Below, in pieces: positions 1-64,000 of a stretch of DNA of 64,000 nt. The DNA comes from a bacterium (GTDB taxonomy: Bacteria; Patescibacteriota; Minisyncoccia; Moranbacterales; UBA1568). How positions within the stretch are numbered: position 1 is the stretch's first letter; each line of letters starts with the position of its first letter. The position numbers and the translations under genes are program-made. The DNA is taken from assembly GCA_021821305.1 (NCBI GenBank), contig JAKACP010000001.1, positions 748,421 through 812,420 of the forward strand, written 5' to 3'. The notes under the pieces were generated by a model, which was given only the letters and a program-made list of their open reading frames with translations, had not been told where the DNA came from and did not search any database.

Positions 1-105
1 GGCCGTCCATGACGATGCGATGTTCCCAGATCTCGAACGCGGTCAGCGGCAGGCCGAACACATCATAGTAGGCGATGGTGCCGAGAAGATCCTTGGAGAG
101 AGACA
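1..105 (-). CDS. partial CDS, N-terminal 35 codons only (gene continues past window start), unknown function
   Basis: Reverse strand ATG at 105-103 reads MSLSKDLLGTIAYYDVFGLPLTAFEIWEHRIVMDG and runs off the window. Upstream (106-174) has CTTGT/TGTCACA direct repeats. Confidence 0.3.
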
Positions 106-174
106 TAACGGGTGGCCTGTGACATGTGACAAGGAAGGAATCCTTTTTGTCGCTTGTTTCTTGTCACTTGTCCC

Positions 175-2964
175 TTACAGATATTTCGCGGTCGGGCTTT
201 TCTTGCAGGCCTTGAGCGCAGCCGGCGTGCCGGCGCAGATGAGCTCCCCGCCCCTCTGGCCGCCGTCGGGCCCGAGCTCGATCACCCAGTCCGCGTGGTT
301 GATGACATCGGTGCTGTGTTCGACGACGAGTACGGTGTTGCCCTTGTCGACGAGCGCGTCGAGCACGTCGAGGAGCCGCCTCGTGTCCTCGAAATGGAGT
401 CCGATCGTCGGTTCGTCGAGGATATAGAGCGTGTTGCCGCTCGACTTGCGGGCGAGTTCGGTCGCGAGCTTGACGCGCTGCGCCTCGCCGCCGGAGAGCG
501 TCGGCGCGGATTGTCCGAGCACGAGGTACCCTAAGCCCACATCCTCGAGCGTCCGGAGCTTCTCCTCGATCTGCGGCTGGTCGAGAAAGAACGTGCGCGC
601 TTCGGAGACGGTCATGGAAAGCACTTCGGAGATGTTCATGCCGCGCCACTCGATCGAAAGCGTCTTCTGGTTGTAGCGGCTGCCGCCGCAGGTCTCGCAC
701 GGCGCGTACATGTCCGGCAAGAGGTACATCTCGATCTTGCGCATGCCGGCGCCCTGGCAGGCCTCACAGCGGCCTCCGCGCATATTGAAGGAGAAATGGC
801 TCGCGTCGAACCGTTCGCGCTCGGCTTCGGGCGTCGCGGCGAACAGGTCGCGGATATGGTTGAAGACGCCCGTATAGGTCGCGGCATTCGAACGCGGCGT
901 GCGCCCGATGGGATCCTGGTTCACCGTGATGACCTTGTCGATATGCTCGAGCCCCTCGACCCGATCATGCGCGCCGGGAACCGCGAGCGCGCCGTAGAAA
1001 TGGGCGGCGAGGACGCGGGAAAGGATATCATCGACGAGCGAGGATTTCCCCGAGCCGGACACGCCAGACACCGCGACGAACATCCCGAGCGGGATGTGCG
1101 CGTCCACGCCCTTCAAGTTGTGTTCCGTCGCCCCGATTATGGAAAGGAAGCGTCCGTTCCCCTTGCGGACGGTCTTCTTGTTCGAAACCTGCTGTTTGCC
1201 GGAAAGATAGAGGCCGGTCGTCGATTTCGAAGCCATGAGTTTTTCCGGACTGCCGGCGAAGATGACTTCGCCGCCCCGGCGCCCGGCACCCGGACCGAAG
1301 TCGATGATATGGTCGGCCTTCTTCATGATCGCGCGGTCATGCTCGACGACGACGAGCGAGTTGCCGCCTTCGCGGAGCTCGAGCATGGCATCGACGAGAC
1401 GGTCCGTATCCCGGCTGTGGAGACCGACCGACGGTTCGTCGAGGACATAGAGGATTCCGGACAGTCCCGAACGCATCTGCACCGCGAGCCGTATGCGCTG
1501 TGCCTCCCCGCCGGAGACCGTATCCGCCCCGCGGGAGAGATCGAGATACCCGAGACCCACTTTTTCCACCGCGGCGAGCCGCGCGTCCATCTCGCGGAAA
1601 ATGATGTCGGTCACCCGCTTGGCTTCGCCCGTATACGTCTTGGCGAGCGTCCTGAAAAACGGCTGGAGGTCGGCGACGCTCCGCTTCGACATGTCATGGA
1701 TGGAAAGACCGTCGATCTTCACCGACAGCGATTCGGGCTTGAGCCGACGACCCTCGCATTCCGAACACGGTTTCTTCACCATGCACTCCTCGAGCTCCGA
1801 CCGGAAGTGATCCGATCGCGCCTCGCGGTACTTCTGGTCGAGGATGGAGAGCACGCCGGGGAAACCGCCCTCCTTGCCCTCGCCGGAAAGGATGATGCCG
1901 AGCTGTTTCCGCGTCAGCTTCTTCGTCGGGACGGTGAGCGGGATCCGATGCCGGGCGGCGACCTCCTCGAGCACCTTCATCGGGCCGTTGCCGTTGCCGC
2001 GTTCGCCGCCGGTCTTGGCGAGCGGGCGGATCGCGCCTTCGAGTATCGAAAGGTTGGGATTCGGGATCACGAGATCGGGATCGAACTCGAGCGTCACCCC
2101 GAGACCCGAGCACCGCTGGCACGCGCCGACGGGACTGTTGAACGAGAAATGGCTCGGCGTGAAATCGGCGAAGCTCGTGCCGCACGCCTCGCAGAGGAAG
2201 AGGTTCTTGTACGGATGTTCCACGTCGCCGGCGAGCAGGATCATCGAGCCGTTCCCGACCCGGAACGCCGTCTCGAGCGAGTCGAGTATGCGCTCCTTGT
2301 CCGGGCGGGCCGTATCGAGCACGAGGCGGTCGACGACGATGCCGATTTCCGGTCCGGCGTCCTTGCGGCCGGAGAGCGATTCTTCGGCTTCGCGGATCGT
2401 CATCACTTCCCCGTCGACGCGGACGCGGACATAGCCCCATTCGGACGCCTGCGCGAGCATGGCTTCGGGTTTCTTCCCGGAAAACGCTTCCGGAAAGGCG
2501 ACGAACGCGATCTGAGTGCCGTCCGGGAACGCGAGCATCTCGCCCAGTATTTCCATGGGCGTCTTTTTCGAGAGCGCCATGCCGCATCCCGGGCAGTGCG
2601 GGATGCCTTCTTTCGCGAACAGCAGTCGGAGGTAGTCGTAGATTTCCGTCATCGTGCCCACCGTGGAACGCGGACTGCGGGACACGGATTTCTGGTCGAT
2701 GGAGATGGCGGGGATGAGATTGTGTATCGCGTCGACATCCGGCTTGTCGAACGCCTCCATGAAGTTCCTCGCGTACGAGGAGAGCGATTCCATATACCGC
2801 CGGTTGGCTTCGGCGTAGAGCGTGTCGAACGCGAACGAGGATTTGCCGGATCCGGACAGCCCGGTGATGACGACGAAGGATTCCCGCGGGACGTCTGCGC
2901 TTACGTTCTTGAGATTATTCACTCTGGCTCCTCGGACTTCGATGACCGGTTTCTTCATACCCAT
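175..2964 (-). CDS. uvrA: excinuclease ABC subunit A (UvrA, class I, two ABC ATPase modules plus zinc fingers)
   Basis: The ORF 175..3372 translation contains GLSGSGKSS Walker A twice, LSGGE signature twice, Cys4 clusters, and the VRGARVNNLKNV N-terminus. The first 136 codons of the ORF track are low-complexity read-through. Start set at the MGMKKPVIEV Met (2964, or 2958). Confidence 0.9.
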   Translation of the reverse strand: MGMKKPVIEVRGARVNNLKNVSADVPRESFVVITGLSGSGKSSFAFDTLYAEANRRYMESLSSYARNFMEAFDKPDVDAIHNLIPAISIDQKSVSRSPRSTVGTMTEIYDYLRLLFAKEGIPHCPGCGMALSKKTPMEILGEMLAFPDGTQIAFVAFPEAFSGKKPEAMLAQASEWGYVRVRVDGEVMTIREAEESLSGRKDAGPEIGIVVDRLVLDTARPDKERILDSLETAFRVGNGSMILLAGDVEHPYKNLFLCEACGTSFADFTPSHFSFNSPVGACQRCSGLGVTLEFDPDLVIPNPNLSILEGAIRPLAKTGGERGNGNGPMKVLEEVAARHRIPLTVPTKKLTRKQLGIILSGEGKEGGFPGVLSILDQKYREARSDHFRSELEECMVKKPCSECEGRRLKPESLSVKIDGLSIHDMSKRSVADLQPFFRTLAKTYTGEAKRVTDIIFREMDARLAAVEKVGLGYLDLSRGADTVSGGEAQRIRLAVQMRSGLSGILYVLDEPSVGLHSRDTDRLVDAMLELREGGNSLVVVEHDRAIMKKADHIIDFGPGAGRRGGEVIFAGSPEKLMASKSTTGLYLSGKQQVSNKKTVRKGNGRFLSIIGATEHNLKGVDAHIPLGMFVAVSGVSGSGKSSLVDDILSRVLAAHFYGALAVPGAHDRVEGLEHIDKVITVNQDPIGRTPRSNAATYTGVFNHIRDLFAATPEAERERFDASHFSFNMRGGRCEACQGAGMRKIEMYLLPDMYAPCETCGGSRYNQKTLSIEWRGMNISEVLSMTVSEARTFFLDQPQIEEKLRTLEDVGLGYLVLGQSAPTLSGGEAQRVKLATELARKSSGNTLYILDEPTIGLHFEDTRRLLDVLDALVDKGNTVLVVEHSTDVINHADWVIELGPDGGQRGGELICAGTPAALKACKKSPTAKYL

Positions 2965-3049
2965 AGGAAACGCTCGCGCGGAATAAAAGTCGTTCTCCAG
3001 CATACACCGGAATCCGTCCGCTGTAAACCGCCGCCCCGGCGCAGGGATT

Positions 3050-4339
3050 TCAGGCAAGGAAGTCCTTGCCGCGACGGCGCCGATGGTACCCGATCGCGAA
3101 CCGGTGTGCTTCGGCGTTGGCAAGGAGGATGTCCCGGCGATACTCGGCGATCGCCGTCCCGTCGCCCTCGAGACGTTCCGGCTGGTGCTTGCGGTTCTTG
3201 ACCACGCCGACGATCCGGACATCGCTCCAATCGGCACCCGCGAAGAGGCGCTCGGCGACGCCGAGCTGGAGGAACGATCCGTCCACGACGACGATGTCCG
3301 GCTTCGGCCATTCACGGTGCCGGAGCCGCCTCCGCAGGATCTCCTCGAGCGCGGTGAGATCGTTGCCGGCATGCCCGCCGCGGAGAAAGAATTTCCGGTA
3401 CTCGTCCGTATCCGACACGCCGTCTCGGGTCACCGTCATCACCCCCACGCTCGACTTCCCCCCGAGGTGCGCCACGTCATATGCCTCGATGCGTATTCCT
3501 CCCGTTTCCGCGTCCGCGGATCCGGCTTCCCGTTTCAGGAGGGAGACGTCCCGGATATGCCCGAGCGCGAATATGGTCGCCTTGGTATCGTTCGCCCGCT
3601 CGAACTCGAGCCGCGACGCTGCGGCATGCATCTCGCGCGTAAGCTTCCGCACGATTTCGGATTTCTTGCCCTCGAAAAAGAGTTCGATGTTCCGGATGAT
3701 GCGCCCGTATTCCCGGGCGGATATCTCGCCGGTACAGACGCCGGGGCAGAGTCCGATCTGTCGATGGAAGCACGGCTTCCCTTTTTTTCGTATCTCGTGT
3801 CCTGTATCTCGTGTCTTTCCGATTATCGGGACGCACTTGTCACGGAAGGGAAATATCGTCCGGACGATGCGCACCGCTTCCCGAAGCTGGGTGCCGTGCG
3901 GGAACGGGCCGTAGACGGATCGGATCGGCGCCACGAACTTCCCCTCCGCGAGGTCGCGCCCGCGCACGACGAGCACGCGCGGATATTCCTCGTCCGTGAT
4001 GACGACGTGATTGAAACTCTTGTCGTCCTTGGCGTCGGTATTGTACGGAGGCTGGTGCTCCCTGATGAGCCCGGACTCGAGCACGATCGCCTCGAGGACC
4101 GAGTCGACCCCCTGCCAGGATACGCTCCGGACGAGCTCGAGCATCTTCGCGATCTTGGGGCCGCGCGTCGCGAGGATGTCGGACGCGAAATAGCTCCGGA
4201 CCCGGTCGCGCAGACTCGTCGCCTTGCCGATATACAGGATACGACCGTCCTCATCCAGGAAGAAATAGACCCCCGGGGTATCCGGCAGTTTTTTGAGGTT
4301 TCCCGTATCCGTCGTGCCGTCGAATCTCGGTGATTTCAT
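3050..4339 (-). CDS. uvrC: excinuclease ABC subunit C, short form (GIY-YIG + UvrBC-interaction + RNaseH-like endonuclease domains, no C-terminal HhH)
   Basis: GVYFFLDEDGRILYIGKATSLRDRVRSYF GIY-YIG motif. The true start is MKSPRFDG at 4339 with an AAGGGGAA SD. 430 aa against ~600 for canonical UvrC. Confidence 0.85.
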   Translation of the reverse strand: MKSPRFDGTTDTGNLKKLPDTPGVYFFLDEDGRILYIGKATSLRDRVRSYFASDILATRGPKIAKMLELVRSVSWQGVDSVLEAIVLESGLIREHQPPYNTDAKDDKSFNHVVITDEEYPRVLVVRGRDLAEGKFVAPIRSVYGPFPHGTQLREAVRIVRTIFPFRDKCVPIIGKTRDTGHEIRKKGKPCFHRQIGLCPGVCTGEISAREYGRIIRNIELFFEGKKSEIVRKLTREMHAAASRLEFERANDTKATIFALGHIRDVSLLKREAGSADAETGGIRIEAYDVAHLGGKSSVGVMTVTRDGVSDTDEYRKFFLRGGHAGNDLTALEEILRRRLRHREWPKPDIVVVDGSFLQLGVAERLFAGADWSDVRIVGVVKNRKHQPERLEGDGTAIAEYRRDILLANAEAHRFAIGYHRRRRGKDFLA

Positions 4340-4378
4340 AGGTATTCCCCTTGTACCACGCCCACCGCGACAAGGCAC

Positions 4379-4407
4379 TTTACATTCGTAAAAAAATATG
4401 TTATAAT
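4379..4407 (+). promoter_or_regulatory. sigma70-type promoter TTTACA-17-TATAAT for the 4443 gene
   Basis: tttaca at 4379-4384, 17-nt spacer, tataat at 4402-4407, then GGAAGGAG SD and ATG at 4443. Confidence 0.55.
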
Positions 4408-4442
4408 GATATTTCGTAACTTGAAAAGGGAAGGAGCGGAAA

Positions 4443-4760
4443 ATGGCCGTACACGACCATGAAGTGGTAGGACTGGCGAACAAAGTCATCGAGTTTCTCG
4501 GAAAAACACCCGAGGATGCGAAGCGGGCCCTTGGGCAGGGAAGCTACACCGATGCGCTGCTCGAGAAGGCGGCGTCGGAACTGAACATCACGTTTCGCGA
4601 CCGGGCACGGCACATCTACGTGGCGGGAGCCGTCCGGGACAGGATCACGAGAATCCTCTCCCGACGGACGCGCGGAGAAACGAAACCGGGCCCGATGGGC
4701 AAACCCCCGTCGCCACGCAGGACGCGTATCGAATACACGCTCACTCCGGAAGACGATTGA
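4443..4760 (+). CDS. small hypothetical protein (105 aa), monocistronic
   Basis: Strong promoter and SD upstream, intrinsic terminator immediately downstream. No family recognised. Confidence 0.6.
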   Translation: MAVHDHEVVGLANKVIEFLGKTPEDAKRALGQGSYTDALLEKAASELNITFRDRARHIYVAGAVRDRITRILSRRTRGETKPGPMGKPPSPRRTRIEYTLTPEDD

Positions 4761-4767
4761 ACGGCTG

Positions 4768-4797
4768 CAGGCAAGCAACGACTTGCCTGTTTTTTTC
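4768..4797 (+). terminator. Rho-independent terminator (caggcaag-loop-cttgcctg + T8)
   Basis: 8-bp GC-rich stem at 4768-4775 / 4782-4789 followed by tttttttcg. Confidence 0.6.
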
Positions 4798-4848
4798 GTC
4801 GAAAAAAAGAAAAGGCCCGAGCGTGGTCGGACCTTACGAAGACGGGAG

Positions 4849-5298
4849 TCAGTAGAATTCGGATGAGCGGATATTCTTCTCCCTGATGATTGCTGCAAGT
4901 TTCTCGAGCCGTAAGGCGACATAGCTGTCGGCTCCGCGCTTGTCGCGTATGCCGGTATGCCGCGAGAACGCCCCCATATCCCCGGCGAAGTAATCGAGCA
5001 GAGCCCGCGATTCGGTCGGCGACACGCTCTTGAGAAGGAGGCCGATCAGGAACTCGACCGCCTCCACCCGTTGGATGATCGATTCGGGACTTTCCGATTC
5101 GACGCCCATCGACCTCAATGATGTCTCGGCCGACGCGCAGCCGGGGTCCCCGCAGAATTCCGGAAGTCCGCATCCGCAGACCCCCTGGGCGTGCGGGATT
5201 CCCAGCTGTTCCGCCCGTGAAGCGGCCGCATCGGCGAACAGCGCCAATATCCTCCGTTCCCCGGTCCGGTGATTCCCTGCCAGTGCGAAGTCACTCAT
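4849..5298 (-). CDS. hypothetical Cys-rich protein (149 aa; GVCGCGLPEFCGDPGC cluster)
   Basis: GAAAGGGGAA SD 6 nt before the ATG at 5298. Possible metal-binding Cys cluster. No confident family. Confidence 0.5.
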   Translation of the reverse strand: MSDFALAGNHRTGERRILALFADAAASRAEQLGIPHAQGVCGCGLPEFCGDPGCASAETSLRSMGVESESPESIIQRVEAVEFLIGLLLKSVSPTESRALLDYFAGDMGAFSRHTGIRDKRGADSYVALRLEKLAAIIREKNIRSSEFY

Positions 5299-5329
5299 CT
5301 CATTCCCCTTTCCCTTCGGTGTGAAAACA

Positions 5330-5359
5330 ACAAAAAAACCATCGGATTATCCGATGGTT
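5330..5359 (-). terminator. Rho-independent terminator for the 5387..5722 gene
   Basis: aaccatcgg-attat-ccgatggtt hairpin followed, on the minus strand, by T7. Confidence 0.55.
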
Positions 5360-5386
5360 CAGGAATAACACGGGCGCGGACACCCG

Positions 5387-5722
5387 TCAAACGGTTTTCG
5401 TGTTCCGCCGAAGCGTCGCGAGGCCGGATTTCGCTTTTTTGACCGACGACGAAGGTTTTTTACCGCACATCCGATCGGCGATGCCCGTCACGTTACGAGG
5501 CGTTCCGTCCCTGCCGATACGGTTGTACACGGAAAACGACATCGATCCGTTCCTCAGTTCATAGAGACTCCTGATGAACGACCACTCCACCCGATACATG
5601 CGCTCCCCCGCTCTCGACCGGATTTCGGTGTCGGACGCGCGGCCGGATGCGGCAAGCTCCGCGGCGATCGCCTCGTTCGTGAGGCTGTTCTTCGGTTCGA
5701 CGAACCACTGATACTCGGACAT
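5387..5722 (-). CDS. hypothetical protein (111 aa), second gene of a two-gene operon
   Basis: AAAGGAG SD 6 nt before the ATG at 5722. 18-nt gap after the upstream gene stop. Terminator follows. Confidence 0.55.
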   Translation of the reverse strand: MSEYQWFVEPKNSLTNEAIAAELAASGRASDTEIRSRAGERMYRVEWSFIRSLYELRNGSMSFSVYNRIGRDGTPRNVTGIADRMCGKKPSSSVKKAKSGLATLRRNTKTV

Positions 5723-5743
5723 CACACACTCCTTTCATCGACT

Positions 5744-6088
5744 CTACTCATCCCCGTAAAAATACACGTCCCGCCCATGGGCGATATCGGCGAACATCGC
5801 GCGGATCACCGGACGGTCCTCCTCCGGGATGGCATCTATGTCTTCCACTTTCTTGCCTCCCTCATCCGCATAGGGTTCCGAACCCGTTCTCCGATATCCG
5901 GCCACGACGACATAGCGGCTTTCGGCGGGGTGCGAGCGCACATGATGATAGAGGATCATCCGCTCCGTCGCATCATCCTTGAAAACGATCTCCTCCGCGG
6001 GCGAGGCTACGCTATACCCGCCGCTCGGATCGACGTAATCCGTGATATCCCACCCGTCGAGCAAGCACCTCCATCTGGCGACTGTCAT
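5744..6088 (-). CDS. hypothetical protein (114 aa), first gene of a two-gene operon
   Basis: AAGGAG SD 6 nt upstream of the ATG at 6088 (MTVARWRCLLDGWDITDY...). No family recognised. Confidence 0.55.
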   Translation of the reverse strand: MTVARWRCLLDGWDITDYVDPSGGYSVASPAEEIVFKDDATERMILYHHVRSHPAESRYVVVAGYRRTGSEPYADEGGKKVEDIDAIPEEDRPVIRAMFADIAHGRDVYFYGDE

Positions 6089-6158
6089 GATATGACTCCT
6101 TTCGCAATGTAAAGAACAGCGGGAATATCCTGTCACGAAAAGACCGGGGCGTCAACGG

Positions 6159-6602
6159 TCAGAGGTCCTCGTCGATCTCGAGGCGATCGGTGCCGTGCCG
6201 ATCGAACTCGTGTCGGTATTTCCGATAGTACCACTCGACGCGCTCCGGGAGCTTGCCGGTCTTCTCGGCCGTATCGATTTCCTCGTCCGAACCGTAGAGG
6301 AAGAAGTCCCGCTCGCCGAGCCGTCCCTCGAGCTCGATCCAGAAGGTATCGTCGTCATACGCGCCGAGCACGCTCTCGACGAGATCGTCGAACGCTTCGC
6401 TCGGAACCGTCTTCCCTTCCTTTTCCTCGAGCCAGTCGTCGATACCCGCCCGGAGCGCCGCGCCGAAGAGCGCCTGCCTGGCCGCGCGCGCCGGACCCAT
6501 GTCGGCACCCGTCACCTCACCGACCGCCTCGCGCATACGGAACCCCGCCTCGGCGGAGAGGAGGATTTCGCGCAGCTCTGCATCGGTGAATTCGTTTTTC
6601 AT
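6159..6602 (-). CDS. hypothetical acidic protein (147 aa, D/E-rich)
   Basis: Start at internal Met (MKNEFTDAELREILL...). The upstream part of the ORF track is Arg/Pro-rich read-through. Confidence 0.45.
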   Translation of the reverse strand: MKNEFTDAELREILLSAEAGFRMREAVGEVTGADMGPARAARQALFGAALRAGIDDWLEEKEGKTVPSEAFDDLVESVLGAYDDDTFWIELEGRLGERDFFLYGSDEEIDTAEKTGKLPERVEWYYRKYRHEFDRHGTDRLEIDEDL

Positions 6603-6661
6603 AGTCTTGAAGCGTACCTCGTTTCCGGGGAGGCGGCAAGCGCCGGGTCCTACGATCGGGG

Positions 6662-7222
6662 TCACCGCATCCTCTTCCGGATCTCGCGATGGTCCGGTAT
6701 CGTCCGCGCGACGAGATCCCAGAACGCCTCGGAATGATCGAACGAGGCGAGGTGGCAGAGCTCGTGCACGACGACATAGTCGGCCATCTCGGGCGGAAGA
6801 AAGAGAAGCCGCCAGTTGAAGGAGAGATTCCCTTGTTTTGAACAGCTCCCCCACCGGGTCTTCTGGTTCCGGACGGAAATACGGCCATACTCGAACCCGT
6901 AGAACCGGTTCCAATGGCGCACGCGTTCGGTGATGAAGGCGAGCGCGCGTTCGCGGTGCCGCCCGTAGTCATCCGTTCCGCCGCGGGAAAAGAGCGACGA
7001 CGGGTCCCGCACGGGTCGATCGAGTTTGCCGAATATCCACTCCGCCTTCTCACGGAGGAACCGTTCCGCGAAAAACGTCGGAACGAAGCGCGGCATGCTC
7101 ACCGCCACCCGGCCGTCGCACGATATGCTCATCCGGATGCGCGTCGAGCGGCCGCTCCGCCTGAGCTCATAGGTCAACGTCCGGTCTCCGAGGAGGATGG
7201 TCTTGCGTGCCGATCGGCGCAT
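6662..7222 (-). CDS. DUF45/YgjP-family zinc-dependent hydrolase (HExxH, SprT/WLM-like fold)
   Basis: HELCHL zinc motif, WGSCS and FNWRLL motifs typical of the YgjP/DUF45 family. Start at MRRSARKT (7222). Confidence 0.7.
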   Translation of the reverse strand: MRRSARKTILLGDRTLTYELRRSGRSTRIRMSISCDGRVAVSMPRFVPTFFAERFLREKAEWIFGKLDRPVRDPSSLFSRGGTDDYGRHRERALAFITERVRHWNRFYGFEYGRISVRNQKTRWGSCSKQGNLSFNWRLLFLPPEMADYVVVHELCHLASFDHSEAFWDLVARTIPDHREIRKRMR

Positions 7223-7486
7223 AGGCGAAATATGAGACTGTCCGCTCGAGCGGAAAGAGCCGTCAATGGAATGTCGGCGCCTTCGGGCCGTCCTCGTCCT
7301 CGCCGGTACCGGGATCGGTCTTCCCGTCGTCGATCTGTCTGATGAGATCATCCACGAGATCCGGCGGGATGGGAAGTTCGTGCCGCTGTCGATCGGGGGC
7401 GGCGTCAGGCACGGTCTCCTGGAGGCCCGGACGCACCTCCGGGATTTCGAAATTGTTTTCCGGGTTCATCATAGAGGCAGGACGGA

Positions 7487-8119
7487 TCACTGTCCCATCA
7501 TATTTTTCACGTCTTCCGGCAGTTCCGGCATCTGTTCCTGGTACTGCTTCATCATCTCCGTCTGCTGTTTCAGCATCGCGCACTGATCCGTGAAGACGAT
7601 GTCGGATGGGACGGAGACATCGACCGAATCGGCTTCCCGGCACGAGATACCCGGGATATTGCCGATGGCTTCCTCGGGCGCCGCGTACTGCTCCTGCACC
7701 GGTGCGTCGCCGGTCTTGGGGAGATCGTCCGCCAGATCCTTCATGCAGTCCATATCCATCTTCATCCCCTGCTTCGAACCCTCGAGGAAGCTGTGGATGG
7801 TTTTCCCGTCGGAAATCGAGATATAGGTCCCCTGCGGAGTCTCCACCTCGGTCCGATAGCGGTCACGCTCGGCATACATTTTCACGGACGTTTCCTGGGC
7901 GTCACCGCCCGTCACCCGATATTCGCACACCATGGACTTCCCGGCCGCGAGCCCCTCTATCCACTGCGCGATACCGCTCTCCTCCTGCGACTGCTCCACG
8001 ACCGACGGCTGCTCGTCGCCCGCCTGCGGAGACGCGTCATCCCGCATCATGAAAAATGCCGCCGATGCGGCTCCGACCAGCAGGATGAACGCTCCCGCCG
8101 CTATCATCGCCTTGTTCAT
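7487..8119 (-). CDS. hypothetical membrane-anchored/secreted protein (N-terminal TM helix, 210 aa)
   Basis: MNKAMIAAGAFILLVGAASAAFF hydrophobic N-terminus followed by an acidic soluble domain. Confidence 0.5.
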   Translation of the reverse strand: MNKAMIAAGAFILLVGAASAAFFMMRDDASPQAGDEQPSVVEQSQEESGIAQWIEGLAAGKSMVCEYRVTGGDAQETSVKMYAERDRYRTEVETPQGTYISISDGKTIHSFLEGSKQGMKMDMDCMKDLADDLPKTGDAPVQEQYAAPEEAIGNIPGISCREADSVDVSVPSDIVFTDQCAMLKQQTEMMKQYQEQMPELPEDVKNMMGQ

Positions 8120-8251
8120 AGGTATGCGTTACCGGTTACGATGTCAGTATACTCCTCCGCGGCCTGTCGAGAAAGCCTCCCGACGCTCCCATGAAACGCG
8201 GCCGTCGGATTTCTTTACGGGGGCAGGAAAATCCGTTACACTGACCGCGTT

Positions 8252-8794
8252 ATGGTCAAAAAACAGCAGCCAACCGAACAACGCCCGCATGAAAGCCGTC
8301 TGGAGCGGCTCGCGCTCGACGCCCCGAAGCGCGTCGGCTCCCCCGAATCGCTCCTCTTCCACACGATATTCTTCGTGGGGATTTTTTCCCTGGAATGGTT
8401 CGGCGTCCCGTTCGAGCGGATCCTCCTCGTCCTGACCACGGTCGTCTCGCTTGAGGCGATCTACCTCGCGATCTTCATCCAGATGACGGTGAACCGCCAG
8501 GCGGCCCAGATCGAGGAAGTGAGCGAGGACGTGGAAGAACTCTCGGAAAACGTCGAGGACATATCCGAGGATGTCGAGGAGATTTCCAAGGATATCGACA
8601 CCATCCAGGAAGACGTGAAGGAGATCAGCGAGGATGTCGAAGAGATCAGCGAGGATGTCGAAGAACTCGGCGAAGAGATCGAAAAGGACGACAAGGAGGA
8701 CGCGGCGGAACGCCATCAGGACCTGCGCCGTATCGAGCGCGTGGAATCCGTCCTCGAGGAGCTGCTCCGGGAAATCCGTGACATGAAAAAATGA
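8252..8794 (+). CDS. DUF1003 family membrane protein with C-terminal acidic coiled-coil
   Basis: LEAIYLAIFIQMTVNRQAAQ matches the DUF1003 signature (TM + SQNRQ-like motif). TTTACG-17-TACACT promoter 9 nt upstream of the ATG (near-leaderless). Confidence 0.7.
   Translation: MVKKQQPTEQRPHESRLERLALDAPKRVGSPESLLFHTIFFVGIFSLEWFGVPFERILLVLTTVVSLEAIYLAIFIQMTVNRQAAQIEEVSEDVEELSENVEDISEDVEEISKDIDTIQEDVKEISEDVEEISEDVEELGEEIEKDDKEDAAERHQDLRRIERVESVLEELLREIRDMKK
8524..8690 (+). repeat. imperfect 21-bp tandem repeats (heptad EDVEEIS units) inside the DUF1003 gene
   Basis: gaggatgtcgaagagatcagc repeated back to back at 8631-8672, with degenerate copies upstream. Encodes an (E-D-V-E-E-I/L-S)n coiled coil. 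Confidence 0.7.
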
Positions 8795-8861
8795 TCGACG
8801 CCGCGCCGATGCCGGGCGGACACAAAAAGGCCCCGACTGATTCCAGTCGGGGCCGAACGTT

Positions 8862-9773
8862 TCAGAAGAACGATTCCCTCGAGTATCCGCGGCTCTCGAG
8901 ATGCTTCCGGAGCGCCAGCTTCGAGCGGGCGATGCGGCCCTGTGCCACGACAACCGAAATCCCATGCTCGCGGGAGACATCCGCCACGGATTCGTCGCCC
9001 GCACAGCATTCACGTACGATCGAACCCGAAATCGGATTGAGCGATGTCCGTATCGTGTCATCGAGGATCCCGCGCAATTCGGCGCGATACCGCTCCTCCT
9101 CCGGGGACACCCCTTCGTCGGGGAAGAATTCCTCGAGTTCGGAATATTCGCCGCAGTGGTCCGGAACAACGATTGGAGCATTGGACGAGACCGCTTCCGA
9201 CGCGAGACTTCTCAGCCTGATCGCCTTGTCGGCGGTGACGCCGAGCCGATCGGCGATTTCCCGGATACCGGGTCGTCGCATGCTTTCGCGTTCCAAAGCG
9301 GATACGGCCCGAGCATACTTGCCGAGATCCTTCTCGACATTGACGGGATACCGGACGACCCGACCTTCTTCCATCGCCGCCTTCCGCATGGACATCTCTA
9401 TCCATCGATAGGCGTACGTCGAGAGCCGGCTCCCGTACTTTTCCGGATCGAACCGGCCGATCGCCTCGAGGAGACCGACGTTTCCGGCCTGAACGAGGTC
9501 ATGGATCGTCAGCGTGAATATCGGATTCTTTTTGGAAAACGATCGCGCGCATGCGACGACGAGCCGGAGATTCCTGACACAGAGCTCCTGTTTCGCATCC
9601 TCGTCCCCGCGGAACACACGGAAGAGAAGATCGCGTTCCTCCTGCCGGGAGGGCACATCATGACGCTTGATCCGTGACAGATACCACGAGAACGAGTCTT
9701 CGTCCATCGCATCGTTTTTCCCGCTACCGGATGGTCGGTCGTGGTCGCCCCAAGCGTCCATGGCAAATTCCAT
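8862..9773 (-). CDS. alternative sigma-70 family sigma factor (regions 2, 3 and 4; group 3-like)
   Basis: DLVQAGNVGLLEAIGRFDP...STYAYRWI (region 2) and ISVVVAQGRIARSKLALRKHL (region 4 HTH). AAGGAG SD 6 nt before the ATG at 9773. Confidence 0.85.
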   Translation of the reverse strand: MEFAMDAWGDHDRPSGSGKNDAMDEDSFSWYLSRIKRHDVPSRQEERDLLFRVFRGDEDAKQELCVRNLRLVVACARSFSKKNPIFTLTIHDLVQAGNVGLLEAIGRFDPEKYGSRLSTYAYRWIEMSMRKAAMEEGRVVRYPVNVEKDLGKYARAVSALERESMRRPGIREIADRLGVTADKAIRLRSLASEAVSSNAPIVVPDHCGEYSELEEFFPDEGVSPEEERYRAELRGILDDTIRTSLNPISGSIVRECCAGDESVADVSREHGISVVVAQGRIARSKLALRKHLESRGYSRESFF

Positions 9774-9915
9774 CGTATTCTCCTTTTCGATTTTCAAGTG
9801 AACAAAAAACCGCCCCACACGTCAGGGACGGATTCCGAGAGTACCATGGAAACGGGTCCCTGTCAATGGCCCGTGAAACCCCTCCGAAAAGCCGAAGGAT
9901 GCGCCTCGGCGCGGC

Positions 9916-12486
9916 TCAAGCCTTCCTCAAGGCTTTCTTCAGGTATCTCCCCGTATGTGATGTCCCGCTCCGCGCCACCTCCTCGGGCGTACCATGCGCC
10001 ACGACCCGGCCGCCGCCGACCCCGCCCTCCGGGCCGATGTCGATCACGTAGTCGGCCGACTTGATGAAATCCATGTTGTGCTCGATGACGAGCACGGTAT
10101 TGCCCTTGGCGACAAGCGTGTCGAGTATCTCGAGGAGCTTCTTCACGTCCTCGTAGTGGAGACCGATGGTCGGCTCGTCGAGGAGGTAGATGGTCCGCTC
10201 CGTATGCTGACGGTAGAGTTCGCTCGCGATCTTGACCCGCTGGGCCTCGCCGCCGGAGAGCGTCGTGGCCGACTGGCCGAGCTCGAGATATCCGAGGCCG
10301 ACCTCATTGAGCGTCTTCAACCGATCGGCGATGGCGGGAATGTCCTTGAAGAAGACGTGCGCCTCCTCGATCGTCATCGACAGGACATCCGCCACATCCC
10401 TGTCCTTGTATTCTATCTCGAGCGTCTCCTTGGTGAACCGTTTTCCCTGGCAGACGTCGCACGGCACGTATACCGTCGGGAGGAAGTGCATCTCGACCGC
10501 GATGAAACCGTTGCCCTCGCAGGTCTCACAGCGTCCGCCGGGACGGTTGAAGGAGAATCGGCCGGCCTTCCACCCGCGCACCCGCGCTTCCTCGGTCGAC
10601 GCGAAGAGATCACGGATATGCGTCCACGCGCCGGTATAGGTCGCCGGATTGGAACGCGGCGTCCGGCCGATCGGGCTCTGGTCGATCAGGACCGCGCGGG
10701 AGAGATACTCCGAACCGGCGAAGCTCGTGCAGTTGAACGTCTCGTTCGAACGATACCGCCGGTCGAAGCGCGCCTGGAGATTCTTGTGCACGATCTCGTA
10801 GAGGAGCGACGATTTGCCCGAACCGGACACCCCGGTGATCACGTCGAACCGTCCGAGCGGGATATCGACGTTCATGTTCTTTATATTGAAGACGGCGCCC
10901 CCGCGGATTTTCAGCTCGCCCTTGTCGCCCGAACGGCGCTTTGGCACCGGTATCGACGTCTCGCCGCGCAGATAGGAGAGCGTCAGCGATTTCGAGACGT
11001 TCTTCGTCGCGGTCAAAAGCTCCTCGAGCCATCCGGACACGACGACCTCGCCGCCATGCACTCCCGCGCCCGGACCGATATCGACAATATAGTCGGAAGC
11101 GAAGATCGTGTCCTCGTCGTGCTCGACGACGATGATGGTGTTGCCGAGGTCGCGCAGGTCGCGCAGGGTCGCGATCAGCCGGTCGTTGTCCCGGCTGTGG
11201 AGACCGATGGTCGGCTCGTCGAGGACATAGAGTGCACCGACGAGCTGACTGCCGAGCTGGGAGGCGAGCCGGATGCGCTGGGCCTCGCCGCCGGAGAGCG
11301 TGTTCGCCCGCCGATCGAGTGTGAGGTAATCGAGGCCCACATTGAGGAGGAACGACAGGCGGTTGCCTATCTCGCGGAAGACGACCGCGGCGATCTGCCG
11401 CTCGCGCTCCGAGAGTTCCAATGTTTCGAAGAAATCATACGCGTCGCGAGTCGTCATCGCGGAAAGCTCGACGATGTTTTTCCCGCCCACCTTCACGTGA
11501 AGCGCTTCCTCGCGGAGCCGGGACCCATGACATACCGGGCACGGTTCGCCGCCGAAGAAGTGCTTGGTCCCGAGACCGTTGCAGGCGGCGCAGGCGCCGT
11601 AGGGCGAGTTGAAGGAAAAGAGACGCGGCTCGATTTCCGGATAGGAAAATCCGTCGTAGGCGCAGGAATATTTCGAGGAGAATATCCGCGGCTTGCCGTC
11701 GAGCACGATCCGCAACAGGCCGTCGCCCTCCTCGAGCGCGCGATCGACCGCCTCGCGGAGCCGTTCGGCGCTGGTCTGCGGGAACTGGTCGAACTCGCGG
11801 ATCGGTATCTCATCGACGATGAGATCGATATCGTGTTTCTTGTTCTTCGAAAGGACGATCTGCTCCCGCAGGCTCTTGCGTTCCCCGTCGAGGAGTATTT
11901 CCGAAAATCCCCTGCCGAGCGCATCGTAGAGCAGCTGGTAATATTCCCCTTTGCGGCCGCGGACGACGGGCGCCGCGAGCAGGATCGTAGCCTTGGCGGG
12001 GCGGCTCTTTTTCGTAGAGAATCCCTTCACCGCGTCTTCCACGAGCCGGAGCATCTCGTCGGGAGCGAGCTTCTCGATCGGCCGGCCGCATTCGAGACAG
12101 TGCGGCTTACCGAGCCGGGCGAAGAGCACGCGCAGATAGTCGTAGATCTCGGTCACCGTGGCGACCGTCGAGCGCGGGTTACGGCTCGCGGATTTCTGAT
12201 CGATGGAGATGGCGGGCGACAGGCCGGCGATCTCATCCACGTCCGGCTTCTGCATGGTATTCAAGAACTGCCGGGCATACGCGGAGAGCGACTCGACATA
12301 CCGGCGCTGTCCCTCGGCGAATATCGTATCGAACGCGAGCGACGACTTCCCGGAACCCGAAAGACCCGTGAACACGATCATGCGGTTCCGGGGCATCTTC
12401 ACGGTGATATTCTTGAGATTGTGCGTCCGGGCTCCCTTGACGACGATCCAGTCGGAGGGGGTCGGCGAGGCTTTTTTCGCGGTCAT
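9916..12486 (-). CDS. UvrA paralog (second excinuclease ABC subunit A-like protein, 856 aa)
   Basis: TGLSGSGKSSLAFDTIFAEGQRRY and LSGGEAQR twice, Cys4 zinc fingers, N-terminus VVKGARTHNLKNI. Start at MTAKKA (12486). Confidence 0.85.
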   Translation of the reverse strand: MTAKKASPTPSDWIVVKGARTHNLKNITVKMPRNRMIVFTGLSGSGKSSLAFDTIFAEGQRRYVESLSAYARQFLNTMQKPDVDEIAGLSPAISIDQKSASRNPRSTVATVTEIYDYLRVLFARLGKPHCLECGRPIEKLAPDEMLRLVEDAVKGFSTKKSRPAKATILLAAPVVRGRKGEYYQLLYDALGRGFSEILLDGERKSLREQIVLSKNKKHDIDLIVDEIPIREFDQFPQTSAERLREAVDRALEEGDGLLRIVLDGKPRIFSSKYSCAYDGFSYPEIEPRLFSFNSPYGACAACNGLGTKHFFGGEPCPVCHGSRLREEALHVKVGGKNIVELSAMTTRDAYDFFETLELSERERQIAAVVFREIGNRLSFLLNVGLDYLTLDRRANTLSGGEAQRIRLASQLGSQLVGALYVLDEPTIGLHSRDNDRLIATLRDLRDLGNTIIVVEHDEDTIFASDYIVDIGPGAGVHGGEVVVSGWLEELLTATKNVSKSLTLSYLRGETSIPVPKRRSGDKGELKIRGGAVFNIKNMNVDIPLGRFDVITGVSGSGKSSLLYEIVHKNLQARFDRRYRSNETFNCTSFAGSEYLSRAVLIDQSPIGRTPRSNPATYTGAWTHIRDLFASTEEARVRGWKAGRFSFNRPGGRCETCEGNGFIAVEMHFLPTVYVPCDVCQGKRFTKETLEIEYKDRDVADVLSMTIEEAHVFFKDIPAIADRLKTLNEVGLGYLELGQSATTLSGGEAQRVKIASELYRQHTERTIYLLDEPTIGLHYEDVKKLLEILDTLVAKGNTVLVIEHNMDFIKSADYVIDIGPEGGVGGGRVVAHGTPEEVARSGTSHTGRYLKKALRKA

Positions 12487-12611
12487 ATGGTCACGACATT
12501 GTACGGTGCAACGGGCAAAAGGGCAAGGGGCGATCTCCGCCCCGCTCTTGTGCTTTCCGCCGGAAAGCCGTATGTTCATGGTATCGTTCTTTGACGAAGA
12601 AAGGGAAAGCC

Positions 12612-13118
12612 ATGTCGGACGACCTCTATATCCTCGCGGCGACCGCCACGAAACGAAACGGGCTGGTGGTGGAACGGAACATCATCCTCGAATTCATCCT
12701 CGCCGATTCCAAGGAACAGGCGATCAAGCAAGGAGGCCGCCATATCCTCGAACGACGCTTCCCGCCTGCGGTCTGGTGCGACCCGATACTCAGGACGGAA
12801 AGCATCCCCCTCCCCCGCATACAGTGGTACCGGAAAGAGCTCAGGGTCCGTGATGATTCGCTTACGCGGCTCACCTTCCTCTGGGCGTACGCCATCTTCT
12901 ACCACGAATCGTCCTCACTCGAGTGCGGCACGGTCATAGCCCAGACCAAGCAGGCCGCCGAAGAAGGCATCATGCGCGGACCGGGAAAATACACCCGTGG
13001 ACGGAAGGACTTTTCCGTGGAAAAGATCCCCTCGAGGCTCATACTTCCCCGGCCGTCAGGGCATGAGGATCCCGCGGAAACTCTCCGGAAAAAATTCGCC
13101 CTCATGACGGACAAGTGA
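12612..13118 (+). CDS. hypothetical protein (168 aa)
   Basis: GAAAGGGAAAG SD before the ATG at 12612. Strong terminator directly after the stop. Confidence 0.5.
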   Translation: MSDDLYILAATATKRNGLVVERNIILEFILADSKEQAIKQGGRHILERRFPPAVWCDPILRTESIPLPRIQWYRKELRVRDDSLTRLTFLWAYAIFYHESSSLECGTVIAQTKQAAEEGIMRGPGKYTRGRKDFSVEKIPSRLILPRPSGHEDPAETLRKKFALMTDK

Positions 13119-13124
13119 AAGACC

Positions 13125-13158
13125 CGCCCCGACGAACATTCGTCGGGGCGTTTTTCTT
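13125..13158 (+). terminator. Rho-independent terminator
   Basis: 12-bp perfect stem cgccccgacgaa / ttcgtcggggcg with 3-nt loop, followed by TTTTT. Confidence 0.7.
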
Positions 13159-13259
13159 TATGATGATACCTGCACCTGACTCGTGGACAAAGCATGACGC
13201 CTCGGCGAAATGTCGAGGCGTCGTGTGTTCGATTCCGAAAATACCGTCCGCACGGTCCC

Positions 13260-14144
13260 CTACTCGTTCGTATCGGTCTCGGTCTCGACGGATGCTCCGA
13301 ATACCGTCCGGAGTTTCGTCCGCGCTTCTTCCGCGGTCTTCCGGAAAGTTTCCATCGCCGACTTGATCGCCGCGTTCTTGGCCGCCGCAAGTGCCTTCAC
13401 ATCCTCACCGATACCGACAACCGACTTCCGGGTATCCTGCAGATCGCCGCGCGCGTCCTTCATGGCATCCATGAAAACGCTCCGGACGGCTTTTGGATCG
13501 GGGTTCTCCCCTTCGCAGGAGCTCTTCGCATCCGCGATCGCCTTGTCATATGCGGTCTTGAAAGACGCCGCGGCATCATCGGCGCCGGTCTTCTTGCCCG
13601 CTACCAGCTTGTCGACTTCGGTACGGAAGGTCGAAAGCGCGGCATCCACCGCGGCGCGACGGGTCGCGACCGCCTGCTCCATCGTGGCTTTGAATTCGGC
13701 TATGGCGGCCCGTTCCGCATCGGTGTCGGCCTTGGCAGAGAGCTCATCATACCATTCCGCCCGCTTGGCATCCTGCTCGGCCCGGGTCTCATCGAGCTTC
13801 GCGTCGCGATTCTTCCGACGCTCATCGGCTTTACCGAAGCGGTCGGAACGCTTTTCCATCGCATTCTGATACCGCTCCGTGAGCCGGTTCTTCTGCTCCT
13901 CCATGTTGGAGACGAATCGGGTACAGAACTGTTGCTGGCGCTCATCCTGCGCCTCCTCGCGCTTCTGTACCATCTCGGCCTTGCGCTCCTCCATCGCCGC
14001 CTGACGATTTTCTATCTTTTCTTTCGCCTGTTCGGCGCGATCCTTCGCTTCAGGCCAGAGTGCCGACGCCGGCGAGACGGCCACGCCGAACACCGCCACG
14101 GCGGAAATGATCGAGACGAAACCCTTAGTATGTGCTCTCATCAT
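13260..14144 (-). CDS. secreted coiled-coil protein (signal peptide; charged A/E/K/R-rich helical repeats)
   Basis: MMRAHTKGFVSIISAVAVFGVAVSPASA signal peptide, then a long low-complexity helical region. Overlaps the upstream gene's stop by 20 nt. Confidence 0.5.
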   Translation of the reverse strand: MMRAHTKGFVSIISAVAVFGVAVSPASALWPEAKDRAEQAKEKIENRQAAMEERKAEMVQKREEAQDERQQQFCTRFVSNMEEQKNRLTERYQNAMEKRSDRFGKADERRKNRDAKLDETRAEQDAKRAEWYDELSAKADTDAERAAIAEFKATMEQAVATRRAAVDAALSTFRTEVDKLVAGKKTGADDAAASFKTAYDKAIADAKSSCEGENPDPKAVRSVFMDAMKDARGDLQDTRKSVVGIGEDVKALAAAKNAAIKSAMETFRKTAEEARTKLRTVFGASVETETDTNE

Positions 14145-14454
14145 ATGTTTCGTTAAGTTCATCAAGCGATTTAACTTCCTCTTCGTTGGCCGCGGCCTCG
14201 GCCGCCACCTCCGTGTCGAACGCCCGCTCCTCGTCGGCGAGCTGGGCGTCGATCGCCAGCATGACGTCTTCCGGTGTCTGTGGTTTGGCGACCACCTCCG
14301 GAACGTTCTGCCCGGGCGCGCTCTTGGGCAGAGGAGCGTTCATCGTCGTAGGCGCGGATGCCGGCTTGGCGGCATATTGCGCGTAGACGACCACGAACAG
14401 TCCGAGCACCGCGACGATACCGAGTCCGGCGATCGCCGATTGCTTGTTATCCAT
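14125..14454 (-). CDS. small membrane-anchored protein (109 aa, single N-terminal TM)
   Basis: IAGLGIVAVLGLFVVVYA hydrophobic segment. Translationally coupled with the 13260..14144 gene. Confidence 0.45.
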   Translation of the reverse strand: MDNKQSAIAGLGIVAVLGLFVVVYAQYAAKPASAPTTMNAPLPKSAPGQNVPEVVAKPQTPEDVMLAIDAQLADEERAFDTEVAAEAAANEEEVKSLDELNETYDESTY

Positions 14455-14631
14455 ATTGCGTGATGTTTTTGTGGGTTATCCTTCGGTCTCGGGAAGGCCG
14501 ACCATGCTCCCCGCAGACACACCGATTATACCACGTATCCTATTTGACGAAAACGGTCGGAAATGTTTTCATTCCGGCGAGAGGGAAGCCCTCTTTTTTT
14601 GTCCCTGAACAATCGAAAAAAGGAGTCTTGA

Positions 14632-15498
<867 letters not shown>

Positions 15499-15563
15499 AC
15501 CCCGCCCGGCCTCCCATCGCGGAGCCGAATATCTTTTCCGAAACATCCGCAAAAGGAGATACG

Positions 15564-15743
15564 ATGAAAGGCCTCGATATACGGCTGAAAAACGGAAGCG
15601 CGAAAAAAGGACCGGAGGCCACGATACAGGTGGCTCTCAACGGAAAGGTGTTGAAGACGATCGTCGCGGACATCCGCCAGGTGCCAGGTGCGGACGGAAC
15701 GGTCCGTTCCGTCATCAAGCTTATGCGACAGCGACAAAAATGA
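15564..15743 (+). CDS. small basic hypothetical protein (59 aa) downstream of thyA
   Basis: AAAGGAG SD 6 nt before the ATG at 15564. Below the ORF-track length cutoff. Terminator follows. Confidence 0.4.
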   Translation: MKGLDIRLKNGSAKKGPEATIQVALNGKVLKTIVADIRQVPGADGTVRSVIKLMRQRQK

Positions 15744-15748
15744 ACCAC

Positions 15749-15784
15749 CCTCCCCTGCCAAACGGCAGTGGGAGGATTTTTTTA
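15749..15784 (+). terminator. Rho-independent terminator after thyA operon
   Basis: cctcccctgcc-aaac-ggcagtgggagg hairpin followed by T7. Confidence 0.6.
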
Positions 15785-15912
15785 TCACGTGAACGGAAAA
15801 TCCCCGCGAAGAAATTTCAGCGACCGTTCAATTCCGATTGAGGAAGTCGAAATTTTTTTCGCGAGGATTTTCCATCTTTCAGAAAGTCTTCGCTTGTGCG
15901 AATATTTCCAGG

Positions 15913-17943
15913 TCACTTCTTTTTCGCGGATCCCGAACGCCGTTCCTCGAGCGCGCGAATCTCGTCTCGCAGGATCGCGGCCGTCTCGAAATCGAGGAGT
16001 TTCACCGCCGCCTTCATCTCCCGTTCCTTCCGCCGGATGACCCGATCGGGATGTTCGGCGAACCCGACCGCGTCGAGCGCGAGGGATACCTTCACCGCCT
16101 TGTCATGTTCGCTCTCGAGCTGTTCGGTGATGTCGTGAATGTTCTTCTCGATCGTGGCCGGCGTGATGCCGTGCTCGGCGTTGTACGCGAGCTGTCTTGT
16201 CCGCCGCCTTGCGGTCTCGCCGATCGCGCGTTCCATGGAGTCGGTCACGGTGTCGGCATAGAGCGTGACGCGTCCCGAGACGTTTCGGGCGGCACGGCCG
16301 ATGATCTGTATGAGCGAAGTCTCGGACCGCAGGAATCCTTCCTTGTCGGCGTCGAGCACGCCGATGAAGGTCACCTCCGGCAGGTCGAGTCCTTCGCGGA
16401 GGAGGTTCACGCCGACGATACAGTCGAACGTACCCTTGCGGAATTCGGTCAGGATCTTGATACGCTCGATGGTCTTGATGTCGCTGTGGAGATATTCCGC
16501 CTTCATGCCCTTTTCCTTGAGGTAGCGCGAGAGGTCCTCGGCCATGCGTTTGGTGAGGGTCGTCGCGATGACGCGGCCGCCTCGGGACACCTCGAGTTCC
16601 GCCTCGCGGATGAAGTCGCCGATCTGGCCCGGGTAAACGCCCGCCTCGCGGATCGGACGGACGGTGATTTCCGGATCGACGAGTCCCGTCGGACGGATCA
16701 CCTGCTCGACGATATTGCCGCTCACCTCACGCTCGTACTCCGCCGGTGTCGCCGAGGTGAAGATCACGCTTCCGACGCGTTCGTCGAATTCCTCGAACCG
16801 CAGCGGCCGGTTGTCGAGCGCGGAAGGCAGGCGGAATCCGTATTCGACGAGGTTCTTCTTGCGGGCCTGGTCGCCCGCGTACATGCCACGGATCTGCGGC
16901 ACCGTCACGTGCGATTCGTCGATGATGGTCAGGAAATCGGGCGTACCGTCGGGGAGGTGCGGGAAATAGTCGAGGAGCGTCTCGGGCGGCGCGCCCGGTT
17001 CGCGGAGGGAGAGCTGGCGGGAATAGTTCTCGATGCCGTTGCAATATCCGATCTCGGCCATCATCGCGAGGTCGTAGTTCGTCCGGCGTTTGAGCCGCTC
17101 CGCTTCGAGCGGCTTGCCCTCGCCCGCGAATTTCGCGAGCTGTTCCTCGAGTTCGGCGCGGATGTTCGCGATCGCGGTCTCCTGTTTCGCCTTGTCGGTG
17201 ATGAAGTGCTTGGCCGGAAAGAGGAATATCGCGGGAGGGGTGCCGAGGATCTTCTGCGTGACCGGATCGATCTTGGTGATGGCACCGAGCGTCTCTCCCG
17301 AAATCTCGAGGAGGTAGACGGACTTCTCGGATATCGGCATGACCTCGACGCGGTTGCCGATGGCCCGGAACGTCCCCGGGGCGAGGTCCGCGTTCGTCCG
17401 CTCGAAGAAGATGGAGACCAGGGAACGGAGGAGCTCCGTCCGCGAACACCGCGCCCCGACCTCGAGCCTGAGGTTCTCCTTCTCGTATTCCGCGGGACTG
17501 CCGAGCCCGTAGATGCACGAGACCGACGCGACGATGATCGTGTCGCGACGGGTGAGGAGCGACTGCGTCGACGCGTGCCGCAGGCGGTCGATCTCGGCGT
17601 TGATCTGCGCGTCCTTCTCGATGTAGGTGTCGGTGATCGGCATGTACGCTTCCGGCTGGTAGTAGTCGTAGTAGGAGACGAAATAGTGCACGGCGTTGTC
17701 CGGGAAGAACGCCTGGTACTCCTGCGCGAGCTGTGCGGCGAGCGTCTTGTTGTGCGCGATGACGAGCGTCGGCTTGCCATGGGCGGCGATGACGTTGGCC
17801 GCGGTGAACGTCTTGCCGGAGCCGGTCACGCCGAGGAGCGTCTGGCGTGGCACACCGCGGGATAGCCCGTCCAAGAGGGAGGCGATAGCGACCGGCTGAT
17901 CGCCGGCAGGCTCATATGGGGACTGAAGGTTGAAGACGGACAT
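15913..17943 (-). CDS. uvrB: excinuclease ABC subunit B (UvrB)
   Basis: LLGVTGSGKTFT Walker A, beta-hairpin/helicase motifs. Start at MSVFNLQSPYEPAGDQP (17943), preceded by TTGTGT-17-TATAAA only 4 nt upstream (leaderless). Confidence 0.95.
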   Translation of the reverse strand: MSVFNLQSPYEPAGDQPVAIASLLDGLSRGVPRQTLLGVTGSGKTFTAANVIAAHGKPTLVIAHNKTLAAQLAQEYQAFFPDNAVHYFVSYYDYYQPEAYMPITDTYIEKDAQINAEIDRLRHASTQSLLTRRDTIIVASVSCIYGLGSPAEYEKENLRLEVGARCSRTELLRSLVSIFFERTNADLAPGTFRAIGNRVEVMPISEKSVYLLEISGETLGAITKIDPVTQKILGTPPAIFLFPAKHFITDKAKQETAIANIRAELEEQLAKFAGEGKPLEAERLKRRTNYDLAMMAEIGYCNGIENYSRQLSLREPGAPPETLLDYFPHLPDGTPDFLTIIDESHVTVPQIRGMYAGDQARKKNLVEYGFRLPSALDNRPLRFEEFDERVGSVIFTSATPAEYEREVSGNIVEQVIRPTGLVDPEITVRPIREAGVYPGQIGDFIREAELEVSRGGRVIATTLTKRMAEDLSRYLKEKGMKAEYLHSDIKTIERIKILTEFRKGTFDCIVGVNLLREGLDLPEVTFIGVLDADKEGFLRSETSLIQIIGRAARNVSGRVTLYADTVTDSMERAIGETARRRTRQLAYNAEHGITPATIEKNIHDITEQLESEHDKAVKVSLALDAVGFAEHPDRVIRRKEREMKAAVKLLDFETAAILRDEIRALEERRSGSAKKK

Positions 17944-18100
17944 ACTTTTATAGAGACACAAAACACGGAACACAAACATCCAAACCAACTGAAGTTAATC
18001 CTTTTAATTTTTTGTTTTTGGTTTTGTTTGGCTTTTTGCGCTTTGGGTTTTGTGTTTTCTTGAAAAGACTCTTCCGCACCGTCCCTGACACCACTGCCAC
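17944..18100. repeat. intergenic imperfect-palindromic repeat, copy A (AAAACACAAA ... TTTGTTTGGCTTTTTGCGCTTTGGGTTTTGTGTTTT)
   Basis: Shares a ~45-nt core and inverted AAAACAC/GTGTTTT arms with the copies at 40811 and 51141. Sits between the DedA stop and the uvrB start. Confidence 0.7.
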
Positions 18101-18744
18101 AGCCATATCCCCCGCTTGCGATGATACCAGAGCAGGAACAGGAGGGCGACGAACGAGACGGCGATCGTGATATCGGCATAGTACTTGAGCCCGATCACGG
18201 TATGGAAGAATTTCCGCAGGGCGACGATGCCAGTATACCCGATGAGGAGATAGACGAAGTCCTTGAGGAAGTTGCCGAGAAAGGTCGCGATGAGGAAGGT
18301 GCGCTTCGACATCTTGATGACGCCGGCGGCGATCGATATCGGCGCGGTCGGGAGGAACGGGACGAGGCGGAGCGAGAAGAGGATCAATCCGTCCTTCCAG
18401 TGACCGGTGAATTTCGCGCCGATGCTCTCGATTCCCGCGTGCGTCACGCCGAAGAACCGCCCGATCTTCCTCACCGCGAAGTCTTCCATCTTGTCCCCGA
18501 GCACGTAGTAGAAGAACGACCCGATGATCTTTCCCGCATTGCCGATGACGGACAACCAGACGAGGAAAAGGAGCGTCTTGGCATCCGCCGCCGCGAGCGA
18601 CCCGGCAAGCCCCATGATGAGGGTCGATGGGATCGGACTGATCACTTCCTCGAGAAACGACCCGATGAACACGAACGCTTCGAGCGGAACCGTCTGGGAA
18701 AACGCTTGGAGCCACGATTCGACGATCGCAAGGATATTCATCAT
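18004..18744 (-). CDS. DedA/VTT-domain family membrane protein; C-terminal ~35 aa tail encoded by repeat copy A
   Basis: Typical DedA core (GSFLEEVISPIP...LRLVPFLP...). After ...LLFLLWYHRKRG the frame continues through the repeat, giving a K/T/Q-rich tail to the stop at 18004. Confidence 0.8.
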   Translation of the reverse strand: MMNILAIVESWLQAFSQTVPLEAFVFIGSFLEEVISPIPSTLIMGLAGSLAAADAKTLLFLVWLSVIGNAGKIIGSFFYYVLGDKMEDFAVRKIGRFFGVTHAGIESIGAKFTGHWKDGLILFSLRLVPFLPTAPISIAAGVIKMSKRTFLIATFLGNFLKDFVYLLIGYTGIVALRKFFHTVIGLKYYADITIAVSFVALLFLLWYHRKRGIWLWQWCQGRCGRVFSRKHKTQSAKSQTKPKTKN

Positions 18745-19000
18745 ACCGGACCAGTATACCATGTGCAAGCCGTGCTGTCGGCCCCGCGGTCACGGCGGAA
18801 CTGAGGTGAGGACGGGAAAAATGAAGAGCCGCCCGGAATGTTTCCGTGCGGCTTTATTTGGTTGCAGCGAGAGCCCGTCACCGGCATTATCACGACCTTG
18901 TGAGTCGGATACGGGCCTATTAAGCCCGGTCTAGAACAGTGGATTTCTCCGACACTCGCTGCAACTGGAATATTATACCACTTATTTAAATATAAGTCAA

Positions 19001-21049
19001 CTATAGTCCGAGCTCGCCTTTCTTCCCCCAGGTATCGATATCATAGGCATAGGCCGCGTCCTCGCTCACGATATAGAAGACATCGTCGATGAACAGCGCC
19101 CGTTTGATACGGTCGCCCTTGGCAGCTTTCGCGAGCGAGAGCTCATTCCCCTCATGCGAGAAGGCGTATCCTCCCTGATATCCCGGAATGAAGAAGATGT
19201 CGTGTGCCGGATCGGCGAGGAAGGCGTGGTGGTTCTGCATGGCTTCCGACCAGTACTCATCGAGGACGTATTTCGAGACCTCGCGCGGCTCATCCGGAGA
19301 CGACACGTCGAACAAGGAGAGTTTCACCTTGTCATCCTCCTTGCCGACACCGAGGATCAGATCATCGCCGAGCGGGTGCAGATAGGACGAGTATCCCGGA
19401 ATCTTCAGTTCCCCGGCCAGGCGCGGTTTATCCGGATCGGAGAGATCGAGCACGTAGAACGGATCGGTCTCCTTGAACGTCACGAGGTATCCGGTCTCAC
19501 CGATGAACCGCGCGGCGTAGATCCGCTCGCCCTGACCCAGGTCGAGCAGGCGGCCTTCCCGATCGAGATCCGCGTCGAGCACGTAGACATCGTTGGCGCT
19601 CGCATCGCTGTTCACCCATCCGAACCCGAACGATTGCCGGCCGCCGACCGTCGTCGCGACGCGCAGGCGACCGTCATATTCGTCGAGCGAGAACTGGTTG
19701 AGGAGATACCCGGGAACCGATCCCTCCGCCGCGAGCGACAGATCCGACAACGAGAGCTTCGCGATGCCGGTCGACCCGAGTTCCCGGAGATGGGTCTTGG
19801 CGTAGTCGGTCATCCGGTTCTGCACCTCGCTTTGGAATCGGAGACGGTCGTCGGCATCGCGCGAAAAGAGCGCCTGTTCCATGATCCGCGAGAACTCCGT
19901 CATCTTCGCGTCCTGGCCGATATCGTAGCCGGCAAGCTTCTCGAGCCGCTCGAATATCCCTTCGGGAAGCAGATCGCGGTTGCCGCGGAAAAATCCGAGG
20001 ATGTACCCCATCGGGTCACCCGCCTCCGGGAAGGTCGCGTAGACGGCGTTCTCGCTCATATAGACCGTCGACTGGCCGGAGGACCCGACGAACGACGTCT
20101 TCGCCTTGGCGGCGCCGGTCTTCGGGTCGACCGCGACCGCGGCGAACACCGCGTCCACGAAGGACGGGACGGCCGGCCGATAGATATCGACGCAGGCGAT
20201 CGAGAGCTTCTCGGCGCCGACCGAAAACGGGGTTATCGGACACGGGGAGGATTCGTTCACCCAGGTTTTTTCGACGAGGTAGAGCGTATCTCCGTATTTC
20301 CTCGCCGCGAGAAGCTCGGTCCCGTCGGTCTGCCGGAGCACCCATTTTTCCTTCGGGTTCGCCTTGTCCGAGATATCGAAGGCGGCGATATCGCGCCGCG
20401 ACAGATCGAACACGACGAGCGTGTCACCGAAGAGGAGCATCTCTCCGCTCCGTCCCAGCGAAGCCACCTTCGACATCGCTTCCGCCGGAACCGCGGAGAT
20501 GATATCCGTCCGTCCCGTCGGAACGTATGCCGGGACGGTACCGCTCTCCCCCGGAGCGAGCAGACTCGCTTCCGTATCGGCGGCGCGCTTTTCCATGACC
20601 GGGCTGTCGAGTATGCGGTAGTCCGGTTCACGCGAGAAATATATGGTCGATCCGTCCGTCTTCACGATATCCGGCTCGTCGATCCCCGCGACCTGGACGT
20701 TCGTCTCGGAAAATCGTTCCGGTGTCGCGGTGGATTTCACGGAGGTCTCCGGTGTCGCGGCATCCAGGGTCATGACGTCGCCCCCCATCCGTCCGCCCAT
20801 ACCGAACCCGGACGATTGGGCCGCTCGGGCCGCGACGAGGTAGCTTCTGAACTCCTCCTCGCTTCCGAACTTCCCGATATCCCCGACACGACCCGCGTCG
20901 GGCGAACCCGCCTTCGGCAGGACATCCGACAGACGGCCTTTCATGTTCCCGATCTCGCGTATCGATGGTATGAGCGCGACGATCGCCGCGAGTATCCCGA
21001 ACAGCGCGAGGAGCAACCCGAGCGCGAGGAGAAGTCGTTTCGTTTGCAT
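19001..21049 (-). CDS. membrane-anchored beta-propeller domain protein (Beta_propel / PF09826-like)
   Basis: N-terminal TM (LLLALGLLLALFGILAAIVALIP) and recurrent YVLD/LSLFDVS/FYVLDLSDP blade-like motifs. 682 aa. Confidence 0.65.
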   Translation of the reverse strand: MQTKRLLLALGLLLALFGILAAIVALIPSIREIGNMKGRLSDVLPKAGSPDAGRVGDIGKFGSEEEFRSYLVAARAAQSSGFGMGGRMGGDVMTLDAATPETSVKSTATPERFSETNVQVAGIDEPDIVKTDGSTIYFSREPDYRILDSPVMEKRAADTEASLLAPGESGTVPAYVPTGRTDIISAVPAEAMSKVASLGRSGEMLLFGDTLVVFDLSRRDIAAFDISDKANPKEKWVLRQTDGTELLAARKYGDTLYLVEKTWVNESSPCPITPFSVGAEKLSIACVDIYRPAVPSFVDAVFAAVAVDPKTGAAKAKTSFVGSSGQSTVYMSENAVYATFPEAGDPMGYILGFFRGNRDLLPEGIFERLEKLAGYDIGQDAKMTEFSRIMEQALFSRDADDRLRFQSEVQNRMTDYAKTHLRELGSTGIAKLSLSDLSLAAEGSVPGYLLNQFSLDEYDGRLRVATTVGGRQSFGFGWVNSDASANDVYVLDADLDREGRLLDLGQGERIYAARFIGETGYLVTFKETDPFYVLDLSDPDKPRLAGELKIPGYSSYLHPLGDDLILGVGKEDDKVKLSLFDVSSPDEPREVSKYVLDEYWSEAMQNHHAFLADPAHDIFFIPGYQGGYAFSHEGNELSLAKAAKGDRIKRALFIDDVFYIVSEDAAYAYDIDTWGKKGELGL

Positions 21050-21118
21050 GGCATTTGTATGAACGTATTCGCCTCCAGTATATCAGAAACTGTCCGACAT
21101 GAGATCTCGGGCAGTTTC

Positions 21119-22654
21119 TTATAACCCGAGCTTCGCGAGCCGCGAGCGTATGCCGCCCGGCTCGCGGCCGAGGATCGCGGCGATCTCGGCGACGGAAAGT
21201 TCCTTGCGATGCATCGCACGCAGTTCCGCCTCCTCCTCTTCGCTCCATCGCCGATAGGCGCCGGGACGTTTTTCCTTCCTTTGTTTTCCCGGAACGGTTT
21301 TCTTCTTCGGTTTCGCCTTTTCGCTCGACCGCACCTCGCCACCGCTCCGCCTTATGAACGTTTCGGACTGGTCCCGAAGCTCCGTTTCGGAGAGAGCGGC
21401 GTATCGGGCCCGCGCCTCGTCGGACGCGGCTCGGAAGAGTGCATCCTGCTCCGATACCCCGGGATGGACGCGGAACGCCTGCGCGGAAACGCCGAGAAGA
21501 TGTACTCCCTCGAGTGTCCGCACCCGGGAGAGCGCGACATACCCCTGTCCGAACTCGAATACCCGGGAGAGGTCCATCACCGCGGCGTCGAGGCTCATGC
21601 CCTGGCTCTTGTGTATCGTCATGGCCCAGGCCAATCGGAGCGGAATCTGTATGATCTTGGCGAGCGGTTCCCCGTCCTCCTCGAGCAGCCACTCCATCGG
21701 TTCGACCGTGATGCGCTTGCCTTCCCGTGTCTCGATGATCGGGTAGCGGCGTTCATCGGCGAATCCGACCACCGTACCGAGCGTGCCGTTTACGAACCCG
21801 GCGCTCGGATTGTTCTTGGTGCAGACGACGGACGCGCCCTCCTTGAGCTCGAGACGTTCCGGAGACAGGCATCCCTTCTTGAGCGAGGCGACGAGCCCCT
21901 CGGGGCCGCGTTCCGCCATGACGAATACCCATGTCTTCCCGGAAAGGCGCGCGAGTTCGCGCGCGTTAAGCGTGTCCACGTTGGTGTTGTGCGAATACAG
22001 CCGCACGACCTCGGGAGGAACCGGCAACCGTACCGAGAGCCGCGCCTCGATGCGCTCGAAATGCGTCTCGTCGAATTCGTCCCGGCGGATCGCTCCGAGC
22101 ACCTCGAGAAACGCCCGGTCCTCCTGCCGGTACTGTTCCTCGAGATAACAGACGGCGGGCGAAAGCGATCGCCACGCGGCCGACTCGAACGCGAAGGTGA
22201 CCCGCTCCCCTCCCCGCGATACCGGCGGAAGCTGAAAGAAATCGCCAACGAAGACGACCTGCATGCCGCCCCACGGCTCCTCGGACTTGCGTGCCCTGCG
22301 GCAGACCCTCTCGACCATGTCGAGCGTGTCGCCGTCTATCATCGACACCTCGTCGATGATGAGCGTGCGGCAGTTCTTGATGCGGCGCGCGATGTATCTC
22401 CCGCGGGCGATGTCGGTTATATCCCCGTCGGTAAGATGCCGGCGGATGCCGATACCGCTCCACGAGTGGAGCGTCATGCCGTGGATATGCGTCGCGGCGA
22501 TGCCCGTCGATGCCGTGATGGCGGGTTCGATGCCGCGGTCGCGCAGGTAGCGGACGTAGCGGTTTACGGTATGCGTCTTTCCCGATCCGGGCTCTCCGGT
22601 CAGAAACACGCTCGCTCCGGTCTTGAGTATGGTCAGAGCCTCTTCTTGGGTCAT
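21119..22654 (-). CDS. PIF1/RecD-like SF1 helicase with C-terminal sigma70-region-4-like HTH
   Basis: LTGEPGSGKTH Walker A, LIIDEVSMID Walker B, QGMSLD and YVALSRVR Pif1 motifs. C-terminal WSEEEEAELRAMHRKELSVAEIAAILGREPGGIRSRL HTH. Confidence 0.8.
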   Translation of the reverse strand: MTQEEALTILKTGASVFLTGEPGSGKTHTVNRYVRYLRDRGIEPAITASTGIAATHIHGMTLHSWSGIGIRRHLTDGDITDIARGRYIARRIKNCRTLIIDEVSMIDGDTLDMVERVCRRARKSEEPWGGMQVVFVGDFFQLPPVSRGGERVTFAFESAAWRSLSPAVCYLEEQYRQEDRAFLEVLGAIRRDEFDETHFERIEARLSVRLPVPPEVVRLYSHNTNVDTLNARELARLSGKTWVFVMAERGPEGLVASLKKGCLSPERLELKEGASVVCTKNNPSAGFVNGTLGTVVGFADERRYPIIETREGKRITVEPMEWLLEEDGEPLAKIIQIPLRLAWAMTIHKSQGMSLDAAVMDLSRVFEFGQGYVALSRVRTLEGVHLLGVSAQAFRVHPGVSEQDALFRAASDEARARYAALSETELRDQSETFIRRSGGEVRSSEKAKPKKKTVPGKQRKEKRPGAYRRWSEEEEAELRAMHRKELSVAEIAAILGREPGGIRSRLAKLGL

Positions 22655-22687
22655 AGGTATCAGGGCGATGAGATATCGGACGGTTAC

Positions 22688-23047
22688 TTAGCTCATGAAA
22701 TCGGGATCGCCGTCCAAGCGGGCATGCCAGGCGGCCACGTTGGTATAGACATAGAGGACGAGCACGACCAGAAAGAGTCCGGACAGATGTTCCGCATCGG
22801 GAGCGGCCGCGCCGATGAGGAGAACGGTCATGGGAAAAGAGATGAGCGGAAGCGCTATGTCGCTCGCCACGTTCCACGATGCCTCACGGAGACGGAAGCG
22901 CATCTCCAGAAGTTCCCAAAAAACCGCGAACGCGAAGGTGAGGAAAAACATGGGCAGTACCGGCAACGCGAACACGGCCGCGAACAGCGCGGCCACCGCC
23001 CCGGACAGGAAGTGCGGTATGGACCAGAAGTCGAGCAGTGTCTTCAT
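22688..23047 (-). CDS. small integral membrane protein (3-4 TM), unknown function
   Basis: Hydrophobic throughout. Start at MKTLLDFWSIPHFL (23047). Confidence 0.45.
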   Translation of the reverse strand: MKTLLDFWSIPHFLSGAVAALFAAVFALPVLPMFFLTFAFAVFWELLEMRFRLREASWNVASDIALPLISFPMTVLLIGAAAPDAEHLSGLFLVVLVLYVYTNVAAWHARLDGDPDFMS

Positions 23048-23141
23048 ATGGGTCCACTGTACCATATTCGACCACCCGCGAACAAAGAAAACGAAAAATC
23101 CGCCGTGAAGGCGGATTTTCGATCGTCAGTTAGGCGAAGCT

Positions 23142-24416
23142 CTACGCTCGGAATTTGTCGATGAAAGTGAGGGCGCTTCCCGATTTGCTCCCGCGACCGG
23201 TCCGACCGATACGGTGGATATAGTCCTCGTAGGTCGCCGGCAGATCGTAGTTGATGACATGCGTCACGCCATCGATATCGAGGCCGCGCGCCGCCACATC
23301 GGTCGCGACGAGCACGCTGACCTTCCCCGCGCGGAAGCCGTCGAGCGCGCGCTTGCGCTGACCCTGTGACAGATCGCCATGGATGGCGTCGGCCTGGAAG
23401 CCGCGGATCTTGAGCGTCTTCGCGAGCTTGGCCGCGCCGTACTTGGTACGCAGGAAGATGATCGACTTCTCGAACTCGGGCTTGAGGAGGAGATCATGGA
23501 GTATCTCGACCTTCTTCTCCCGGCTCTCGGAATAGATGACGTCCTGGTCGACGTTCTCGGAGGTGGCACGGGACGACGGGATGGAGATCATGATCGGGTC
23601 CTGGAGGAACTTCATCGCGAGGTCCTTGGCTCCGCGCTCGAGCGTAGCCGAAAAGAAGAGCGACTGCCGCTTCTCGGGAAGCAGGGAGAGGAGATGTCGG
23701 ATTTCCTTGACGAATCCCATGTCGAGCATGCGGTCCACCTCATCGAGGACGACATTGCTGTAATCGGGCATCATGAGGAACTTCCGATCGATCAGGTCCT
23801 TGACCCGTCCCGGGGTACCGATGACGAAGTTCGGCGAGCGACGCACGTCGCGCGCCTGCTTATCGAGATGCACGCCGCCGATCGTGAGCACGGAGGCAAG
23901 GTTCATCCCGCGCGCGAATTCCTTGAATTCCTCCTCGATCTGGACGGCGAGTTCACGCGTCGGGACGAGGATGATCGCGCGTTCCTTGGGATGGAGGAGC
24001 GCCTTGTTGATGAGCGGAATGAGGAACGCGGCGGTCTTGCCGGTTCCGGTATTGGCGATACCGATGAGGTCGCGTCCCTTCAGGATATGCGGGATCGCAC
24101 CGTCCTGGATCGGGGTCGGATGCTCGTAGTTCCGCCGTGCGATGGACGCCTTGAGGCGTTCCTCTATATGGAAATCGGCGAAGCGATGCTCCGGATGGAA
24201 AGCGACGGTCTCGGTCTTCTCTATCGCCTTGCGGACGAACATGGAGACGTCGAGGCCAAGCTGACCCTTCTGCTTCTTGGCACCGCGCTTCATGTCGCGG
24301 AACGTGAACGGATTGTTCCCCTTCTTGACCGGACCGGTGTATTTCTTCGGCCCGCGCGACCCGCCGAATCCCCCGGATCCGGTCTTTTTTGCTCCCGTAT
24401 AAGATTTCTTGTACAT
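23142..24416 (-). CDS. DEAD-box ATP-dependent RNA helicase with basic G/K-rich N-terminal extension
   Basis: Q-motif (PTPIQ), NTGTGKTAAF, VPTRELA, DEVD, SAT and HRIGRTGR motifs. Confidence 0.9.
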   Translation of the reverse strand: MYKKSYTGAKKTGSGGFGGSRGPKKYTGPVKKGNNPFTFRDMKRGAKKQKGQLGLDVSMFVRKAIEKTETVAFHPEHRFADFHIEERLKASIARRNYEHPTPIQDGAIPHILKGRDLIGIANTGTGKTAAFLIPLINKALLHPKERAIILVPTRELAVQIEEEFKEFARGMNLASVLTIGGVHLDKQARDVRRSPNFVIGTPGRVKDLIDRKFLMMPDYSNVVLDEVDRMLDMGFVKEIRHLLSLLPEKRQSLFFSATLERGAKDLAMKFLQDPIMISIPSSRATSENVDQDVIYSESREKKVEILHDLLLKPEFEKSIIFLRTKYGAAKLAKTLKIRGFQADAIHGDLSQGQRKRALDGFRAGKVSVLVATDVAARGLDIDGVTHVINYDLPATYEDYIHRIGRTGRGSKSGSALTFIDKFRA

Positions 24417-24496
24417 GATTCTCTATGATTATCTACTAAAAAAGCGCCTGTGAGGCACTTGTTCAATAGATGAAAAAAGATACCATACAGCGATTC

Positions 24497-24525
24497 ACTA
24501 TATCACTTCCTCGTTGCGATGTCAA
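24497..24525 (-). promoter_or_regulatory. sigma70 promoter TTGACA-17-TATAGT driving the DEAD-box helicase gene
   Basis: Reverse strand ttgaca (24525-24520), 17-nt spacer, tatagt (24502-24497). About 80 nt upstream of the ATG at 24416. Confidence 0.6.
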
Positions 24526-24605
24526 GTGCGCACGACCCGACGCCCGGAGCGCGAACCCCGGAGAAAACAGAAATCCCGATCGGACGGACCGAACGGGATC
24601 CTTGT

Positions 24606-24630
24606 TCTTGGCGGGGACGAAGGGACTCGG
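24606..24630. repeat. 25-bp direct repeat copy of the tRNA-Asp 3' end (att-like)
   Basis: tcttggcggggacgaagggactcgg is identical to 24802-24826, i.e. the T-loop, acceptor 3' strand and CCA plus 3 flanking nt of tRNA-Asp, 175 bp downstream of the tRNA. Confidence 0.75.
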
Positions 24631-24804
24631 TCACGGATAATCCGCTCGCCGTCGCGACCGGATTTCCGCGACCCCGGCTCGCGGTTTCGCGTGCTCGCGA
24701 AACATCGCTCCGCCTTCCTCGTCCCTACGCAAGCGAAGCAGTTCGCTTGCTTCGTCTTCCGAAAGAAAACGAAATCCTGACCATATGGTCGGGATTTGTG
24801 ATCT

Positions 24805-24881
24805 TGGCGGGGACGAAGGGACTCGGACCCTCGACCTCCACAGTGACAGTGTGGCGCTCTAACCAGCTGAGCTACGCCCCC
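24805..24881 (-). tRNA. tRNA-Asp (GTC), CCA encoded
   Basis: Manual cloverleaf: GGGGGCG acceptor, anticodon loop CTGTCAC, TTCGAGT-type T-loop. 77 nt. Confidence 0.85.
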
Positions 24882-24987
24882 AAGATGACTTCCTCGTATA
24901 TCCGATACCACAATCCAATCACCAAACAATCACTCCGTTTGGTTGTTGGAGCCTGGTCCCCGGTCTTTTTTCAAGAGTACCAGGGGA

Positions 24988-25061
24988 GAGATTCGAACTC
25001 TCGACCCCGGGCTTATGAGTCCCGTGCTCTAACCAACTGAGCTACCCTGGCGATAGATAGT
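24988..25061 (-). tRNA. tRNA with CAT anticodon (elongator Met or lysidine-type Ile2), no encoded CCA
   Basis: GCCAGGG acceptor, anticodon loop CTCATAA, TTCGAAT T-loop. Confidence 0.75.
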
Positions 25062-25095
25062 TCAAACCCGATTCCCACATTTTGCACTAACTATG

Positions 25096-25169
25096 TTGCG
25101 GGGGTGGGATTCGAACCCACGACCTCCTGGTTATGAGCCAGACGAGCTGCCAGACTGCTCTACCCCGCT
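25096..25169 (-). tRNA. initiator tRNA-fMet (CAT)
   Basis: Near-identical to the E. coli initiator over the D-arm, anticodon arm (GGCTCATAACC) and T-arm. Unpaired 1:72 (A:A). Confidence 0.8.
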
Positions 25170-25184
25170 GTATTGACCGCCTTG

Positions 25185-25258
25185 TGGGTGATCCAAGATT
25201 CGAACTTGGGACCTCGACATTATCAGTGTCGCGCTCTAACCAACTGAGCTAATCACCC
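25185..25258 (-). tRNA. tRNA-Ile (GAT)
   Basis: GGGTGAT acceptor, anticodon loop CTGATAA, TTCGAAT T-loop. Confidence 0.85.
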
Positions 25259-25335
25259 GTATTTGGTTGCGGCCGAGAATACCAAAAAGAGCTCAGTGCC
25301 GAGCCCGTACACTGTACACTATCCCGAGAAAAAGT

Positions 25336-26004
25336 TCAAGGGGTTCGTCCGGTGTCGGCGTTTTCCGCGAGGAATTTCGCGGCCGAAGGGCAGATATTCG
25401 CGATCGGACACTCCCCGCACTTCGGTTTCCGTGGGATACAGATGGCGCGGCCGTGGGTGATGAAGAGCTCGTTTATGAGGAGATAATCCTTCGGTGCGAA
25501 CAGCTTCCCGAGATCCTCGGACATCCTGTCCGCCGTCGTAGCGTTCGAGAGCCCGAGCCGCGGCGCGACCCGGAAGACATGCGTGTCGACCGCGACGCCG
25601 AGGTGCTTGCCGAACGCCTTGGCGAGCACGATGTAGGCAGTCTTGTGCGAAACGCCGGGGAGTGAGAGCAATCCCTCGAGCGTGTTCGGGACTTCACCGC
25701 CATACTTTTCGACGAGGATCTTCCCGAGCCCCTTCAGATGCTTCGCCTTGTTCCGATAGAATCCCGTCGAATAGATCTCCTTCTCGAGCGTCGCGAGGTC
25801 CGCCGTCGCGTACGCGTCCGCGGTCCGGTATTTCGCGAAAAGCGTCTCGGTCACCCGGTTCACCCGCTCGTCCGTGCACTGTGCCGAGAGTACCGTTCCC
25901 ACCACCAATTCCAATGGCGTGGACCATGCGACGAACGGCCCAGGTTCGGGGTAGGCCTTCTTGAGGCATTTCATTATTTCCCGGATGCGGTCTTTCTCGG
26001 TCAT
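25336..26004 (-). CDS. nth: endonuclease III (Nth), HhH-GPD with C-terminal 4Fe-4S cluster
   Basis: HhH-GPD motif (LPGVSHKTAYIVL...VDTHVFRV) and CX6CX2CX5C at the C-terminus. Start at MTEKDRIREI (26004), overlapping the SulP stop by 4 nt. Confidence 0.9.
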   Translation of the reverse strand: MTEKDRIREIMKCLKKAYPEPGPFVAWSTPLELVVGTVLSAQCTDERVNRVTETLFAKYRTADAYATADLATLEKEIYSTGFYRNKAKHLKGLGKILVEKYGGEVPNTLEGLLSLPGVSHKTAYIVLAKAFGKHLGVAVDTHVFRVAPRLGLSNATTADRMSEDLGKLFAPKDYLLINELFITHGRAICIPRKPKCGECPIANICPSAAKFLAENADTGRTP

Positions 26005-27773
26005 ACGCCGCCTGTCCGTTCGGGGCATTCATGGAAAATCCTCGCCGTGCACGAGGCGCATATCTCGTGGCTCAGTTTCTTCCTCACGATCGCGGCGAGC
26101 GCTTCGCTCTTGGACGTGAAGATGTTCTCCTCGCCCAGGACATCGACATATCCGCCGCTCTCGAGCACTTCCAGGACGACCGGATTCACGTTCGACAAGA
26201 AGAGATCGCCTCCCGCCTTCCGGAGACGTTCCGCGCGATGGACCAGCATGTCCGCGCCGGCAAGATCGATATGGCTGATCCCCGTACAGACCAGGAGTAG
26301 GAACTTCCTCCCCTTCCCGGCCGATTCCAATCTCAGGAATTCGCTTTCGACATGCTCCACCGAACCGAAAAAGAGCGAACCGTCGATACGGACCGTCTCG
26401 AGCTGCGGACACAGCGGAAGATTTTCCACCACTGAGAACTTCCGTTTCGGATGTTCCGGGTCCGGAACGTATCTGACGACGGCCGGACGGGCTGCCCGGC
26501 GGAGGTAGAGCGCGAGCGACAGGAGTATGCCGATGAAGATGGCGAACTCGAGTTCGATCAGAAGCGTGGAGACGAACGTCACCAGAAGGAGCGCGGACTC
26601 GGATCGGCTCGCCTTCACGATCGAGCGGATGTGATGGAAGTCGACGAGACCCCACGCGACCAGGAACAATACCGCCGCCATCACCGCGAGCGGCAGGAAT
26701 GCCGCGAGCGGCGCCACGAACAGCACGATCACGGCGAGGAACACGGATGCGAACACGGAAGCGAGCGGCGTCTTGGCTCCCGCCTCGAAATTGAGTCCGC
26801 TCCGGTTGAAGGATCCGCTCGACGGATAGGCGGAAAAGAAGCTCCCGATCACATTGGAAGCGCCCTGCCCTATGAATTCCTGATTCCCGTCGATATGCTG
26901 GCCGGATTTCAGGCCGACGGCCCGCGCGATGGCGACCGCTTCGGTGAGCGCGAGGAGCGTGATCGCGAGCGCCGACGAGGAGAGCATCCCCACCGTCTCG
27001 AGATCGAGCTCGGGAAGCGACACGGGCGGCAGGGTCGCCGGGATACTGCCGACGGTCCGGATACCCGTCATCGCCGCGCCGTAATGTTCATTGAGGAAGA
27101 ATCCGAGCACGCTTCCCGCGAGAATCGCCGGAATCATATACGGGATCCGCCGGAACCATGTCTTGACGGCGATACCGACCACGAGCGTCACCGCGCCGAC
27201 GAGCACGACGTACCAGTTCATGGAAGCGAGGTTCGTGAAGAAATAGTGCCACGTCTCGGAAAACGAACTTCCCTGCGGAACCGCTATCCCGAAAAAATTC
27301 TTCACCTGGTTGGAGGCGATGAGAATAGCCGCGCCGGCGGTGAATCCGATCACGACCGTATGCGAGATGAAGTTCACGAGCGACCCGAGCTGCATCCATC
27401 CCATGATGAGCTGGATGGCACCGACCAAAAACGAGAGCGTGATCGCGAGGCCGACGTATTCGGCGCTTCCGACGGCCGCCATCGGACTCACCGACGCGAA
27501 GACGACGAGCGAGATCGCGGTGGTCGGCCCGGAGACGAGGTGCCACGACGACCCCCAGAGCGCCGCGATGATGGCCGGGACGATCGCGGAATAGAGACCG
27601 TACTCGGGAGGGAGCCCGGCGATCGTCGCGAAGGCCACGCCCTGCGGAAGGACGATGATCGCGCCGACCAGCCCCGCCAGGGTATCTTTGCGGAGCGAAA
27701 AACGGTTCACCTGCGACTTCCACGTCAGGAAAGGGAATATCTTGCTAAGACGCTGTTCCATAGGACAAAACAT
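26001..27773 (-). CDS. SulP-family anion transporter with C-terminal STAS domain
   Basis: SulP TM core (IVLPQGVAFATIAGLPPEYGLYSAIVPAIIAALWGSS) and STAS domain at the C-terminus. Confidence 0.85.
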   Translation of the reverse strand: MFCPMEQRLSKIFPFLTWKSQVNRFSLRKDTLAGLVGAIIVLPQGVAFATIAGLPPEYGLYSAIVPAIIAALWGSSWHLVSGPTTAISLVVFASVSPMAAVGSAEYVGLAITLSFLVGAIQLIMGWMQLGSLVNFISHTVVIGFTAGAAILIASNQVKNFFGIAVPQGSSFSETWHYFFTNLASMNWYVVLVGAVTLVVGIAVKTWFRRIPYMIPAILAGSVLGFFLNEHYGAAMTGIRTVGSIPATLPPVSLPELDLETVGMLSSSALAITLLALTEAVAIARAVGLKSGQHIDGNQEFIGQGASNVIGSFFSAYPSSGSFNRSGLNFEAGAKTPLASVFASVFLAVIVLFVAPLAAFLPLAVMAAVLFLVAWGLVDFHHIRSIVKASRSESALLLVTFVSTLLIELEFAIFIGILLSLALYLRRAARPAVVRYVPDPEHPKRKFSVVENLPLCPQLETVRIDGSLFFGSVEHVESEFLRLESAGKGRKFLLLVCTGISHIDLAGADMLVHRAERLRKAGGDLFLSNVNPVVLEVLESGGYVDVLGEENIFTSKSEALAAIVRKKLSHEICASCTARIFHECPERTGGV

Positions 27774-27908
27774 AAGAACATCCGGTCAGGATGTACTGAT
27801 ACCTCCGAAGACTCGGCCGGAAAGAAAGCCGACGAACGAGGAAATCGTAGCGGAAATCGACGGATTTGTCCATGAAGGACCATCCGAGGAGCGAACTCAT
27901 TCCCCTCC

Positions 27909-28304
27909 CTATCGGGGACTCTCCAGTCTACGGATCATCTTCTTGATCTCCTCGAGATCCGCCTGCATGTCGCGGATTTCCGATTCGGCCTTCCTGTCGA
28001 CGGCGAAATCCTGCGCCGCCTTGGCGCGGTCGCGTTCGGCGGTCCGGTTCTGGCTCATAAGGATGACCGGCGCCTGGAACGCCGCCATCATGGACAGGAA
28101 GAGATTGAGCAGGATGAACGGATACGGATCCCAGTGCGCGATCGCACCGACGACATTCACGATCATCCAGATCACGAGCAGTCCCATGAGAGTGAGGATG
28201 AACGTCCAACTCCCGGCCCATTTCGTGAGCGTGTCCGCCGCCTTCTGTCCGGGCGTTCTCCGCCTCCGGTCCACGTCGCCGTTTTTTCTCTGCTCCTGTG
28301 ACAT
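27909..28304 (-). CDS. DUF1003 family membrane protein (second paralog)
   Basis: FQAPVILMSQNRTAERDRAKAAQDF canonical DUF1003 motif. Start at 28304 or 28337 (the ORF track N-terminus overlaps tRNA-Ala). Confidence 0.7.
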   Translation of the reverse strand: MSQEQRKNGDVDRRRRTPGQKAADTLTKWAGSWTFILTLMGLLVIWMIVNVVGAIAHWDPYPFILLNLFLSMMAAFQAPVILMSQNRTAERDRAKAAQDFAVDRKAESEIRDMQADLEEIKKMIRRLESPR

Positions 28305-28381
28305 ATGTTTTTCGGATGAAAGAAGGATCGATATCATTGTAGCATGAAAAAACGGGACTGAGCCCGTTTTCATCATATTCG

Positions 28382-28454
28382 TGGACCGTACAGGATTCGA
28401 ACCTGCGACCCCCGCATTGCAAATGCGGTGCTCTACCAACTGAGCTAACGGCCC
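28382..28454 (-). tRNA. tRNA-Ala (TGC) with G3:U70
   Basis: GGGCCGT/ACGGTCC acceptor with the G3:U70 identity pair, anticodon loop TTTGCAA. No encoded CCA. Confidence 0.85.
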
Positions 28455-28509
28455 ATCTTCGAACGGATATTTCGCTTCAGCATCCTAGCGAAAAGCCCGG
28501 GTTTTGTCT

Positions 28510-29646
28510 ATGCTGGAAAATGAACCCGTCGAAACTCCTTTCACTATGGATGGAAATATCTACTGGCACTCGTTCCTCAGGACACCCGGTCTCGGACAGC
28601 AGGGCCTCCGTCTCCTCGCGGAACATTTCGGGGACGGTGAAGCGGCATGGAACGCCGACGCGGAGGCGTACCGCGAAGCCGGTGTCAGCGAGACACTCGT
28701 CCGAAAAATGATGGAAACGAAACGCTCCGTTTCTCCGGAAACGGAATACGGACTCCTCTCCGAGGCGGACATCGATATCATCGCCGACACCGATCCGGAA
28801 TTCCCCGCGCTCCTTCGGGAAATCCCACGGCCGCCGTTCCTCCTCTATACGAGAGGAACGATCAAGGATTGGAACACGCGCAGATGCGTCTCGATCGTCG
28901 GATCGCGCAAATACACGAATTACGGCCGACAGGCCGCGGAGCACATCGCCGAGGGACTCGCGCACGCCGGATTCACCGTGGTGTCCGGACTCGCGTTCGG
29001 CATCGACCGGATCGCCCATGAGGCGGCCTTGCGTGCCGGCGGCGAGACCGTAGCCGTGCTCGCCGACAGCCTCGACGACCGGTCGATCGCGCCGCAATCA
29101 CACCTCGCGCTCGCCCGAGAAGTCACGCGACAGGGGTCGCTCCTCTCCGAATACCCGCCCGTGACCGCCGCCAGCCCCTGGTTCTTTCCGGCGCGCAACC
29201 GCTTCATCGCGGGAATCTCCCTCGGAACCGTCGTCATCGAGGCAGCCGAGAAGAGCGGGTCGCTCATCACGGCCTCGCTCGCGCTCGATTTCGACCGCGA
29301 CGTGTTCGCGGTCCCGGGATCGATCTTCTCGCCCGCCTCATCCGGCACGAACGAGCTCATCCGAAACGGCGCCACCATCGTCAGGAACATCTCCGACATC
29401 ATCGGGGAATTCTCGCCCGTTCCGGGCCCGCTCCGCCTCTTCGAGGAGGCTGTCCCCGCCCTCCCGGGAAACCTGTCCCGCGACGAGGAAACCGTCTTCC
29501 GGCTCCTTTCCCACGAAGCCCTCGCAGTTGACGAAATCATCAAATCGTCGCATCTTGGAGCAAGCGCCGCGAGTTCGGCGATCACGATGCTCGAGCTGAA
29601 AGGCCTCGCGAAGAACATCGGAAGGAACCATTATATAAGGACATAA
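28510..29646 (+). CDS. dprA: DNA processing protein DprA (Smf)
   Basis: Rossmann-like DprA core (IVGSRKYTNYG...GLAFGIDRIAHEAAL...AVLADSLD). ATG at 28510 (the ORF track used TTG at 28504). Confidence 0.85.
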   Translation: MLENEPVETPFTMDGNIYWHSFLRTPGLGQQGLRLLAEHFGDGEAAWNADAEAYREAGVSETLVRKMMETKRSVSPETEYGLLSEADIDIIADTDPEFPALLREIPRPPFLLYTRGTIKDWNTRRCVSIVGSRKYTNYGRQAAEHIAEGLAHAGFTVVSGLAFGIDRIAHEAALRAGGETVAVLADSLDDRSIAPQSHLALAREVTRQGSLLSEYPPVTAASPWFFPARNRFIAGISLGTVVIEAAEKSGSLITASLALDFDRDVFAVPGSIFSPASSGTNELIRNGATIVRNISDIIGEFSPVPGPLRLFEEAVPALPGNLSRDEETVFRLLSHEALAVDEIIKSSHLGASAASSAITMLELKGLAKNIGRNHYIRT

Positions 29647-29738
29647 ACATAAAAACAGGTGACGATAAACAAAAGAACGTGCCGGATCCGACCCTGTCCG
29701 CTCTTGTGTCGATCGTTGTCCGCTAACCGCTGACTGCC

Positions 29739-31925
29739 ATGAAACTCCTCGTCGTCGAGTCGCCATCGAAGGCCAAGACCATCAACAAATATCTCGGGAA
29801 GGACTACACGGTCGTCGCGTCCGTCGGCCATGTCCGCGATCTCCCGAAATCGAACAGGAACGCCATCGACATCGAGGGCGGTTTCGTGCCGCGCTACGAG
29901 GTGAGCCCCGGCAAGGAAAAGGTCATCCGCGAGATATCCGCGCTCGCCAAGAAGGCGGACGAGATCTACCTCGCGACCGACCCCGACCGCGAAGGCGAAG
30001 CGATCGCCTGGCATGTCGCCGACGCCTGCAGGATCAAGGATCCGCGGCGCGTCCTCTTCTACGAGATCACGAAGAGCGGCGTCGAGACGGCGCTCCGCGA
30101 ACCTCGTCCGCTCGACGAGAACCTCCGTCGCGCCCAGGAAGCCCGGCGCATCCTCGACCGTCTCGTCGGCTACGACCTCTCCGGGCTCATCTGGAAGAAG
30201 GTCCGCTACGGACTCTCCGCCGGCCGCGTCCAGTCCCCCGCGCTCCACATCATCGCGGAGCGAGAGCGCGAGATCACGGCGTTCATCCCGGAAATCTATT
30301 CCGTATTCTCCGCCGAATGTTCGACGAAGGGATCGGGAACGCTCACGCTTCTCCACACGACGAAACCGCGCCCGCAATCGGAACGCGAGGCGGTCCTCAA
30401 GGAAACCGAGGCGATCCTCTCGATCGCGCGGGAGCAGGATTGGGAAGTCGTCGACGTGAAGGAGACCGAGGCCCTGCGGCACCCGTCGCCCCCGTTCACG
30501 ACCTCGACCCTGCAGCAGTCGGCGAGCTCACGGCTCGGCATGTCGCCGTCGCGGACCATGCGCGTCGCCCAGAAACTCTACGAGGCGGGACACATCACCT
30601 ATATGCGGACCGACTCGGTCACGCTCTCGTCCGACGCGATCGCGGACATCGCCGCCGAGGTGAAAAAGTCCTTCGGGGAGAACTACCTCGAGACACGGCA
30701 GTTCAAGACGAAGTCGAAAAACGCCCAGGAGGCGCACGAAGCCGTACGGCCGACGGACTTCGGCACGATACCGAAACTCGCAGGCGAGGAACAGAAACTC
30801 TATTCCCTCATCCGCACCCGCGCGATCGCCTCGCAGATGAAGTCGGCACAGCTCCTGCGGACGAAAGTCACCGCGAACACCGTCGACCGGACACTCCCCG
30901 ATTTCACTGCGACCGGATCGCGTCTCACGTTCGACGGATGGCTCGCGCTCGACAAGGCGGCCCGCAGCGACGACATCGAGCTCCCCGAGGCCAAGACGGG
31001 CGAAGCGCTCACGCTCAAGGATATCACCGTCGAGGAGAAACGGACGGAACCGCCGAAACGCTACTCCGAGGCCGGACTCGTCAAGGAGCTGGAGAAGCGC
31101 GGGATCGGACGCCCGTCCACCTACGCCTCGATCATCAAGACCATCATCGACCGCGGCTACGTCGAGAAGGAAGGCCGATCGCTCAAGGCGACCGAGACCG
31201 GCGATGTCGTCGATTCGTTCCTCTCCGAGCATTTTCCCGACGTGGTCTCCGACACGCTGACCGCGGACATGGAAAACAAGCTCGACGAGATCGCTCGAGG
31301 CGAACGCGAATACGCGAAGACGCTCGGAGATTTCTATACGCCGTTCGCGAAAGAAGTGAAGGAGAAAGACAAATCGACCGGGAAAGCGACCCACCTCGGT
31401 GAGGCCGACGCCGCTCACGTCTGCCCGAAATGCGGGTCGTCCATGGTCATCAAGCTCGGCCGCTCCGGGAAATTCCTTTCCTGCGCGAAGTACCCGGAGT
31501 GCGACGGAGCCCTCACGATCGAGGGAAACGTGATCGAGGGGCCGAAGGCGACCGGCGAGAAATGTCCCGAGTGCGGTGGAGACCTCGTCGAACGGACCGG
31601 ACGCTACGGCAAGTTCGTCTCCTGCGGAAACTACCCGAAATGCAAATACATCAAGAAGGACGACCCGGCCAATCCGATGAACGGAACGGGCGTGAAATGC
31701 CCGGTCTGCAAGGAAGGCGAGATGGTCGAGAAGAAGGGGCGCTTCGGCATCTTCTACGCCTGCTCCAACTATCCGAAATGCCGGCACGCGATCAAGGCCA
31801 AGCCCACCGGGAAACTCTGCGATCTCTGCGGATCGCTCATGATGGAAGGGACGAAAACGATACCGGACCGATGCAGCAGCAAAACGTGCCCCAACCACAA
31901 TCCTCATAAGCTACAAAAGTCCTAA
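29739..31925 (+). CDS. topA: DNA topoisomerase I (TopA) with four C-terminal Cys4 zinc ribbons
   Basis: Toprim N-terminus (LLVVESPSKAKTI), active-site Tyr region, and four CxxC...CxxC zinc fingers. Conserved dprA-topA adjacency. Confidence 0.95.
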   Translation: MKLLVVESPSKAKTINKYLGKDYTVVASVGHVRDLPKSNRNAIDIEGGFVPRYEVSPGKEKVIREISALAKKADEIYLATDPDREGEAIAWHVADACRIKDPRRVLFYEITKSGVETALREPRPLDENLRRAQEARRILDRLVGYDLSGLIWKKVRYGLSAGRVQSPALHIIAEREREITAFIPEIYSVFSAECSTKGSGTLTLLHTTKPRPQSEREAVLKETEAILSIAREQDWEVVDVKETEALRHPSPPFTTSTLQQSASSRLGMSPSRTMRVAQKLYEAGHITYMRTDSVTLSSDAIADIAAEVKKSFGENYLETRQFKTKSKNAQEAHEAVRPTDFGTIPKLAGEEQKLYSLIRTRAIASQMKSAQLLRTKVTANTVDRTLPDFTATGSRLTFDGWLALDKAARSDDIELPEAKTGEALTLKDITVEEKRTEPPKRYSEAGLVKELEKRGIGRPSTYASIIKTIIDRGYVEKEGRSLKATETGDVVDSFLSEHFPDVVSDTLTADMENKLDEIARGEREYAKTLGDFYTPFAKEVKEKDKSTGKATHLGEADAAHVCPKCGSSMVIKLGRSGKFLSCAKYPECDGALTIEGNVIEGPKATGEKCPECGGDLVERTGRYGKFVSCGNYPKCKYIKKDDPANPMNGTGVKCPVCKEGEMVEKKGRFGIFYACSNYPKCRHAIKAKPTGKLCDLCGSLMMEGTKTIPDRCSSKTCPNHNPHKLQKS

Positions 31926-31932
31926 TCATTCA

Positions 31933-31982
31933 CCCTGTGTAATCCGGCTCTGCCGGTCCGCCTTTGGCGGAATTACACAGGG
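31933..31982 (+). other. 50-nt structured element: 11-bp perfect inverted repeat enclosing two hairpins, immediately after the topA stop
   Basis: ccctgtgtaat...attacacaggg enclosing ccggctctgccgg and tccgcctttggcgga. Confidence 0.45.
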
Positions 31983-32054
31983 CAAGCCCTCACCAAGAAG
32001 ACGGCATGATCATCGGATGCGGCATACGGAGCCGCCGGCGTGCTTGAGAAAAAG

Positions 32055-32092
32055 ACCTTCTCCACAAAAAACGCCCGTCCGATACCGGAAGG
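32055..32092. terminator. bidirectional Rho-independent terminator between convergent topA and the pilin-like gene
   Basis: aacgccc...gggcgtt stem flanked by A6 on one side and T4-5 on the other. Confidence 0.55.
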
Positions 32093-32131
32093 GCGTTTTC
32101 CATCATGGCATTCCGACGGCTATCGTCGCTC

Positions 32132-32914
32132 CTAGCGATACACCGACACGCTCACGAGCCGATGATCGGATGTGCCGTAAAAATCCGAGTTGGTGTAGAT
32201 CTTCACGTAACTCGCATCGACATCGGGAGTGTCCGACCCGGTCTCATTGTCCACCGAGGCGATACACCCGTAGTTGTTCAGGTTTTTCCTCGAACAGGTG
32301 GCAAAGGCCGCGAAGTCCGAATCCGACAGATTCGATTGGAAGTTTATCTTGTATCGTCCGGCTGCGGTACGTTCTACGCTCGAGACATTGTAGCTGGCAC
32401 GGATCGAGCACATGCCACCAGGGCAGGATGTCCCGTCGAAGTTCACCCACGCCTTCGCTTGGCCGTCCGTCGCCTGCGCCACCGCCACTTCCACCGCCCG
32501 CGCAGTGGATCCGGCGATACCCTCGGATTTGATCTTGACCACGCGATCTCGCCAGTTCGTGGCTGTACAGTCCGTGAAGACCGTCGTCTCATCCTCGTAG
32601 AAAGCGACCTTCGCGGTCCCGCCCGCGGCATTGAAGGTGATCGTGCCGGCACTGCAGGAAGTGCCGAGGTTTCCGGCGAGCGCATCGAGGCTTCCTGGGC
32701 TGACCTTGTAGATCTGGTAGAGCACCTCCTCCACCCCGGAATCCGCCACCTGGAAGGAGCGGGCGGAACTGCCGGTGGAGAGCGAGGCTTTGCGGTCGAG
32801 GAGGGCCGTGGAGAGGATCGTGAGCGAGGTCACGAGGAGGATCGAGAGGATGAGAAGGGAAAAGACGAGTACGGAGCCTTTGGGGAGAACCTTGGAGAAA
32901 CGGGCGGTTTTCAT
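32132..32914 (-). CDS. secreted/membrane-anchored protein with pilin-like hydrophobic N-terminus (possible type IV pilin or pseudopilin)
   Basis: MKTARFSKVLPKGSVLVFSLLILSILLVTSL N-terminus: short basic leader, Gly, then ~22 hydrophobic residues. Extended -10 (TGGTATATT) ~30 nt upstream. Confidence 0.45.
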   Translation of the reverse strand: MKTARFSKVLPKGSVLVFSLLILSILLVTSLTILSTALLDRKASLSTGSSARSFQVADSGVEEVLYQIYKVSPGSLDALAGNLGTSCSAGTITFNAAGGTAKVAFYEDETTVFTDCTATNWRDRVVKIKSEGIAGSTARAVEVAVAQATDGQAKAWVNFDGTSCPGGMCSIRASYNVSSVERTAAGRYKINFQSNLSDSDFAAFATCSRKNLNNYGCIASVDNETGSDTPDVDASYVKIYTNSDFYGTSDHRLVSVSVYR

Positions 32915-33052
32915 AATCGTATTTACTCAATTATTTGTCCTCAATATACCACAAAAATCGGAATTTCGATATCAGGCTCCCAAGTAAAAGACCAGACATC
33001 TCGTCGCCTGGTCCTTATCCGCTCATCCGACATGCATAACCCGCTCCGTCCC

Positions 33053-34465
33053 TTATACCGTCCGCACCATGAGGAGATTGGTCCCGCCTCGCTGTCCGAA
33101 CGGCACGCCGGCGGATACCACGAAGCGATCCCCCTTCTTGGCGAGTTTTTCCTTGACGAGGATATTTTTCGTGCGCTCCATGACTTGGCTCGTATATTTG
33201 AACGGGGCCACGTGGTAGCCGTAGCATCCGTAAGAGAGGCAGACACGGCGTATGGCGTAATCCCAGGGAGTGAAGACGATGATCGGCTGACTCGGACGAT
33301 ACCGGGATACGGATCGCGGAGTGAAACCGGACTCAGTGAGCGCGACGATGACCTTGGCATTCGTCTCACGCGCTACCGCTACGACCGCCTCGCTCACCGA
33401 TTCGGCGATCGAATCGAGGCCGAGCGCGTCATCGCGCGACAACGGACGACGGAACGGTTCGGCTTCGACCGTCTCGGCGACCCGCGCCATCGTGGCGACC
33501 GCCTCGACCGGGAATTCCCCGAGCGTCGTCTCCTCGGAGAGCATGACGGCGTCCGTCCCGTCGAGGATGGCGTTGGCGATATCGTTGACTTCGGCACGCG
33601 TCGGCACCGGCGCGTGTATCATCGATTCGAGCATCTGCGTCGCGACGATGACCGGCTTGCCGAGTTCGCGCGCCATGTGGACGATCCGCTTCTGGAGGAG
33701 CGGTACCTGCTCCATCGGCATCTCGACCGCGAGATCGCCGCGCGCGACCATCACGCCGTCCGCCGCGAGAAGGATCCCGTCGAGATTCTCGATCGCCTGC
33801 TCGGTCTCGATCTTGGCGATGATCAGCGCTTTGGACTTTTTCTTGTTCAGGATCGCACGGAGTTCGTGCACGTCCTCGGCCCGCCGCACGAAGGAAAGCG
33901 CCACGAAATCGACCTCCTGCGAAAGGCCGAACTCGAGATCCTTCCGGTCCTTGGCGGTGAGTGAACTTATCTTCAGCTCGGTCCCCGGCAGGTTGACACC
34001 CCGGCGGCCCTTGGTCTCCCCTCCGACGACGATCCGGCAGTGGATATCGGTCCCGGACACCTTGAGCACCTCGAGTTTCTTCTTGCCGTCGTCGAGCAGG
34101 ATGAATTTTCCGGGCTTGATCTCCTTGGGGAGCGCCGCATAGTTCACGAACGCCCGATGCTCGTCACCAACGCACTTCTTGGTCGTCAGCGTGAAGTCGT
34201 CGCCGTTTTTGAGCATGACACGATCCTGATAGAAATCCCCGATACGGATCTTCGGCCCCGAGAGATCCTGGAGTATCGCGATCGGCGTCTTCAGCCGTTT
34301 CGAGACCTTTCGGACGATACCGAGGGACCGAGTATGCTCCTCATGGCTCCCATGGGAGAAATTGAGCCTGGCCACGTTGAGCCCGGCCGACACCATTTTC
34401 GAGAATACCGCCTCGTCGGCCGATACCGGTCCGATCGTCGCGACGATCTTGGTCTTTTTCAACAT
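33053..34465 (-). CDS. pyk: pyruvate kinase
   Basis: MLKKTKIVATIGP..NFSHG...MVARGDLAVE motifs. Start at 34465. Confidence 0.9.
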   Translation of the reverse strand: MLKKTKIVATIGPVSADEAVFSKMVSAGLNVARLNFSHGSHEEHTRSLGIVRKVSKRLKTPIAILQDLSGPKIRIGDFYQDRVMLKNGDDFTLTTKKCVGDEHRAFVNYAALPKEIKPGKFILLDDGKKKLEVLKVSGTDIHCRIVVGGETKGRRGVNLPGTELKISSLTAKDRKDLEFGLSQEVDFVALSFVRRAEDVHELRAILNKKKSKALIIAKIETEQAIENLDGILLAADGVMVARGDLAVEMPMEQVPLLQKRIVHMARELGKPVIVATQMLESMIHAPVPTRAEVNDIANAILDGTDAVMLSEETTLGEFPVEAVATMARVAETVEAEPFRRPLSRDDALGLDSIAESVSEAVVAVARETNAKVIVALTESGFTPRSVSRYRPSQPIIVFTPWDYAIRRVCLSYGCYGYHVAPFKYTSQVMERTKNILVKEKLAKKGDRFVVSAGVPFGQRGGTNLLMVRTV

Positions 34466-34554
34466 AGATACGATTAAGTGATTATCCTGGATACCGGAGA
34501 CGCGCCATGGAGGAATATACCCCGTTCGAGCGCCGAAAGCAAGACTCGGTCGGC

Positions 34555-35379
34555 TCATCGGAGGATCCGGAACAGCTTGCCGATCGCGAGCGCCGCGACG
34601 AACAACGCCCCGGCGGAGAGCACGATCGTCCCACCGGACGGGAGATCGAACGCGTAGGACAGGAAAAATCCGATGAGGAACGCCGTGATCGAGAATCCGA
34701 TCGAAAGCAGTATCGTCGTGCGGAACCCCCTTCCGAACTGGAGCGCCGAGAGCACCGGTATCACCATGAGCGCTCCGAGGAGAAGCACGCCGACGATCTG
34801 GAGCGAGGCGGCCGCGGTGAGCGCGGTGAGGCCCACGAAGGCGGTATTCACGAGCCCGACCCGGACACCCGACACCTTCGCGAGATCCTCGTCGAGCGAG
34901 AGCAGGAACAGCGGCCGGTAGAATCGGAAGAAAAATAGCAGGGCCGCGATGGCGAGCCCCGCGAGGAACAGGAGTTCGGCCTCCGACACCGTCGCGAGAC
35001 TCCCGAAGAGGTAGCTCATGAGATTGACGTTGGAGACGCCGGAAAGCGACACGATCACGACCGCGGCCGCGAGACTCACCGAGAGGAACAGCACGAGCAC
35101 CGCTTCCGTCATGACGCGCCCCGACAAGCGGAGGCGATCCACCCCGAGCGCCGCGAGAAGCGAGACGGCCACCGCACCGACCGCAGGCGATATCCCGAAG
35201 AAGATCGATCCGGCGACCCCGAGAAGCGAGACATGCGCGAGCGTGTCCGCGAGGAACGAGAGCCTGCGGACGACGAGGAACATGCCGACCGCCGGCGCGA
35301 GCACCGAGATCACGAGGCCCGCGGAAAACGCCCGGGCGAGAAAATCATATTGGAAGAGGTCCTGTATGAGCATATACAT
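34555..35379 (-). CDS. znuB: metal (Zn/Mn) ABC transporter permease, ABC-3 family
   Basis: ABC-3 permease fold with 8-9 TM. Contiguous with znuC and znuA. Confidence 0.8.
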   Translation of the reverse strand: MYMLIQDLFQYDFLARAFSAGLVISVLAPAVGMFLVVRRLSFLADTLAHVSLLGVAGSIFFGISPAVGAVAVSLLAALGVDRLRLSGRVMTEAVLVLFLSVSLAAAVVIVSLSGVSNVNLMSYLFGSLATVSEAELLFLAGLAIAALLFFFRFYRPLFLLSLDEDLAKVSGVRVGLVNTAFVGLTALTAAASLQIVGVLLLGALMVIPVLSALQFGRGFRTTILLSIGFSITAFLIGFFLSYAFDLPSGGTIVLSAGALFVAALAIGKLFRILR

Positions 35380-35382
35380 ATG

Positions 35383-36096
35383 TCAGTGTGACAGGTGAGC
35401 CGCCGCGACGTCCGCGTCAGTTTTCTTCGAATGGAACGCCCCCTTCTCGAGCGAGAAGACGGATCCGGCTTCCTCGAAGACGGTGTCGAGGTCGTGCGAG
35501 ACGAGGACGATAGTCATACCGGAACGGTTGAGCGACGAGAGGAACGCGAAGAATCTCTCCTGTGACGCCGCATCGACGCTCGCCGTCGGTTCGTCGAGCA
35601 CGAGGAGCCGCGGTCTCGACACGAGGGCGCGCGCGATGAACACCCGCTGACGCTCGCCACCGGACAATTCCCCGATCCTCCGATGGGCGAGATGTCCGAT
35701 CTCCGCGATCCGGAGTGCCTCATCCACCGGCTGACAGTATTCCATGCCGAACTGACAGAGCGATGCGCCTTTTTTTGCCATATGCCCGCTCTCCACGATC
35801 TCCCTCACCGTCGCGGGGAATTCCCGCTCACGCTGAAGGACGTACTGAGGGACATAGCCGATCGACGCCCAATCGGAAAACTCCCGGATCGGCGTCCCGA
35901 ACAGGCTGATCTCCCCTTCGGAAGGACGGAGCAATCCGAGCAGGAGTCGGAGCGCGGTCGTCTTCCCCGCTCCGTTCCCGCCGACGATCCCGACATAGTC
36001 GCCATCCTTGATCGAGAACGAAAGATCCTTGAACAGCGGCTCCGCGCCCTCATAGGCGAACACGACTCCCTTGAATTGTATGGCGAGAGAATTCAT
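35383..36096 (-). CDS. znuC: metal ABC transporter ATP-binding protein
   Basis: GGNGAGKTT Walker A, LSGGERQR signature, LLVLDEPT Walker B. Start at MNSLAIQFKGVVFAYEG. Confidence 0.85.
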   Translation of the reverse strand: MNSLAIQFKGVVFAYEGAEPLFKDLSFSIKDGDYVGIVGGNGAGKTTALRLLLGLLRPSEGEISLFGTPIREFSDWASIGYVPQYVLQREREFPATVREIVESGHMAKKGASLCQFGMEYCQPVDEALRIAEIGHLAHRRIGELSGGERQRVFIARALVSRPRLLVLDEPTASVDAASQERFFAFLSSLNRSGMTIVLVSHDLDTVFEEAGSVFSLEKGAFHSKKTDADVAAAHLSH

Positions 36097-36116
36097 AGGT
36101 AATAGGAGGATAGGTT

Positions 36117-37091
36117 CTATAAGCTCGCTTTGCACTCGAGCGCCTTGGAAAGATTCGCAAGATTCTCGCGCATCACGGAGAAATAATCCTCTCCTCGGGC
36201 GACAGCTTCGGGAGACAGCCCCTCGAGCGGATCGAAGACGAGCGTCTCAGCTCCGATCTCGCGTGCAAGCGTCTCCGACACCTTCGGCGAGACGAGCGTC
36301 TCGAAGAAAATATACCGTATATTCTCCTTTTTCGCGAGGTCGACAAGATCCGCCATCCGGCCGGCCGACGGTTCCATCTCGGGAGAAAGACCGGAGATCG
36401 AATGCGCGGTGAACCCGTAGCGTTCCGAAAGGTAGGCGAACGCGTTGTGCGAGGCGATCACCTCATGCCGGACGCAGGACGAAAGCGTCGTCCGATACTC
36501 CGCATCAAGCGCCGCAAGTCCGGACATCGCTTCCGCCGCCGACGACTCGTACGCTTCCGTGTGGGCCGGATATTTCCCGGAAAGCGCGTCTCGGATCGAA
36601 CCGACGATGCCCGCGGCGAACACCGGATCGAGCCAGAAGTGCGGGTCGTATGTCCCGCGTGCCTCTTCCGTTTCCTCTTCGTGTTCCTCCTTCACGAGAA
36701 GTGAGACCGACCGGGACGCGTCGATGACGATCACGCCCTTCCCCCGGAGCGACCGGGCGAGATTCTCCGCCCACGGATCCATGCCGGCCCCGTTCATGAC
36801 GAAGATATCCGCCTGTTCGATCGAGATGAGGTCCCGGGGCGTCGGTTCATACTCGTGCGGCTCGATGCCCGAGGGGACGATCGACGATACCTCCACGGCC
36901 TCACCGCCGGCCATGCGGGAAAATTCCGCGAGCGGATAGAATGTCGCGATGATCCGCGGCTTCCCCTCGCCCGCTATCCCGTTTTCCGTCACGATCGGCG
37001 CGTCGCTCCGAAAGGAGAAGACGCTCAGGGCGACGAGCGCGATCACGCCCAGGGCGATGAGGATGATTTTTTTCATGTCGGTCATATTCAT
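36117..37091 (-). CDS. znuA: metal-binding periplasmic/lipoprotein solute-binding protein (ZnuA/TroA family, His/Glu-rich loop)
   Basis: Signal peptide. TroA-like fold motifs (ATFYPLAEF, EPHEYEPTPRD, DPHFWLDP). Acidic EEHEEETEE loop. Confidence 0.85.
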   Translation of the reverse strand: MNMTDMKKIILIALGVIALVALSVFSFRSDAPIVTENGIAGEGKPRIIATFYPLAEFSRMAGGEAVEVSSIVPSGIEPHEYEPTPRDLISIEQADIFVMNGAGMDPWAENLARSLRGKGVIVIDASRSVSLLVKEEHEEETEEARGTYDPHFWLDPVFAAGIVGSIRDALSGKYPAHTEAYESSAAEAMSGLAALDAEYRTTLSSCVRHEVIASHNAFAYLSERYGFTAHSISGLSPEMEPSAGRMADLVDLAKKENIRYIFFETLVSPKVSETLAREIGAETLVFDPLEGLSPEAVARGEDYFSVMRENLANLSKALECKASL

Positions 37092-37101
37092 ATGATTCTC
37101 G

Positions 37102-37524
37102 TCACTGACAGCTTCCGCACAATCCGAAAAATTCGAGCGAATGGTCGAGAACGCGGAATCCTTCTTTTTTCTCGATCCTCCGTTCCTCGCATTCCCACGA
37201 CTCCTCCTTCACCGCGACATCCCGGACCGTGCCGCAATCGACGCAGACGAGATGGTGGTGGTGCGGCCCGGCGAGCTCATAGAGCGCCACATCGTTGCGG
37301 AGCGTGAGTTCGGACACGTACCCGGCGGTCTTCAGGAACTCGATTTCGCGATACACCGTCGTCTTGTTGAAACTCCGCGGACCGGACGCGAGGCGCCGCT
37401 CGATATCCGGCACCGAAAGAGGGGACTGCGCCGTTTCGAGCGTCCGAAGAAGCGCCTCCCGGGCCGCCGATCGGCGGAAACCATTCGTTTTCAATTCATC
37501 GAGTATCCGTTTCGTCGTTTCCAT
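37102..37524 (-). CDS. zur: Fur-family metalloregulator, probably Zur
   Basis: Fur-family DNA-binding domain, HHHH and CxxC...CxxC motifs. First gene of the zur-znuACB operon. Start at METTKRIL (37524). Confidence 0.85.
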   Translation of the reverse strand: METTKRILDELKTNGFRRSAAREALLRTLETAQSPLSVPDIERRLASGPRSFNKTTVYREIEFLKTAGYVSELTLRNDVALYELAGPHHHHLVCVDCGTVRDVAVKEESWECEERRIEKKEGFRVLDHSLEFFGLCGSCQ

Positions 37525-37530
37525 ATCCGC

Positions 37531-37560
37531 ACTATAACGCAACTCGGTTGCGTTTGTAAA
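37531..37560 (-). promoter_or_regulatory. zur operon promoter (TTTACA-18-TATAGT) with embedded 8-3-8 palindrome AACGCAAC-CGA-GTTGCGTT (candidate Zur box)
   Basis: Perfect inverted repeat at 37536-37554 lies in the spacer between the -35 and -10. The -10 ends 6 nt before the ATG (leaderless-type). Confidence 0.6.
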
Positions 37561-37808
37561 GGGGAGCGGCTTGCCGAAAGAAGGGTTCGATACCTATACT
37601 GTAGTATATACGTACGTCGACCCGAGCACCTGCCGAACCGGATAAGCGCTCTTCTCGGAGAAAATCCCTCGATACGCGGCCCCTGCCCGGTGTGGGCTCC
37701 CCCGTATATGCCGCCCGCACTCCCCTCACGAGCCCCTTATTTTCAGACGACAAGCAAAAAGTCTTTCTCTTATTTCAGGCATTGAGATATGAGACAGGCT
37801 CCAACACT

Positions 37809-39320
37809 ATGCAACCCATATTCACGCTCGATGAGGTATTCTCCTCCGCGCGTCGCGAGTATTCCTCCGACGATCGGAAGTTCATCGCGGCTGCGTTCCG
37901 CTTCGCCGACGAGGCCCATCACGGGCAATCGCGCAAATCCGGCGAGCCCTATGTCACCCACAGCCTCGCGGTAGCCAAGATCCTCGCGGATATCGGTATG
38001 GACAAGGTGACGATCGCTGCGGGACTCCTCCATGACGTCCCGGAAGATACCGAACGGACGCTCACCGAGATAGAGAAAAGATTCGGATCGGAAGTGGCGC
38101 ACCTCGTCGACGGCATCACCAAACTCGGCAAGATCAAGCTCCGCGGATCGCGCGAGGAGTATTTCCTCGAGAACCTGCGCAAGATGTTCCTCGCCATGGC
38201 GACCGACATCCGCGTCGTGATCATCAAGCTCGCGGACCGGCTCCACAACATGCGCACGCTCGGTGCCGTACGACCGGACAAACAGGAGCGTATCGCCCGG
38301 GAGACGATGGAAATCTACGCGCCGCTCGCGAACCGGCTCGGTATCGGCGAGATCAAGGGAGAGCTCGAGGACCTTTCGTTCCGCTATCTCGAACCGGAAC
38401 ACTACGAGGAGGCGAAAAAGATCGAGGACGCGCACGTTCGGGAAGGGAAATCCTACCTCGACCGGGTCATGGAACAGTTCAAAGTCGAGCTCGCGGAAGA
38501 CAACATCAAGATCGTCACCATCAACGGACGGGCGAAACACCTGTACCGTCTCTACCAGAAACTGAAGAAGCACGACATGGACCCGGGCCGCATCCACGAC
38601 CTCATCGCGGTGCGCATCATCGTTCCGGAAATCATCGATTGCTACGAGACGCTCGGCGCCATACACAAGCGATATCGTCCGCTCGTCGGCCGCATCAAGG
38701 ACTACATCTCGCTCCCGAAGCCCAACGGCTACCAGTCGCTCCATACCACCATCTTCGGTCCCGAGGGCCGCATCCTCGAGGTGCAGATCCGGACGCCGAA
38801 AATGCACGACGAGGCGGAGTTCGGTATCGCGGCGCACTGGATCTATACCGAGAAGGAACGCGGCGGATGGCGATCGCTCATCTTCGGAAAGAAAGCCTCG
38901 GCCGAGGCGAAGCCCAAGGATGTGGCCTGGGTCAAACAGCTCCAGGAATGGCAGAAGGAGATCGGCAAGGACAACGAGGAGTTCTGGCAGGGGCTCAGGA
39001 TAGAATTCTTCAAGAACCATATCTTCGCCTTCACGCCGAAAGGCGACATCATCCAGCTCCCCGAGGAGGCTACGCCGGTCGATTTCGCCTACGCGATCCA
39101 TTCGGAAATCGGAGATCATATCGTCGGCGCCAAGGCCGATCGGAAGATCGTCCCTCTCGACTATCAGATACGGAACGGACAGGTCATCGAGATCCTCGTC
39201 TCCAAGGAACGGAAGAAACCGAACCAGGACTGGCTCCGGTTCGTGAAGACTTCGAGCGCCAAGTCCCGCATCCGGCACTCCGGTCGCGAGGAGGACGCGC
39301 AGGCCGCCAAAGGACACTGA
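37809..39320 (+). CDS. rel: RelA/SpoT-family (p)ppGpp synthetase/hydrolase, short form (HD + synthetase + TGS; no ACT/ZFD C-terminus)
   Basis: HD motif (HDVPEDT), synthetase motifs (RIKD..SLH...RTPKMHDEAE), TGS (FTPKGDIIQLPEEATPVDFAYAIHS). Start at MQPIFTLDEV (37809). 503 aa. Confidence 0.85.
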   Translation: MQPIFTLDEVFSSARREYSSDDRKFIAAAFRFADEAHHGQSRKSGEPYVTHSLAVAKILADIGMDKVTIAAGLLHDVPEDTERTLTEIEKRFGSEVAHLVDGITKLGKIKLRGSREEYFLENLRKMFLAMATDIRVVIIKLADRLHNMRTLGAVRPDKQERIARETMEIYAPLANRLGIGEIKGELEDLSFRYLEPEHYEEAKKIEDAHVREGKSYLDRVMEQFKVELAEDNIKIVTINGRAKHLYRLYQKLKKHDMDPGRIHDLIAVRIIVPEIIDCYETLGAIHKRYRPLVGRIKDYISLPKPNGYQSLHTTIFGPEGRILEVQIRTPKMHDEAEFGIAAHWIYTEKERGGWRSLIFGKKASAEAKPKDVAWVKQLQEWQKEIGKDNEEFWQGLRIEFFKNHIFAFTPKGDIIQLPEEATPVDFAYAIHSEIGDHIVGAKADRKIVPLDYQIRNGQVIEILVSKERKKPNQDWLRFVKTSSAKSRIRHSGREEDAQAAKGH

Positions 39321-39338
39321 TATTCATTTCCGGGCCGT

Positions 39339-39794
39339 CTATTTTTCTTTCCCGGGCAACCGGACCTCGTCACCGACCTCGATGCCGTCGAGGTCGCCCG
39401 CGGCGGTTTCCAGGACGTCGGTCGCTTCCGCGGACGGATGGAGCACGCCCTGAAAATCGGGAGCCACGCGCCGTTCGATATGGACGATGCGCCCGTCCCG
39501 GATCCACGCGATATCGATGGCGAATCGCATGTCCGGCATCCAGAATCCGTACGCGCCAGGAGTATCGAACCGGAAGAGCATCGCACATCCCCCGCAGAGA
39601 CCGTCCCGACCGGAAAGCCCGCGGGTCCGTGCGGCCGCGGTATCGGCTATCTCGACCGAAAACGACCGCTCACCGACGGATACGGTCGGCCCCTGTCCGG
39701 TATCCGTATCTTTTCGTTCCATGAAAAAGAGCGCGACCGCGATGAGGATCGGGATCCAGATGAACGTGAGCATTTTTGCCAGGGTGTGATTCAT
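39339..39794 (-). CDS. DUF192-family secreted protein (COG1430)
   Basis: N-terminal TM/signal. MLFRFD...GFWMPDMRFAIDIAW signature of DUF192. Start overlaps the GT4 stop (ATGA). Confidence 0.7.
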   Translation of the reverse strand: MNHTLAKMLTFIWIPILIAVALFFMERKDTDTGQGPTVSVGERSFSVEIADTAAARTRGLSGRDGLCGGCAMLFRFDTPGAYGFWMPDMRFAIDIAWIRDGRIVHIERRVAPDFQGVLHPSAEATDVLETAAGDLDGIEVGDEVRLPGKEK

Positions 39795-40810
39795 GAGCGT
39801 TGCCCGATGATCTTTTCCATCCTCGACACGAGGAAGATGAACGCCGCGGCAAGCGCGGCGAGGAACAGGAATTTCCCGGCCGCCTGAAACGACAGCGCGG
39901 CGAGGGCGGCGAGGGCGGAGACACCGGTATAGAGAACCGCTACCCGGCGATCGGACCAGCCCAAGAGCCGCAACCGGTCATGGAGATGCCGTCCGTCCCC
40001 GCCGCGGAAGGGCGACGCTCCGGCGCGGACGCGCGCGCGTATGACATAGGCCGCATCGAGCACCGGTACCGCGAGGACGAGGAGGGTCGTGGCTATCTTG
40101 GCCCCGGCGAAGAGCGACAGCGCCGCGACCGAAAACCCGATGAAATACGAACCGGCGGTTCCGGCCATGAGCGACGCCTTGGGAAAATTGAAAAGGAGGA
40201 AGGAGAACGACAGCCCCGCGAGGATCGCGGCGAGGATCGCCACGGCCGGCTGATTCACTTCCGGCCGGAGACTCACGAGGAAGATCGCCGAAAACGCCAC
40301 CGTCGCCACGCCTCCGAGGAGGCCGTCGACGCCGTCCGCCCAATTGACCGCGTTCATGACGAGCACCGTGAACGCGAGACCGACGAGGAAGCTCGGCAAG
40401 AACCACGAATCCGGATGGAGAAACAGCGGTTCCCCGAAGGGATTGGTCAGGACCCATGCACGCATGCCGGAAAGGAAGATGATCGAGGCGAGCGCGAGCT
40501 GGAACAGGAGCTGTGCGGGCCAACCGATCGGAACGATATCGTCCCACGCACCGACGAGGAGGACGAACGCCGCACCGACGAGGAGTCCGATGAGTTGCGG
40601 CGTCGGCTCGAGGTCGGGGTTCGCGGCGACTCCCGCGAGGAACGCGAGAACGAGCGCGACACCGCCGAAACGCGACACCGCCTTGTGCGTCCGCCCGGGT
40701 TCATCGCGGACCATCGGGGCGAATCGACGGGACAGGAACAGGACGAATGAAAGGAGCGCGGCGGAGAGAATGAATGAGAGAAGGAATGGAAAAAGGAATT
40801 TTTCAGGCAT
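39791..40810 (-). CDS. glycosyltransferase family 4 polyprenyl-phosphate sugar-1-phosphate transferase (MraY/WecA-like)
   Basis: AWDD, NAVNWADGVDGL motifs and ~10 TM helices. Start at MPEKFLFPFLL (40810), which lies at the edge of repeat copy B. Confidence 0.8.
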   Translation of the reverse strand: MPEKFLFPFLLSFILSAALLSFVLFLSRRFAPMVRDEPGRTHKAVSRFGGVALVLAFLAGVAANPDLEPTPQLIGLLVGAAFVLLVGAWDDIVPIGWPAQLLFQLALASIIFLSGMRAWVLTNPFGEPLFLHPDSWFLPSFLVGLAFTVLVMNAVNWADGVDGLLGGVATVAFSAIFLVSLRPEVNQPAVAILAAILAGLSFSFLLFNFPKASLMAGTAGSYFIGFSVAALSLFAGAKIATTLLVLAVPVLDAAYVIRARVRAGASPFRGGDGRHLHDRLRLLGWSDRRVAVLYTGVSALAALAALSFQAAGKFLFLAALAAAFIFLVSRMEKIIGQRS

Positions 40811-40943
40811 AAAACACAAAGCATAAAAACACAAAAATCAAAACAAAGCCCAAACCCCTAAAAACACAAAATACAAATCGGATCTCGTTTGATTCCCGTG
40901 TTTCGTGTTTTGTTTGGATTTTTGTACACTGGGTTTTGTGCTT
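40811..40943. repeat. intergenic imperfect-palindromic repeat, copy B
   Basis: AAAACACAAA arms plus core TTTTGTTTGGATTTTTGTACACTGGGTTTTGTGCTTTT homologous to copies A and C. Between the GT2 stop and the GT4 start. Confidence 0.7.
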
Positions 40944-42662
40944 TTACTTCTTCCGTATCTTCTCCGTCACCCAGAATTCGCCGAAATATTTCTTAAGTAG
41001 GATGCGCGTCTGGGAATCGATGGCCGGGATCGCGCCGAGGAGCGCGATGACCGGGGCGAGGAACCACTGCGCGAACATGAGTACGTTGCGCATCGGTCCG
41101 TATTTCTTGGGACGCGGCGGCAGCATGAGGAACGAGAGGAACATGAATATGACGAGGCCGCCCATGGCGAGCGTCATGAGGATGCGGGTGACGAAGGGCA
41201 GATTGTGCGCGAGCACGCTCTCATTGAATGCGGGACCGCCGAGAAAAAGCGGAAGCCATCCGAGGAACGCGAGGATGAGCGGGGCCGTCGCCCAGGAAAA
41301 GTGCCCCTCGATCATCTCGATGGTGACGCGGATCTTCTTCCACAGCGGCATCAGCCGGTCCGGCCAGATCGCGCGCATGGTCACGGGAAAGTTCTCGATG
41401 CCGTACGCCCAGCGACGCTTCTGTTTGTACTCGTTCTTGAGGGTCTTCCAGTACGTGTCGGCAAGGACGGCATCGAGCGAGATCGGAAGCAGTATCGGGG
41501 TCACCTTGTAATCGCCGTGGAAATATGACAGCGCCTTCCAGTAGATGACCGAGTCCTCGCTGATCATGTTGACCGGCCAGAAATTGACGCGCACGAGCGT
41601 ATCGAACGGTTCGGAGTGCGACGAGAAGGTCACCATGTCCTTGCGCGTGCTCTGGTACATGTGCCAGAACGACGACCCCGTGACCATGACGCGCACGAAC
41701 GCGTTCGTATCCCAGAGGTTGTTGTGATACATGGGCAACGGTTGGTAGGCGCGCTGCAGCCGATTCGGATCGGTGATGTAGGCGTAGGTGAGCGCCGAGA
41801 AATACTCCGGGTGGACGACCGAGTCGCAGTCGAAGTTCGAGAAGATGACCCGCTTATAGTCGATATTCCGCTCATCGAGGTAGGTCATGAGCTTGCGCGC
41901 CGCGTATCCGGCATTCGACGCCTTGCAGCGCATCTCGCCTGAAGCCACCTCGTGCGTCGTCACGATGAAATCGCGGAACACGCCGCGGAATTTCTCCTCG
42001 AGGTATTTCACCTTGGGGAGCCGCGTCTCCTCCGGCTCGCGTTCCTCGGTCGCGAGCAGGATGATGACCTGCGACTTCGGGAAGCTGGATTCGGCGATGG
42101 ACCGTATCGACGGCTCGATGATTTCCGGTCCCTCGTTCGCGGTCGGAAGCAGCACCACGTGGACGATATCGCGATAGTCGAGAATCTGCTCCCGTATCGG
42201 TTCGAGTTCGCGGAGCTCCGCGGCATACCGCACGAGTTCCCGGCGCTCCTTGCGGATGATGCGGCGTTCGCGAAAGGAGAGTTTCTCCTCGCGGAGCATC
42301 GCGCGGAGATGTTCGGATCGTTCGAGGAGCTCCGCACGATACTTTCCGGGGTCGCGGACCTGGACCACGCGCTCCCACCAGTTTATCCGTACGCCCCTGC
42401 GGAGCCCGCGATAAGCCATGATGGAGAAGAAGGCCACGTACACGGTGAGGTAGATCCAGTAGATGTCGAACACGATGACGAATACGGCCGCGCCGACCGG
42501 AGCGAGCCACGATCCGACGAACATACCGAGTATGGTCGCCCAGGTGAGCGTACCGGGAATGAGCTCGAGCGCGCGCTGGGCGAAACGGCCACGAGGCTCG
42601 ACGGTTTTCGGATCCGGAAACGTGAACGAGGTTTTCTGCGCGGCCATACCGGTGCGGTCCAT
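40944..42662 (-). CDS. processive family-2 glycosyltransferase (cellulose/chitin-synthase-like, membrane-embedded; QxxRW motif)
   Basis: D, DxD-like (FDCDS) and QKRRWAYG motifs between N- and C-terminal TM bundles. 572 aa. Confidence 0.75.
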   Translation of the reverse strand: MDRTGMAAQKTSFTFPDPKTVEPRGRFAQRALELIPGTLTWATILGMFVGSWLAPVGAAVFVIVFDIYWIYLTVYVAFFSIMAYRGLRRGVRINWWERVVQVRDPGKYRAELLERSEHLRAMLREEKLSFRERRIIRKERRELVRYAAELRELEPIREQILDYRDIVHVVLLPTANEGPEIIEPSIRSIAESSFPKSQVIILLATEEREPEETRLPKVKYLEEKFRGVFRDFIVTTHEVASGEMRCKASNAGYAARKLMTYLDERNIDYKRVIFSNFDCDSVVHPEYFSALTYAYITDPNRLQRAYQPLPMYHNNLWDTNAFVRVMVTGSSFWHMYQSTRKDMVTFSSHSEPFDTLVRVNFWPVNMISEDSVIYWKALSYFHGDYKVTPILLPISLDAVLADTYWKTLKNEYKQKRRWAYGIENFPVTMRAIWPDRLMPLWKKIRVTIEMIEGHFSWATAPLILAFLGWLPLFLGGPAFNESVLAHNLPFVTRILMTLAMGGLVIFMFLSFLMLPPRPKKYGPMRNVLMFAQWFLAPVIALLGAIPAIDSQTRILLKKYFGEFWVTEKIRKK

Positions 42663-42665
42663 AGG

Positions 42666-43097
42666 TCAGGAGTTGATGGATGAGAGCGCGGCGACCGCGA
42701 CGGCGCCCGACAGCGCGGCGAAAAACGACGAGAAGAGGACGATATGGGCGGCGATACGTTCCCGCATCGAATAAAGCTTCCGGGCGAGGATGAAATCGAT
42801 GAGGAAGAAGGAGAGCGCCGACGCCGGAATCAGGAGCACCTGCCACGGATCACCGACGATATCCACGCCGAAGTAGGAGTTGTAGTGAAGCACGATCACC
42901 CCCTCCTCGCCCCGGACGACGAAAACGTACGCGGCGATCGCGGAGAGGGCGATGAGGAGAAGCGACAGTGAGGAGGAAAAACGGACCAGCGGATTCTCCG
43001 AGAACGAAAAGCCCTCGTCCTCCTGGAGAAAGCTCCGGCCGAAATCGTGCGTCGGCAACGATCCTATCTTTTCCCGAAATCCGAATGTCCATGCCAT
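42666..43097 (-). CDS. small membrane protein (143 aa) upstream of and coupled to the GT2 gene
   Basis: 3 predicted TM helices. Stop is 3 nt before the GT2 ATG. Confidence 0.45.
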   Translation of the reverse strand: MAWTFGFREKIGSLPTHDFGRSFLQEDEGFSFSENPLVRFSSSLSLLLIALSAIAAYVFVVRGEEGVIVLHYNSYFGVDIVGDPWQVLLIPASALSFFLIDFILARKLYSMRERIAAHIVLFSSFFAALSGAVAVAALSSINS

Positions 43098-43107
43098 AGG
43101 GTTGGAT

Positions 43108-44199
43108 TTATACCTCGTCCTCGATCACCGGGAGTACGGCGGCCACATGCGCCTCCTCGATGTCCGAGAACGCCTGCACGCGGTCGAGCTGATCATCGAC
43201 CTTGCCGAGGCGCTTCTCCGCATCCTCGTATTTCTTCTGCGCGTTGCCGATATGGCTCCCGAGCACCTCGAATTCCCGGAGGAACTTCCCATGCTCGATC
43301 GAGAGCCGCTCGAGATGTCCGAGTATCTCCTTGGCGCGCTTCTCGATCTGCATTCCCTGCAGCCCGATCATGATCGTCTGGAGGTACGAATAGAGCGAGT
43401 TGGGCGATACCGGTATGACCTTTTTCCGGAAGAGGTACTCGGCGATACCCGTCTCCTCGCCGTCCTTGATGATGATCTCGTAGTAGACGTTCTCCGCCGG
43501 GATATACATGAGCGCGAAGCCGAGCGTCCCCTCCTCGGGGAGGATATATTTCGTCGCGATCGCGTCGACGTGCTTTTTGACATCGGAGATGAACTGTCGC
43601 CGCGCGACCTTGCGGTCCTCGTCGCTGTTCGACTCCACGATGCGCTTGAAATTCTCGAGCGGGAACTTGGAGTCGATACTGATATCGCCGCCCTTGAGCT
43701 GGATCAGGGCGTCCACGATTTCCCCGCTTCGGAACGAATGCTGGAGGGTGAAGTGGTCCTTCGGAAGCATCTGCCCGAGAATGTCCTGAAGCATGAGTTC
43801 GCCGAATCCGCCGCGGAGCTTCGGCGCCTTGAGGATCTCCTGGAGCGAGGCCACTTCCTTGCCGACCTCGAATATCTTCTGGTTGGATTCCTTGACTTCC
43901 GCGAGTGCGGCACGCACCTCCGCGAACGATCGCGAGGCGCCCTCGAGCCGGTCGTCGAGACGCTTGGTGTTGTCCCCGAGCCGCCGGTCGAGGGCGGCAT
44001 TGAGACCGCCGATCTGTCCGACGAGCGAGGAAGAGAACTGGTGCATCTCCTGGCTCATGCGCCGGTCGAGGTTCTCCATCCGGTCGAGCAGGAACTTCCG
44101 TTCATGCTCGGACTGCCGCCGGAGGTCACGCAGGAAAAAAAACCCGGCACCGACGAAGACGGCGAGGGCGACGGATGTCAGAAGTACGGTCAGGGACAT
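43108..44199 (-). CDS. rmuC: DNA recombination protein RmuC
   Basis: N-terminal TM, long coiled coil, conserved RmuC C-terminal domain ([14 protein letters not shown]...[13 protein letters not shown]). Confidence 0.85.
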
Positions 44200-44299
44200 A
44201 GGAGACGAAGGATAAAGGACGCAAGATACAAGATAAATGATGGATCAAGAAAAATCAGTCTTTTCTTTTGTCACGCATCATGCATCCCGCATCACGACA

Positions 44300-44905
44300 T
44301 CATTTCTTGAGTCCCGAGATGAATCGCTTGAGCTCGGGAATACGGTTGGTGACTTCCTGGTAGGGGCCTTCCAGGAACTCGATAAGGAACCGGTCGAGCA
44401 TATTGAGTCGGTAATGGAGATCCTCCGCGTCCATGAGCACGAAACGGACGTCCCGGCCGATCTCCGCCTCGAGCTTGGCTATCACTCCTTGGAGCTTGGA
44501 CCGATGGGCGTTGTTTATGACGAGTATCATGTCCGCCTTGCTCTTCGGATGGTTCAGGAACAGGCCGCTCACGAGAATCAGCTTGACCTCGCCGACCATG
44601 CGGAGCTTCTGGAACATCTGGCTGGGCACGTTCACGTTCGACTTGGACACGAGGCTCTTCAATTCGGGAAAGAACGGGAACGTCGGATGCATCTGGTATC
44701 GTTTCACGCGCTTCCGCGAGGATTCCTTCACGAAGCCCATTTTTTTCAGGCGCATGAGCTCGCGCGACACCTCGGGTCGTGGGAGGAGCGTCTTTTCGGC
44801 GACATCGGCGGAGGAATACTCGACCTCCGGATTGAGGATGAAGAAGCGGATGAGCCGGGCGCGGGACTTTGATCCGAACAGCGACTCGAAGATGGCGAAT
44901 GACAT
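44300..44905 (-). CDS. winged-helix (ArsR/MarR-like) DNA-binding protein with uncharacterised C-terminal domain
   Basis: KSRARLIRFFILNPEVEYSSADVAEKTLLPRPEVSRELMRLKKMGFV wHTH. Start at MSFAIFESLF (44905). Divergent from the 45033 gene. Confidence 0.55.
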   Translation of the reverse strand: MSFAIFESLFGSKSRARLIRFFILNPEVEYSSADVAEKTLLPRPEVSRELMRLKKMGFVKESSRKRVKRYQMHPTFPFFPELKSLVSKSNVNVPSQMFQKLRMVGEVKLILVSGLFLNHPKSKADMILVINNAHRSKLQGVIAKLEAEIGRDVRFVLMDAEDLHYRLNMLDRFLIEFLEGPYQEVTNRIPELKRFISGLKK

Positions 44906-45011
44906 ATGCGGAAGACCTATAAGAAAATCCACCTCCTCCCCCACTCTACTCAACACGCGGAGAAAAGTCAAAGCGGAGCCAAAAAACGCCGTGATTCCCC
45001 TGTGGAAAATG

Positions 45012-45020
45012 TGGTATAAT
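45012..45020 (+). promoter_or_regulatory. extended -10 promoter element TGGTATAAT
   Basis: tggtataat at 45012-45020, 12 nt upstream of the ATG at 45033. Confidence 0.5.
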
Positions 45021-45032
45021 GGAAAAAACGGT

Positions 45033-47408
45033 ATGCCCCAACGGAAAAACGGGAAAGTCGAGCCGCAGAAGATGATAGAGGTGCGCGCCGCGGACATTTT
45101 TGTCGCGAGAAACCGGTCCGCCGAACCCTATATCAAATCGTTCATAGCGGCGCCGGAAAACCTCGCCCAGGAAGGTCTCGGTACGATCGTGGGCGTCTTT
45201 TCCGTGTCCGATCGGTCGGAATCGTCCGCCTATGTGGTGAACGCCCTCGCCTCGGTAGCGAAGAAGGAATATTTCGCGAATCCGCGCCGCGGGTCGCTCG
45301 AGAGCTTCGAGGCGACGCTCCACAAGATGAACGTGACGCTCGCCGAACTCGTGAAGAACGGCCAGACGGAATGGATCGGAAATCTCCACGGGGCGATCGC
45401 GGTCGTCGAGAAGCACACCCTCCACTTCTCGGTCACCGGAGAAGGCGCCATACTCCTCTTCCGCGGCGGCACGCTCTCCGATATCGGCGAAGGACTCGCT
45501 TCCGAAGAGGCCAAGCTTCACCCCCTCAAGACGTTCGTCGAGATCTCGAGCGGCCGGCTCGCCGCGGAAGACTACATACTCCTCTCCTCGCCGGAACTGT
45601 TCGCGCTCTTCGAACCAGGCGAGCTCGAACGGAGCGCCCGGCGTATCGGGATAGGAAGGAAGTTCTCGCAGTTTCTCGAGACCGCCATGGTAAACGAGCT
45701 CAAGACCGGGGCCGTCGTGATACTCGATGTCTTCGAGAAACTCGTCGAATCGGTCCCGGAGCGGAAATCGGCGCGACGACACCAAGCGAAACCCCGCGTC
45801 GTGAACGCATGGAGCGCGCAGGCATTCGAGGAAAAAAGGAACGAGAATTCCTCCTATTTCCGCGAAGAAATCCCGGAAGAGGCGATGTCGGTCGAACCCC
45901 CCGCCCCGACGGAAGATACCCGCTTCGGCGAAATCTACGTCCGAGGGGAAGCATCCGGCAAACACGACGAGCATCCGACCATCACCAAATGCCGCTGGAT
46001 CCTCGAGGATCTGCTGTCCCGATACGAGGCCGCGAAAGTCAGGGCGAAGGAACGCCTGAGACGACAGGCCGAATCGATATCCGCCTCCGTTTCCGAAAAC
46101 GTCTCTTCTTCGCTTTCGAAAATGAAGGCGGCGGCGCCATCCCTTCGGAAACCCGCGGACTCAGCTCCCGCCCAGGAAGCGGAACGGGAAACGCCTCCCG
46201 AAGAGGAGCCGTCACCCGAGCGGGCCGCGCCCGCGGCAAGCCGACTCCGTCTCCCCGAGCTTCCCCGCATCACCCTACCGAAGATTTCCGTCCCCGCCCT
46301 TCCGAAAGTCGATACCTCGCGATACGCGGAAATCTCGAGACGGCATGCCGGCCGCATCGGCGGAAACATCGCCCGGTTCGCCAGGATCGCCTCTGCCGAT
46401 TTCATCCTCCCGGGACTGCGCGGGCTGGGCTCCTCGATCCGCGCCGCGGCCGCTTTCCTGAAGCGGCGGTTCCTCGCGCTCTCCCCGAAACGACAGCTGC
46501 TCGTCGCGAGCGGCGCGACCTTCGCGCTCACGATCGGCATCATCGTCATGTGGAATTGGGGTGCCGAAGAGAACGCGGAATCTGTCCCGGTCGTGGTCAC
46601 CGAAGCTCCGGCGCCGGCATTCCCCCCGGAAAACGAAAAAAGCGCCGTACTCGCTTCGCCCGAGGCGGTCACCGGAACACCCGAAAACATGATCACGCCT
46701 GTCTTCCTCAATGGCCGCCTTTTCCTCGTCGCCGAGCGGACACTCGTCGATGCCCAGGACGGGACGTCCTATCCGTCGCCCTCCGAGAGCAGGGTCCGCT
46801 ACGCGGCTGGCATGGACGATCTCAATCTCATTTTCCTCTCCCTGGAAAACGGCGAGCTCTACTCCTTCGCGCCCGCGAACCGCTCCTTCGTGAAGAACGC
46901 GATTCCGCTTCCCGCGGGATTCAGGACGGCCGGCATCGGATCCTTCCTCACCTACCTCTACTTCCTCGAGGACGAGACGGGCAACGTGTACCGATACCCG
47001 CGCGCCGAGGGCGGTTTCGGCGAAGGCCTGCTCTGGACGCGCGAGGCCATGCCCGGTGACACGACGGCGATAGCCGTCAGCGAGGCGATCTATGGCACCA
47101 CCGGTTCCTCCGTCTCCGCATTCCTCCGGGGACGGCCATCCGCCGGGTTTTCTCCCGAGGCGCCGTCCACGCCTCTTTCCGTCACCGCGCTCTGCGCCAA
47201 CCCCAATGTGCCCGGCATCGTCGCTGTCGTCGACGCTCCCGCGAAACGGATCATCGTCTTCTCGGACTCCGGCTCCATCGTGCGGCAATTCTTCAGCGAA
47301 TCGTTCACGGATGCCGCCGCCTGCTCGCTGCGGGACGACGGCTCCGCGGTCGCCGTATCGACCGGACGGGGGGCGTGGATCCTCCCCCTCGCGGAAAACG
47401 GGCAATAG
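45033..47408 (+). CDS. large hypothetical membrane-spanning protein (cytoplasmic N-domain ~260 aa, P/E/A/R-rich linker, one TM, extracytoplasmic C-domain ~330 aa)
   Basis: In-frame ATG 12 nt after the extended -10. TM LLVASGATFALTIGIIVMWNW. The ORF-track N-terminus (44433-45032) is antisense to the wHTH gene and was rejected. Confidence 0.55.
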   Translation: MPQRKNGKVEPQKMIEVRAADIFVARNRSAEPYIKSFIAAPENLAQEGLGTIVGVFSVSDRSESSAYVVNALASVAKKEYFANPRRGSLESFEATLHKMNVTLAELVKNGQTEWIGNLHGAIAVVEKHTLHFSVTGEGAILLFRGGTLSDIGEGLASEEAKLHPLKTFVEISSGRLAAEDYILLSSPELFALFEPGELERSARRIGIGRKFSQFLETAMVNELKTGAVVILDVFEKLVESVPERKSARRHQAKPRVVNAWSAQAFEEKRNENSSYFREEIPEEAMSVEPPAPTEDTRFGEIYVRGEASGKHDEHPTITKCRWILEDLLSRYEAAKVRAKERLRRQAESISASVSENVSSSLSKMKAAAPSLRKPADSAPAQEAERETPPEEEPSPERAAPAASRLRLPELPRITLPKISVPALPKVDTSRYAEISRRHAGRIGGNIARFARIASADFILPGLRGLGSSIRAAAAFLKRRFLALSPKRQLLVASGATFALTIGIIVMWNWGAEENAESVPVVVTEAPAPAFPPENEKSAVLASPEAVTGTPENMITPVFLNGRLFLVAERTLVDAQDGTSYPSPSESRVRYAAGMDDLNLIFLSLENGELYSFAPANRSFVKNAIPLPAGFRTAGIGSFLTYLYFLEDETGNVYRYPRAEGGFGEGLLWTREAMPGDTTAIAVSEAIYGTTGSSVSAFLRGRPSAGFSPEAPSTPLSVTALCANPNVPGIVAVVDAPAKRIIVFSDSGSIVRQFFSESFTDAAACSLRDDGSAVAVSTGRGAWILPLAENGQ

Positions 47409-47426
47409 AAACTTATTCGAAAGGAA

Positions 47427-47454
47427 AAGCCCGGCGCATGCCGGGTTTTCTTCG
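47427..47454. terminator. bidirectional Rho-independent terminator between convergent 45033 gene and pilB
   Basis: gcccggc-gcat-gccgggt stem flanked by A-run and T-run. Confidence 0.65.
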
Positions 47455-47488
47455 TACTTTCGGAATTATATGGACTCCTCTCCCCTTC

Positions 47489-49237
47489 CTACTCCTTCGT
47501 CACGCGGAGGATCTCCTCGATGGTCGTGATACCCTGGACGGCCTTGCAGAACCCGTCCTCGGACATCTTCGACATACCGTTCTTCTTCGCCTCCGCCTCG
47601 ATCACCTCCGACGTCGCGGACTGGGTCACGAGCTTGCGGATATTCGTCTCCATCGCGAGCACCTCGTAGACGCCGACCCGGCCGCGGTACCCTTCGCCGC
47701 CGCACTGATCGCAGCCGACGGGCTTGTAGAACGTGAGGTCCGTGAGCGACTTCGCGTTTCCCATGACGTTCCTGATACTCTCCTGCGACCGGAGGTACGT
47801 GAAAATCTCACCGGTGTCGACGCTCTTCTCGAGCGCCTTCGCTTCGTCCGGATCGAGGGTATAGGGTTTCTTGCATTCCTGGCAGAGCTTGCGCGCGAGC
47901 CGCTGGGCGATGATGATGTTGACCGTCGAAGCGATCAGGAACGGCTCGGCGCCCATGTCGAGCATGCGCGGAAGCGTCGCGGCGGCGCTGTTGGTATGGA
48001 GTGTCGAGAGCACGAGGTGTCCGGTCATCGCGGCGTGGAGCGCGATCTCGAGGGTCTCCTCGTCACGGATCTCGCCGACCATGAGGATGTCCGGGTCCTG
48101 CCGGAGCAACGAGCGGAGCGCGGCCGCGAAAGTCATCCCGACCTTCGGATTGATCTGCGTCTGATTCACGCGCGGCATCCGGTATTCCACCGGATCCTCG
48201 ACGGTCGAGATGTTCACCTCCGGGGTATTGAGGATATCCATGATGGTGTAGAGCGTCGTCGTCTTGCCGGAGCCCGTCGGACCGGTGACGAGGATGATGC
48301 CGTTGGGCTTCTTGATCTCGCGGTGCACGACCTCGAGCGATTCGCCGACGAGCCCCATCTTCTCGAGCGTGAGCCCCTTCGCGGATTCGTCGAGGAGACG
48401 CATGACGATCTTTTCCCCGTCGAACACGGGCAGCATGGAGACGCGGAAGGAGATCTTGTAGTCGTCCTTCTCGATCTTGAAGCGGCCGTCCTGCGGGGAA
48501 CGGTGCTCGTCGAGCTTGAGATTCGAGAGCACCTTGATGCGCGCCACGATGCCGGCCGCGGCGTCCTTGGGCAGGGTCATAGCGTCATGAAGCACGCCGT
48601 CGATCCGGTAGCGGACGCGGACCTCCTTCTCATCGGGCTCGATGTGGATATCGGAGGCGGATTGGAGGATCGCATGTTTGAGGAGGGTGTCCACGATACG
48701 GACGACGGGCAGATCCGTCGCCATCTTCTCGAGATTGCCGTGGTCATCACCTTCCTTGGGATTCTCCGCGGTGATCTCGAGCATGTCGCCGAATTCGGCC
48801 TTGAGACTCTTCTCGTAGGATCGGAGCGTCGCTTGGATGCTTTCCCTCGTCGTGAGGCACGGGACGATCTTCAGTCCGCTCTTCTTCTTGATGAAGTCGA
48901 TCGTCTGGAGATCCTCCGGGTTGAGCATGGCGACCTTGAGGTTCTGCCCCTGTTTCTCGAACGAGACGATATTGTATTTGCGGGCGATCGGCTCGGGCAC
49001 GATCTGGAGGATGTCGAGCGGGACGGCCTCCTTGGTAAGGTCGACGAACGGGATGCCGAGCACGTAGGCATAGACCTTCTGGAGGCCCGCCTCATCGATC
49101 AGTTTCGATGCGAGAAGGGTTTCGCCGAGCTTCTTCTGCTGTTTCACGGCCTCCGCCGCCGCTTCCTCGAGCTTGTCCTTGGGGACGAGATTCGAGTCGA
49201 GGAGAAACAGCTTCAACTGGTCATCGGTGATTCTCAT
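47489..49237 (-). CDS. pilB: type IV pilus assembly ATPase PilB / GspE-family secretion ATPase
   Basis: N-terminal GSPII_E_N-like domain, GPTGSGKTTT Walker A, Asp box, His box, tetracysteine CDQCGGEGYRGRVGVYE. Extended -10 (TGATATAAT) at 49284-49292. Confidence 0.9.
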   Translation of the reverse strand: MRITDDQLKLFLLDSNLVPKDKLEEAAAEAVKQQKKLGETLLASKLIDEAGLQKVYAYVLGIPFVDLTKEAVPLDILQIVPEPIARKYNIVSFEKQGQNLKVAMLNPEDLQTIDFIKKKSGLKIVPCLTTRESIQATLRSYEKSLKAEFGDMLEITAENPKEGDDHGNLEKMATDLPVVRIVDTLLKHAILQSASDIHIEPDEKEVRVRYRIDGVLHDAMTLPKDAAAGIVARIKVLSNLKLDEHRSPQDGRFKIEKDDYKISFRVSMLPVFDGEKIVMRLLDESAKGLTLEKMGLVGESLEVVHREIKKPNGIILVTGPTGSGKTTTLYTIMDILNTPEVNISTVEDPVEYRMPRVNQTQINPKVGMTFAAALRSLLRQDPDILMVGEIRDEETLEIALHAAMTGHLVLSTLHTNSAAATLPRMLDMGAEPFLIASTVNIIIAQRLARKLCQECKKPYTLDPDEAKALEKSVDTGEIFTYLRSQESIRNVMGNAKSLTDLTFYKPVGCDQCGGEGYRGRVGVYEVLAMETNIRKLVTQSATSEVIEAEAKKNGMSKMSEDGFCKAVQGITTIEEILRVTKE

Positions 49238-49408
49238 ATTTTCGGTGTGTGTTTTTCGCTTCCATCCGCGACGGTACGATTTCATTATATCACACGTAAC
49301 GGACAGAAAAAGACCGCCCCTGTCCGGGACGGCCCTTTTTCCGAGGAGCGCGTTTTCGCCATCAGCCTCTGTCACCCTATCGATCTGCTCACGATTCTCT
49401 GAACAGAA

Positions 49409-51058
49409 TCACATCATTCCGCCCATGTCCATGCCGCCGCCATGGGGGTGTTCCTTCTTCTCCTCGGGAAGGTCGACGATCGCCGCCTCGGTGGTGAGGA
49501 GCAATGCCGCGACCGATACCGCGTTCTCGAGCGCGGTCCGCGTCACCTTCAAGGGATCGATGATCCCCGCCTTCACCATGTCCTCCTCGTACGTGTCATT
49601 CGAGGCGTTGTAGCCGAAATTGACGCCTTTTGCCTCGACCACCTTGGCCAGGACGACCGCCGGATCCTGTTCGCCCGCGTTCGCGGCGATCTGCCGCAAC
49701 GGGTCGGAAAGGGCGCGCAGGAGCGTCTCATAGCCCGCCTTGTACTCGTGGCTCTCATATTCCTTCTTCGCGTGGGCCAACGACACGGCCGCCGCCGCCT
49801 TGGCGAGCGCGGTCCCACCGCCGGCGACGATGCCCTCCTCGATCGCCGCGCGGGTCGCGTTCACCGCGTCCTCCATCTTATGCTTCATGTAGGTGAGCTC
49901 GGTCTCGGTCGAAGCGCCCACACGGATCACCGCGACGCCGCCCGAGAGTTTCGCCATGCGCTTCTTGGACTTGTCACGGTCGTATTCGCTCTCCGTCCGG
50001 TCGGCCTGCGCCCGGATCTCCGCGACGCGCGCGTCGATATCCTTCTTCTTCCCCTTGCCACCGACGATGGTCGTGTCGTCCTTGGTCGCGATCACCTTGG
50101 AGGCGCGGCCGAGCTGGTCGATCGTCGCCGCCTCGAGTTTCATCCCGGTCTCCTCCGAGATCACGGTAGCGCCGGTCAGGATCGCGATATCGCGAAGCAT
50201 CGCCTTCTTGTTCTCGCCGAACTCCGGCGCCTTGACCGCGAGCACGGAGAGCACGCCGCGAAGCCGGTTCACCACGAGCGTCGCGAGCGCCTCGCCGTCC
50301 ACGTCCTCGGCGATGATGACGATATCCTTCTTGCCCGACTGCGCGAGCGCGTTCAGTATCGGCACGATGTCATTGATGGCCGATATCTTCCGGTCGGTGA
50401 TGAGGATGTACGGATCGTTCACCTCCGCCGTCTGCGCTTCCGCGTCGGTCATCATATACGGCGAGATATAGCCCTTGTCGAAATTCATGCCCTTCACGAT
50501 CTCCTTGGAGAGACCGAGGGTATTGGACTGCTCGGTCGTCACGACGCCGTCCGATCCCACTTCATCGATCACCGACGCGATCATCTCGCCCATCTCGCGC
50601 GACTCCGCGGATATCGTCGCGACCTGCGTGATCTCCGCCTGGGACGAGATCTTCTTCGAATTCTTGGCGAGTACCGCCGTCACTTCCCGGAGCGCGCCTT
50701 CCATGCCCCGGCGGATGCCGATCGGATTGATGCCGGTCTCGACGAACTTGAGCCCCTCGCGGATGAGCGCGGATGCCACGACGGTCGCCGTCGTCGTCCC
50801 GTCGCCCGCGATGTCATTGGTCTTCTCGGCGACCTGTTTGATGAGCTCGGCGCCGAGGTTCTCATACTTGTCGGGCAGTTCGACTTCCTTGGCGATGGAT
50901 ACGCCGTCGTTGGTGATGGTCGGTCCGCCGAACGACTTGCCCAGGATCACGTTGCGCCCCTTGGGCCCGAGCGTCATCCGGACCGCGTTCGCGACCTTGT
51001 CGACTCCGATCTTGATACGCTTGCGCGCATCCTCGCTGTAGGCGATCTGTTTTGGCAT
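49409..51058 (-). CDS. groEL: chaperonin GroEL (60 kDa), C-terminal GGM tail
   Basis: Full-length GroEL, ending ...GGGMDMGGMM. Confidence 0.97.
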   Translation of the reverse strand: MPKQIAYSEDARKRIKIGVDKVANAVRMTLGPKGRNVILGKSFGGPTITNDGVSIAKEVELPDKYENLGAELIKQVAEKTNDIAGDGTTTATVVASALIREGLKFVETGINPIGIRRGMEGALREVTAVLAKNSKKISSQAEITQVATISAESREMGEMIASVIDEVGSDGVVTTEQSNTLGLSKEIVKGMNFDKGYISPYMMTDAEAQTAEVNDPYILITDRKISAINDIVPILNALAQSGKKDIVIIAEDVDGEALATLVVNRLRGVLSVLAVKAPEFGENKKAMLRDIAILTGATVISEETGMKLEAATIDQLGRASKVIATKDDTTIVGGKGKKKDIDARVAEIRAQADRTESEYDRDKSKKRMAKLSGGVAVIRVGASTETELTYMKHKMEDAVNATRAAIEEGIVAGGGTALAKAAAAVSLAHAKKEYESHEYKAGYETLLRALSDPLRQIAANAGEQDPAVVLAKVVEAKGVNFGYNASNDTYEEDMVKAGIIDPLKVTRTALENAVSVAALLLTTEAAIVDLPEEKKEHPHGGGMDMGGMM

Positions 51059-51081
51059 AATATCGTGTCGTTACGTGTTAG

Positions 51082-51108
51082 TTGGCACTCTCAGTTGATG
51101 ATTGCCAA
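51082..51108. promoter_or_regulatory. CIRCE-like inverted repeat (TTGGCACTC-N9-GATTGCCAA), HrcA operator candidate
   Basis: 9-N9-9 inverted repeat matching TTAGCACTC-N9-GAGTGCTAA at 15/18 positions. Located between the groEL -10 and the start codon. Confidence 0.65.
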
Positions 51109-51111
51109 TCC

Positions 51112-51140
51112 ATTCTAGAAACTTCCTTCTCCTCTGTCAA
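51112..51140 (-). promoter_or_regulatory. groEL promoter TTGACA-17-TAGAAT
   Basis: Reverse strand ttgaca (51140-51135), 17-nt spacer, tagaat (51117-51112). The -35 abuts/overlaps the end of repeat copy C. Confidence 0.6.
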
Positions 51141-51272
51141 GAAAACACAAACGGCCAGAACACAAACATCCAAAGAAAACACGGATTACAAACGGGATCC
51201 TGTTTGTGCTTTTGTTTTTTGTGTTTTTTTTGGCTTTTTGCGCACTGTGTTTTGTGTTTTCATTTTCAAGAT
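51141..51272. repeat. intergenic imperfect-palindromic repeat, copy C
   Basis: GAAAACACAAAC...GAACACAAACATCCAAA (shared with copy A), GGATCC-centred inner palindrome (shared with copy B), core TTGGCTTTTTGCGCACTGTGTTTTGTGTTTTC. Between the ychF stop and the groEL promoter. Confidence 0.7.
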
Positions 51273-52325
51273 TCATATCTTGAAAACGATGACATCCCCG
51301 TCCGCCACGACATAGTCCTTGCCTTCAAGTCGCAAGGTCCCCTCCTCGCGCGCGGCGGCCCAGGAGCCCGCGGCGATGAGCGCCTCGTAGCCGACCACCT
51401 CGGCGCGGATGAATTTCTCCTCGAAATCGCCGTGGATCGCGGCGCCGGCCTGCGGCGCGGTCGAACCCTGGCGTATCGTCCAGGCGCGCGTCTCCACCTC
51501 GCCGGTCGTGAAAAACGTCTCGAGACCGAGGAGCGAGTATGCCTCACGGATGAGTTCTCCGAGCCGCGAGACCATGCCGAGTTCCGCCGCTTCCTCGGCC
51601 GTCATCGTCCCGAGCTCCTCCTCGAGTTTGATATCGAGCCGGACATGCGGGAGGGCGGCGAGTTCCGCTGGAAGCGCGGCATCCGTATCGCTCATATTGT
51701 AGACATAGAGGAATGGTTTCGCCGTGAGAAGCGAGAGTCCTTTCATGAATCTCCCCGACTCTTCCGCATCGCCCGAAAGCGCGACCGTATTCGCGAGCCG
51801 CCCGACCTCCAGCACGGATTCTATCTCCTCGAGCCATTTCATCTCCTGTTCGGCGCCCTTGGCCCGGGCGCGCACGTCCTTGACGGTCTTTTCCTTGCGC
51901 CGGATCACCGTCTCGAGGTCGGCCAACACGAGCTCGGTGTTCACGATATCGATGTCCTCCTTCGGATCGACACGGTTGTGGACGTGGATGATATTGCCGT
52001 TCTCGAATACGCGCACCACCTGGACGATCGCATCCACCTCGCGGATGTTCGCGAGGAACTTGTTGCCGAGACCCTCGCCCTCCGACGCGCCCTTGACCAG
52101 CCCGGCGATATCGACGAATTCGAATACGGCAGGGATGAGCTTCTTGCTCCCGGAAAGCGCGGACAATGCGGCGAGCCGCGCGTCCGGAACCTCGACGACG
52201 CCGACATTGGGCTCGATCGTGCAGAAGGGATAGTTGTTGATATCGACCTGTTTCTTGGTCAACGCCGAAAACAGGGTCGATTTCCCCACGTTCGGAAGTC
52301 CGACGATACCGGCTTTCAGTGCCAT
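51273..52325 (-). CDS. ychF: ribosome-binding ATPase YchF (Obg-like GTPase family, C-terminal TGS/MoaD-like domain)
   Basis: [15 protein letters not shown]1 motif, NxxE/YchF signature, C-terminal TGS-like domain. Confidence 0.9.
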
Positions 52326-52327
52326 AT

Positions 52328-52582
52328 TTACCCTGTGAAATACGATTTGAGCCTATTTCTCAAAAACATCTTTCCTTTATAACTTTTTAGATATTTTTCC
52401 CTATGGGTAGCATCCTGTTGGAACAAACATGCCTCGTAGTAAATCAGCTTCAGGGGTCTACGATCTTTAGTTGATGGAACCAGACCCTTATTGTGCCGCT
52501 CAAATCGTAATTGCAAATCCTTAGTGTATCCTGTGTACATCTTTCCATCTTTTTTACTTAACAACACATATGTATAAAACAT
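52328..52582 (-). CDS. small stand-alone GIY-YIG nuclease-domain protein (UPF0213/YhbQ-like, 84 aa) in a low-GC patch
   Basis: YVLLSKKDGKMYTGYTKDLQLRFERHN GIY-YIG motif. Local GC is far below that of the surrounding window (52326-52790). Confidence 0.75.
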   Translation of the reverse strand: MFYTYVLLSKKDGKMYTGYTKDLQLRFERHNKGLVPSTKDRRPLKLIYYEACLFQQDATHREKYLKSYKGKMFLRNRLKSYFTG

Positions 52583-52790
52583 ATGAACAGGATTTGCAAT
52601 ATTTCACAGGGCAGGCAAGATATTCCCTTATTCTGCCAAAAAAAAGCCTTTCGGTCAACAAAAAAGAGCGGCTATCCGAAGATATCGCCGCCCTTCACGA
52701 TCGCGCGAAAAAAAAGACTGATCTTTGCCGCAGACTCTCTTGTCGAGAATATGCGGAAAAATCAGTCTGTCATGAAGCCTACGCGAAGTG

Positions 52791-53756
52791 TTACTTCACG
52801 GCTTCGAGCTTCTTGCCATTCCCTTCGGCCGACGGCGGCATCGAACTTTTCACCAGTTCCTGGAAATACGCGGCGAATTCGCTGTCGCTGAACGGCGTGC
52901 CCGCTTCCGGAGTCTTCGGTTTCCCGAGCACCCAGTAGGTGGCGCCGATGCGTCCGTCAGGATGCGTGGAGGCCGCGCTCTTGGAAAATGCCGCCGCCAG
53001 ACCGAGAACCGCCCCCAGGGCAGGATTGCTGCTGCCGACGATGCCTGCCGCGGCGCCGCCGAGGGAAAAGCCGTTGCCTTCCGTGCCCACACCGAGTGCC
53101 GTACCGATCGACTGCTCCGGAGAAACGATATAGATCTCCGAATAGCCTTCCAGGTTGTTGAAGACATACTTCACCGTGTCGTCACGTACGACGTTGATGT
53201 TCACCTTGCTTTCCGAGCCCTTTTCGGCCGTCGTCATGATGACGCCGATGCACACGTAGTTGCCGGAAGCCGCAGGAAAGCGCGGAAGTACCCGCGCAGG
53301 CGAGCCGCTCCCGGCGCGCTTTTTCTTGTAGTCCGGGTAGGACGTGAACACGACTTCGGTCTTGCCGCTCCAGCCGGCACCCGCATCGGTATACGAGTCG
53401 TTTCCTTTTGTATATTCCGGCTGGCACTTCTTCTCGAAGTACATGCTCGGAGCGATGTTGTTGATGTTGGTCGGATTCGACAACGGGCCGAAGCTGAACA
53501 CCTGGGGTGTCGGAACCCCGACGCCCGGCATGCCGGGCAACGTCACGGGAATATCCGTACCCTCGCTGTTGAACTGCTGGTCGACATTGGCTCCCGCGAT
53601 ACCGAAGCCGCCGACATTGTTGCTTTGAGCGCCGATGGCGGCGGATCCTGAGACAGCCGTCGAACCGGATGTCGCCGTATTGTCCGCAAGGACGGTTCCG
53701 GCGGTCAGGAAACAGGATATCGCTATGAGCGACAGGGAAAGAGAACGTTTTTGCAT
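52791..53756 (-). CDS. secreted hypothetical protein (signal peptide; G/S/T-rich N-region), 321 aa
   Basis: MQKRSLSLSLIAISCFLTAGTVLA signal peptide. No family recognised. Confidence 0.55.
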   Translation of the reverse strand: MQKRSLSLSLIAISCFLTAGTVLADNTATSGSTAVSGSAAIGAQSNNVGGFGIAGANVDQQFNSEGTDIPVTLPGMPGVGVPTPQVFSFGPLSNPTNINNIAPSMYFEKKCQPEYTKGNDSYTDAGAGWSGKTEVVFTSYPDYKKKRAGSGSPARVLPRFPAASGNYVCIGVIMTTAEKGSESKVNINVVRDDTVKYVFNNLEGYSEIYIVSPEQSIGTALGVGTEGNGFSLGGAAAGIVGSSNPALGAVLGLAAAFSKSAASTHPDGRIGATYWVLGKPKTPEAGTPFSDSEFAAYFQELVKSSMPPSAEGNGKKLEAVK

Positions 53757-53887
53757 GACGGAATTGCTCCTCTATTATCTTGTTCAAGCAAGAAAAGAGG
53801 GTCAAGGGAATGTGTTCTTCCCCTGACCCTTTTGTTTCTGACCTCAGACCGAGACAGTCTCAGTTTAAAAGGTCATCGGCCCCTGCT

Positions 53888-54304
53888 TCAGAACCAGGAC
53901 GAGTATGCCATGCCGCCGGCGCCAGCGCCGGCGGTGCTCATCGCGGTACCGTTCATGACACCTGCGAACGAGCCGGTCATCGAACCTGCGGTCGTACCGG
54001 AGGAGCCACCGGACTGGTAGGCCATAGCGCCCGAAGTCGCGGTTCCCGAGGTAGTGCCCAGAGCGCCCATCACGTTGCCGCCGGTCATGCCTGCGGCATG
54101 AACCTGCGTCGCACCGGTCCAGGACATCGTTTGGGAACCGCCTTGATAGCCGGCGTTGAAGCCGCCTTGCCCGTGAAGGACGGAGGCCCCACCGTCGATG
54201 CCGCCGGAGACCCACGAGTTGCCGGCCGCAATCGATGCGGAGGCGGCGAGGACGAGGGCGAGAGCGCTGATGCCACTGATCACGTTCTTGATGCTTTTCT
54301 TCAT
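53888..54304 (-). CDS. small secreted Gly/Ser/Thr/Ala-rich low-complexity protein (138 aa)
   Basis: GAAGGGA SD. MKKSIKNVISGISALALVLAASASIAA signal peptide, then GGxxG-rich low complexity. Confidence 0.5.
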   Translation of the reverse strand: MKKSIKNVISGISALALVLAASASIAAGNSWVSGGIDGGASVLHGQGGFNAGYQGGSQTMSWTGATQVHAAGMTGGNVMGALGTTSGTATSGAMAYQSGGSSGTTAGSMTGSFAGVMNGTAMSTAGAGAGGMAYSSWF

Positions 54305-54598
54305 TTTGTATTTCCCTTCAGTTGGTTGAACGAACGATAACGACAAAGACGCGACCCTTCTCAAAACAGAACTTTTTTTTTCCTGTCGGAATGGACTGAA
54401 TTTTCAAAGAGCCGCTTGCACCGCTTAAAAAAAACAACGCTCCGAAGGAGCATCGTTCAATTCAGCGGTTTTCACACTTTAGCACACCAAGATATCCTTG
54501 TCAAGTCTCCATACTGCTTTTCTTCTGGACAATGCCTTCCGCATGAAGGAAACAATCGGCCTAAAAAACCGTATTTTGGCTATTAAAAGCCAATACTA

Positions 54599-54627
54599 TT
54601 GACAAGATACGGAAAACATGCTAGACT
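54599..54627 (+). promoter_or_regulatory. promoter TTGACA-17-TAGACT for the LysM-SLT gene, preceded by TTGGCT-N6-AGCCAA inverted repeat
   Basis: ttgaca at 54599-54604, tagact at 54622-54627. AAAGGAGGG SD at 54660-54668. Confidence 0.55.
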
Positions 54628-54674
54628 GTCCCTTCGGATCTTTCACAATTTTTCATCCGAAAGGAGGGCTTGAA

Positions 54675-55478
54675 ATGCTCAGATACGTCATGATTGTCCT
54701 GTGGCTCCTGATGTGCGCCCCGGCATCCGCCGCGGCCTACGTCGTGGAAAAGGGCGATACGCTCTCGCATATCGCCAAGCGCTTCGGCACGACCGTCGGA
54801 TCGCTCGTCGAGACCAACGGCATCGCCGACCCGGATCTCATCTTGGTCGGGCAGACGCTCGACATTCCATCATCAATCTCCACTCCGGAAAAATCTGTCG
54901 CGCAAGCGAAACAGAGTATTTATCCGGAGCCGACTGCGAAAGCAGCCACTCGGGATAAACACGCCGCTTCCTCTACCAATGCACCAACACAGCGCATTGC
55001 CAAGAAGAAGCACCGTGGCGTATCCCGCCACCCGGAAACCGCATTCAAACGCATCGATGCCATCGTGAAGGCATATGATCCGATCGTGGAACAAGCCTCG
55101 CTCCAATACGGAGTACCCAAACGATACATCTACGGACTCATCTATCATGAGTCGGGAGGCAACCCGTACGCCATCGGCGACCGCGGACGCTCCCGCGGAC
55201 TCATGCAGCTCCACGACCCCACGCGGATCAAGCTCGGCCTCACCAAGAAAGAGGCTCACGATCCGGCAAAGGCGATTCCCGCCGGAGCCCGATACCTGCG
55301 AGAACAGTACGACACGTTCGGCAAGGACCCTATCGCGGCCATCTCGGCCTACAACGCTCCGCTTCGCACGAAAAAGATGCTCGCGCGAGGAGCCGATCCG
55401 TCGAGTCGGGACTATGTCCGCAGGGTCAGAGCCGCCATGGATCTCTTCACGGAATACCATCGGGCCAAACAGGCCTGA
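54675..55478 (+). CDS. secreted LysM-domain lytic transglycosylase (LysM + SLT domain)
   Basis: Signal peptide. LysM (YVVEKGDTLSHIAKRFGTTVGSLVETNG). SLT catalytic motif (IYHESGGNPYAIG...GLMQL...AYNA). Confidence 0.85.
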   Translation: MLRYVMIVLWLLMCAPASAAAYVVEKGDTLSHIAKRFGTTVGSLVETNGIADPDLILVGQTLDIPSSISTPEKSVAQAKQSIYPEPTAKAATRDKHAASSTNAPTQRIAKKKHRGVSRHPETAFKRIDAIVKAYDPIVEQASLQYGVPKRYIYGLIYHESGGNPYAIGDRGRSRGLMQLHDPTRIKLGLTKKEAHDPAKAIPAGARYLREQYDTFGKDPIAAISAYNAPLRTKKMLARGADPSSRDYVRRVRAAMDLFTEYHRAKQA

Positions 55479-55594
55479 CGAAAGAATCGTCGCAAGCGGC
55501 GAAAGACCGAGCGACCCGAAAACCGCCATCCATAATGGACAAGGCGGTTTTTTCATACCCCGAAACATGCTAGAATAGGCGCGAAGGGAACCTC

Positions 55595-56947
55595 ATGAAT
55601 ACAACGTCTATGAACCCCGAAATCTTCAAGGCCTACGATATCCGCGGCATCTATCCGTCGGAAATGGACGAGGATACCGCATACCGCATCGGACGAGCTA
55701 CGGTCGAGCATTTCTCGCTCCGCTCGGTGGCCGTCGGCCGGGACATACGGACATCGAGCCCGGCCTTGTTCCGCGAGCTCGCGCGCGGGATCATGGATGC
55801 CGGGTGCGACATCCTGGATCTGGGACTCGTCACGACGCCGATGGTCTATTTCGCGGCGGGCCGGCTCGAGGTGGATGCGGCGATCTCGGTGACGGCCTCG
55901 CACAATCCCCCACAATACAACGGCATGAAGATCGCGCTCAAAGGCGCGCTCCCGGTCGGACTCGAGAGCGGCTTAGCCTCGATACGCGACATCGCTCTGC
56001 GTGGCGAGTTCGAGACGCCGGAACGGGTCGGAATCATGACCGAGCAGGATATCAAGCCCGCCTACTACAGCTATTTCGCCTCCTTCGCGGATATGCGGGA
56101 CAAGCGGTTCTCCGTCGTCATCGACACCGCGAACGCCATGGGCATACTCGAACTTCCGATTTACGACCAGTTCGCGGACAATGTCTCCGTCGTGAACCTC
56201 TACAACGACCTCACACGGCCGTTCGAGTGCCATGAGGCGAACCCGCTCAAGATCGAGACCATGGACGAGCTCCGGGAAAAGGTCATCGACACCGGCGCCG
56301 ACATCGGTATCGCCTACGACGGGGACGCCGACCGTATCGGCTTCGTCGACGAGCAGGGAACCCTCGTCCCCATGGACCTCGCGACCGCGCTCCTCGCGGA
56401 GATCATCCTCGCGAAAAAACCGGGAAGCACCATACTCTACGACCTCCGGTCGTCGCGCGCGGTCCGGGAGATCATCGAGGAAAACGGCGGACGGGCCCTC
56501 GAATGCCGGGTCGGCCACGCCAACATCAAGCGTCAGATGCGCACGGACGGAGCCGTCTTCGCGGGCGAGCTTTCCGGCCACTACTACTTCGAGGAGAACT
56601 CCTTCGCCGAAGCCGGGACGCTCCCCGCGATCCTCCTCCTCAACCTCATGGCCGAAACGGGGAAACCTCTCTCGGAACTCGTCAAGAAGACGCGCCGCTA
56701 CTTCCACTCCGGGGAAATAAACAGCGAGGTCGAGGACAAGGACGGCGTCCTCGCGACGCTCCGGGATCGGTACGCGGACGGGAGACAGCACGAGCTCGAC
56801 GGTCTCAAGGTCGAATACGACGACTGGTGGTTCAATGTCCGCCCGTCCAATACCGAACCCCTCCTCCGGCTCAACCTCGAGGCCGAGACGTCCGAGCTGA
56901 TGGAGGCGAAAAAATCCGAGCTCCTCGGTATCATCCGTGGGGAATAA
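55595..56947 (+). CDS. phosphoglucomutase/phosphomannomutase (alpha-D-phosphohexomutase family)
   Basis: Active-site ISVTASHNPPQYNGMK, metal-binding DGDADR, sugar-binding GELSGH-like motifs. Confidence 0.9.
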   Translation: MNTTSMNPEIFKAYDIRGIYPSEMDEDTAYRIGRATVEHFSLRSVAVGRDIRTSSPALFRELARGIMDAGCDILDLGLVTTPMVYFAAGRLEVDAAISVTASHNPPQYNGMKIALKGALPVGLESGLASIRDIALRGEFETPERVGIMTEQDIKPAYYSYFASFADMRDKRFSVVIDTANAMGILELPIYDQFADNVSVVNLYNDLTRPFECHEANPLKIETMDELREKVIDTGADIGIAYDGDADRIGFVDEQGTLVPMDLATALLAEIILAKKPGSTILYDLRSSRAVREIIEENGGRALECRVGHANIKRQMRTDGAVFAGELSGHYYFEENSFAEAGTLPAILLLNLMAETGKPLSELVKKTRRYFHSGEINSEVEDKDGVLATLRDRYADGRQHELDGLKVEYDDWWFNVRPSNTEPLLRLNLEAETSELMEAKKSELLGIIRGE

Positions 56948-57130
56948 GAGCCGGTCTAAAATCTCATGTCTTGGGAAAAGTCACTGATTTCGAGCGAAAA
57001 TCTTGAAAAGTGAGGAGGACTATCATGATAATCCGACGAGCTTTGAAAGGTTTGCAGCCGAAATCAGGGACTTTTACCAGACAAGCGAAGTTTTTTCCTT
57101 TACAAATGCGGTGAGATTTTAGACAGGCTC
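56948..57130. mobile_element. MITE-like element: 183 bp, 19-bp terminal inverted repeats (18/19 match), flanked by TAA/TAA, carrying SD + 29-codon ORF
   Basis: Left TIR gagccggtctaaaatctca (56948-56966). Right TIR tgagattttagacaggctc (57112-57130). TAA at 56945-47 and 57131-33. GAGGAGG-N6-ATG at 57012-57027, ORF 57025-57114 (MIIRRALKGLQPKSGTFTRQAKFFPLQMR). Confidence 0.6.
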
Positions 57131-57133
57131 TAA

Positions 57134-57165
57134 GAAAAAAACCCGTTCTCTATCGAGAACGGGTT
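57134..57165 (-). terminator. Rho-independent terminator for the 57186..57566 gene
   Basis: 11-bp stem aacccgttctc / gagaacgggtt with tatc loop, followed on the minus strand by T7. Confidence 0.65.
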
Positions 57166-57185
57166 CATGATTTCCGCCGCCACAT

Positions 57186-57566
57186 TCAGGAGGCGATTTT
57201 TATCTCCCGCATGAAGCTGTCCCATCGGGAGGAGCCTTTCTCACGGAATCGGACCGCCGTATAGAAACTGGCGACGCCGTCCCCCGGGATGAAGAGGCAT
57301 GGGTACGCTCCCATCTTCGGGCTTTCGAGACGGAGCATGTCCCCTGACTCGCTGTATGGGATATCTTCCTGCCAAAGGAAGCGTTTGACGCGCTCCGCGA
57401 TGTCCTCGGCGGTGCGCCACGGGAACTCGATCCGATACTCGATGATGCCCGCGGCCCGCATGATCACCTTGCGTACCCCTGGCAGGAGCGTTATCTCGCG
57501 GATTCCCAGTACGAATCGGGCGAATCGGGCGATCGTTTCGGAAAAACGTTTCGGAAAAGCCTTCAT
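57186..57566 (-). CDS. hypothetical protein (126 aa)
   Basis: ORF with downstream intrinsic terminator. No family recognised. Confidence 0.45.
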   Translation of the reverse strand: MKAFPKRFSETIARFARFVLGIREITLLPGVRKVIMRAAGIIEYRIEFPWRTAEDIAERVKRFLWQEDIPYSESGDMLRLESPKMGAYPCLFIPGDGVASFYTAVRFREKGSSRWDSFMREIKIAS

Positions 57567-57640
57567 GATGGTACTCCTTTCAAAAGAACTCTACCCCAAG
57601 AAAAGCACCGGGAAGGCCATCTGTCAAACCTCCATGAAAT

Positions 57641-57669
57641 TTGACATTGCATAGTGGTTGGAGTAGATT
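57641..57669 (+). promoter_or_regulatory. promoter TTGACA-17-TAGATT
   Basis: ttgaca at 57641-46, tagatt at 57664-69. The ATG of a 13-codon micro-ORF begins 8 nt after the -10 (leaderless). Confidence 0.55.
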
Positions 57670-57676
57670 GTACTCA

Positions 57677-57718
57677 ATGGAAAAGATCACCTCACATCCG
57701 AAGTGTCCGAAAGCGTGA
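57677..57718 (+). CDS. leaderless 13-codon micro-ORF (MEKITSHPKCPKA), candidate leader peptide
   Basis: Starts at the predicted TSS. The stop codon abuts an intrinsic terminator. 37 nt further is the SD of the 57783 gene. Confidence 0.3.
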   Translation: MEKITSHPKCPKA

Positions 57719-57745
57719 AACCCGACGTCGAGTCGGGTTTTTTCT
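57718..57745 (+). terminator. intrinsic terminator / attenuator (aaacccgac-gtcga-gtcgggttt + T6)
   Basis: 9-bp stem and T-run directly after the micro-ORF and before the 57783 gene. Confidence 0.6.
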
Positions 57746-57782
57746 TGTTCATTTCCAACCTGCCACCGAAAGGAGAATCATC

Positions 57783-58046
57783 ATGAACGCAACCGTCGCC
57801 TCCCTGTTCCACCGGGACGAGGATATCCCGCTTTGCCCACGGATGGTCGGACTCACCCGATCGGATCCCAAGGCATACCTCTGTGACATACCGGCCGATC
57901 TGCGCAAGCAGTTTCTCGGAAACACCCCGTGCTCCGCCCATGCGGGATGTGTCCCGAGAGAACGGGACCCCGAAGCCGTGCAGAACGCACAGCTCGATGG
58001 GGTCTATCGGATGTACCACCTTCGTACCCCGCACGGAACGAAGTGA
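57783..58046 (+). CDS. small Cys-rich hypothetical protein (87 aa, four Cys)
   Basis: AAAGGAG SD. C-x16-C-x19-C-x5-C pattern. Terminator follows at ~58050-58085. Confidence 0.55.
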   Translation: MNATVASLFHRDEDIPLCPRMVGLTRSDPKAYLCDIPADLRKQFLGNTPCSAHAGCVPRERDPEAVQNAQLDGVYRMYHLRTPHGTK

Positions 58047-58126
58047 AAGCCCCATCGGACAGAACTGTCCGGGGGCCTTTTTTTCTTTCCCGGCCACGAC
58101 GCACGATCCCGGAGCTCCGGAACGTA

Positions 58127-59383
58127 TCACGCCAGAAAACCGACCCGCTCCCTCACCTGCCGCATCTTGTCGCTTGCGACGGCGCGGGCCTTTTCTGCGC
58201 CGGCACGGAGGACGCTCATCGCCTCCTCGTCGGAGATACTGGACATCTTCGCCTGGAAACCAGCAAGAAACGACGCGACGACTTCGGCCAAGTCGCGCTT
58301 GAAATCGGCATACCCCTTCCCCGCATACAGGGAAACGATCTCCTCCGGCGTCTTCCCGTCGAGGAGCGAATAGATGGTGATGAGATTCCTGAGCGCGGGC
58401 TTGTCATCCTGATAGGCGATTTCGGTCCCGCTGTCCGTCACGGCTTTCATGATCTTCTTTCTCGCCTGCTCGGGATCGTCGGAGAGCGCGATGTAGTTGT
58501 ACTCGCTCGCCGCGGATTTGGACATCTTCTTGGTCGGGTCGTCGAGCCCCATGATCCGTGCGCCTTCTTTCATCACGCGCGGCTCGGGCACGACAAACGT
58601 CTCGCCGAAGCGGTCATTGAACCGCCGCGCGAGCGTACGGGTCAGCTCCACGTGCTGGACCTGATCGTCCCCCACTGGCACGACCGCCGCACCATAGAGC
58701 AGGATATCCGCCGCCATGAGCACGGGGTAGTCGAAGAGCCCAACGCCGATAGTTTCCCGCTGATCTTTGTATAGATCCTCCATCTTTACAAAGAGTGAAA
58801 CAATGGAACCTAAAGCCTGCATCGAACTCGTATATTGTTTTCTAAAATTCCCTTCATGGACAGACAAATCTAACAAAATAGAAGCGCCATTATCTGAATT
58901 TTTTGTCTCTAGCCACTCCCTAAGCTTAGAGTAGGATTCTTCCACTTTTTGATACAATCTATCATTCTCTCCTCTGGCAGAATTCAAACTATCTACCGAA
59001 GATTTTATAAACTCGTCTTTATCTCTTCGAAGAGAACTAAGCCCCGCCTTATCCTTAAACTGCGTCATCTTCTCAAGGTCTCCGAGGCGTGCCACGGTAT
59101 TGAGTATCCACATGAGCTCGGTATGCTCCGGGACATGCGATTGGACGAAGAGCGTCGCCTTGGACGGATCTATCCCCGCGGCGAGGTAAACCTTCGCGAT
59201 CTCGAGCGTCTTCCTGCGAAGTTCGGCCGGATCCTGAGGCACGGTGATCGCGTGGAGGTCGACCACGGAAAAGAACGCCTCACACTCGTCCTGGAGCGGG
59301 ATCCACTGCCGGATGGCGCCGAGATAGTTGCCGAGATGGAGGTTGCCCGAGGGCTGGATACCGGAAAACAGTCGCTTGTTCAT
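58127..59383 (-). CDS. trpS: tryptophan--tRNA ligase (TrpRS) carrying a ~100-aa low-GC in-frame insertion
   Basis: HLGNYLGA (HIGH), KMSKS, MTQFKDK...LFDYPVLMAADILLY. About 100 extra residues between FKDKAG and LFDYP are encoded by DNA of much lower GC (about 58750-59045). Extended -10 TGCTACAAT upstream. Confidence 0.85.
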   Translation of the reverse strand: MNKRLFSGIQPSGNLHLGNYLGAIRQWIPLQDECEAFFSVVDLHAITVPQDPAELRRKTLEIAKVYLAAGIDPSKATLFVQSHVPEHTELMWILNTVARLGDLEKMTQFKDKAGLSSLRRDKDEFIKSSVDSLNSARGENDRLYQKVEESYSKLREWLETKNSDNGASILLDLSVHEGNFRKQYTSSMQALGSIVSLFVKMEDLYKDQRETIGVGLFDYPVLMAADILLYGAAVVPVGDDQVQHVELTRTLARRFNDRFGETFVVPEPRVMKEGARIMGLDDPTKKMSKSAASEYNYIALSDDPEQARKKIMKAVTDSGTEIAYQDDKPALRNLITIYSLLDGKTPEEIVSLYAGKGYADFKRDLAEVVASFLAGFQAKMSSISDEEAMSVLRAGAEKARAVASDKMRQVRERVGFLA

Positions 59384-59474
59384 AGGAAAAACTGAGTAAT
59401 TCGCTTTCATTGTAGCATAAAAAGAAAAAAGGCGCTCCGATGTTTCGGAACGCCCTCGAGGCGGGACAGGAGGA

Positions 59475-59906
59475 TCACGCCATATCGTTTACGGCGAAAC
59501 CATAGCCTCGTTCTTCGATGACTCTGCCCTGTTCGGCGGCCTGTTCACGAACCACCTCGTGGTTCCGAGGAGATTTCTTGAGGTGGAGGATGGGACGACC
59601 GAAGCGGCCCATGTCCGGCAGCATGCCCGAGAGGACGGTGCGCGTCTCCCGTTCGGTCCCGTCCGGGCTCGTGAATTCGACCACGGCATGGGTGCTTGTT
59701 TGGCTTGCGACCCGATACGGCCAACCCCTTTCCACGAGCTCCACGACACCGGGCTTCGCGATCCTTTGTTTCTCCGGTTTTCTTGCGGGAGGAGGAGCGA
59801 CGGACACGGCGCGAGCCCGGTGGACGGGCTCCTGTTTTGATTTTGGTTTTTCGGACGAATGGAGTGTCCCGATACCGAGGTGCGGTGCGAAAATTTTCCG
59901 TGTCAT
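59475..59906 (-). CDS. hypothetical protein (143 aa)
   Basis: AAGGAGA SD 7 nt before the ATG at 59906. Own TTGACG-17-TATAAT promoter. The upstream part of ORF 59475..60881 overlaps rnj out of frame and was rejected. Confidence 0.55.
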   Translation of the reverse strand: MTRKIFAPHLGIGTLHSSEKPKSKQEPVHRARAVSVAPPPARKPEKQRIAKPGVVELVERGWPYRVASQTSTHAVVEFTSPDGTERETRTVLSGMLPDMGRFGRPILHLKKSPRNHEVVREQAAEQGRVIEERGYGFAVNDMA

Positions 59907-59990
59907 CTTGCTCTCCTTGCCGAAAATCCCCATGATTTCCGGACTGTACGAAGTGTGCGCATGGGGCGCGTCTGAAAGAACATAAAGTAC

Positions 59991-60019
59991 ATTATACATC
60001 TTTTTTCCCATTCCGTCAA
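59991..60019 (-). promoter_or_regulatory. promoter TTGACG-17-TATAAT for the 59906 gene
   Basis: Reverse strand ttgacg (60019-60014), 17-nt spacer, tataat (59996-59991). Confidence 0.6.
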
Positions 60020-60250
60020 GAGTCAAGACGAAAAACAGGCCCGAATGGACCTGCTTTTCAAAAAAGAATTCAAGAATCCTTCCGTATCGGCGAAGTTTTT
60101 CGGAGCGACCGGCTGTCTGAGCCGTCGTTCCGTTCTCGAAAAATAGCCTCGGGATGCCGTCGAATGAGGGATATTTTTCGTAGGAACGGAAGACGTCGAG
60201 TTTCGGTCGGAGGAAAAACTTGTGCCGATACGGAAGGAGACGGCTTCTCG

Positions 60251-62443
60251 CTAAACTTCGACGACCACCGGGAGGATCATCGGACGACGCTCCGTCTTGG
60301 TGAAGAGGAACTGTCCGATCGAGTCGCGGATCTCGTTGCGGATGAGATCCCAGTCGAGGGACGTCTCCTCCGAGGTATTCTTCTTGATGATGTCCTGCAC
60401 CTTGCGCTTGGTCTCGTTCACGAGGTCGAAATTTTCCTTGACGTGGATGAATCCGCGCGAAGTGATCTGGATATTCCCGATGACCTTCTTCTTCCGGCCG
60501 TCGACGACGACCGTGACGATCACCATGCCGTCGGCGGCGAGCATCTGCCGATCGCGGAGCACGACGTGCCCCACGTCGCCGATCCCGAGTCCGTCGACGA
60601 ACACATAGCTCGTATCGGCCTTCTCCTTGAGGATGTGCGGATGGACGCTCCGGTCCTTCGGTATCTCGAGAACATGGCCATTGTCGAGGACGAAGACGTT
60701 CTGCTCGGGATAGCCGAGTCGGTAGGCGATCTTGGCCGCTTCCTTGATGAAGAAGTGGTTCGCGTACACCGGCATGACGTAGTCGGCCTTGGCCTGGCGG
60801 ATGATCTCCTCGATCTCGAAGATGGTCCCGTGACCGCCGATGTGAATCTCCATGACCTCGCTGTGGATCACGTGGTCGCACTTTCGGTAGAGGTTGTCCT
60901 TGAGCCGCTGGATCGTGCGCTCGTTCCCCGGAATGACCGACGACGAGAAGACGATGGTGTCGCTCTTCTGCAGTTTGACGAAGCGATGATTGTCGGTGAC
61001 GATCCGCGAGAGCGCGGCGTTGGACTCGCCCTGCGCGCCCGTGCAGATGAGGACGAGCTCCTTGTCCGGGTACTTGTGCATGTCGTTCACCGTGATGAGC
61101 GTCTCCGGCTTGACCTTGAGGTAGCCGAGCTCCTTGGCGACCTCGATGTTCATCTTCATGCTGTAGCCCTCGAGCGCGACCTTCTTGCCGGCCTGCTCCG
61201 CGTACTCGATGAGATACGTGATGCGGCGGATCTGCGAGGCGAACGTACCGATGATGACGCGGCCGGGGGCGCTCCGGATGAGTTCCTGGAGATTGCGATG
61301 CACTTCCTGTTCCGACGGCGGCAGACCCTTCTTGAGGGCGCCGAGACTCTCGATCATGAGGAGCGTCGGACGCGGGAGCTCCTGGAGATGCTTGTAGGAG
61401 ATCTCCTCTTTCCGACTCTCGAGCGGTTCGTTGGATATCATCCAGTCACCCATATGGATGATGGATCCGGACGGCGTCACGAGCGCGATGCCCATCGAGT
61501 CCATGATCGAGTGTTCCACCTCGAAGAAGCGGACTTCGAACACGCCGAGCTTGAGCCGGTCGTCCACCGATTTGACGCGGATGGTCTTGAGGTACTTGGT
61601 ATCGCCCTTGTACTGGTCCTCGACCTTCCGTTTGATGAGCGCGAGCGTGAAATCACGGCTCACCACCACCGGGTACTTGAGCTGTTTGAGCAGGATCGGG
61701 GCGGCGCCGATATGGTCGAGGTGTCCGTGCGTGAACACGACGCCCCGGATACGGTCTTCCTTCCCCTTGAGATAGTCGACGTTCGGCACGATATAGTCGA
61801 TGCCGGGCATGTCTTCCTCGGGGAACTGCACGCCCATGTCGATGATGACGATATCGTTGCCGTATTCGAACACGGTCATGTTGCGGCCGACTTCCTCCTG
61901 TCCGCCGAGCGGGATGATGCGGAGCGTATCCTGGGGGATCGGCGGCACGGCGCGACTCCCTTCACGCCGGGCGTCCACGTTACGGCGCGATTCCGGAGTG
62001 ACGAACGCTTCCGGACGACGGCCACGGCCGCCGCGACGCCCGCCGGAAGACGGACGGGATGATTTCTTGGCGGCCGGTTTCTGCCCGGACGCCGGGACAG
62101 CGGTTCCCGGTTCCACTCTGGGCTTTCCCTCGGTATGCCGAGGATGCCTTTGCTGAAGGCCCGCGGGCTTGCCCTGGGGACTCCTCTGGGTACGGTCGCC
62201 ATACGGCCGTCGGTCCTGCTTCGGCGCTCCGCGCTCCGGCTTGTACGCCTGGCTTCGCGCGACGACGCCTTCGAGCGCCCCCACCGAGAGCGCGCTCTTG
62301 AGTCCGGCGGAGAGCACGTCTCCTCCGGTCGTTTTCCGGGAATCGCCCTCATTCCGAGGAATGGGAGCGGGGCCGCCCGGCCGGTTGGTGTTGCGGTCTC
62401 CCCGTTTCGGGAAATACCGTCTTTTTTTCTGTGATTCGATCAT
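60251..62443 (-). CDS. rnj: ribonuclease J (beta-CASP metallo-beta-lactamase RNase) with ~170-aa R/G/K/P-rich N-terminal extension
   Basis: IIPLGGQEEVGRNMTVFEYG, HTHGHLDHIGA, beta-CASP motifs. The only Met upstream of the core is at 62443. Confidence 0.85.
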   Translation of the reverse strand: MIESQKKRRYFPKRGDRNTNRPGGPAPIPRNEGDSRKTTGGDVLSAGLKSALSVGALEGVVARSQAYKPERGAPKQDRRPYGDRTQRSPQGKPAGLQQRHPRHTEGKPRVEPGTAVPASGQKPAAKKSSRPSSGGRRGGRGRRPEAFVTPESRRNVDARREGSRAVPPIPQDTLRIIPLGGQEEVGRNMTVFEYGNDIVIIDMGVQFPEEDMPGIDYIVPNVDYLKGKEDRIRGVVFTHGHLDHIGAAPILLKQLKYPVVVSRDFTLALIKRKVEDQYKGDTKYLKTIRVKSVDDRLKLGVFEVRFFEVEHSIMDSMGIALVTPSGSIIHMGDWMISNEPLESRKEEISYKHLQELPRPTLLMIESLGALKKGLPPSEQEVHRNLQELIRSAPGRVIIGTFASQIRRITYLIEYAEQAGKKVALEGYSMKMNIEVAKELGYLKVKPETLITVNDMHKYPDKELVLICTGAQGESNAALSRIVTDNHRFVKLQKSDTIVFSSSVIPGNERTIQRLKDNLYRKCDHVIHSEVMEIHIGGHGTIFEIEEIIRQAKADYVMPVYANHFFIKEAAKIAYRLGYPEQNVFVLDNGHVLEIPKDRSVHPHILKEKADTSYVFVDGLGIGDVGHVVLRDRQMLAADGMVIVTVVVDGRKKKVIGNIQITSRGFIHVKENFDLVNETKRKVQDIIKKNTSEETSLDWDLIRNEIRDSIGQFLFTKTERRPMILPVVVEV

Positions 62444-62611
62444 AACGTTATTACACTGTGCGATAAAAATAATTTGCTATACGGAACGCATCGTCCGGAC
62501 GGCGCGACTGCGCCGCCCTGTCGGACGGACATCGTCCCGAAAGAAGTAACACGGAAAGCCTTTTCTCGTCGACCGGGAAAATTCCCTCAAAAAGAGACCG
62601 TGAACATCGTG

Positions 62612-62695
62612 TGCCGAAGGGGAGACTCGAACTCCCATGCCCTTGCGAGCGCAGCGCCCTGAACGCTGTGTGTCTACCAATTCCACCACTTCGGC
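62612..62695 (-). tRNA. tRNA-Leu (CAG), type II with long variable arm
   Basis: GCCGAAG acceptor, anticodon loop TTCAGGG, ~15-nt variable arm, TTCGAGT T-loop. No encoded CCA. Confidence 0.8.
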
Positions 62696-62744
62696 CTCTG
62701 AAGAAACTCCGATCTCCGATCGGAAACAAGGATCTATGAAGAGA

Positions 62745-63764
62745 TTACGCCAGCAATTTTTTCAGCCGTTCCACCATCTCGACGGGTGTCGGATCGATAC
62801 CGTATCGGAGCGCGAGATGATAGGACGCGAAGTCGGCGAGCAGGATGCTCCCGAAGATCTTCCCGAACACGTCATCACTCTCCATGTCGATGATATCGAC
62901 CGTGATGCCTTTCTCGCGAAGGAGTCCGGCGGTCGCCTCGAACCGTGCCAGGTTCTTGGGATGATCCGACGGATCGCGGAGCATGACGACGGCGAACTGC
63001 GCCTGCGGATTCGTGAAGCCCACCATTTCGTTGTGGTTGAGCTCCGGGAAGAAATTCCAGAAAGCGGGCGTCTTGGCGTTTTCGTTCAACTTGATCTTCC
63101 ACACCATCGCCACCGCCTTGTACTTCACCGAAGCATACACGACCGGCGTCTTTCCCGCAAGGGTCGCGGCGATTTCCTTGCCCCGCGCCTCGGCGTCCTC
63201 CATTCCTGTCGAAAGGCGATCCGCCGCCGCGAGCACCTCCGCGCGCGCGTCGGGAATGAGTCCGTGATTCGCCAGGATCGCGAAGAGCGCACCGAAGAAA
63301 TAACCCGTTCCGATGCGTGGCTGGAAATCCGGGGACGGCATCGGAAGCTTCACGTGCGGTGTCCCGGTTTCCCGGCATCGCTCTTCCAGTTTCCCGCCGG
63401 CGGACAATCCGACCGTCGGGAGACCGGCGGCGATCCCCTCCTCGAACGCGGCTATCGTCTCCTCGGTGTTCCCCGAGTAGGAGCAGACGAGATTGAGACA
63501 GCGATCGAAACTCTCGGGCGGCAGACCGTAGAACCGGTTCTGGAATACTGGGAGCGGCTTCCGGCCGTCCTTGCGAAACAGATCGTTGAGGTAGATGCGG
63601 AAGAGGTTGCCCGGAAGCGCCGAACCGCCCATCCCCGAAATCATGATCTTGTCGAAATCACCCTCGACACGGATGCCGTCGGCGAGCTCCATGCCGGTCC
63701 GGAACTGCGCCGGGCTGTCGATGATCATCTGCCGGAAATTCGACGGGTCCTGTTCGTTTCGCAT
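62745..63764 (-). CDS. bifunctional phosphoglucose/phosphomannose isomerase (SIS-domain PGI/PMI family)
   Basis: SIS domains (ISGMGGSALPG, SYSGNTEET). Family typical of archaea and reduced-genome bacteria. Confidence 0.8.
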   Translation of the reverse strand: MRNEQDPSNFRQMIIDSPAQFRTGMELADGIRVEGDFDKIMISGMGGSALPGNLFRIYLNDLFRKDGRKPLPVFQNRFYGLPPESFDRCLNLVCSYSGNTEETIAAFEEGIAAGLPTVGLSAGGKLEERCRETGTPHVKLPMPSPDFQPRIGTGYFFGALFAILANHGLIPDARAEVLAAADRLSTGMEDAEARGKEIAATLAGKTPVVYASVKYKAVAMVWKIKLNENAKTPAFWNFFPELNHNEMVGFTNPQAQFAVVMLRDPSDHPKNLARFEATAGLLREKGITVDIIDMESDDVFGKIFGSILLADFASYHLALRYGIDPTPVEMVERLKKLLA

Positions 63765-63775
63765 ATGCGTTTCTT

Positions 63776-64000
63776 GGTTTCGGAATTATTTCTTGAAGAT
63801 CCGTTTCGTCTCGATATAGCGGTTCCGGAGATCCGAAAGCCGATACGAGGCGTTGTTGGCGATCGATACGTTCACCCCTTGGACCTCGTCCACCATCACG
63901 TACGAGACATCGGGACTGTAGAGGAACACGGCCGGGTCCTTGTCGGCGAGGATGGTGAGGAGCGAGCCGAGAAGCTCGCGACGCGGATCCGCCTCCGATT
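63776..64000 (-). CDS. partial CDS, C-terminal 74 codons only (gene starts beyond window end), unknown function
   Basis: Reverse frame reads ...LLGSLLTILADKDPAVFLYSPDVSYVMVDEVQGVNVSIANNASYRLSDLRNRYIETKRIFKK-stop (taa at 63778-63776). Confidence 0.4.

Follow-up and report, generated by a model that had tools for sequence, protein, structure and literature searches.

The 64-kb stretch of DNA analysed here (the window), from a Moranbacteria (CPR) bacterium, carries three copies of a short inverted repeat located between same-strand genes. With a probability of roughly 55%, these copies belong to a family of small non-coding insertions in CPR/Patescibacteria that is comparable to MITE, ERIC and Correia sequences and seems not to have been described before. 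In this reading they are new interspersed intercistronic elements, MITE/ERIC-like, that are co-transcribed with the adjacent genes. Insertion took place between same-strand genes, into very short spacers or into an outright overlap of stop and start codons; the inserted elements then persisted, with a conservation far above that of synonymous sites.

Structure and location of the elements

The three related copies are found where the first-pass annotation had placed them, at positions 17944-18068 (copy A), 40811-40943 (copy B) and 51141-51262 (copy C), all on the minus strand, which is the strand of the genes; for copy A the start given there, 17944, is retained, while the end, given as 18100, lies near 18068, the remainder being DedA coding sequence. 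The flanking genes were confirmed as named (DedA/VTT, UvrB, GT2-like, Glycos_transf_4, YchF and GroEL). Copies are few, 3 in 64 kb: a profile search found no further copy in the window, in agreement with the earlier statement that nothing else in it is similar. The features are as follows, with arm scores given as nhmmer bits from the profile search.

17944-18068, minus strand: element A, whole, DedA>uvrB junction, with outer inverted-repeat extension CTTTTCAAGAAAACAC / GTGTCTCTATAAAAG
18021-18059, minus strand: element A 5' arm, sense A/C-rich unit, 20.7 bits, within the 3' end of the DedA ORF
18004-18006, minus strand: DedA stop codon TAA in the centre of element A, where the gene caller ends DedA
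17954-17989, plus strand: element A 3' arm, unit on the plus strand and T/G-rich on the gene strand, 22.1 bits
40811-40943, minus strand: element B, whole, exactly filling the gap from the GT2 stop TAA (40944-40946) to the GT4 ATG (40808-40810)
40904-40944, minus strand: element B 5' arm, sense unit, 30.5 bits, the best match to the family consensus
40813-40852, plus strand: element B 3' arm, degenerate unit, 9.3 bits, from the alignment
40872-40893, no strand: element B inner palindrome, GGATC-centred, read from the sequence and fold
51141-51262, minus strand: element C, whole, ychF>groEL junction
51220-51262, minus strand: element C 5' arm, sense unit, 26.4 bits
51142-51183, plus strand: element C 3' arm, 16.1 bits
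51187-51208, no strand: element C inner palindrome ACAAACGGGATCCTGTTTGT, within the 36-nt centre

Each copy contains, twice and in inverted orientation, a ~45-nt A/C-rich unit, (G/A)AAA(A/G)CACAAAAC.CAGTGC.CAAAAA.CCAAACAAAAC, and the two inverted units act as long terminal inverted repeats. The elements have a 20-50-nt centre that differs between copies; at 115-135 bp they are below the upper size of about 500 bp for MITEs, and they contain no separate ORF. Three exact matches to a 34-position degenerate core, CACAAAACNCANNGNNCAAAAANCCAAANAAAAC on the minus strand, are present (18021-18054, 40907-40940 and 51223-51256), with 0 matches expected from shuffles even when 3 mismatches are allowed. 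The sequence AAAACACAAA, at no more than 1 mismatch, occurs 17 times against 0.69 expected, and 15 of the 17 occurrences fall within the three copies. The shared submodules were likewise recovered: the 17-mer TTTGGATGTTTGTGTTC, the reverse complement of GAACACAAACATCCAAA, is exact in copies A and C (17968-17984 and 51158-51174), and inner palindromes centred on GGATC(C) are present in copies B and C.

The placement of every copy directly between a stop codon and the next gene, as described in the first-pass annotation, is wrong for copy A. The DedA ORF has no stop ahead of this copy and reads through its 5' arm, ending with the tail ...SRKHKTQSAKSQTKPKTKN* at 18004-18006; copy A has taken the place of the DedA stop, the frame thereby continuing into the element; this is the sole coding overlap. 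On the other side, the 3' arm ends 10 nt before the uvrB ATG (17941-17943), a start set by comparison with orthologues. A strain at about 99% nucleotide identity has an element A without a single difference.

Occurrence in other CPR genomes

The view that the copies belong to a dispersed REP/MITE-like family, and are not ordinary spacer DNA, is borne out by related copies in other CPR genomes and by junctions at which some relatives have the element and others lack it. The A/C-rich unit was found in two other Moraniibacteriota genomes, one Parcubacteria genome and several metagenome contigs, in the same order of stop codon, A/C-rich arm, centre, T/G-rich arm, ATG. Family members are located between unrelated same-strand gene pairs, such as map>ruvX, sufB>sufD and tpiA>pgk, and the neighbouring genes are functionally unrelated, with no common theme. 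In 11 elements both arms align to one ~45-nt unit, in which two invariant blocks, CACAAAAC and CAAAAA.CCAAAC.AAA, are separated by a variable stretch, and the 34-nt core also occurs in genomes of 47-61% G+C. One contig, L014, contains only sense-oriented units, single or tandem, without the T/G arm, and thus the hairpin is not universal, a point against the reading given above; two of these units seem to precede a gene start and to form part of its 5' UTR. At L001/L012 the sense units are kept, while the T/G arm is absent or lost.

Outside the targeted junctions, roughly 80 kb of sequence from the loci of relatives contained no copy, with none in several pieces of 12-22 kb, and the family was not found in the phages, plasmids and literature searched. 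Among Rfam models only tRNAs reach the gathering threshold, and the weak matches, well below their thresholds, are to generic hairpin (miRNA) models.

Insertion at orthologous junctions

Filled and empty orthologous sites were observed at all three junctions. At DedA>uvrB the element is present in the window, L018 and L020 and absent from L019 and L021; at ychF>groEL it is present in the window, L005 and L016 and absent from L015 and L017. The GT2>GT4 junction is filled in the window and L023 and empty in L024, where the stop and start overlap as TAATG; such a clean overlap indicates that the elements arrived by insertion. TA is present on both flanks at 4-5 of 7 junctions. These flanks overlap the stop and start codons, a TA duplication cannot be reconstructed from the empty TAATG, and no target-site duplication emerged. 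No transposase Pfam family and no autonomous parent element was seen in the loci analysed. The missing duplication, the missing transposase and the small number of copies all weigh against the reading that we prefer.

Conservation, orientation and distance to genes

Between the window and L016, 115 of 122 positions of element C agree, compared with about 0.76 for third codon positions (p = 5e-6); for the tpiA>pgk element of L010 and L013 the figure is 118 of 131, compared with 0.39-0.45 (p = 5e-20). In the latter pair synonymous sites are saturated and the 5' arm retains 43/46 identical positions. The non-repeated centre is conserved as well (36/36 in copy C, window versus L016; 31/36 in L010/L013). 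A passive MITE would be expected to show far less conservation at orthologous sites, which counts against the reading that we prefer.

The arm carrying CAGTG is upstream at all six junctions whose arms can be distinguished, and the CAGTG pair is G.U in 9 of 11 aligned elements. This constant orientation is not predicted by random insertion and also counts against our reading. Of the two arms, the 5' one has the higher score at 6 of 7 junction lineages, among them L023, a locus identified by synteny and not by pattern, although part of this advantage is ascertainment, the loci having been found by matching the 5' arm. At DedA>uvrB, where relatives with as little as 61% DedA identity still retain the element, conservation is better in the 3' arm. 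The genes of the window coincide with the leading strand, as judged by GC skew, and orientation to transcription is therefore confounded with orientation to replication.

The distances to the genes are short. The upstream stop is 0-15 nt from the 5' arm, or inside the element in copy A, and the downstream start follows the 3' arm after 0-8 nt (10 nt in copy A), always as TATG and without a Shine-Dalgarno sequence. All 6 independent junctions have TATG, compared with a background T frequency of 0.46 at position -1. The A/C-rich unit is missing from most of the genes that have no Shine-Dalgarno sequence.

Folding of the elements

All three copies fold as the long imperfect hairpin proposed for them, on either strand, with z-scores of -2.8 to -4.1 relative to dinucleotide shuffles. 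Pairing in register reaches 78.4% of cells, against 32-53% when the register is slid. Conservation of the pairing in the covariation sense did not hold up: the stem contains no compensatory change and covariation equals that of shuffled controls. The arms pair only because both match one consensus. There is also no excess of G.U pairs on the sense strand (62 versus 55). The lack of compensatory changes and of a G.U excess counts against the RNA-hairpin part of the preferred reading.

Promoters and terminators

The first-pass annotation regarded the elements as carriers or donors of promoters and terminators, and this could not be upheld: the elements do not themselves supply the groEL promoter, nor do they resemble the usual terminators of the genome. 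Three features beside copy C are relevant here.

51112-51140, minus strand: groEL promoter TTGACA-17-TAGAAT, 11/12 consensus positions, adjoining element C and not part of it
51082-51108, no strand: CIRCE-like inverted repeat TTGGCACTC-N9-GATTGCCAA in the groEL leader, outside the element, conserved in L015, L016 and L017
51263-51286, no strand: short hairpin across the ychF stop, TTTTCAAGAT-TCAT-ATCTTGAAAA, flanking element C and not part of it

Copy C does abut the groEL -35 box as described (TTGACA at 51135-51140, with TAGAAT 17 nt downstream). The promoter and the CIRCE-like operator are, however, outside the copy, and L015, which has no element, has an equivalent promoter and operator; copy C is thus not the donor of the groEL promoter. 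The TTGTGT-17-TATAAA sequence described for uvrB is present in copy A but fails the sigma-70 consensus scan, and its TATAAA ends 3 nt from the ATG, too near for a normal transcription start. The scan for sigma-70 promoters (-35/-10 boxes at 16-18 nt spacing) gave no hit in copies A and B. No intrinsic terminator, defined as a G+C-rich stem with a U-tract, was found on the sense strand of A, B or C, and the only terminator-like match inside any element is the inner palindrome of copy C, on the opposite strand. The ordinary GC-hairpin and U-tract terminators of the genome are present at other genes. Finally, copies are located within the operon-like pairs sufB>sufD, tpiA>pgk and GT2/GT4, the last of which overlap where the site is empty.

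Proposed function and alternative explanations

According to the preferred reading, the element would be transcribed with its neighbours and its RNA would fold as a long imperfect hairpin, the foot of which could bring the upstream stop beside the downstream start codon. A ribosome finishing the first gene might then melt the foot and free the AUG. The downstream gene may in this way depend on read-through transcription and stop-start coupling, and we propose this dependence as the cause of the constraint on filled sites. The A/C-rich unit is probably a protein recognition sequence; recognition by a trans-acting protein could account for its conservation across distant CPR lineages, and the likeliest candidate for that protein is the transposase that moves the element.

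A cis signal selected by the host is a possible but rather doubtful alternative, in which the sense-strand A/C-rich unit of ~40 nt is functional, as the site of an RNA-binding protein or as a ribosome standby or re-initiation pad for genes without Shine-Dalgarno sequences, the T/G arm is an optional modulator and mobility is the route of spreading. The constant upstream position of the CAGTG arm, the higher score of the 5' arm at 6 of 7 junction lineages and its near identity in L010/L013 despite synonymous saturation argue for it, as do the sense units kept without a T/G arm in L014 and L001/L012, the persistence of the DedA>uvrB element in distant relatives and the missing Shine-Dalgarno sequences directly after the elements. 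Set against these are the patchy presence among close relatives at all three junctions, the unrelated functions of the flanking genes, the scarcity of the unit (three copies in 64 kb, and none at most non-Shine-Dalgarno genes), the better conserved 3' arm at DedA>uvrB, the confounding of transcription and replication in the window and the ascertainment in the 5'-arm scores. That the unit is specifically a conserved CPR expression signal, recognised in the sense mRNA by the ribosome or a dedicated RNA-binding protein so that re-initiation can proceed without a Shine-Dalgarno sequence, appears unlikely. Double-stranded DNA sites, inverted, direct or single, for a nucleoid-associated, regulatory or recombination protein of the chromosome, with no relation to RNA, would fit a unit conserved in sequence and not in pairing, its bipartite appearance of two invariant blocks around a variable stretch, and its inverted, tandem and solitary occurrence. 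This explanation is nevertheless improbable, since neighbouring genes share no theme, the sites are polymorphic with a clean insertion point, a double-stranded site needs no constant orientation relative to genes, and the non-repeated centre is conserved too.

Less credible still is the portable cassette of the first-pass annotation, ending the upstream transcript and starting the downstream one. The long hairpin with its U-rich 3' arm, the TTGACA abutting copy C, the -35/-10-like sequence just upstream of uvrB and the structure replacing copy C in L015, a GC-rich hairpin (a longer version of that at the ychF stop) followed by a T-tract, speak for it, but they are outweighed by a groEL promoter that exists outside and without the element, the absence of promoter- or terminator-like hits on the sense strand of A and B, the position of TATAAA in copy A, the ordinary terminators elsewhere and the copies inside operons or between genes that overlap at the empty site. 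Chance similarity of low-complexity T/G-rich spacers, or coding sequence such as Lys-rich tails and small peptides, can practically be dismissed. The composition is indeed strongly biased, and the 5' arm of copy A and its orthologues has a formal translation, a KHKT...KSQTK tail; an arm almost without T, however, leaves any frame open by default, and B, C and most other copies are located after the stop codon. Chance similarity is refuted; the shuffles gave no match to the core, and chance fits neither the core in genomes of 47-61% G+C nor the specific pairing register.

Significance and comparison with known repeats

CPR/Patescibacteria genomes are small, compact and usually thought to be repeat-poor, and to our knowledge almost nothing is known about the punctuation or translation of their genes. 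A repeat family common to Moranbacteria and Parcubacteria that can land exactly between an overlapping stop and start, and thereafter retains about 90% identity, with synonymous sites nearby reaching saturation, is of interest in this respect. Gene callers absorb the elements as false protein tails and false N-terminal extensions. The family is of practical value for better annotation, as a marker of strain and lineage history and as a handle on CPR mobile DNA; biologically, the elements may contain a conserved putative recognition sequence. As a passive MITE only, the family would be a modest addition to a well-known class. Were the expression-signal reading true, the hairpin element would be a portable intercistronic module that splits overlapping genes without uncoupling them and becomes indispensable once inserted.

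TIGR arrays of TIGR-Tas systems are long tandem arrays of 36-nt units with variable dual spacers beside a Nop-domain tas gene (PMC12045711). This identity was rejected: the present copies are single inverted pairs between housekeeping genes, their UG-to-CCA sequence is conserved and no Nop-domain gene is nearby. The RUP/BOX repeats of Streptococcus pneumoniae are similar in being short, modular, hairpin-forming and interspersed in intergenic sites, with submodules shared pairwise between copies, as in A/C and B/C here; they are unrelated in sequence and have a much higher copy number, and no matching IS element was seen here.

REP units are palindromes of 20-40 nt, and REP/BIME/REPIN elements are mobilised by RAYT transposases. 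Like these, the present elements are intergenic, often just after stop codons in operons, occur as single, tandem or inverted hairpin-forming units, and maintain a family consensus within and between genomes. The palindromic unit that defines REP/REPIN is nonetheless absent: the unit here is essentially without T outside CAGTG, so it cannot pair with itself and a hairpin needs two inverted units. There is also no GTAG-type head, the copy number is far lower and no RAYT gene was seen in the loci analysed.

Correia/NEMIS elements of Neisseria are MITEs of 100-155 bp, with ends that create promoters, an IHF site and cleavage by RNase III, present in hundreds of copies per genome with a clear TA duplication. 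They resemble the present family as small inverted-repeat, hairpin-folding insertions beside genes, co-transcribed (probably so here), with TA-flanked ends possible at the junctions noted above. In contrast to Correia elements, the promoter idea fails for copy C and the copy number is low.

ERIC/IRU sequences of Enterobacteriaceae and Vibrio are imperfect palindromes of about 127 bp that occur in both orientations and for which no transposase is known. The elements described here have no sequence relationship to them, belong to a host of another phylum (CPR), have extremely strand-biased arms (A/C-rich versus T/G-rich), appear constant in orientation relative to genes and include single and tandem half-units (L014). 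They share with ERIC/IRU the similar size, the long imperfect palindrome, the location in transcribed intergenic sites including those inside operons, the modest copy number, the filled/empty polymorphism, the lack of a known transposase and a puzzlingly high conservation.

Structure of the Repeat Elements

The three related repeats described in the first-pass annotation are all present at their sites in the window, and the flanking genes had been named correctly. Their positions, together with that of the groEL regulatory region, are as follows:

17944–18068, minus strand: copy A, between DedA and uvrB
40811–40943, minus strand: copy B, between GT2 and GT4
51141–51262, minus strand: copy C, between ychF and groEL
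51082–51140: groEL promoter (TTGACA-17-TAGAAT, near-consensus) and CIRCE-like operator

On the minus strand, all three copies comprise an A/C-rich arm at or just past the gene end, a variable centre, and a T/G-rich arm before the next gene. A degenerate 34-position core has exactly three matches in the window, with 0 expected by chance, and AAAACACAAA is about 25-fold enriched in the window, nearly all of its occurrences lying at copies A, B, and C. A unit-profile search of the 64 kb returned only these copies, in agreement with the earlier statement that nothing else there resembles them, and each folds into a long imperfect hairpin, as had been proposed (z = -2.8 to -4.1).

For alignment, 11 elements (3 from the window and 8 from elsewhere) were cut mid-way and their 3' halves reverse-complemented. 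All 22 half-elements fit one unit of about 45 nt, (G/A)AAA(A/G)CACAAAAC(A/C)CAGTGC(A/G)CAAAAA(G/T)CCAAACAAAACAC, and the element is thus an inverted repeat of a single unit, with two almost invariant blocks, CACAAAAC and CAAAAA.CCAAAC.AAA. The arms differ in a consistent manner, with CAGTG in the upstream arm and CAG(T/A)A in the reverse-complemented downstream arm, giving a G.U pair in 9 of the 11 elements. The centres are unlike between copies. Most elements in the lineage of the window, at all three junctions, have a central GATC (window 40880–40884 and 51196–51201; relatives L016, L018, L020, and L023); it reads GGATCC in copy C and has been lost from copy A.

Copy A had been placed 3' of the DedA stop codon, and this position needs correction: the DedA frame has no stop ahead of the element, crosses the 5' arm, and ends at 18004–18006 within the element. 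The true uvrB start is at 17943, and gene callers push it upstream into the 3' arm. Copy A is thereby absorbed into both neighbors, DedA acquiring a false KHKTQSAKSQTKPKTKN tail (18004–18099) and uvrB a false 12-residue N-terminal extension, MFVFRVLCLYKS (17944–17988). Several database DedA proteins (P0122, P0123, P0130, and P0131) carry tails like this one.

Distribution Among CPR Bacteria

On the evidence of GroEL and further proteins, the window belongs to Candidatus Moranbacteria/Moraniibacteriota (CPR), and the records include a strain 98–99% identical to it at the nucleotide level (L005, L022). A 22-base pattern, run once against the genome collection and once against the metagenome collection, located the unit in two further Moraniibacteriota genomes (L002, L004), in Parcubacteria GW2011_GWC2_48_17 (L001, L012), and in four more CPR-looking metagenome contigs (L007, L010, L013, L014); loci found in this way are biased toward well-kept arms. 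The material covered amounts to 64 kb from the genome of origin plus about 220 kb taken from related loci. The matching loci outside the window have a G+C content of 47–55%, vs. about 60% in the window.

The gene pairs around the unit are unrelated: map>ruvX, sufB>sufD, tpiA>pgk, and csoR-like>SHOCT protein. Where both arms exist, the order is always stop codon, A/C arm, centre, T/G arm, ATG, an orientation to transcription that is confounded with replication direction. Contig L014 contains units in sense orientation only, single or tandem, with the T/G arm absent; two of these units are seemingly upstream of a gene start, apparently within its 5' UTR.

Filled and Empty Junctions

Each of the three junctions occurs in relatives both with the element (filled) and without it (empty). 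The ychF>groEL junction is filled in L016 (GroEL 96% identical) and empty in L015 (91%) and L017 (87%). The DedA>uvrB junction is filled in L018 (DedA 80%), L020 (61%), and, judged by protein tails, in further relatives; it is empty in L019 (88%) and L021 (60%). The GT2>GT4 junction is filled in L023 (GT4 86%) and empty in L024 (75%); L024 and L016 seem to come from one genome, since an identical GT4 protein is also encoded on the 24-kb contig of L016. A single genome may therefore hold one junction filled and another empty, and the pattern across the three junctions indicates copies of different ages.

At the empty GT2>GT4 site the genes overlap as TAATG, while in the window 133 bp lie exactly between TAA and ATG. 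The element probably reached this junction by insertion, because a precise deletion re-forming the TAATG overlap is much less likely. No consistent direct repeat marking a target-site duplication was found at the junctions. TA is present at both ends in 4–5 of 7 junctions, where these bases overlap the stop and start codons. TATG is found at the downstream start in all 6 independent junctions (background T 0.46; p ~0.009), again overlapping start codons. Duplication of TA at the element ends is possible; the empty TAATG site could not be reconstructed as such a duplication. In the element-free DedA>uvrB region of L021 (10690–10775), there is a direct repeat, TAGAAATTAT(A/G)ATTT(G/A)GAAAT, in two copies; the TTTGTGTCTC that comes after it may be a 3'-arm remnant.

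Conservation and Pairing of the Arms

Copy C and its L016 counterpart are identical at 115 of 122 positions, including 36/36 in the centre, vs. 74–78% at flanking third codon positions (p = 5e-6). Between L010 and L013, 118 of 131 positions are identical (43/46 in the 5' arm), and third positions are saturated at 39–45% (p = 5e-20). At the GT2>GT4 junction of the window and L023, the 5' arm alone is kept (84%), the remainder being near neutral (58%); overall, the 5' arm outscores the 3' arm in 6 of 7 junction lineages. Such conservation is too high for a passive, decaying MITE and indicates that selection or homogenisation is acting on filled sites. Copy A is closer to its paralogue C (88%) than to its own orthologues (81–82%), and the L023 copy is closer to copy C than to copy B of the window, which hints at exchange between copies.

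The idea that hairpin pairing is maintained by covariation finds no compensatory signal. Arm positions are paired at 78.4% in register and at 32–53% in slid registers, and when 3' partners are exchanged at random between elements the value is 78.8%, with an equal number of double changes; in a separate permutation, arm identity was 243 vs. 244 shuffled. The arms pair because both retain the unit sequence, and a selected RNA structure is therefore not claimed. A test of G.U asymmetry between sense and antisense strands showed no preference (62 vs. 55). Individual substitutions conflict: those between the window and L005 or L016 mostly fit pairing on the sense strand, and those between L010 and L013, like those in L023, are T>C and affect the 3' arm.

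Relation to Promoters and Terminators

The proposal that the element carries or donates promoters or terminators is not supported. The groEL promoter, matching 11 of 12 consensus positions, and the CIRCE-like operator are both located downstream of copy C, outside the element, and a comparable promoter and operator precede groEL in L015 without any element. The sense strands of copies A and B were scanned, and no promoter-like or terminator-like sites were detected. Classical terminators with a GC hairpin and U-tract follow other genes of this genome, and family members occur inside gene pairs that are usually co-transcribed.

The operator, TTGGCACTC-N9-GATTGCCAA, has G for A at the third position and is kept in L015, L016, and L017. 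The groEL gene is located after ychF, and groES is not adjacent. A short, perfectly paired hairpin (51263–51286) has the ychF stop codon in its loop; its longer L015 counterpart (9850–9905) extends to 14 bp and is followed by GGC-TTTTTT, resembling a normal terminator.

Possible Origin and Function

The most economical reading of these sequences is a MITE/ERIC-like insertion element co-transcribed with its neighbors. The stop codon lies 0–15 nt ahead of the 5' arm and the start codon 0–8 nt past the 3' arm, and folded RNA would therefore bring stop and start side by side. Between the 3' arm and the start codon there is neither room for nor any trace of a Shine-Dalgarno sequence. Transcribed together with the flanking genes, the element would allow the downstream gene to be expressed by stop-start coupling at the hairpin foot, and dependence of that gene on coupling could place the element under selection once inserted.

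The fact that distant CPR lineages have kept the unit suggests a reader that recognizes its sequence. A transposase is the first guess for such a putative reader. The main alternative is a host RNA- or DNA-binding protein, which is favored by the constant orientation of the arms and by the solo sense units.

Other Features of the Region

Several further features of the window lie outside this family:

175–3372 and 9916–12579: pair of UvrA-like ABC ATPase paralogues separated by 9.7 kb
24808–25258 and 28382–28454, minus strand: cluster of five tRNA genes and one more
52328–52582, minus strand: stand-alone GIY-YIG protein of 84 residues (Pfam E = 7e-15)
56972–57079: intergenic 59-nt imperfect palindrome, 75% complementary, unrelated to copies A, B, and C
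58800–59000: sharp G+C dip (0.375) and strongly negative GC skew, in or beside ORF 58127–59410

Of the direct repeats in the window, the largest families (D1, D3, and D5) stem from the UvrA-like paralogues, and uvrB and uvrC are also near. The GIY-YIG gene is located in a low-G+C island (52.2–52.8 kb, G+C 0.39–0.46) immediately upstream of ychF, and the database call at this locus is instead a 122-residue ORF on the opposite strand. The dip at 58800–59000 may represent foreign DNA.

In the 99%-identical strain (L022, 22455–22555), the gap separating uvrA from the following gene contains a second, unlike hairpin element, with arms AAATATCAAAGTCCAAATGACAAATTTCAAATC and complementary TTTGACATTTGACATTTGA; the same place in the window (75–175) contains another, shorter hairpin. 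Tails of the type NIKIKMSKFKSNP on DedA proteins from other CPR genomes resemble translations of this L022 hairpin family. Among 37 genes of the window genome (L005 and L022), a GGAG-type Shine-Dalgarno sequence was seen at 10 only, (A/T)CCT-ATG precedes many starts, the commonest -1 base is T (17/37), and TGA is the main stop codon (26/37).

Comparison with Known Repeats

No description of such repeats in CPR was found in the literature searched, and the element was absent from the viral contigs, phage records, and plasmid records searched. Rfam, at gathering and permissive thresholds, returned only tRNAs and meaningless miRNA-type hairpin matches. The attC sites of integrons have GTTRRRY/RYYYAAC cores and the 38-bp inverted repeats of Tn3-type elements a terminal GGGG; judged by eye, both are missing here. 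DNA uptake sequences were ruled out, since copies are far too sparse at about 1 per 20 kb, as were small hydrophobic peptides encoded by the T/G-rich strand, where a start codon and a conserved frame are both lacking. A TIGR array was ruled out on comparison with PMC12045711.

Correia and REP/BIME elements show partial likeness to the element and have no sequence in common with it, and the REP definition fails, since a single unit is not palindromic. ERIC, although it likewise shares no sequence, is the known system closest to this element in behavior.

What the first reader, a model, noticed from the sequence alone, without database searches (positions are those of the whole stretch)
24606..24881. 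25-bp direct repeat of the tRNA-Asp 3' end 175 bp downstream: att-like scar
The last 22 nt of tRNA-Asp, including CCA, plus 3 flanking nt (tcttggcggggacgaagggactcgg) recur exactly at 24606-24630. This is the signature left by tyrosine-integrase elements that integrate into tRNA 3' ends, but here only 175 bp lie between the repeats. That stretch is packed with palindromes: GACCATATGGTC, GCAAGCGAA-N-TTCGCTTGC, and CGCGAGC...GCGAGCC repeats. It is either the remnant of an excised or deleted island (useful for locating a hot spot in relatives) or a decayed second tRNA-Asp copy. The tRNA cluster is also adjacent to the helicase genes (Pif1-like, DEAD-box).
Basis: partly seen in the sequence, partly recalled or inferred. 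Interest (0 to 1): 0.5.

Follow-up and report, generated by a model that had tools for sequence, protein, structure and literature searches.

The report
Small insertion scar at tRNA-Asp end
The last 25 bases of a tRNA-Asp gene are repeated 196 bases downstream around a gene-less, hairpin-rich 171-base insert that a sister strain lacks exactly; related inserts sit behind tRNA-Asp in many other Patescibacteria, so this is a small, integrase-less insertion at a recurrent hot spot rather than a decayed tRNA copy.

Summary
An exact 25-mer (tRNA-Asp positions 55-76 plus AGA) lies at 24606-24630 and 24802-24826, with 171 nt between the copies.

The organism is a Candidatus Moranbacteria (CPR). A 98.4%-identical strain (L002) lacks exactly one repeat plus the 171 nt, so an empty site exists. 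A 10%-diverged species group carries the same insert and the same right junction, once upstream of a different operon (L024) and once with an internal deletion (L019).

The insert shows no tRNA homology, so the decayed-tRNA reading is rejected. It holds a terminator-like hairpin and a roughly 100-nt structured module that abuts the distal repeat.

Homologous modules, absent from Rfam, follow tRNA-Asp in other metagenome contigs. Their 5' strand covaries with the tRNA fragment. One closes a 1.4-kb gene-bearing insertion. In the same loci, 16 of 107 tRNA-Asp genes have a downstream 3'-end copy, against 0 of 147 other tRNAs.

The geometry matches attL/attR: a variable terminator after the intact tRNA, and the host's native terminator after the distal copy. 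No integrase was found in the window or in any related locus.

Verdict: an old, cargo-less, integrase-less insertion or remnant at a tRNA-Asp hot spot. The enzyme and the role of the module are unknown. Interest is moderate.

The parts
24805..24881 (-). tRNA-Asp (GTC), last gene of an Ile-Met-Met-Asp cluster; CCA is encoded
   Evidence: ARAGORN; Rfam RF00005 at 66.4 bits
24802..24826 (-). Proximal repeat copy C: tRNA positions 55-76 plus AGA. It completes the functional tRNA (attL-like side).
   Evidence: Exact 25-mer; sequence reading
24758..24797 (-). Terminator-like hairpin H1 (AAAUCCCGACC-AUAU-GGUCAGGAUUU) with a U-rich tract. It is insert-borne and resembles the only terminator of relative L008.
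   Evidence: Palindrome I7; fold; comparison with L008
24729..24750 (-). Hairpin H3 (GCAAGCGAA-CUGC-UUCGCUUGC). It is identical in L024 and kept through compensatory changes in L012 and L003.
   Evidence: I12
24631..24728 (-). Structured module. Its 5' strand GGGACGAGG (24717-24725) pairs with the distal repeat. It also holds a purine-rich linker, hairpin A (24684-24703), hairpin B (24629-24673) and the palindrome CGGAUUAUCCG (24634-24644).
   Evidence: MFE three-way junction, -73.3 kcal/mol, z = -5.9. 91% identical to L024 over aligned bases against 54-81% for tRNA spacers. Homologues found.
24606..24630 (-). Distal repeat copy C' (attR-like tRNA fragment). It is 25/25 identical in L024 and has the same junction in L019-L021.
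24561..24599 (-). Terminator T2 (AUCCCG...CGGGAU plus UUCUGUUUUCUC), the host-native tRNA-Asp terminator. It follows the tRNA directly in the empty-site strain L002.
   Evidence: Terminator scan; L002 sequence
24497..24525 (-). Sigma-70-type promoter (TTGACA-17-TATAGT) of the DEAD-box helicase gene. Homology to relatives that lack the tRNA cluster begins here, so it marks the boundary of the variable region.
   Evidence: Promoter scan, 11 of 12 matches; L006 and L018 alignments start at 24526

Best explanation
The two 25-mers are the attL-like and attR-like ends of a small DNA insertion into the 3' end of the tRNA-Asp gene.

The inserted unit is 196 bp. It brought a replacement for tRNA positions 55-76, its own terminator-like hairpin (H1), hairpin H3, and a roughly 100-nt structured module. 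The original tRNA 3' end and the native terminator (T2) were displaced downstream.

The unit carries no gene and no recombinase. It belongs to a family of short inserts found only behind tRNA-Asp in Patescibacteria. All family members end in a homologous structured module that abuts the displaced tRNA fragment. The 5' strand of that module is complementary to the fragment.

The copy in this window is old. It is shared with a species group about 10% diverged and has been eroded by deletions in several lineages. In one sister strain it has been lost precisely at the repeats.

Shown here: the repeat, the empty site, the orthologous and paralogous copies, the specificity for tRNA-Asp, the absence of tRNA homology in the insert, and the conserved structure.

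Inferred: the original event was site-specific recombination by a recombinase acting in trans, encoded elsewhere in the genome or on a lost autonomous element. Also inferred: the precise loss in L002 is either excision by such an enzyme or slippage/recombination between the 25-bp repeats.
For: (1) The 25-mer is exact and far beyond chance.

(2) L002 is 98.4% identical over 7 kb and 100% identical in the adjacent helicase gene. It reads tRNA...CCAAGA|ACAAGGATCCCG, which is one repeat with 196 bp missing. The repeat is shorter than the assembler's k-mer, as I recall Logan's k = 31, so assembly collapse is unlikely.

(3) L017, at 99.2% identity, carries the same insert.

(4) L024, from the species group about 10% diverged, has tRNA-Asp, a terminator, the insert, a second core and a T2-like terminator upstream of a macAB-type operon. 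L019-L021 have the same right junction, CGGATTATCCGTGA|core, with an internal deletion and a 48-bp repeat. L012 and L003 keep only the left part.

(5) In the second clade, the terminator after the distal copy (TGAAAAAAGTAGCTC..GAGCTATTTTTTG) is conserved. It follows the tRNA directly in the insert-free relatives L136, L058 and L086. The terminator right after the intact tRNA differs from locus to locus. This is the geometry expected of integration by recombination within the tRNA 3' end.

(6) In L107 the distal copy differs from the resident tRNA 3' end at position 68, so the two copies have different origins.

(7) Cargo occurs elsewhere. L145 has a 328-aa ORF followed by the module and a tRNA fragment 1.43 kb from the tRNA. 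L051 and L096 have a Gp49/HTH_3 toxin-antitoxin pair between 29-bp repeats.

(8) 16 of 107 tRNA-Asp genes against 0 of 147 other tRNAs in the same loci have a downstream 3'-end copy.

(9) No tRNA homology is present in the insert.

(10) Partial tRNA genes as attR sites, and degenerate remnants accumulating at tRNA sites, are documented (PMC9897764; bioRxiv 10.1101/2020.12.28.424599).
Against: No tyrosine recombinase was detected in the 64-kb window (tblastn) or among 1682 ORFs from about 145 related loci (phmmer). The XerD query was validated against Pfam. A single-sequence search can miss distant integrases and says nothing about serine or other recombinases.

No full-size island was seen at this site in any relative. 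Contigs do not break more often downstream of tRNA-Asp than upstream.

A 196-bp, or in L019 an 80-bp, unit is too small to be an autonomous element or an easily formed double-stranded circle.

The left limit of repeat identity varies between lineages, from position 51 to 60. This is not what a single integrase with a fixed crossover in the T-loop would give.

Three kinds of single-terminator relatives exist in the window's own clade (L002, L008, L005). The model therefore needs secondary deletions or allele exchange to explain two of them.

The higher conservation of the module could reflect recombination between lineages rather than constraint: the Met-Asp spacer shows the opposite mosaic pattern.
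Confidence: 0.55

Rival explanations
1. Recombinase-independent origin. The tRNA 3' end plus terminator was duplicated locally by replication slippage, template switching or unequal crossing-over. The stretch in between is ordinary fast-evolving spacer. All variants, including the precise loss in L002, are deletions between short repeats.
For: Decayed similarity continues beyond the 25-mer into both terminator hairpins and their U-rich tails (D4, D6). The deletion variants have breakpoints in short repeats: GGATTTC for L008, GCGG for L019 and CGCGAG for L024. Tandem-unit repeats starting in the tRNA 3' end occur in L036 and L069, and decayed tandem tRNA copies occur in L067, L078 and L081. No recombinase was found.
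Against: This does not explain why only tRNA-Asp is affected, 16 of 107 against 0 of 147. It does not explain why a homologous structured module abuts the fragment in distant lineages with different tRNA-Asp sequences. It does not explain why the terminator after the distal copy is the conserved native one while the proximal one varies. It does not explain why the two copies differ at position 68 in L107, or why cargo genes lie between the copies in L145 and L051.
Confidence: 0.17
2. The module plus tRNA fragment is a functional non-coding RNA, a structured 3' trailer or small RNA transcribed with or after the tRNA operon. Its closing helix uses the tRNA-like 3' end. The repeat is kept by selection on that RNA rather than as a recombination site. 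This can coexist with an insertional origin.
For: The fold is strong (z = -5.9 and -7.1). On 5 homologues a consensus structure has 86% of cells paired against 30-47% when the partners are slid, and a covariation score of 0.288 against 0.197 (1 of 500 shuffles reach it). Helices hold 12 G.U against 1 A.C, though that structure was predicted on the sense strand, which itself favours G.U. Sense-strand folding is better than antisense in 6 of 8 members. Substitutions in the window clade keep pairing through wobble: A to G in L012 and C to U in L024. H3, the module and C' are 91-100% identical between species whose tRNA spacers are 54-81% identical.
Against: No promoter was recognised in front of the module, and a terminator-like hairpin lies between it and the tRNA. 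The module is absent or truncated in close relatives with no visible replacement: L002, L008, L019 and L012. The pairing register with the fragment differs between clades, positions 62-71 against 59-67. There is no Rfam family. Only 5-8 sequences are available. A folded single-stranded DNA site would leave the same signals.
Confidence: 0.2
3. A decayed second tRNA-Asp gene, a tandem pseudogene of which only the 3' end is still recognisable.
For: This is what is seen in other lineages, where residual D-arm and anticodon-arm homology survives (L048, L067, L078, L081, L124).
Against: ARAGORN finds nothing in 24550-24804 at 100%, 95% or 80% thresholds. The Rfam tRNA model has no hit at E up to 10. 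tRNA positions 1-54 align to the insert no better than 970 of 1000 shuffles. The fragment is perfectly conserved while its upstream neighbour is an unrelated conserved module.
Confidence: 0.03

Closest known systems
Partial tRNA genes (attR fragments) left by integrative elements, and degenerate remnants at tRNA-linked islands (PMC9897764; tycheposon islands of Prochlorococcus, bioRxiv 10.1101/2020.12.28.424599)
   Same: A direct repeat of the tRNA 3' part, with one copy completing an intact tRNA. Host-native sequence follows the distal copy. Presence and absence vary between strains. Several fragments can sit in tandem (L145, L055). Small cargo occurs in some loci.
   Different: No integrase or integrase fragment was found at any of the sites examined. 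The inserts are only 60-1400 bp. A conserved structured module always abuts the fragment. A single tRNA species is used.
CIMEs (cis-mobilizable elements): att-flanked elements lacking recombination genes, mobilised by a related ICE (own knowledge: Pavlovic et al. 2004, Bellanger et al. 2011, Streptococcus thermophilus)
   Same: Flanked by att repeats, with no integrase of their own and presumably dependent on an enzyme supplied in trans.
   Different: CIMEs are kilobases long, carry genes, and have a known autonomous partner. No autonomous partner is known here, and mobilisation was not tested.
Integron gene cassettes with folded attC sites (own knowledge)
   Same: Short, promoter-less, recombinase-less units inserted at one fixed site. 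Each ends in a structured element whose two ends pair. The structure is more conserved than the sequence. Toxin-antitoxin cargo occurs.
   Different: No IntI gene lies next to the site. There is no GTTRRRY core. The repeats are 17-48 bp of tRNA sequence rather than 7 bp. The structure is multi-branched rather than a single imperfect hairpin.
IMEX elements such as CTX-phi, which integrate through a folded single-stranded attP using host XerCD (own knowledge)
   Same: No recombinase in the element. An inverted copy of the target sequence pairs with a direct copy about 100 nt away to form a stem.
   Different: The target here is a tRNA gene rather than dif. The stem is only 8-9 bp. No phage genes are present.

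Membership tests
attL/attR pair of an element integrated into a tRNA gene 3' end | Direct repeat made of the 3' part of a tRNA gene, with one copy completing an intact tRNA | tested here: met
   Exact 25-mer covering positions 55-76 plus 3 nt
attL/attR pair of an element integrated into a tRNA gene 3' end | A close relative with the empty site: one repeat, with the intervening DNA absent to the base | tested here: met
   L002
attL/attR pair of an element integrated into a tRNA gene 3' end | The distal copy is followed by the host's native downstream sequence; the proximal copy is followed by element sequence | tested here: met
   T2 follows the tRNA directly in L002. The native terminator follows the tRNA in L136, L058 and L086 and follows the distal copy in L121, L045, L120 and L145.
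attL/attR pair of an element integrated into a tRNA gene 3' end | An integrase gene inside or beside the element | tested here: not met
   tblastn of XerD against the window. phmmer against 1682 ORFs from the window and about 145 loci gave no hit. The query was validated. The rest of the genome could not be searched.
attL/attR pair of an element integrated into a tRNA gene 3' end | Foreign genes between the repeats | tested here: not met
   The 171 nt in the window are non-coding. The one small ORF is not conserved, because the 16-nt indel in L024 shifts its frame. Cargo is present only in distant relatives L145 and L051.
attL/attR pair of an element integrated into a tRNA gene 3' end | Demonstrated excision or a circular junction | not testable with these tools
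   This needs the raw reads of SRR13304626, SRR28285720 and ERZ534008.
Decayed tandem tRNA pseudogene | Residual D-arm or anticodon-arm homology upstream of the fragment | tested here: not met
   ARAGORN at lowered thresholds, the Rfam tRNA model and an alignment with shuffle control
Integron cassette / attC | IntI next to the insertion site, and a 7-bp core GTTRRRY at the cassette ends | tested here: not met
   No tyrosine recombinase was found in any locus. The junctions are tRNA sequence.
MITE or IS-type transposon | Terminal inverted repeats with a short target duplication (2-15 bp); copies dispersed in the genome | tested here: not met
   The repeats are 17-48 bp. There is no second copy in the window. 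The module is found only behind tRNA-Asp in about 1 Mb of loci.
Any described RNA family (Rfam 15) | A covariance-model match at or near the gathering score | tested here: not met
   Only tRNAs reach threshold. The best other match is 24.5 bits against a 79-bit threshold.

The most novel reading that the evidence does not exclude
The structured module plus tRNA fragment may be the recombination site, or a guide-like RNA, of an undescribed class of integrase-less mini-cassettes. These would insert specifically at the 3' end of tRNA-Asp in Patescibacteria. The module's 5' strand would read the target by base pairing, since it covaries with the host's tRNA-Asp sequence. The system would be analogous to attC sites or to folded attP of IMEX elements, but aimed at a tRNA gene and served by an unknown host enzyme.
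Probability: 0.25. Interest if true: 0.75.

Novelty: new variant of a known kind. Interest (0 to 1): 0.45.

Why it matters
tRNA-fragment repeats are routinely used to find genomic islands. Here the repeats enclose only a conserved structured element and no recombinase. The pattern recurs at a single tRNA species across a phylum whose mobile elements are poorly known.

If the module is an active recombination site or RNA, it would point to a trans-acting insertion system in the streamlined genomes of CPR bacteria. It would also mark a defined place where small cargo, such as toxin-antitoxin pairs, enters these genomes. If it is only a scar, it is still a useful marker of a strain-variable hot spot. 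It also warns annotators: public gene calls place a 173-aa ORF across it.

Tried and rejected
Collection scans for the 22-mer core: 0 matches in viral contigs, 0 in JGI metagenomes, and 3 single-copy loci in GTDB genomes.

Viral scans for the junction, a shorter core and a module pattern returned only two chance hits, L025 and L026.

Integrase search: nothing found.

Rfam at gathering and permissive thresholds: nothing found.

Small ORF in the module (MFREHAKPRAGVAEIRSRRRADYP): rejected. L012 has ATC in place of ATG, and the 16-nt indel in L024 shifts the frame.

Inverted copies of the tRNA 3' end inside the insert: significant only in L003 (2 of 1000 shuffles), and not in the window (96 of 1000) or L012 (79 of 1000). 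I therefore do not rely on them.

Other tRNAs of the window show no such repeats.

The idea that large elements hide behind assembly breaks is not supported: contig ends are as frequent upstream of tRNA-Asp as downstream.

Descent of the module's 5' strand from the T-stem 5' strand of a tRNA: the alignment is not better than chance.

The DEAD-box orthologue at 69% identity (L007) and the relative at 80% (L022) are not syntenic with the tRNA-Asp/DEAD-box arrangement here and gave no information on the insert.

Full report
**Observation**

The 25-mer TCTTGGCGGGGACGAAGGGACTCGG is present exactly twice, at 24606-24630 and 24802-24826. No further match appears at up to 3 mismatches, and none in 100 shuffles. 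tRNA-Asp(GTC) lies at 24805-24881 on the minus strand. It is the last gene of an Ile-Met-Met-Asp cluster.

The repeat therefore covers tRNA positions 55-76, with CCA encoded, plus AGA. The copies are 196 bp apart start to start, with 171 bp between them. A DEAD-box helicase gene (24416-23142) follows on the same strand. Its promoter, TTGACA-17-TATAGT, is at 24525-24497.

**Organism and close relatives**

Helicase homologues are named Candidatus Moranbacteria or Moraniibacteriota, placing the organism in the CPR/Patescibacteria. I fetched contigs encoding the same or nearly the same helicase. They show the following arrangements.

- L001 is identical to the window.
- L017 is 99.2% identical and has the same doubled arrangement.
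- L002 is 98.4% identical over 7 kb, and 100% identical in the helicase gene. It reads tRNA-Asp...CCGCCAAGA|ACAAGGATCCCG. That is one repeat, followed directly by the hairpin that follows the distal copy in the window. This is a base-precise empty site.

A second species group is 94-97% identical within itself and about 90% identical to the window. It shows four arrangements.

- L024 has HhH-GPD, the tRNA cluster, tRNA-Asp, a terminator, the same insert with a 16-nt internal deletion, a second 25-mer, and a T2-like terminator. A 3.2-kb macAB-type operon then precedes the helicase gene.
- L019-L021 have a 48-bp exact repeat with only 32 nt between the copies. The left and right ends of the insert are joined, and the right junction CGGATTATCCGTGA|core is the same as in the window.
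- L012-L014 have the insert's left and central parts but no second core.
- L006 and L018 show the macAB end directly upstream of the helicase promoter.

L008-L010, at about 88%, have one core and an H1-like terminator. Among GTDB genomes, L003 has the left part of the insert in front of macA, and L005 has none.

The insert plus second core therefore belongs to tRNA-Asp and not to the downstream gene. It predates about 10% sequence divergence, and it has been trimmed repeatedly at short repeats.

**The insert is not a tRNA remnant**

ARAGORN finds nothing in 24550-24804 at 100%, 95% or 80% of its thresholds. The Rfam tRNA model gives no hit at E up to 10. tRNA positions 1-54 align to the insert no better than 970 of 1000 shuffles.

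**Anatomy on the tRNA strand**

After the tRNA comes hairpin H1 with a U-rich tract, and then hairpin H3. A roughly 100-nt module follows. Its 5' strand, GGGACGAGG, pairs with CCUUCGUCCC of the distal copy and encloses two hairpins (-73.3 kcal/mol, z = -5.9).

Between the window and L024 the identities are as follows:

| Segment | Identity |
|---|---|
| H3 | 100% |
| Module | 91% over aligned bases |
| Distal 25-mer | 25/25 |
| tRNA spacers | 54-81% |
| Proximal terminator region | 71% |
| Distal terminator | 76% |

H3 keeps its helix through double changes in L012 and L003. Changes in the module's 5' strand keep pairing through wobble: A to G in L012 and C to U in L024.

**Generality**

I scanned JGI metagenomes for the tRNA-Asp anticodon arm, which gave 120 loci. 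A copy of the last 16 nt of the tRNA, with at most 2 mismatches, within 2.5 kb downstream and not inside another tRNA, is present for 16 of 107 tRNA-Asp genes. It is present for 0 of 147 other tRNAs in the same loci. The cases fall into three classes.

- Decayed tandem tRNA-Asp copies or tandem unit repeats: L036, L048, L067, L069, L078, L081, L124.
- GC-rich structured inserts like the one here: L135, L121, L107, L045, L126, L145, with partial versions in L055 and L120.
- Cargo-bearing inserts. L051 and L096 carry a Gp49 plus HTH_3 toxin-antitoxin pair between 29-bp repeats. L145 carries a 328-aa ORF followed by the module and a fragment 1.43 kb from the tRNA.

The structured inserts share three features with the window: a 5' motif GGRCGARRA, a purine-rich linker, and a first hairpin. 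nhmmer finds them nowhere else in about 1 Mb of loci. Rfam has no match.

On five of them, RNAalifold closes the structure with a helix between the module's 5' strand and the start of the tRNA fragment. One pair switches A-U/G-C/G-U together with T-loop position 60 of the host tRNA. Overall, 86% of cells are paired, against 30-47% when the partners are slid. The covariation score is 0.288 against 0.197, and 1 of 500 shuffles reach it.

Helices hold 12 G.U against 1 A.C. The sense strand folds better than the antisense strand in 6 of 8 members. With so few sequences, and with a structure predicted on that strand, this is suggestive rather than proof. It cannot separate RNA from folded single-stranded DNA.

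**Geometry**

In that second clade the terminator after the distal fragment is conserved. It is the one that follows the tRNA directly in the insert-free relatives L136, L058 and L086. The terminator after the intact tRNA differs from locus to locus. In L107 the fragment differs from the resident tRNA 3' end at position 68. In the window's clade, T2 is what follows the tRNA in L002.

This is the arrangement produced when a circular DNA carrying a copy of the tRNA 3' end recombines within that sequence. The incoming copy completes the tRNA, and the native 3' end and terminator are displaced (established knowledge; PMC9897764; bioRxiv 10.1101/2020.12.28.424599).

**What is missing**

No tyrosine recombinase was found in the window or among 1682 ORFs of all loci. 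The XerD query was confirmed as a Phage_integrase member. No large island was found, and there is no excess of contig breaks downstream of tRNA-Asp. No match to the core, the junction or the module was found in IMG/VR.

The left limit of repeat identity ranges from position 51 to 60 between lineages. The pairing register of the module with the fragment also differs between clades. Three different single-terminator relatives in the window's clade need secondary deletions or allele exchange. There is evidence of mosaic recombination among these lineages, which weakens conservation as an argument for function.

**Conclusion**

The most likely reading (0.55) is an old, cargo-less, integrase-less insertion at the tRNA-Asp 3' end with attL/attR geometry. 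It belongs to a family of small inserts that end in a conserved structured module, and it was lost precisely in a sister strain. The recombination enzyme is unknown, and so is whether the module acts as DNA site or RNA.

The rivals are a purely local duplication (0.17), a functional trailer RNA as the reason the unit persists (0.2, not exclusive of the insertion reading), and a decayed tRNA (0.03, tested and rejected).

As a single locus this is an ordinary att-like scar. As a recurrent, tRNA-Asp-specific, structured and recombinase-less unit in Patescibacteria it is a new variant worth a targeted follow-up.

Noticed in passing
window 24826-24827 (tRNA-Asp T-loop): The T-loop reads TCCGAGT, with C at position 55 where U (pseudouridine 55) is almost universal. 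The other tRNAs of the window have TTCGAA. Among the 120 metagenome tRNA-Asp genes, 3 also have TCCGA.
   Followed up: partly
window 24526-24605 versus L024 3770-6980: A 3.2-kb macA / ABC ATPase / MacB-permease operon lies between tRNA-Asp and the DEAD-box gene in L024, L018 and L006. It is absent in the window, L012, L019 and L008, although L012, L019 and L024 are 94-97% identical. This is a second presence/absence polymorphism in the same intergenic region.
   Followed up: partly
window 24417-24496 (5' UTR of the DEAD-box gene; hairpin 24442-24460): A terminator-like hairpin with a U-run (AAGUGCCUCACAGGCGCUUUUUU) lies between the promoter and the start codon. It is conserved in all relatives, including L022 at 80% identity, and may be a leader or attenuator of the helicase gene.
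   Followed up: no
window 24519-25040 (+): A 173-aa ORF antisense to tRNA-Asp, tRNA-Met and the insert is called as a gene in public assemblies (L001 7480-8001, L017 2377-2898). It is very likely an annotation artefact.
   Followed up: no
L126 2170-2260; L044 and L104 just after tRNA-Asp: A different small palindromic insert, AGCTAAGCTTGGCAATTGG[GC]ACGCTTAGCGTCCCGCCA, sits at or inside the tRNA-Asp 3' end or its fragment. It regenerates CCCGCCA and looks like a second kind of mini-insert at the same hot spot.
   Followed up: no
L002 versus window 17656-24630: The helicase gene of L002 is 100% identical to the window, while the following genes bring the overall identity down to 98.4%. The Met-Asp spacer of the window resembles L012 rather than L024, whereas the insert resembles L024. 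Both point to short-tract recombination among these lineages.
   Followed up: partly
window 24875-24881 versus L024 and L019: The acceptor stem 5' strand is GGGGGCG in the window (G5.U68 wobble) but GGGGACG in L024 and L019 (A5-U68), with the same 3' strand.
   Followed up: no

What the first reader, a model, noticed from the sequence alone, without database searches (positions are those of the whole stretch)
52326..52790. Low-GC islet carrying a stand-alone 84-aa GIY-YIG nuclease gene
A ~460-bp stretch immediately after ychF is strongly AT-rich relative to the genome. It encodes only a minimal GIY-YIG (URI/YhbQ-like) nuclease, followed by ~200 bp of AT-rich non-coding DNA with inverted repeats (GACTGAT...ATCAGTC). 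The composition says recent horizontal acquisition. Minimal GIY-YIG genes are classic selfish or homing-type cargo.
Basis: partly seen in the sequence, partly recalled or inferred. Interest (0 to 1): 0.5.

Follow-up and report, generated by a model that had tools for sequence, protein, structure and literature searches.

The report
Mobile three-way-junction GIY-YIG nuclease element
A roughly 290-bp selfish DNA element that carries only an 84-residue nuclease gene, and whose ends and coding sequence pair into a conserved three-armed fold, sits between the promoter and the start codon of ychF in this Patescibacteria genome; it looks like a very small mobile relative of the recently described Ssn single-strand-DNA nucleases.

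Summary
The low-GC stretch and the 84-aa GIY-YIG gene are real: GC is 0.36 for the ORF and 0.40 for the islet, against 0.60 for the window.

The islet is not one unit. The roughly 175 bp upstream (52618-52790) is host DNA. It holds two terminators of the neighbouring gene and the ychF promoter, and it is conserved in a relative that lacks the nuclease gene.

The inserted unit is about 288 bp (52328-52615, minus strand). Its 5' leader and three stretches of its own coding sequence form a nearly fully paired three-way junction, P1/P2/P3.

Across 96 related elements from many phyla:
- 89.6% of cells pair.
- 25 of 38 pairs show compensatory changes, some between synonymous sites about 50 codons apart.
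- There is no excess of G·U over A·C.

Seven sampled YchF relatives (72-96% identity) lack the element. Paralogous copies share identity only between the P1 ends. ORF-less "minis" keep a miniature three-way junction. One pair of genomes shares a 560-bp identical tract that ends at the element's 3' end.

Best reading: a compact mobile element encoding an Ssn-like ssDNA nuclease that acts on its own folded DNA. It is a new variant of the Ssn/hairpin-repeat systems. The biochemistry is inferred, not shown.

The parts
52328..52615 (-). The inserted mobile unit, a 'three-way-junction element' of about 288 bp. It runs from the left end CCTGCCCTGTG... to ...CACAGGGTAA.
   Evidence: It is absent from L166, which has the same synteny. 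Paralogous copies (L006/L007, L125/L123) are identical only from (G)TTNACCC to GGGT(A/G)AA. It folds as a three-way junction as RNA (z -4.4) and as DNA on either strand (z -4.8 and -5.0).
52328..52582 (-). 84-aa single-domain GIY-YIG nuclease gene, with the stop codon TAA at 52328-52330.
   Evidence: Pfam PF01541, E 6.7e-15. More than 7000 homologue clusters; the 120 best hits are 75-93% identical and almost all 83-93 aa. Y5, Y16, G18, R26, H30 and E50 are invariant in 42 homologues. The AF2 model has pLDDT 92. dN 0.046 against dS of at least 1.2.
52600..52615 (-). P1 5' arm (CCCTGTGAAATA, 52611-52600) plus the outer CCTG (52615-52612); non-coding leader.
   Evidence: It is a perfect 12-nt complement of 52331-52342 (I5). 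It covaries with codons 81-84 in 96 elements.
52331..52342 (-). P1 3' arm (TATTTCACAGGG), which is the last four codons, YFTG.
   Evidence: For example, alignment column 13/295 reads UA 50, GC 35, CG 8.
52590..52600 (-). P2 5' arm (ATTGCAAATCC), in the leader just before the start codon.
   Evidence: It is complementary to 52510-52520 (I1). 10 of 12 P2 pairs show double changes.
52510..52520 (-). P2 3' arm (GGATTTGCAAT), in codons 21-25.
52498..52509 (-). P3 5' arm (TACGATTTGAGC), in codons 25-29.
   Evidence: It is a perfect complement of 52341-52352 (I2). The synonymous Arg change AGA/CGA covaries with the synonymous Ser change TCT/TCG (column 125/289: AU 70, CG 25, 1 broken).
52341..52352 (-). 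P3 3' arm (GCTCAAATCGTA), in codons 77-81.
52630..52658 (-). Host promoter-like site TTGACC-17-(TG)CAGAAT. It would drive the element and ychF. It is not part of the element.
   Evidence: It is conserved in the empty-site relative L166.
52657..52768 (-). Two tandem intrinsic terminators of the upstream gene: hairpin 52715-52768 plus U8, and hairpin 52663-52696 plus U6.
   Evidence: -31.6 kcal/mol, z -5.8; -18.2 kcal/mol, z -2.8. Homologous hairpins are present in L166 and L001.
51273..52325 (-). ychF, the host gene whose 5' UTR is occupied. Its start codon lies 2 nt after the element's stop codon.
   Evidence: Pfam YchF-GTPase_C and MMR_HSR1. The closest homologues are named Moranbacteria / Moraniibacteriota.
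52791..53756 (-). Upstream host gene: a 321-aa predicted secreted protein with no Pfam match. It forms the context boundary.
   Evidence: A homologue is present in L166 (322 aa) and absent in L164.

Best explanation
The feature is a compact mobile element of about 288 bp, inserted between the ychF promoter and the ychF start codon.

It encodes one protein: an 84-aa stand-alone GIY-YIG nuclease, related about equally to the Ssn ssDNA nucleases and to UPF0213.

The element is built so that one strand folds into an almost fully paired three-way junction:
- P1 pairs the two ends of the element.
- P2 pairs the leader with codons 21-25.
- P3 pairs codons 25-29 with codons 77-81.

Shown here:
- the fold is under strong selection;
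- the unit that moves is exactly the junction;
- ORF-less derivatives keep a miniature junction;
- the element is present or absent among close relatives;
- it has been exchanged between diverged genomes at this locus.

Inferred:
- the fold acts as single-stranded DNA, for example on the lagging-strand template or on incoming transforming DNA;
- the fold is the substrate that the encoded nuclease binds and nicks at or near the base of P1, by analogy with Ssn nucleases that bind hairpin repeats flanking their own genes;
- host ligation, repair or recombination completes excision, insertion or gene conversion.

Because the element sits in the 5' UTR in the sense orientation, it is transcribed from the host promoter. 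Its stop codon abuts the ychF start, which keeps ychF expressed.
For: Structure:
- Nested perfect repeats of 10-12 nt wrap the ORF.
- The predicted minimum-free-energy fold is a three-way junction.
- RNAalifold finds the same three helices independently in 96 elements.
- Pair counts: 89.6% of cells pair, against 27-53% for slid controls. 25 of 38 pairs have double changes. The covariation score is 0.253 against 0.107±0.004, with 0 of 500 shuffles as high.
- Synonymous sites about 50 codons apart covary.

DNA rather than RNA:
- More than 95% of pairs are strict Watson-Crick.
- G·U (about 30) is roughly equal to A·C (about 28) in the core helices.
- Both strands fold equally well as DNA.
- Minis use mostly triloop hairpins.
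- The characterised Ssn enzymes bind ssDNA hairpins only, not RNA or dsDNA (PMC11893778).

Mobility:
- Empty sites occur in seven YchF relatives.
- Paralogous copies are identical only between the P1 ends, with unrelated flanks and no target duplication.
- 33 ORF-less minis were found in about 0.96 Mb, against 0 in shuffled sequence. Ten of the 12 that were folded give perfect miniature three-way junctions as DNA.
- Minis are nested inside full copies.
- L001 and L002 have identical elements within a 560-bp stretch of 100% identity, while the adjacent ychF genes differ (dS 0.97).
- The family precedes unrelated housekeeping genes in many phyla.
- Placement is orientation-specific: 27 of 87 copies against 2 of 87, p = 2e-7.

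Protein:
- The catalytic residues are invariant.
- dN/dS is about 0.02-0.04.
- hhalign against a GIY-YIG protein flanked by canonical Ssn repeats gives 97% probability, E 5.7e-11.
- The nearest solved folds are UPF0213 and the Slx1 nuclease domain.
Against: - No biochemistry exists for this protein or this fold.
- The canonical Ssn-related motif is absent from the window and from all 130 related elements tested.
- By sequence, the protein is as close to UPF0213/YazA, a syntenic host gene without flanking hairpins, as it is to the SRM-flanked Ssn-type protein (against 86).
- The G·U/A·C symmetry argument is indirect. One outer pair shows 24 G·U against 1 A·C on the sense strand.
- GIY-YIG enzymes are hydrolases, so insertion at new sites needs unknown partners.
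- No target-site rule was found.
- The window contains a single copy and no minis. Current activity in this genome is therefore unproven.
- The pattern at ychF could reflect repeated loss rather than gain.
- Some loci come from metagenome bins, where assembly across repeats can create chimeras.
Confidence: 0.6

Rival explanations
1. The three-way junction acts as RNA. The ychF-promoter transcript folds so that the 5' leader pairs with the 3' end of the nuclease ORF. This would stabilise the mRNA, throttle translation of a toxic nuclease (the start codon lies in the P2 loop), and position the ychF start for coupled translation. Mobility would be a separate matter.
For: - The promoter-like site places the transcript start about 10 nt before P1.
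- The RNA fold is strong (-85 kcal/mol, z -4.4).
- The stop codon and the ychF start lie at the base of P1.
- Many copies are followed at once by a co-oriented start codon.
- The outer pair 6/302 shows 24 G·U against 1 A·C on the sense strand.
Against: - ORF-less minis, with nothing to translate, keep the same junction geometry.
- The ends of the mobile DNA unit coincide with the base of P1.
- There is no G·U excess in the core helices, and wobble pairs make up only about 1% of pairs.
- There is no Rfam match.
- Characterised relatives do not bind RNA (PMC11893778).
Confidence: 0.2
2. It is a classical free-standing homing endonuclease gene. The protein recognises and cuts double-stranded DNA at the empty ychF 5' region, and repair copies the gene in. 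The inverted repeats would be incidental or regulatory.
For: - The element is present or absent at one locus among relatives.
- There is a conversion-like identical tract ending at the element/ychF junction in L001 against L002.
- ychF linkage occurs in three diverged lineages.
- GIY-YIG is a known homing endonuclease fold; the I-TevI catalytic domain appears among the fold matches.
Against: - At 84 aa the protein is the catalytic domain alone, with no DNA-binding domain.
- The family occupies dozens of unrelated sites.
- Paralogous copies have unrelated flanks.
- Dispersed ORF-less minis exist.
- The massive covariation of internal helices has no role in this model.
- There were no viral or intron relatives.
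Confidence: 0.1
3. It is a domesticated, no longer mobile Ssn-like gene that serves the host. For example, it could restrict or modulate incoming single-stranded transforming DNA that carries the junction, as SsnA does with NTS repeats in Neisseria. Its position at ychF would be fixed in this lineage.
For: - Purifying selection on the protein is very strong (dN/dS about 0.03).
- The window has a single copy and no minis.
- Synonymous divergence of ychF-linked copies is as old as that of ychF.
- There is a Neisseria precedent (PMC11893778).
Against: - The closest relatives lack it.
- A restriction role needs target repeats in the genome or in the incoming DNA pool. None are present in this 64-kb window.
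- Other genomes show recent transposition and minis.
Confidence: 0.08
4. It is an ordinary resident housekeeping gene (UPF0213/YazA-like) co-transcribed with ychF. Its low GC and repeats would be side effects of an AT-rich, lysine-rich small protein.
For: Sequence similarity to YazA and EF2693-type UPF0213 proteins. Operon-like spacing with ychF.
Against: - It is absent in seven YchF relatives.
- Its neighbours vary across the family.
- The non-coding leader covaries with the coding sequence.
- Minis exist.
Confidence: 0.02

Closest known systems
Ssn nucleases with flanking NTS/SRM hairpin repeats (Chenal et al. 2025, Nat Commun 16:2388; PMC11893778)
   Same: - Both are single-domain GIY-YIG proteins of about 84-97 aa.
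- In both, the gene is bracketed by sequences that form DNA secondary structure.
- Dispersed ORF-less copies of the structured repeat occur in the same genomes.
- Profile similarity to a protein flanked by canonical SRM repeats is E 5.7e-11.
- Rhizobial relatives have hairpins with the same CCCTGTG/CACAGGG core as P1.
   Different: - Here the two flanks do not each form their own hairpin. They pair with each other and with the coding sequence to give one three-way junction that contains the whole gene.
- The published SRM motif is absent: 0 of 130 elements.
- Here there is direct comparative evidence of mobility. The paper only raised the IS analogy.
- The hosts here are mainly Patescibacteria, which the RefSeq-based survey hardly covered.
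REP elements with RAYT (REP-associated tyrosine transposases), and IS200/IS605
   Same: - A small nuclease gene is flanked by inverted structured repeats.
- ORF-less structured repeats are dispersed in the genome.
- There is no target-site duplication.
- Single-stranded folded DNA is the presumed substrate.
- Placement is orientation-biased.
   Different: - The enzyme is a hydrolytic GIY-YIG domain, not an HUH/Y1 transposase that forms a covalent intermediate.
- The structure is a single three-way junction spanning the ORF, not subterminal hairpins.
- The element is less than half the size of IS200.
Free-standing GIY-YIG homing endonucleases (phage T4 Seg proteins, I-TevI)
   Same: They share the GIY-YIG catalytic fold, intergenic placement next to conserved genes, and conversion-like tracts between alleles.
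   Different: This protein has no DNA-binding domain. The family occupies many unrelated sites, has ORF-less derivatives, and has no phage relatives.
UPF0213 proteins (B. subtilis YazA, BH0048 1ZG2, EF2693 1YWL, E. coli YhbQ class)
   Same: These are the closest solved structures and have comparable sequence similarity. They are of similar size.
   Different: In the two plasmid records examined (B. subtilis yazA and an Enterococcus gallinarum homologue), the gene lies immediately downstream of the tRNA1(Val) (adenine(37)-N6)-methyltransferase gene trmNF. No flanking-junction architecture or mobility is known for this family.
Slx1 structure-specific nuclease
   Same: It is the best crystal-structure match to the model (TM 0.62-0.64, rmsd 2.2-3 Å). 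Slx1 cuts branched DNA, including three-way and flap structures.
   Different: Slx1 is eukaryotic. It has a RING domain and needs Slx4. It acts in repair and is not encoded inside its own substrate.
Folded single-strand recombination sites (integron attC; CTX phage attP)
   Same: Function resides in a secondary structure of one DNA strand rather than in the duplex sequence. Pairing covaries while the sequence drifts.
   Different: Those sites are used by tyrosine recombinases and do not enclose the gene of the enzyme that acts on them.

Membership tests
GIY-YIG nuclease superfamily | Match to the GIY-YIG domain model, with the catalytic Tyr/Tyr-Gly/Arg/His/Glu residues present | tested here: met
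   Pfam PF01541, E 6.7e-15, above the cutoff. Y5, Y16, G18, R26, H30 and E50 are invariant in 42 homologues. The AF2 model has the expected fold.
Ssn family (cd10448; PMC11893778) | Single-domain GIY-YIG protein of about 90-100 aa with no extra domains | tested here: met
   84 aa. The domain covers residues 1-71 and the remainder is a single helix.
Ssn family (cd10448; PMC11893778) | Placement in the cd10448 clade, or blastp E < 1e-10 with 75% coverage against N. meningitidis SsnA | not testable with these tools
   Neither CDD nor the SsnA sequence (CAX49033.1) was available. As a proxy, hhalign against an Azospirillum protein flanked by canonical SRM repeats gave E 5.7e-11. UPF0213 proteins score equally well (E 4e-11 and 6e-12), so the proxy does not discriminate.
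Ssn family (cd10448; PMC11893778) | Gene flanked on both sides by Ssn-related motif hairpins (HGTCWY...RNCYNB) | tested here: not met
   A regex of the published motif gave 0 hits in the whole window and 0 in all 130 related elements (±300 nt). It found 4 hits around the Azospirillum positive control. Structured flanks do exist, but in a different form (a three-way junction).
Ssn family (cd10448; PMC11893778) | Site-specific cleavage of ssDNA only, next to the bound hairpin | not testable with these tools
   This needs purified protein and oligonucleotides. The only indirect support is Watson-Crick-only covariation without G·U bias.
Homing endonuclease gene (free-standing) | Presence/absence at one conserved site, with co-conversion of flanks | tested here: inconclusive
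   Empty and filled ychF sites both occur. One clear identical tract exists between L001 and L002. However, most family members sit at unrelated sites.
Homing endonuclease gene (free-standing) | Sequence-specific DNA-binding module in addition to the nuclease domain | tested here: not met
   No second domain was found in Pfam, NCBIfam or the structure model.
Insertion sequence with MITE-like derivatives | Discrete ends shared by copies at non-homologous loci | tested here: met
   For L006/L007 and L125/L123, identity starts at (G)TTNACCC and stops at GGGT(A/G)AA, and the flanks are unrelated.
Insertion sequence with MITE-like derivatives | Non-autonomous short derivatives with the same ends | tested here: met
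   33 distinct minis against 0 in shuffled sequence. Some are nested in full copies.
Insertion sequence with MITE-like derivatives | Encoded protein is a known transposase class (DDE, HUH, serine or tyrosine), or target-site duplications are present | tested here: not met
   The only ORF is GIY-YIG. No target-site duplication was seen.
Any Rfam RNA family (ribozyme, intron, riboswitch) | Covariance-model match | tested here: not met
   cmscan of 51000-54700 on both strands at E ≤ 1 gave only two chance matches elsewhere.
UPF0213 (YazA/YhbQ) | Conserved syntenic host gene without flanking structured repeats | tested here: not met
   The gene is absent from seven YchF relatives. Neighbours vary across the family. 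Structured flanks are present.

The most novel reading that the evidence does not exclude
This could be the smallest autonomous transposable element known in bacteria, at about 290 bp. In this reading, an 84-aa hydrolytic GIY-YIG nuclease recognises the shape of its own gene folded as a single-stranded DNA three-way junction and nicks at the base of P1. With host ligase or repair, this lets the folded unit and its ORF-less mini-junctions be cut out and placed into other single-stranded sites, preferentially just 5' of start codons. That would be a transposition chemistry and a substrate geometry outside the DDE, HUH, serine and tyrosine classes.
Probability: 0.25. Interest if true: 0.9.

Novelty: new variant of a known kind. 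Interest (0 to 1): 0.68.

Why it matters
Three points would matter if the reading holds.

1. It would extend the newly found Ssn/hairpin-repeat systems. These would go from a curiosity of Proteobacteria to a widespread, demonstrably mobile element class in Patescibacteria and other uncultured phyla. It would also show an extreme overlap of codes: four of the six helix strands of a DNA fold are written inside an 84-codon gene, down to covarying synonymous sites.

2. It offers a concrete, testable substrate (mini three-way junctions of 46-60 nt) for a shape-specific ssDNA nuclease. That is of interest for ssDNA tools.

3. It is a caution for genome scanning. A strongly deviant GC content can be maintained by constraint for as long as the neighbouring genes have diverged, so it does not date an acquisition.

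Tried and rejected
- **Viral contigs:** a scan with the protein found no relatives, so a phage origin was dropped.
- **Rfam:** no family matched, so a ribozyme, intron or riboswitch was dropped. A hammerhead-like reading was considered and rejected because the junction has 0-2 unpaired nucleotides and lacks the conserved core.
- **Simple terminal inverted repeats bound by a protein:** rejected because the internal helices P2 and P3, partly or wholly coding, covary just as strongly.
- **Recent transfer of the window copy from an L001-like donor:** dS of the element (1.2-2.8) is not lower than dS of ychF (1.37), so this was not supported.
- **Target-site duplication or a common insertion motif:** none was found. 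Some copies have extra outer inverted repeats instead.
- **Published SRM motif:** absent.
- **P0001, the top protein hit:** it turned out to be a fusion of two copies, not a close relative.
- **Minis or second copies in the window:** none were found.
- **Literature:** ten searches found only the Ssn paper as relevant. Nothing was found on a junction-embedded GIY-YIG element.
- **Exact insertion point:** alignment of the empty site (L166) with the filled site could not place it to better than about 10 nt, because the 5' UTRs have diverged.
Full report
**1. What is at the coordinates**

The minus strand carries three genes in order: groEL (49409..51058), ychF (51273..52325), and an 84-codon ORF (52328..52582). 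The ORF's stop codon lies 2 nt before the ychF start.

- The ORF matches Pfam GIY-YIG (E 6.7e-15).
- The ORF has GC 0.361 and the 465-bp stretch has GC 0.40, against 0.599 for the window. Both are the most extreme values in the window (z -4.7 and -4.9).
- GC3 is 0.40 in the ORF against 0.80 in ychF.

The factual core of the finding therefore holds.

**2. The islet is two different things**

The "AT-rich non-coding DNA with inverted repeats" upstream of the ORF contains three host features:

- a second hairpin followed by U6;
- a TTGACC-17-(TG)CAGAAT promoter-like site.

All of this is conserved in relative L166. That relative has the same gene order (SLT, 138 aa, 322 aa, ychF, groEL) but only 177 bp, and no GIY-YIG gene, between the 322-aa gene and ychF.

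The insert therefore lies between the -10 box and the ychF ATG. It spans about 52328-52615.

**3. The unexpected anatomy**

The repeat search showed three nested, perfect inverted repeats that wrap the ORF. In the sense orientation:

- **P1:** CCCTGTGAAATA in the leader pairs with TATTTCACAGGG, the last four codons.
- **P2:** ATTGCAAATCC follows immediately in the leader and pairs with GGATTTGCAAT in codons 21-25.
- **P3:** TACGATTTGAGC in codons 25-29 pairs with GCTCAAATCGTA in codons 77-81.

The six strands abut one another. The fold is therefore a three-way junction with at most two unpaired nucleotides.

It is the predicted minimum-energy fold as RNA (-85 kcal/mol, z -4.4). It is also the predicted fold as DNA on either strand (z -4.8 and -5.0).

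**4. The fold is selected**

The protein has more than 7000 homologue clusters. The 120 best hits are 75-93% identical and almost all 83-93 aa; those that carry an organism name come from Patescibacteria.

Scans of genome and metagenome contigs returned 160 loci. A viral scan returned none.

In 96 distinct elements:

- RNAalifold recovers the same three helices.
- For the full 38-pair structure, 89.6% of cells pair, against 27-53% when partners are slid by 1-3 columns.
- 25 pairs show changes on both sides, in 322 cells.
- The covariation score is 0.253 against 0.107±0.004 in shuffles, with 0 of 500 as high.

The clearest case involves two synonymous changes about 50 codons apart. The Arg codon AGA/CGA (codon 26) covaries with the Ser codon TCT/TCG (codon 80): 70 A-U, 25 C-G, 1 broken. 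No protein-level reason couples these sites.

**5. RNA or DNA?**

- In the core helices, more than 95% of pairs are strict Watson-Crick.
- G·U on the sense strand (about 30 cells) is no more frequent than A·C (about 28). Structured RNAs normally tolerate G·U and not A·C.
- The ORF-less derivatives described below keep the fold although nothing is translated. Their hairpins mostly have triloops.
- The only characterised relatives are the Ssn nucleases. They bind hairpins in single-stranded DNA and cut beside them, with no activity on dsDNA or RNA (PMC11893778).

I therefore favour a single-stranded DNA fold, at about 0.7 against an RNA fold. The RNA reading is not excluded:

- the promoter would start the transcript about 10 nt before P1;
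- the stop codon and the ychF start sit at the base of P1;
- one outer pair shows a sense-strand G·U bias.

**6. It is mobile**

(a) Presence and absence.
- YchF relatives at 96, 91, 86, 84, 80, 77 and 72% identity all lack the gene upstream of ychF.
- The 72% relative has a mini-junction there instead.
- ychF-linked copies were found only in the window, in L001-L003, and in L084/L085/L004. The YchF proteins of those other loci are 69-79% identical to the window's.

(b) Ends.
- Two copies in one metagenome bin (L006/L007, ORF 99.6% identical) align only from (G)TTNACCC to GGGT(A/G)AA.
- The same holds for the pair L125/L123 (96.8% identical).
- The flanks are unrelated and there is no target duplication.
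- The moving unit is therefore exactly the junction.

(c) Derivatives.
- 33 distinct ORF-less elements with P1-type ends occur in about 0.96 Mb of fetched loci, against none in shuffled sequence.
- Ten of the 12 that were folded as DNA form perfect miniature three-way junctions: P1 plus two short GC hairpins of unrelated sequence (z -4.8 to -9.5).
- Three full copies carry such a mini at the same place inside P3.

(d) Exchange.
- L001, from a complete 1.2-Mb Moraniibacteriota genome, and L002 have nucleotide-identical elements.
- These lie within a 560-bp stretch of 100% identity, itself within about 1.25 kb at 93-100%.
- The identity ends at the element's 3' end. The adjoining ychF genes differ by about 20% (dS 0.97).

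(e) Contexts.
- Elsewhere the element precedes genes for pyruvate kinase, epimerases, phosphoglucomutase, NusA, CTP synthase, exonuclease VII and others.
- 27 of 87 copies are followed within 2-37 nt by a co-oriented long ORF. Only 2 of 87 have a divergent ORF on the other side (p = 2e-7).

**7. Age and composition**

- Between the window and L001, the element's synonymous divergence (dS 1.2; 2.8 outside the stems) is as saturated as that of ychF (1.37).
- Its dN is five times lower than that of ychF (0.046 against 0.255).
- All ychF-linked copies keep GC 0.36-0.40 in hosts whose ychF has GC 0.48-0.62.

The protein is therefore under very strong purifying selection, and low GC persists. Composition alone does not show recency. 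Whether the window lineage gained the element after splitting from its 96% and 91% relatives, or those relatives lost it, cannot be decided from these data.

**8. The protein**

- The AF2 model is confident (pLDDT 92).
- The nearest solved structures are UPF0213 BH0048, then Slx1 nuclease domains (TM 0.62-0.64), then the I-TevI catalytic domain.
- Sequence searches of solved structures find only UPF0213 proteins.
- No NCBIfam model reaches its cutoff.
- The catalytic residues are invariant in 42 homologues.

**9. Comparison with what is known**

Chenal et al. (2025) described Ssn as follows:

- about 94-aa single-domain GIY-YIG nucleases (CDD cd10448);
- genes flanked on both sides by hairpin repeats (NTS/SRM) that also occur dispersed in the genome;
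- binding of the repeat as ssDNA and cleavage upstream of it;
- modulation of transformation in Neisseria.

The authors noted the resemblance to an insertion sequence and to REP/RAYT, but they did not show mobility.

Tests made here:

- The published SRM motif is absent from the window and from all 130 related elements. It does find four copies around an Azospirillum GIY-YIG gene lying between sufB and sufC, which served as a positive control.
- The family profile aligns to that Azospirillum protein at E 5.7e-11. It aligns equally well to UPF0213 proteins.
- A Sinorhizobium relative is flanked by hairpins with the same CCCTGTG/CACAGGG core as P1.

I therefore class the element as working like an Ssn system. 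Formal family membership remains unsettled. Its architecture is new: one junction that contains the gene, rather than separate flanking hairpins. No paper in the searchable library describes this architecture.

**10. Verdict**

- The mechanism is inferred. The encoded nuclease probably recognises its own gene folded as a single-stranded three-way junction, and host functions complete movement or conversion.
- Confidence in this overall reading is about 0.6. Confidence that the fold is selected and that the unit is mobile is above 0.9.

Noticed in passing
window 58127-59410 (-), especially 58673-59175: The tryptophanyl-tRNA synthetase gene carries an in-frame stretch of much lower GC (minimum 0.357) than the rest of the gene. 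The TrpRS gene of relative L001 also has a low-GC segment (L001 501-750, GC 0.38).
   Followed up: no
L071-L083 (e.g. L081 about 3950-4290): A GIY-YIG subfamily about 50% identical to the window protein lies next to tRNA genes. Upstream of the ORF is a duplicated tRNA 5' half interrupted by CCCTGGCCGGGCAGG, and downstream is the intact tRNA start. This suggests tRNA-targeted insertion.
   Followed up: no
L042, L050, L054, L062; and L045 3955-4290, L046, L049, L052, L055: Other subfamilies of the same small nuclease have different flanking inverted repeats: GCCGTTCCAAC/GTTGGAACGGC, and CCCGCCCGCC..GCGAGC / GCTCGC..GGCGGGCAGG. The latter has its own ORF-less copies (L045 4520-4570).
   Followed up: partly
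L045 about 4707-4790, L067 about 1022-1075, L048 about 2085-2145: Three full elements carry a mini three-way junction at the same position, after CTAAGA (codon 26, inside P3). Four nucleotides (TTTG) of the host copy are missing. In L048 the insert is in frame.
   Followed up: partly
L164/L165 against window 52330-54560: The closest relative (YchF 96% identical) lacks the element and also both secreted-protein genes (52791..53756 and 53888..54364). In that relative the SLT/LysM gene abuts ychF.
   Followed up: partly
L173 (Azospirillum lipoferum plasmid AZO_p3, 255506-255799): A GIY-YIG gene with four canonical Ssn-related repeats (CGTCATCCCCGCGAAGGCGGGGATCCAG) sits between sufB and sufC.
   Followed up: partly
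L172 (Sinorhizobium meliloti pSymB, around 1664692-1664982): A GIY-YIG gene is flanked by hairpins ATTCCTGTG..CACAGGAAT and CATCCCTGTG..CACAGGGATG. These share the CCCTGTG/CACAGGG core of P1 in the Patescibacteria elements.
   Followed up: no
L177 1393-1444; L085 2117-2166; L004 3827-3878: Mini three-way junctions lie upstream of the ychF promoter in more distant Moranbacteria-like relatives. The ychF upstream region appears to be a recurrent landing place.
   Followed up: partly
L005 about 3890-3910; L144 about 720-735: The 3' end GGG of one element is followed directly by TTCACCCTGT, the left end of another element or mini. This is a tandem, head-to-tail arrangement.
   Followed up: no
L171 2001-2405 (protein P0001): A 134-aa ORF is a fusion of two GIY-YIG copies, apparently from recombination between elements. 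It lies next to a RelB / YafQ-ParE toxin-antitoxin pair.
   Followed up: partly
A2 columns 10/298 (position 4 of P1): This is the only core base pair that is often mismatched: 14 of 96 full elements, and many minis. It could be a recognition feature, or simply the free third base of the Thr codon.
   Followed up: no
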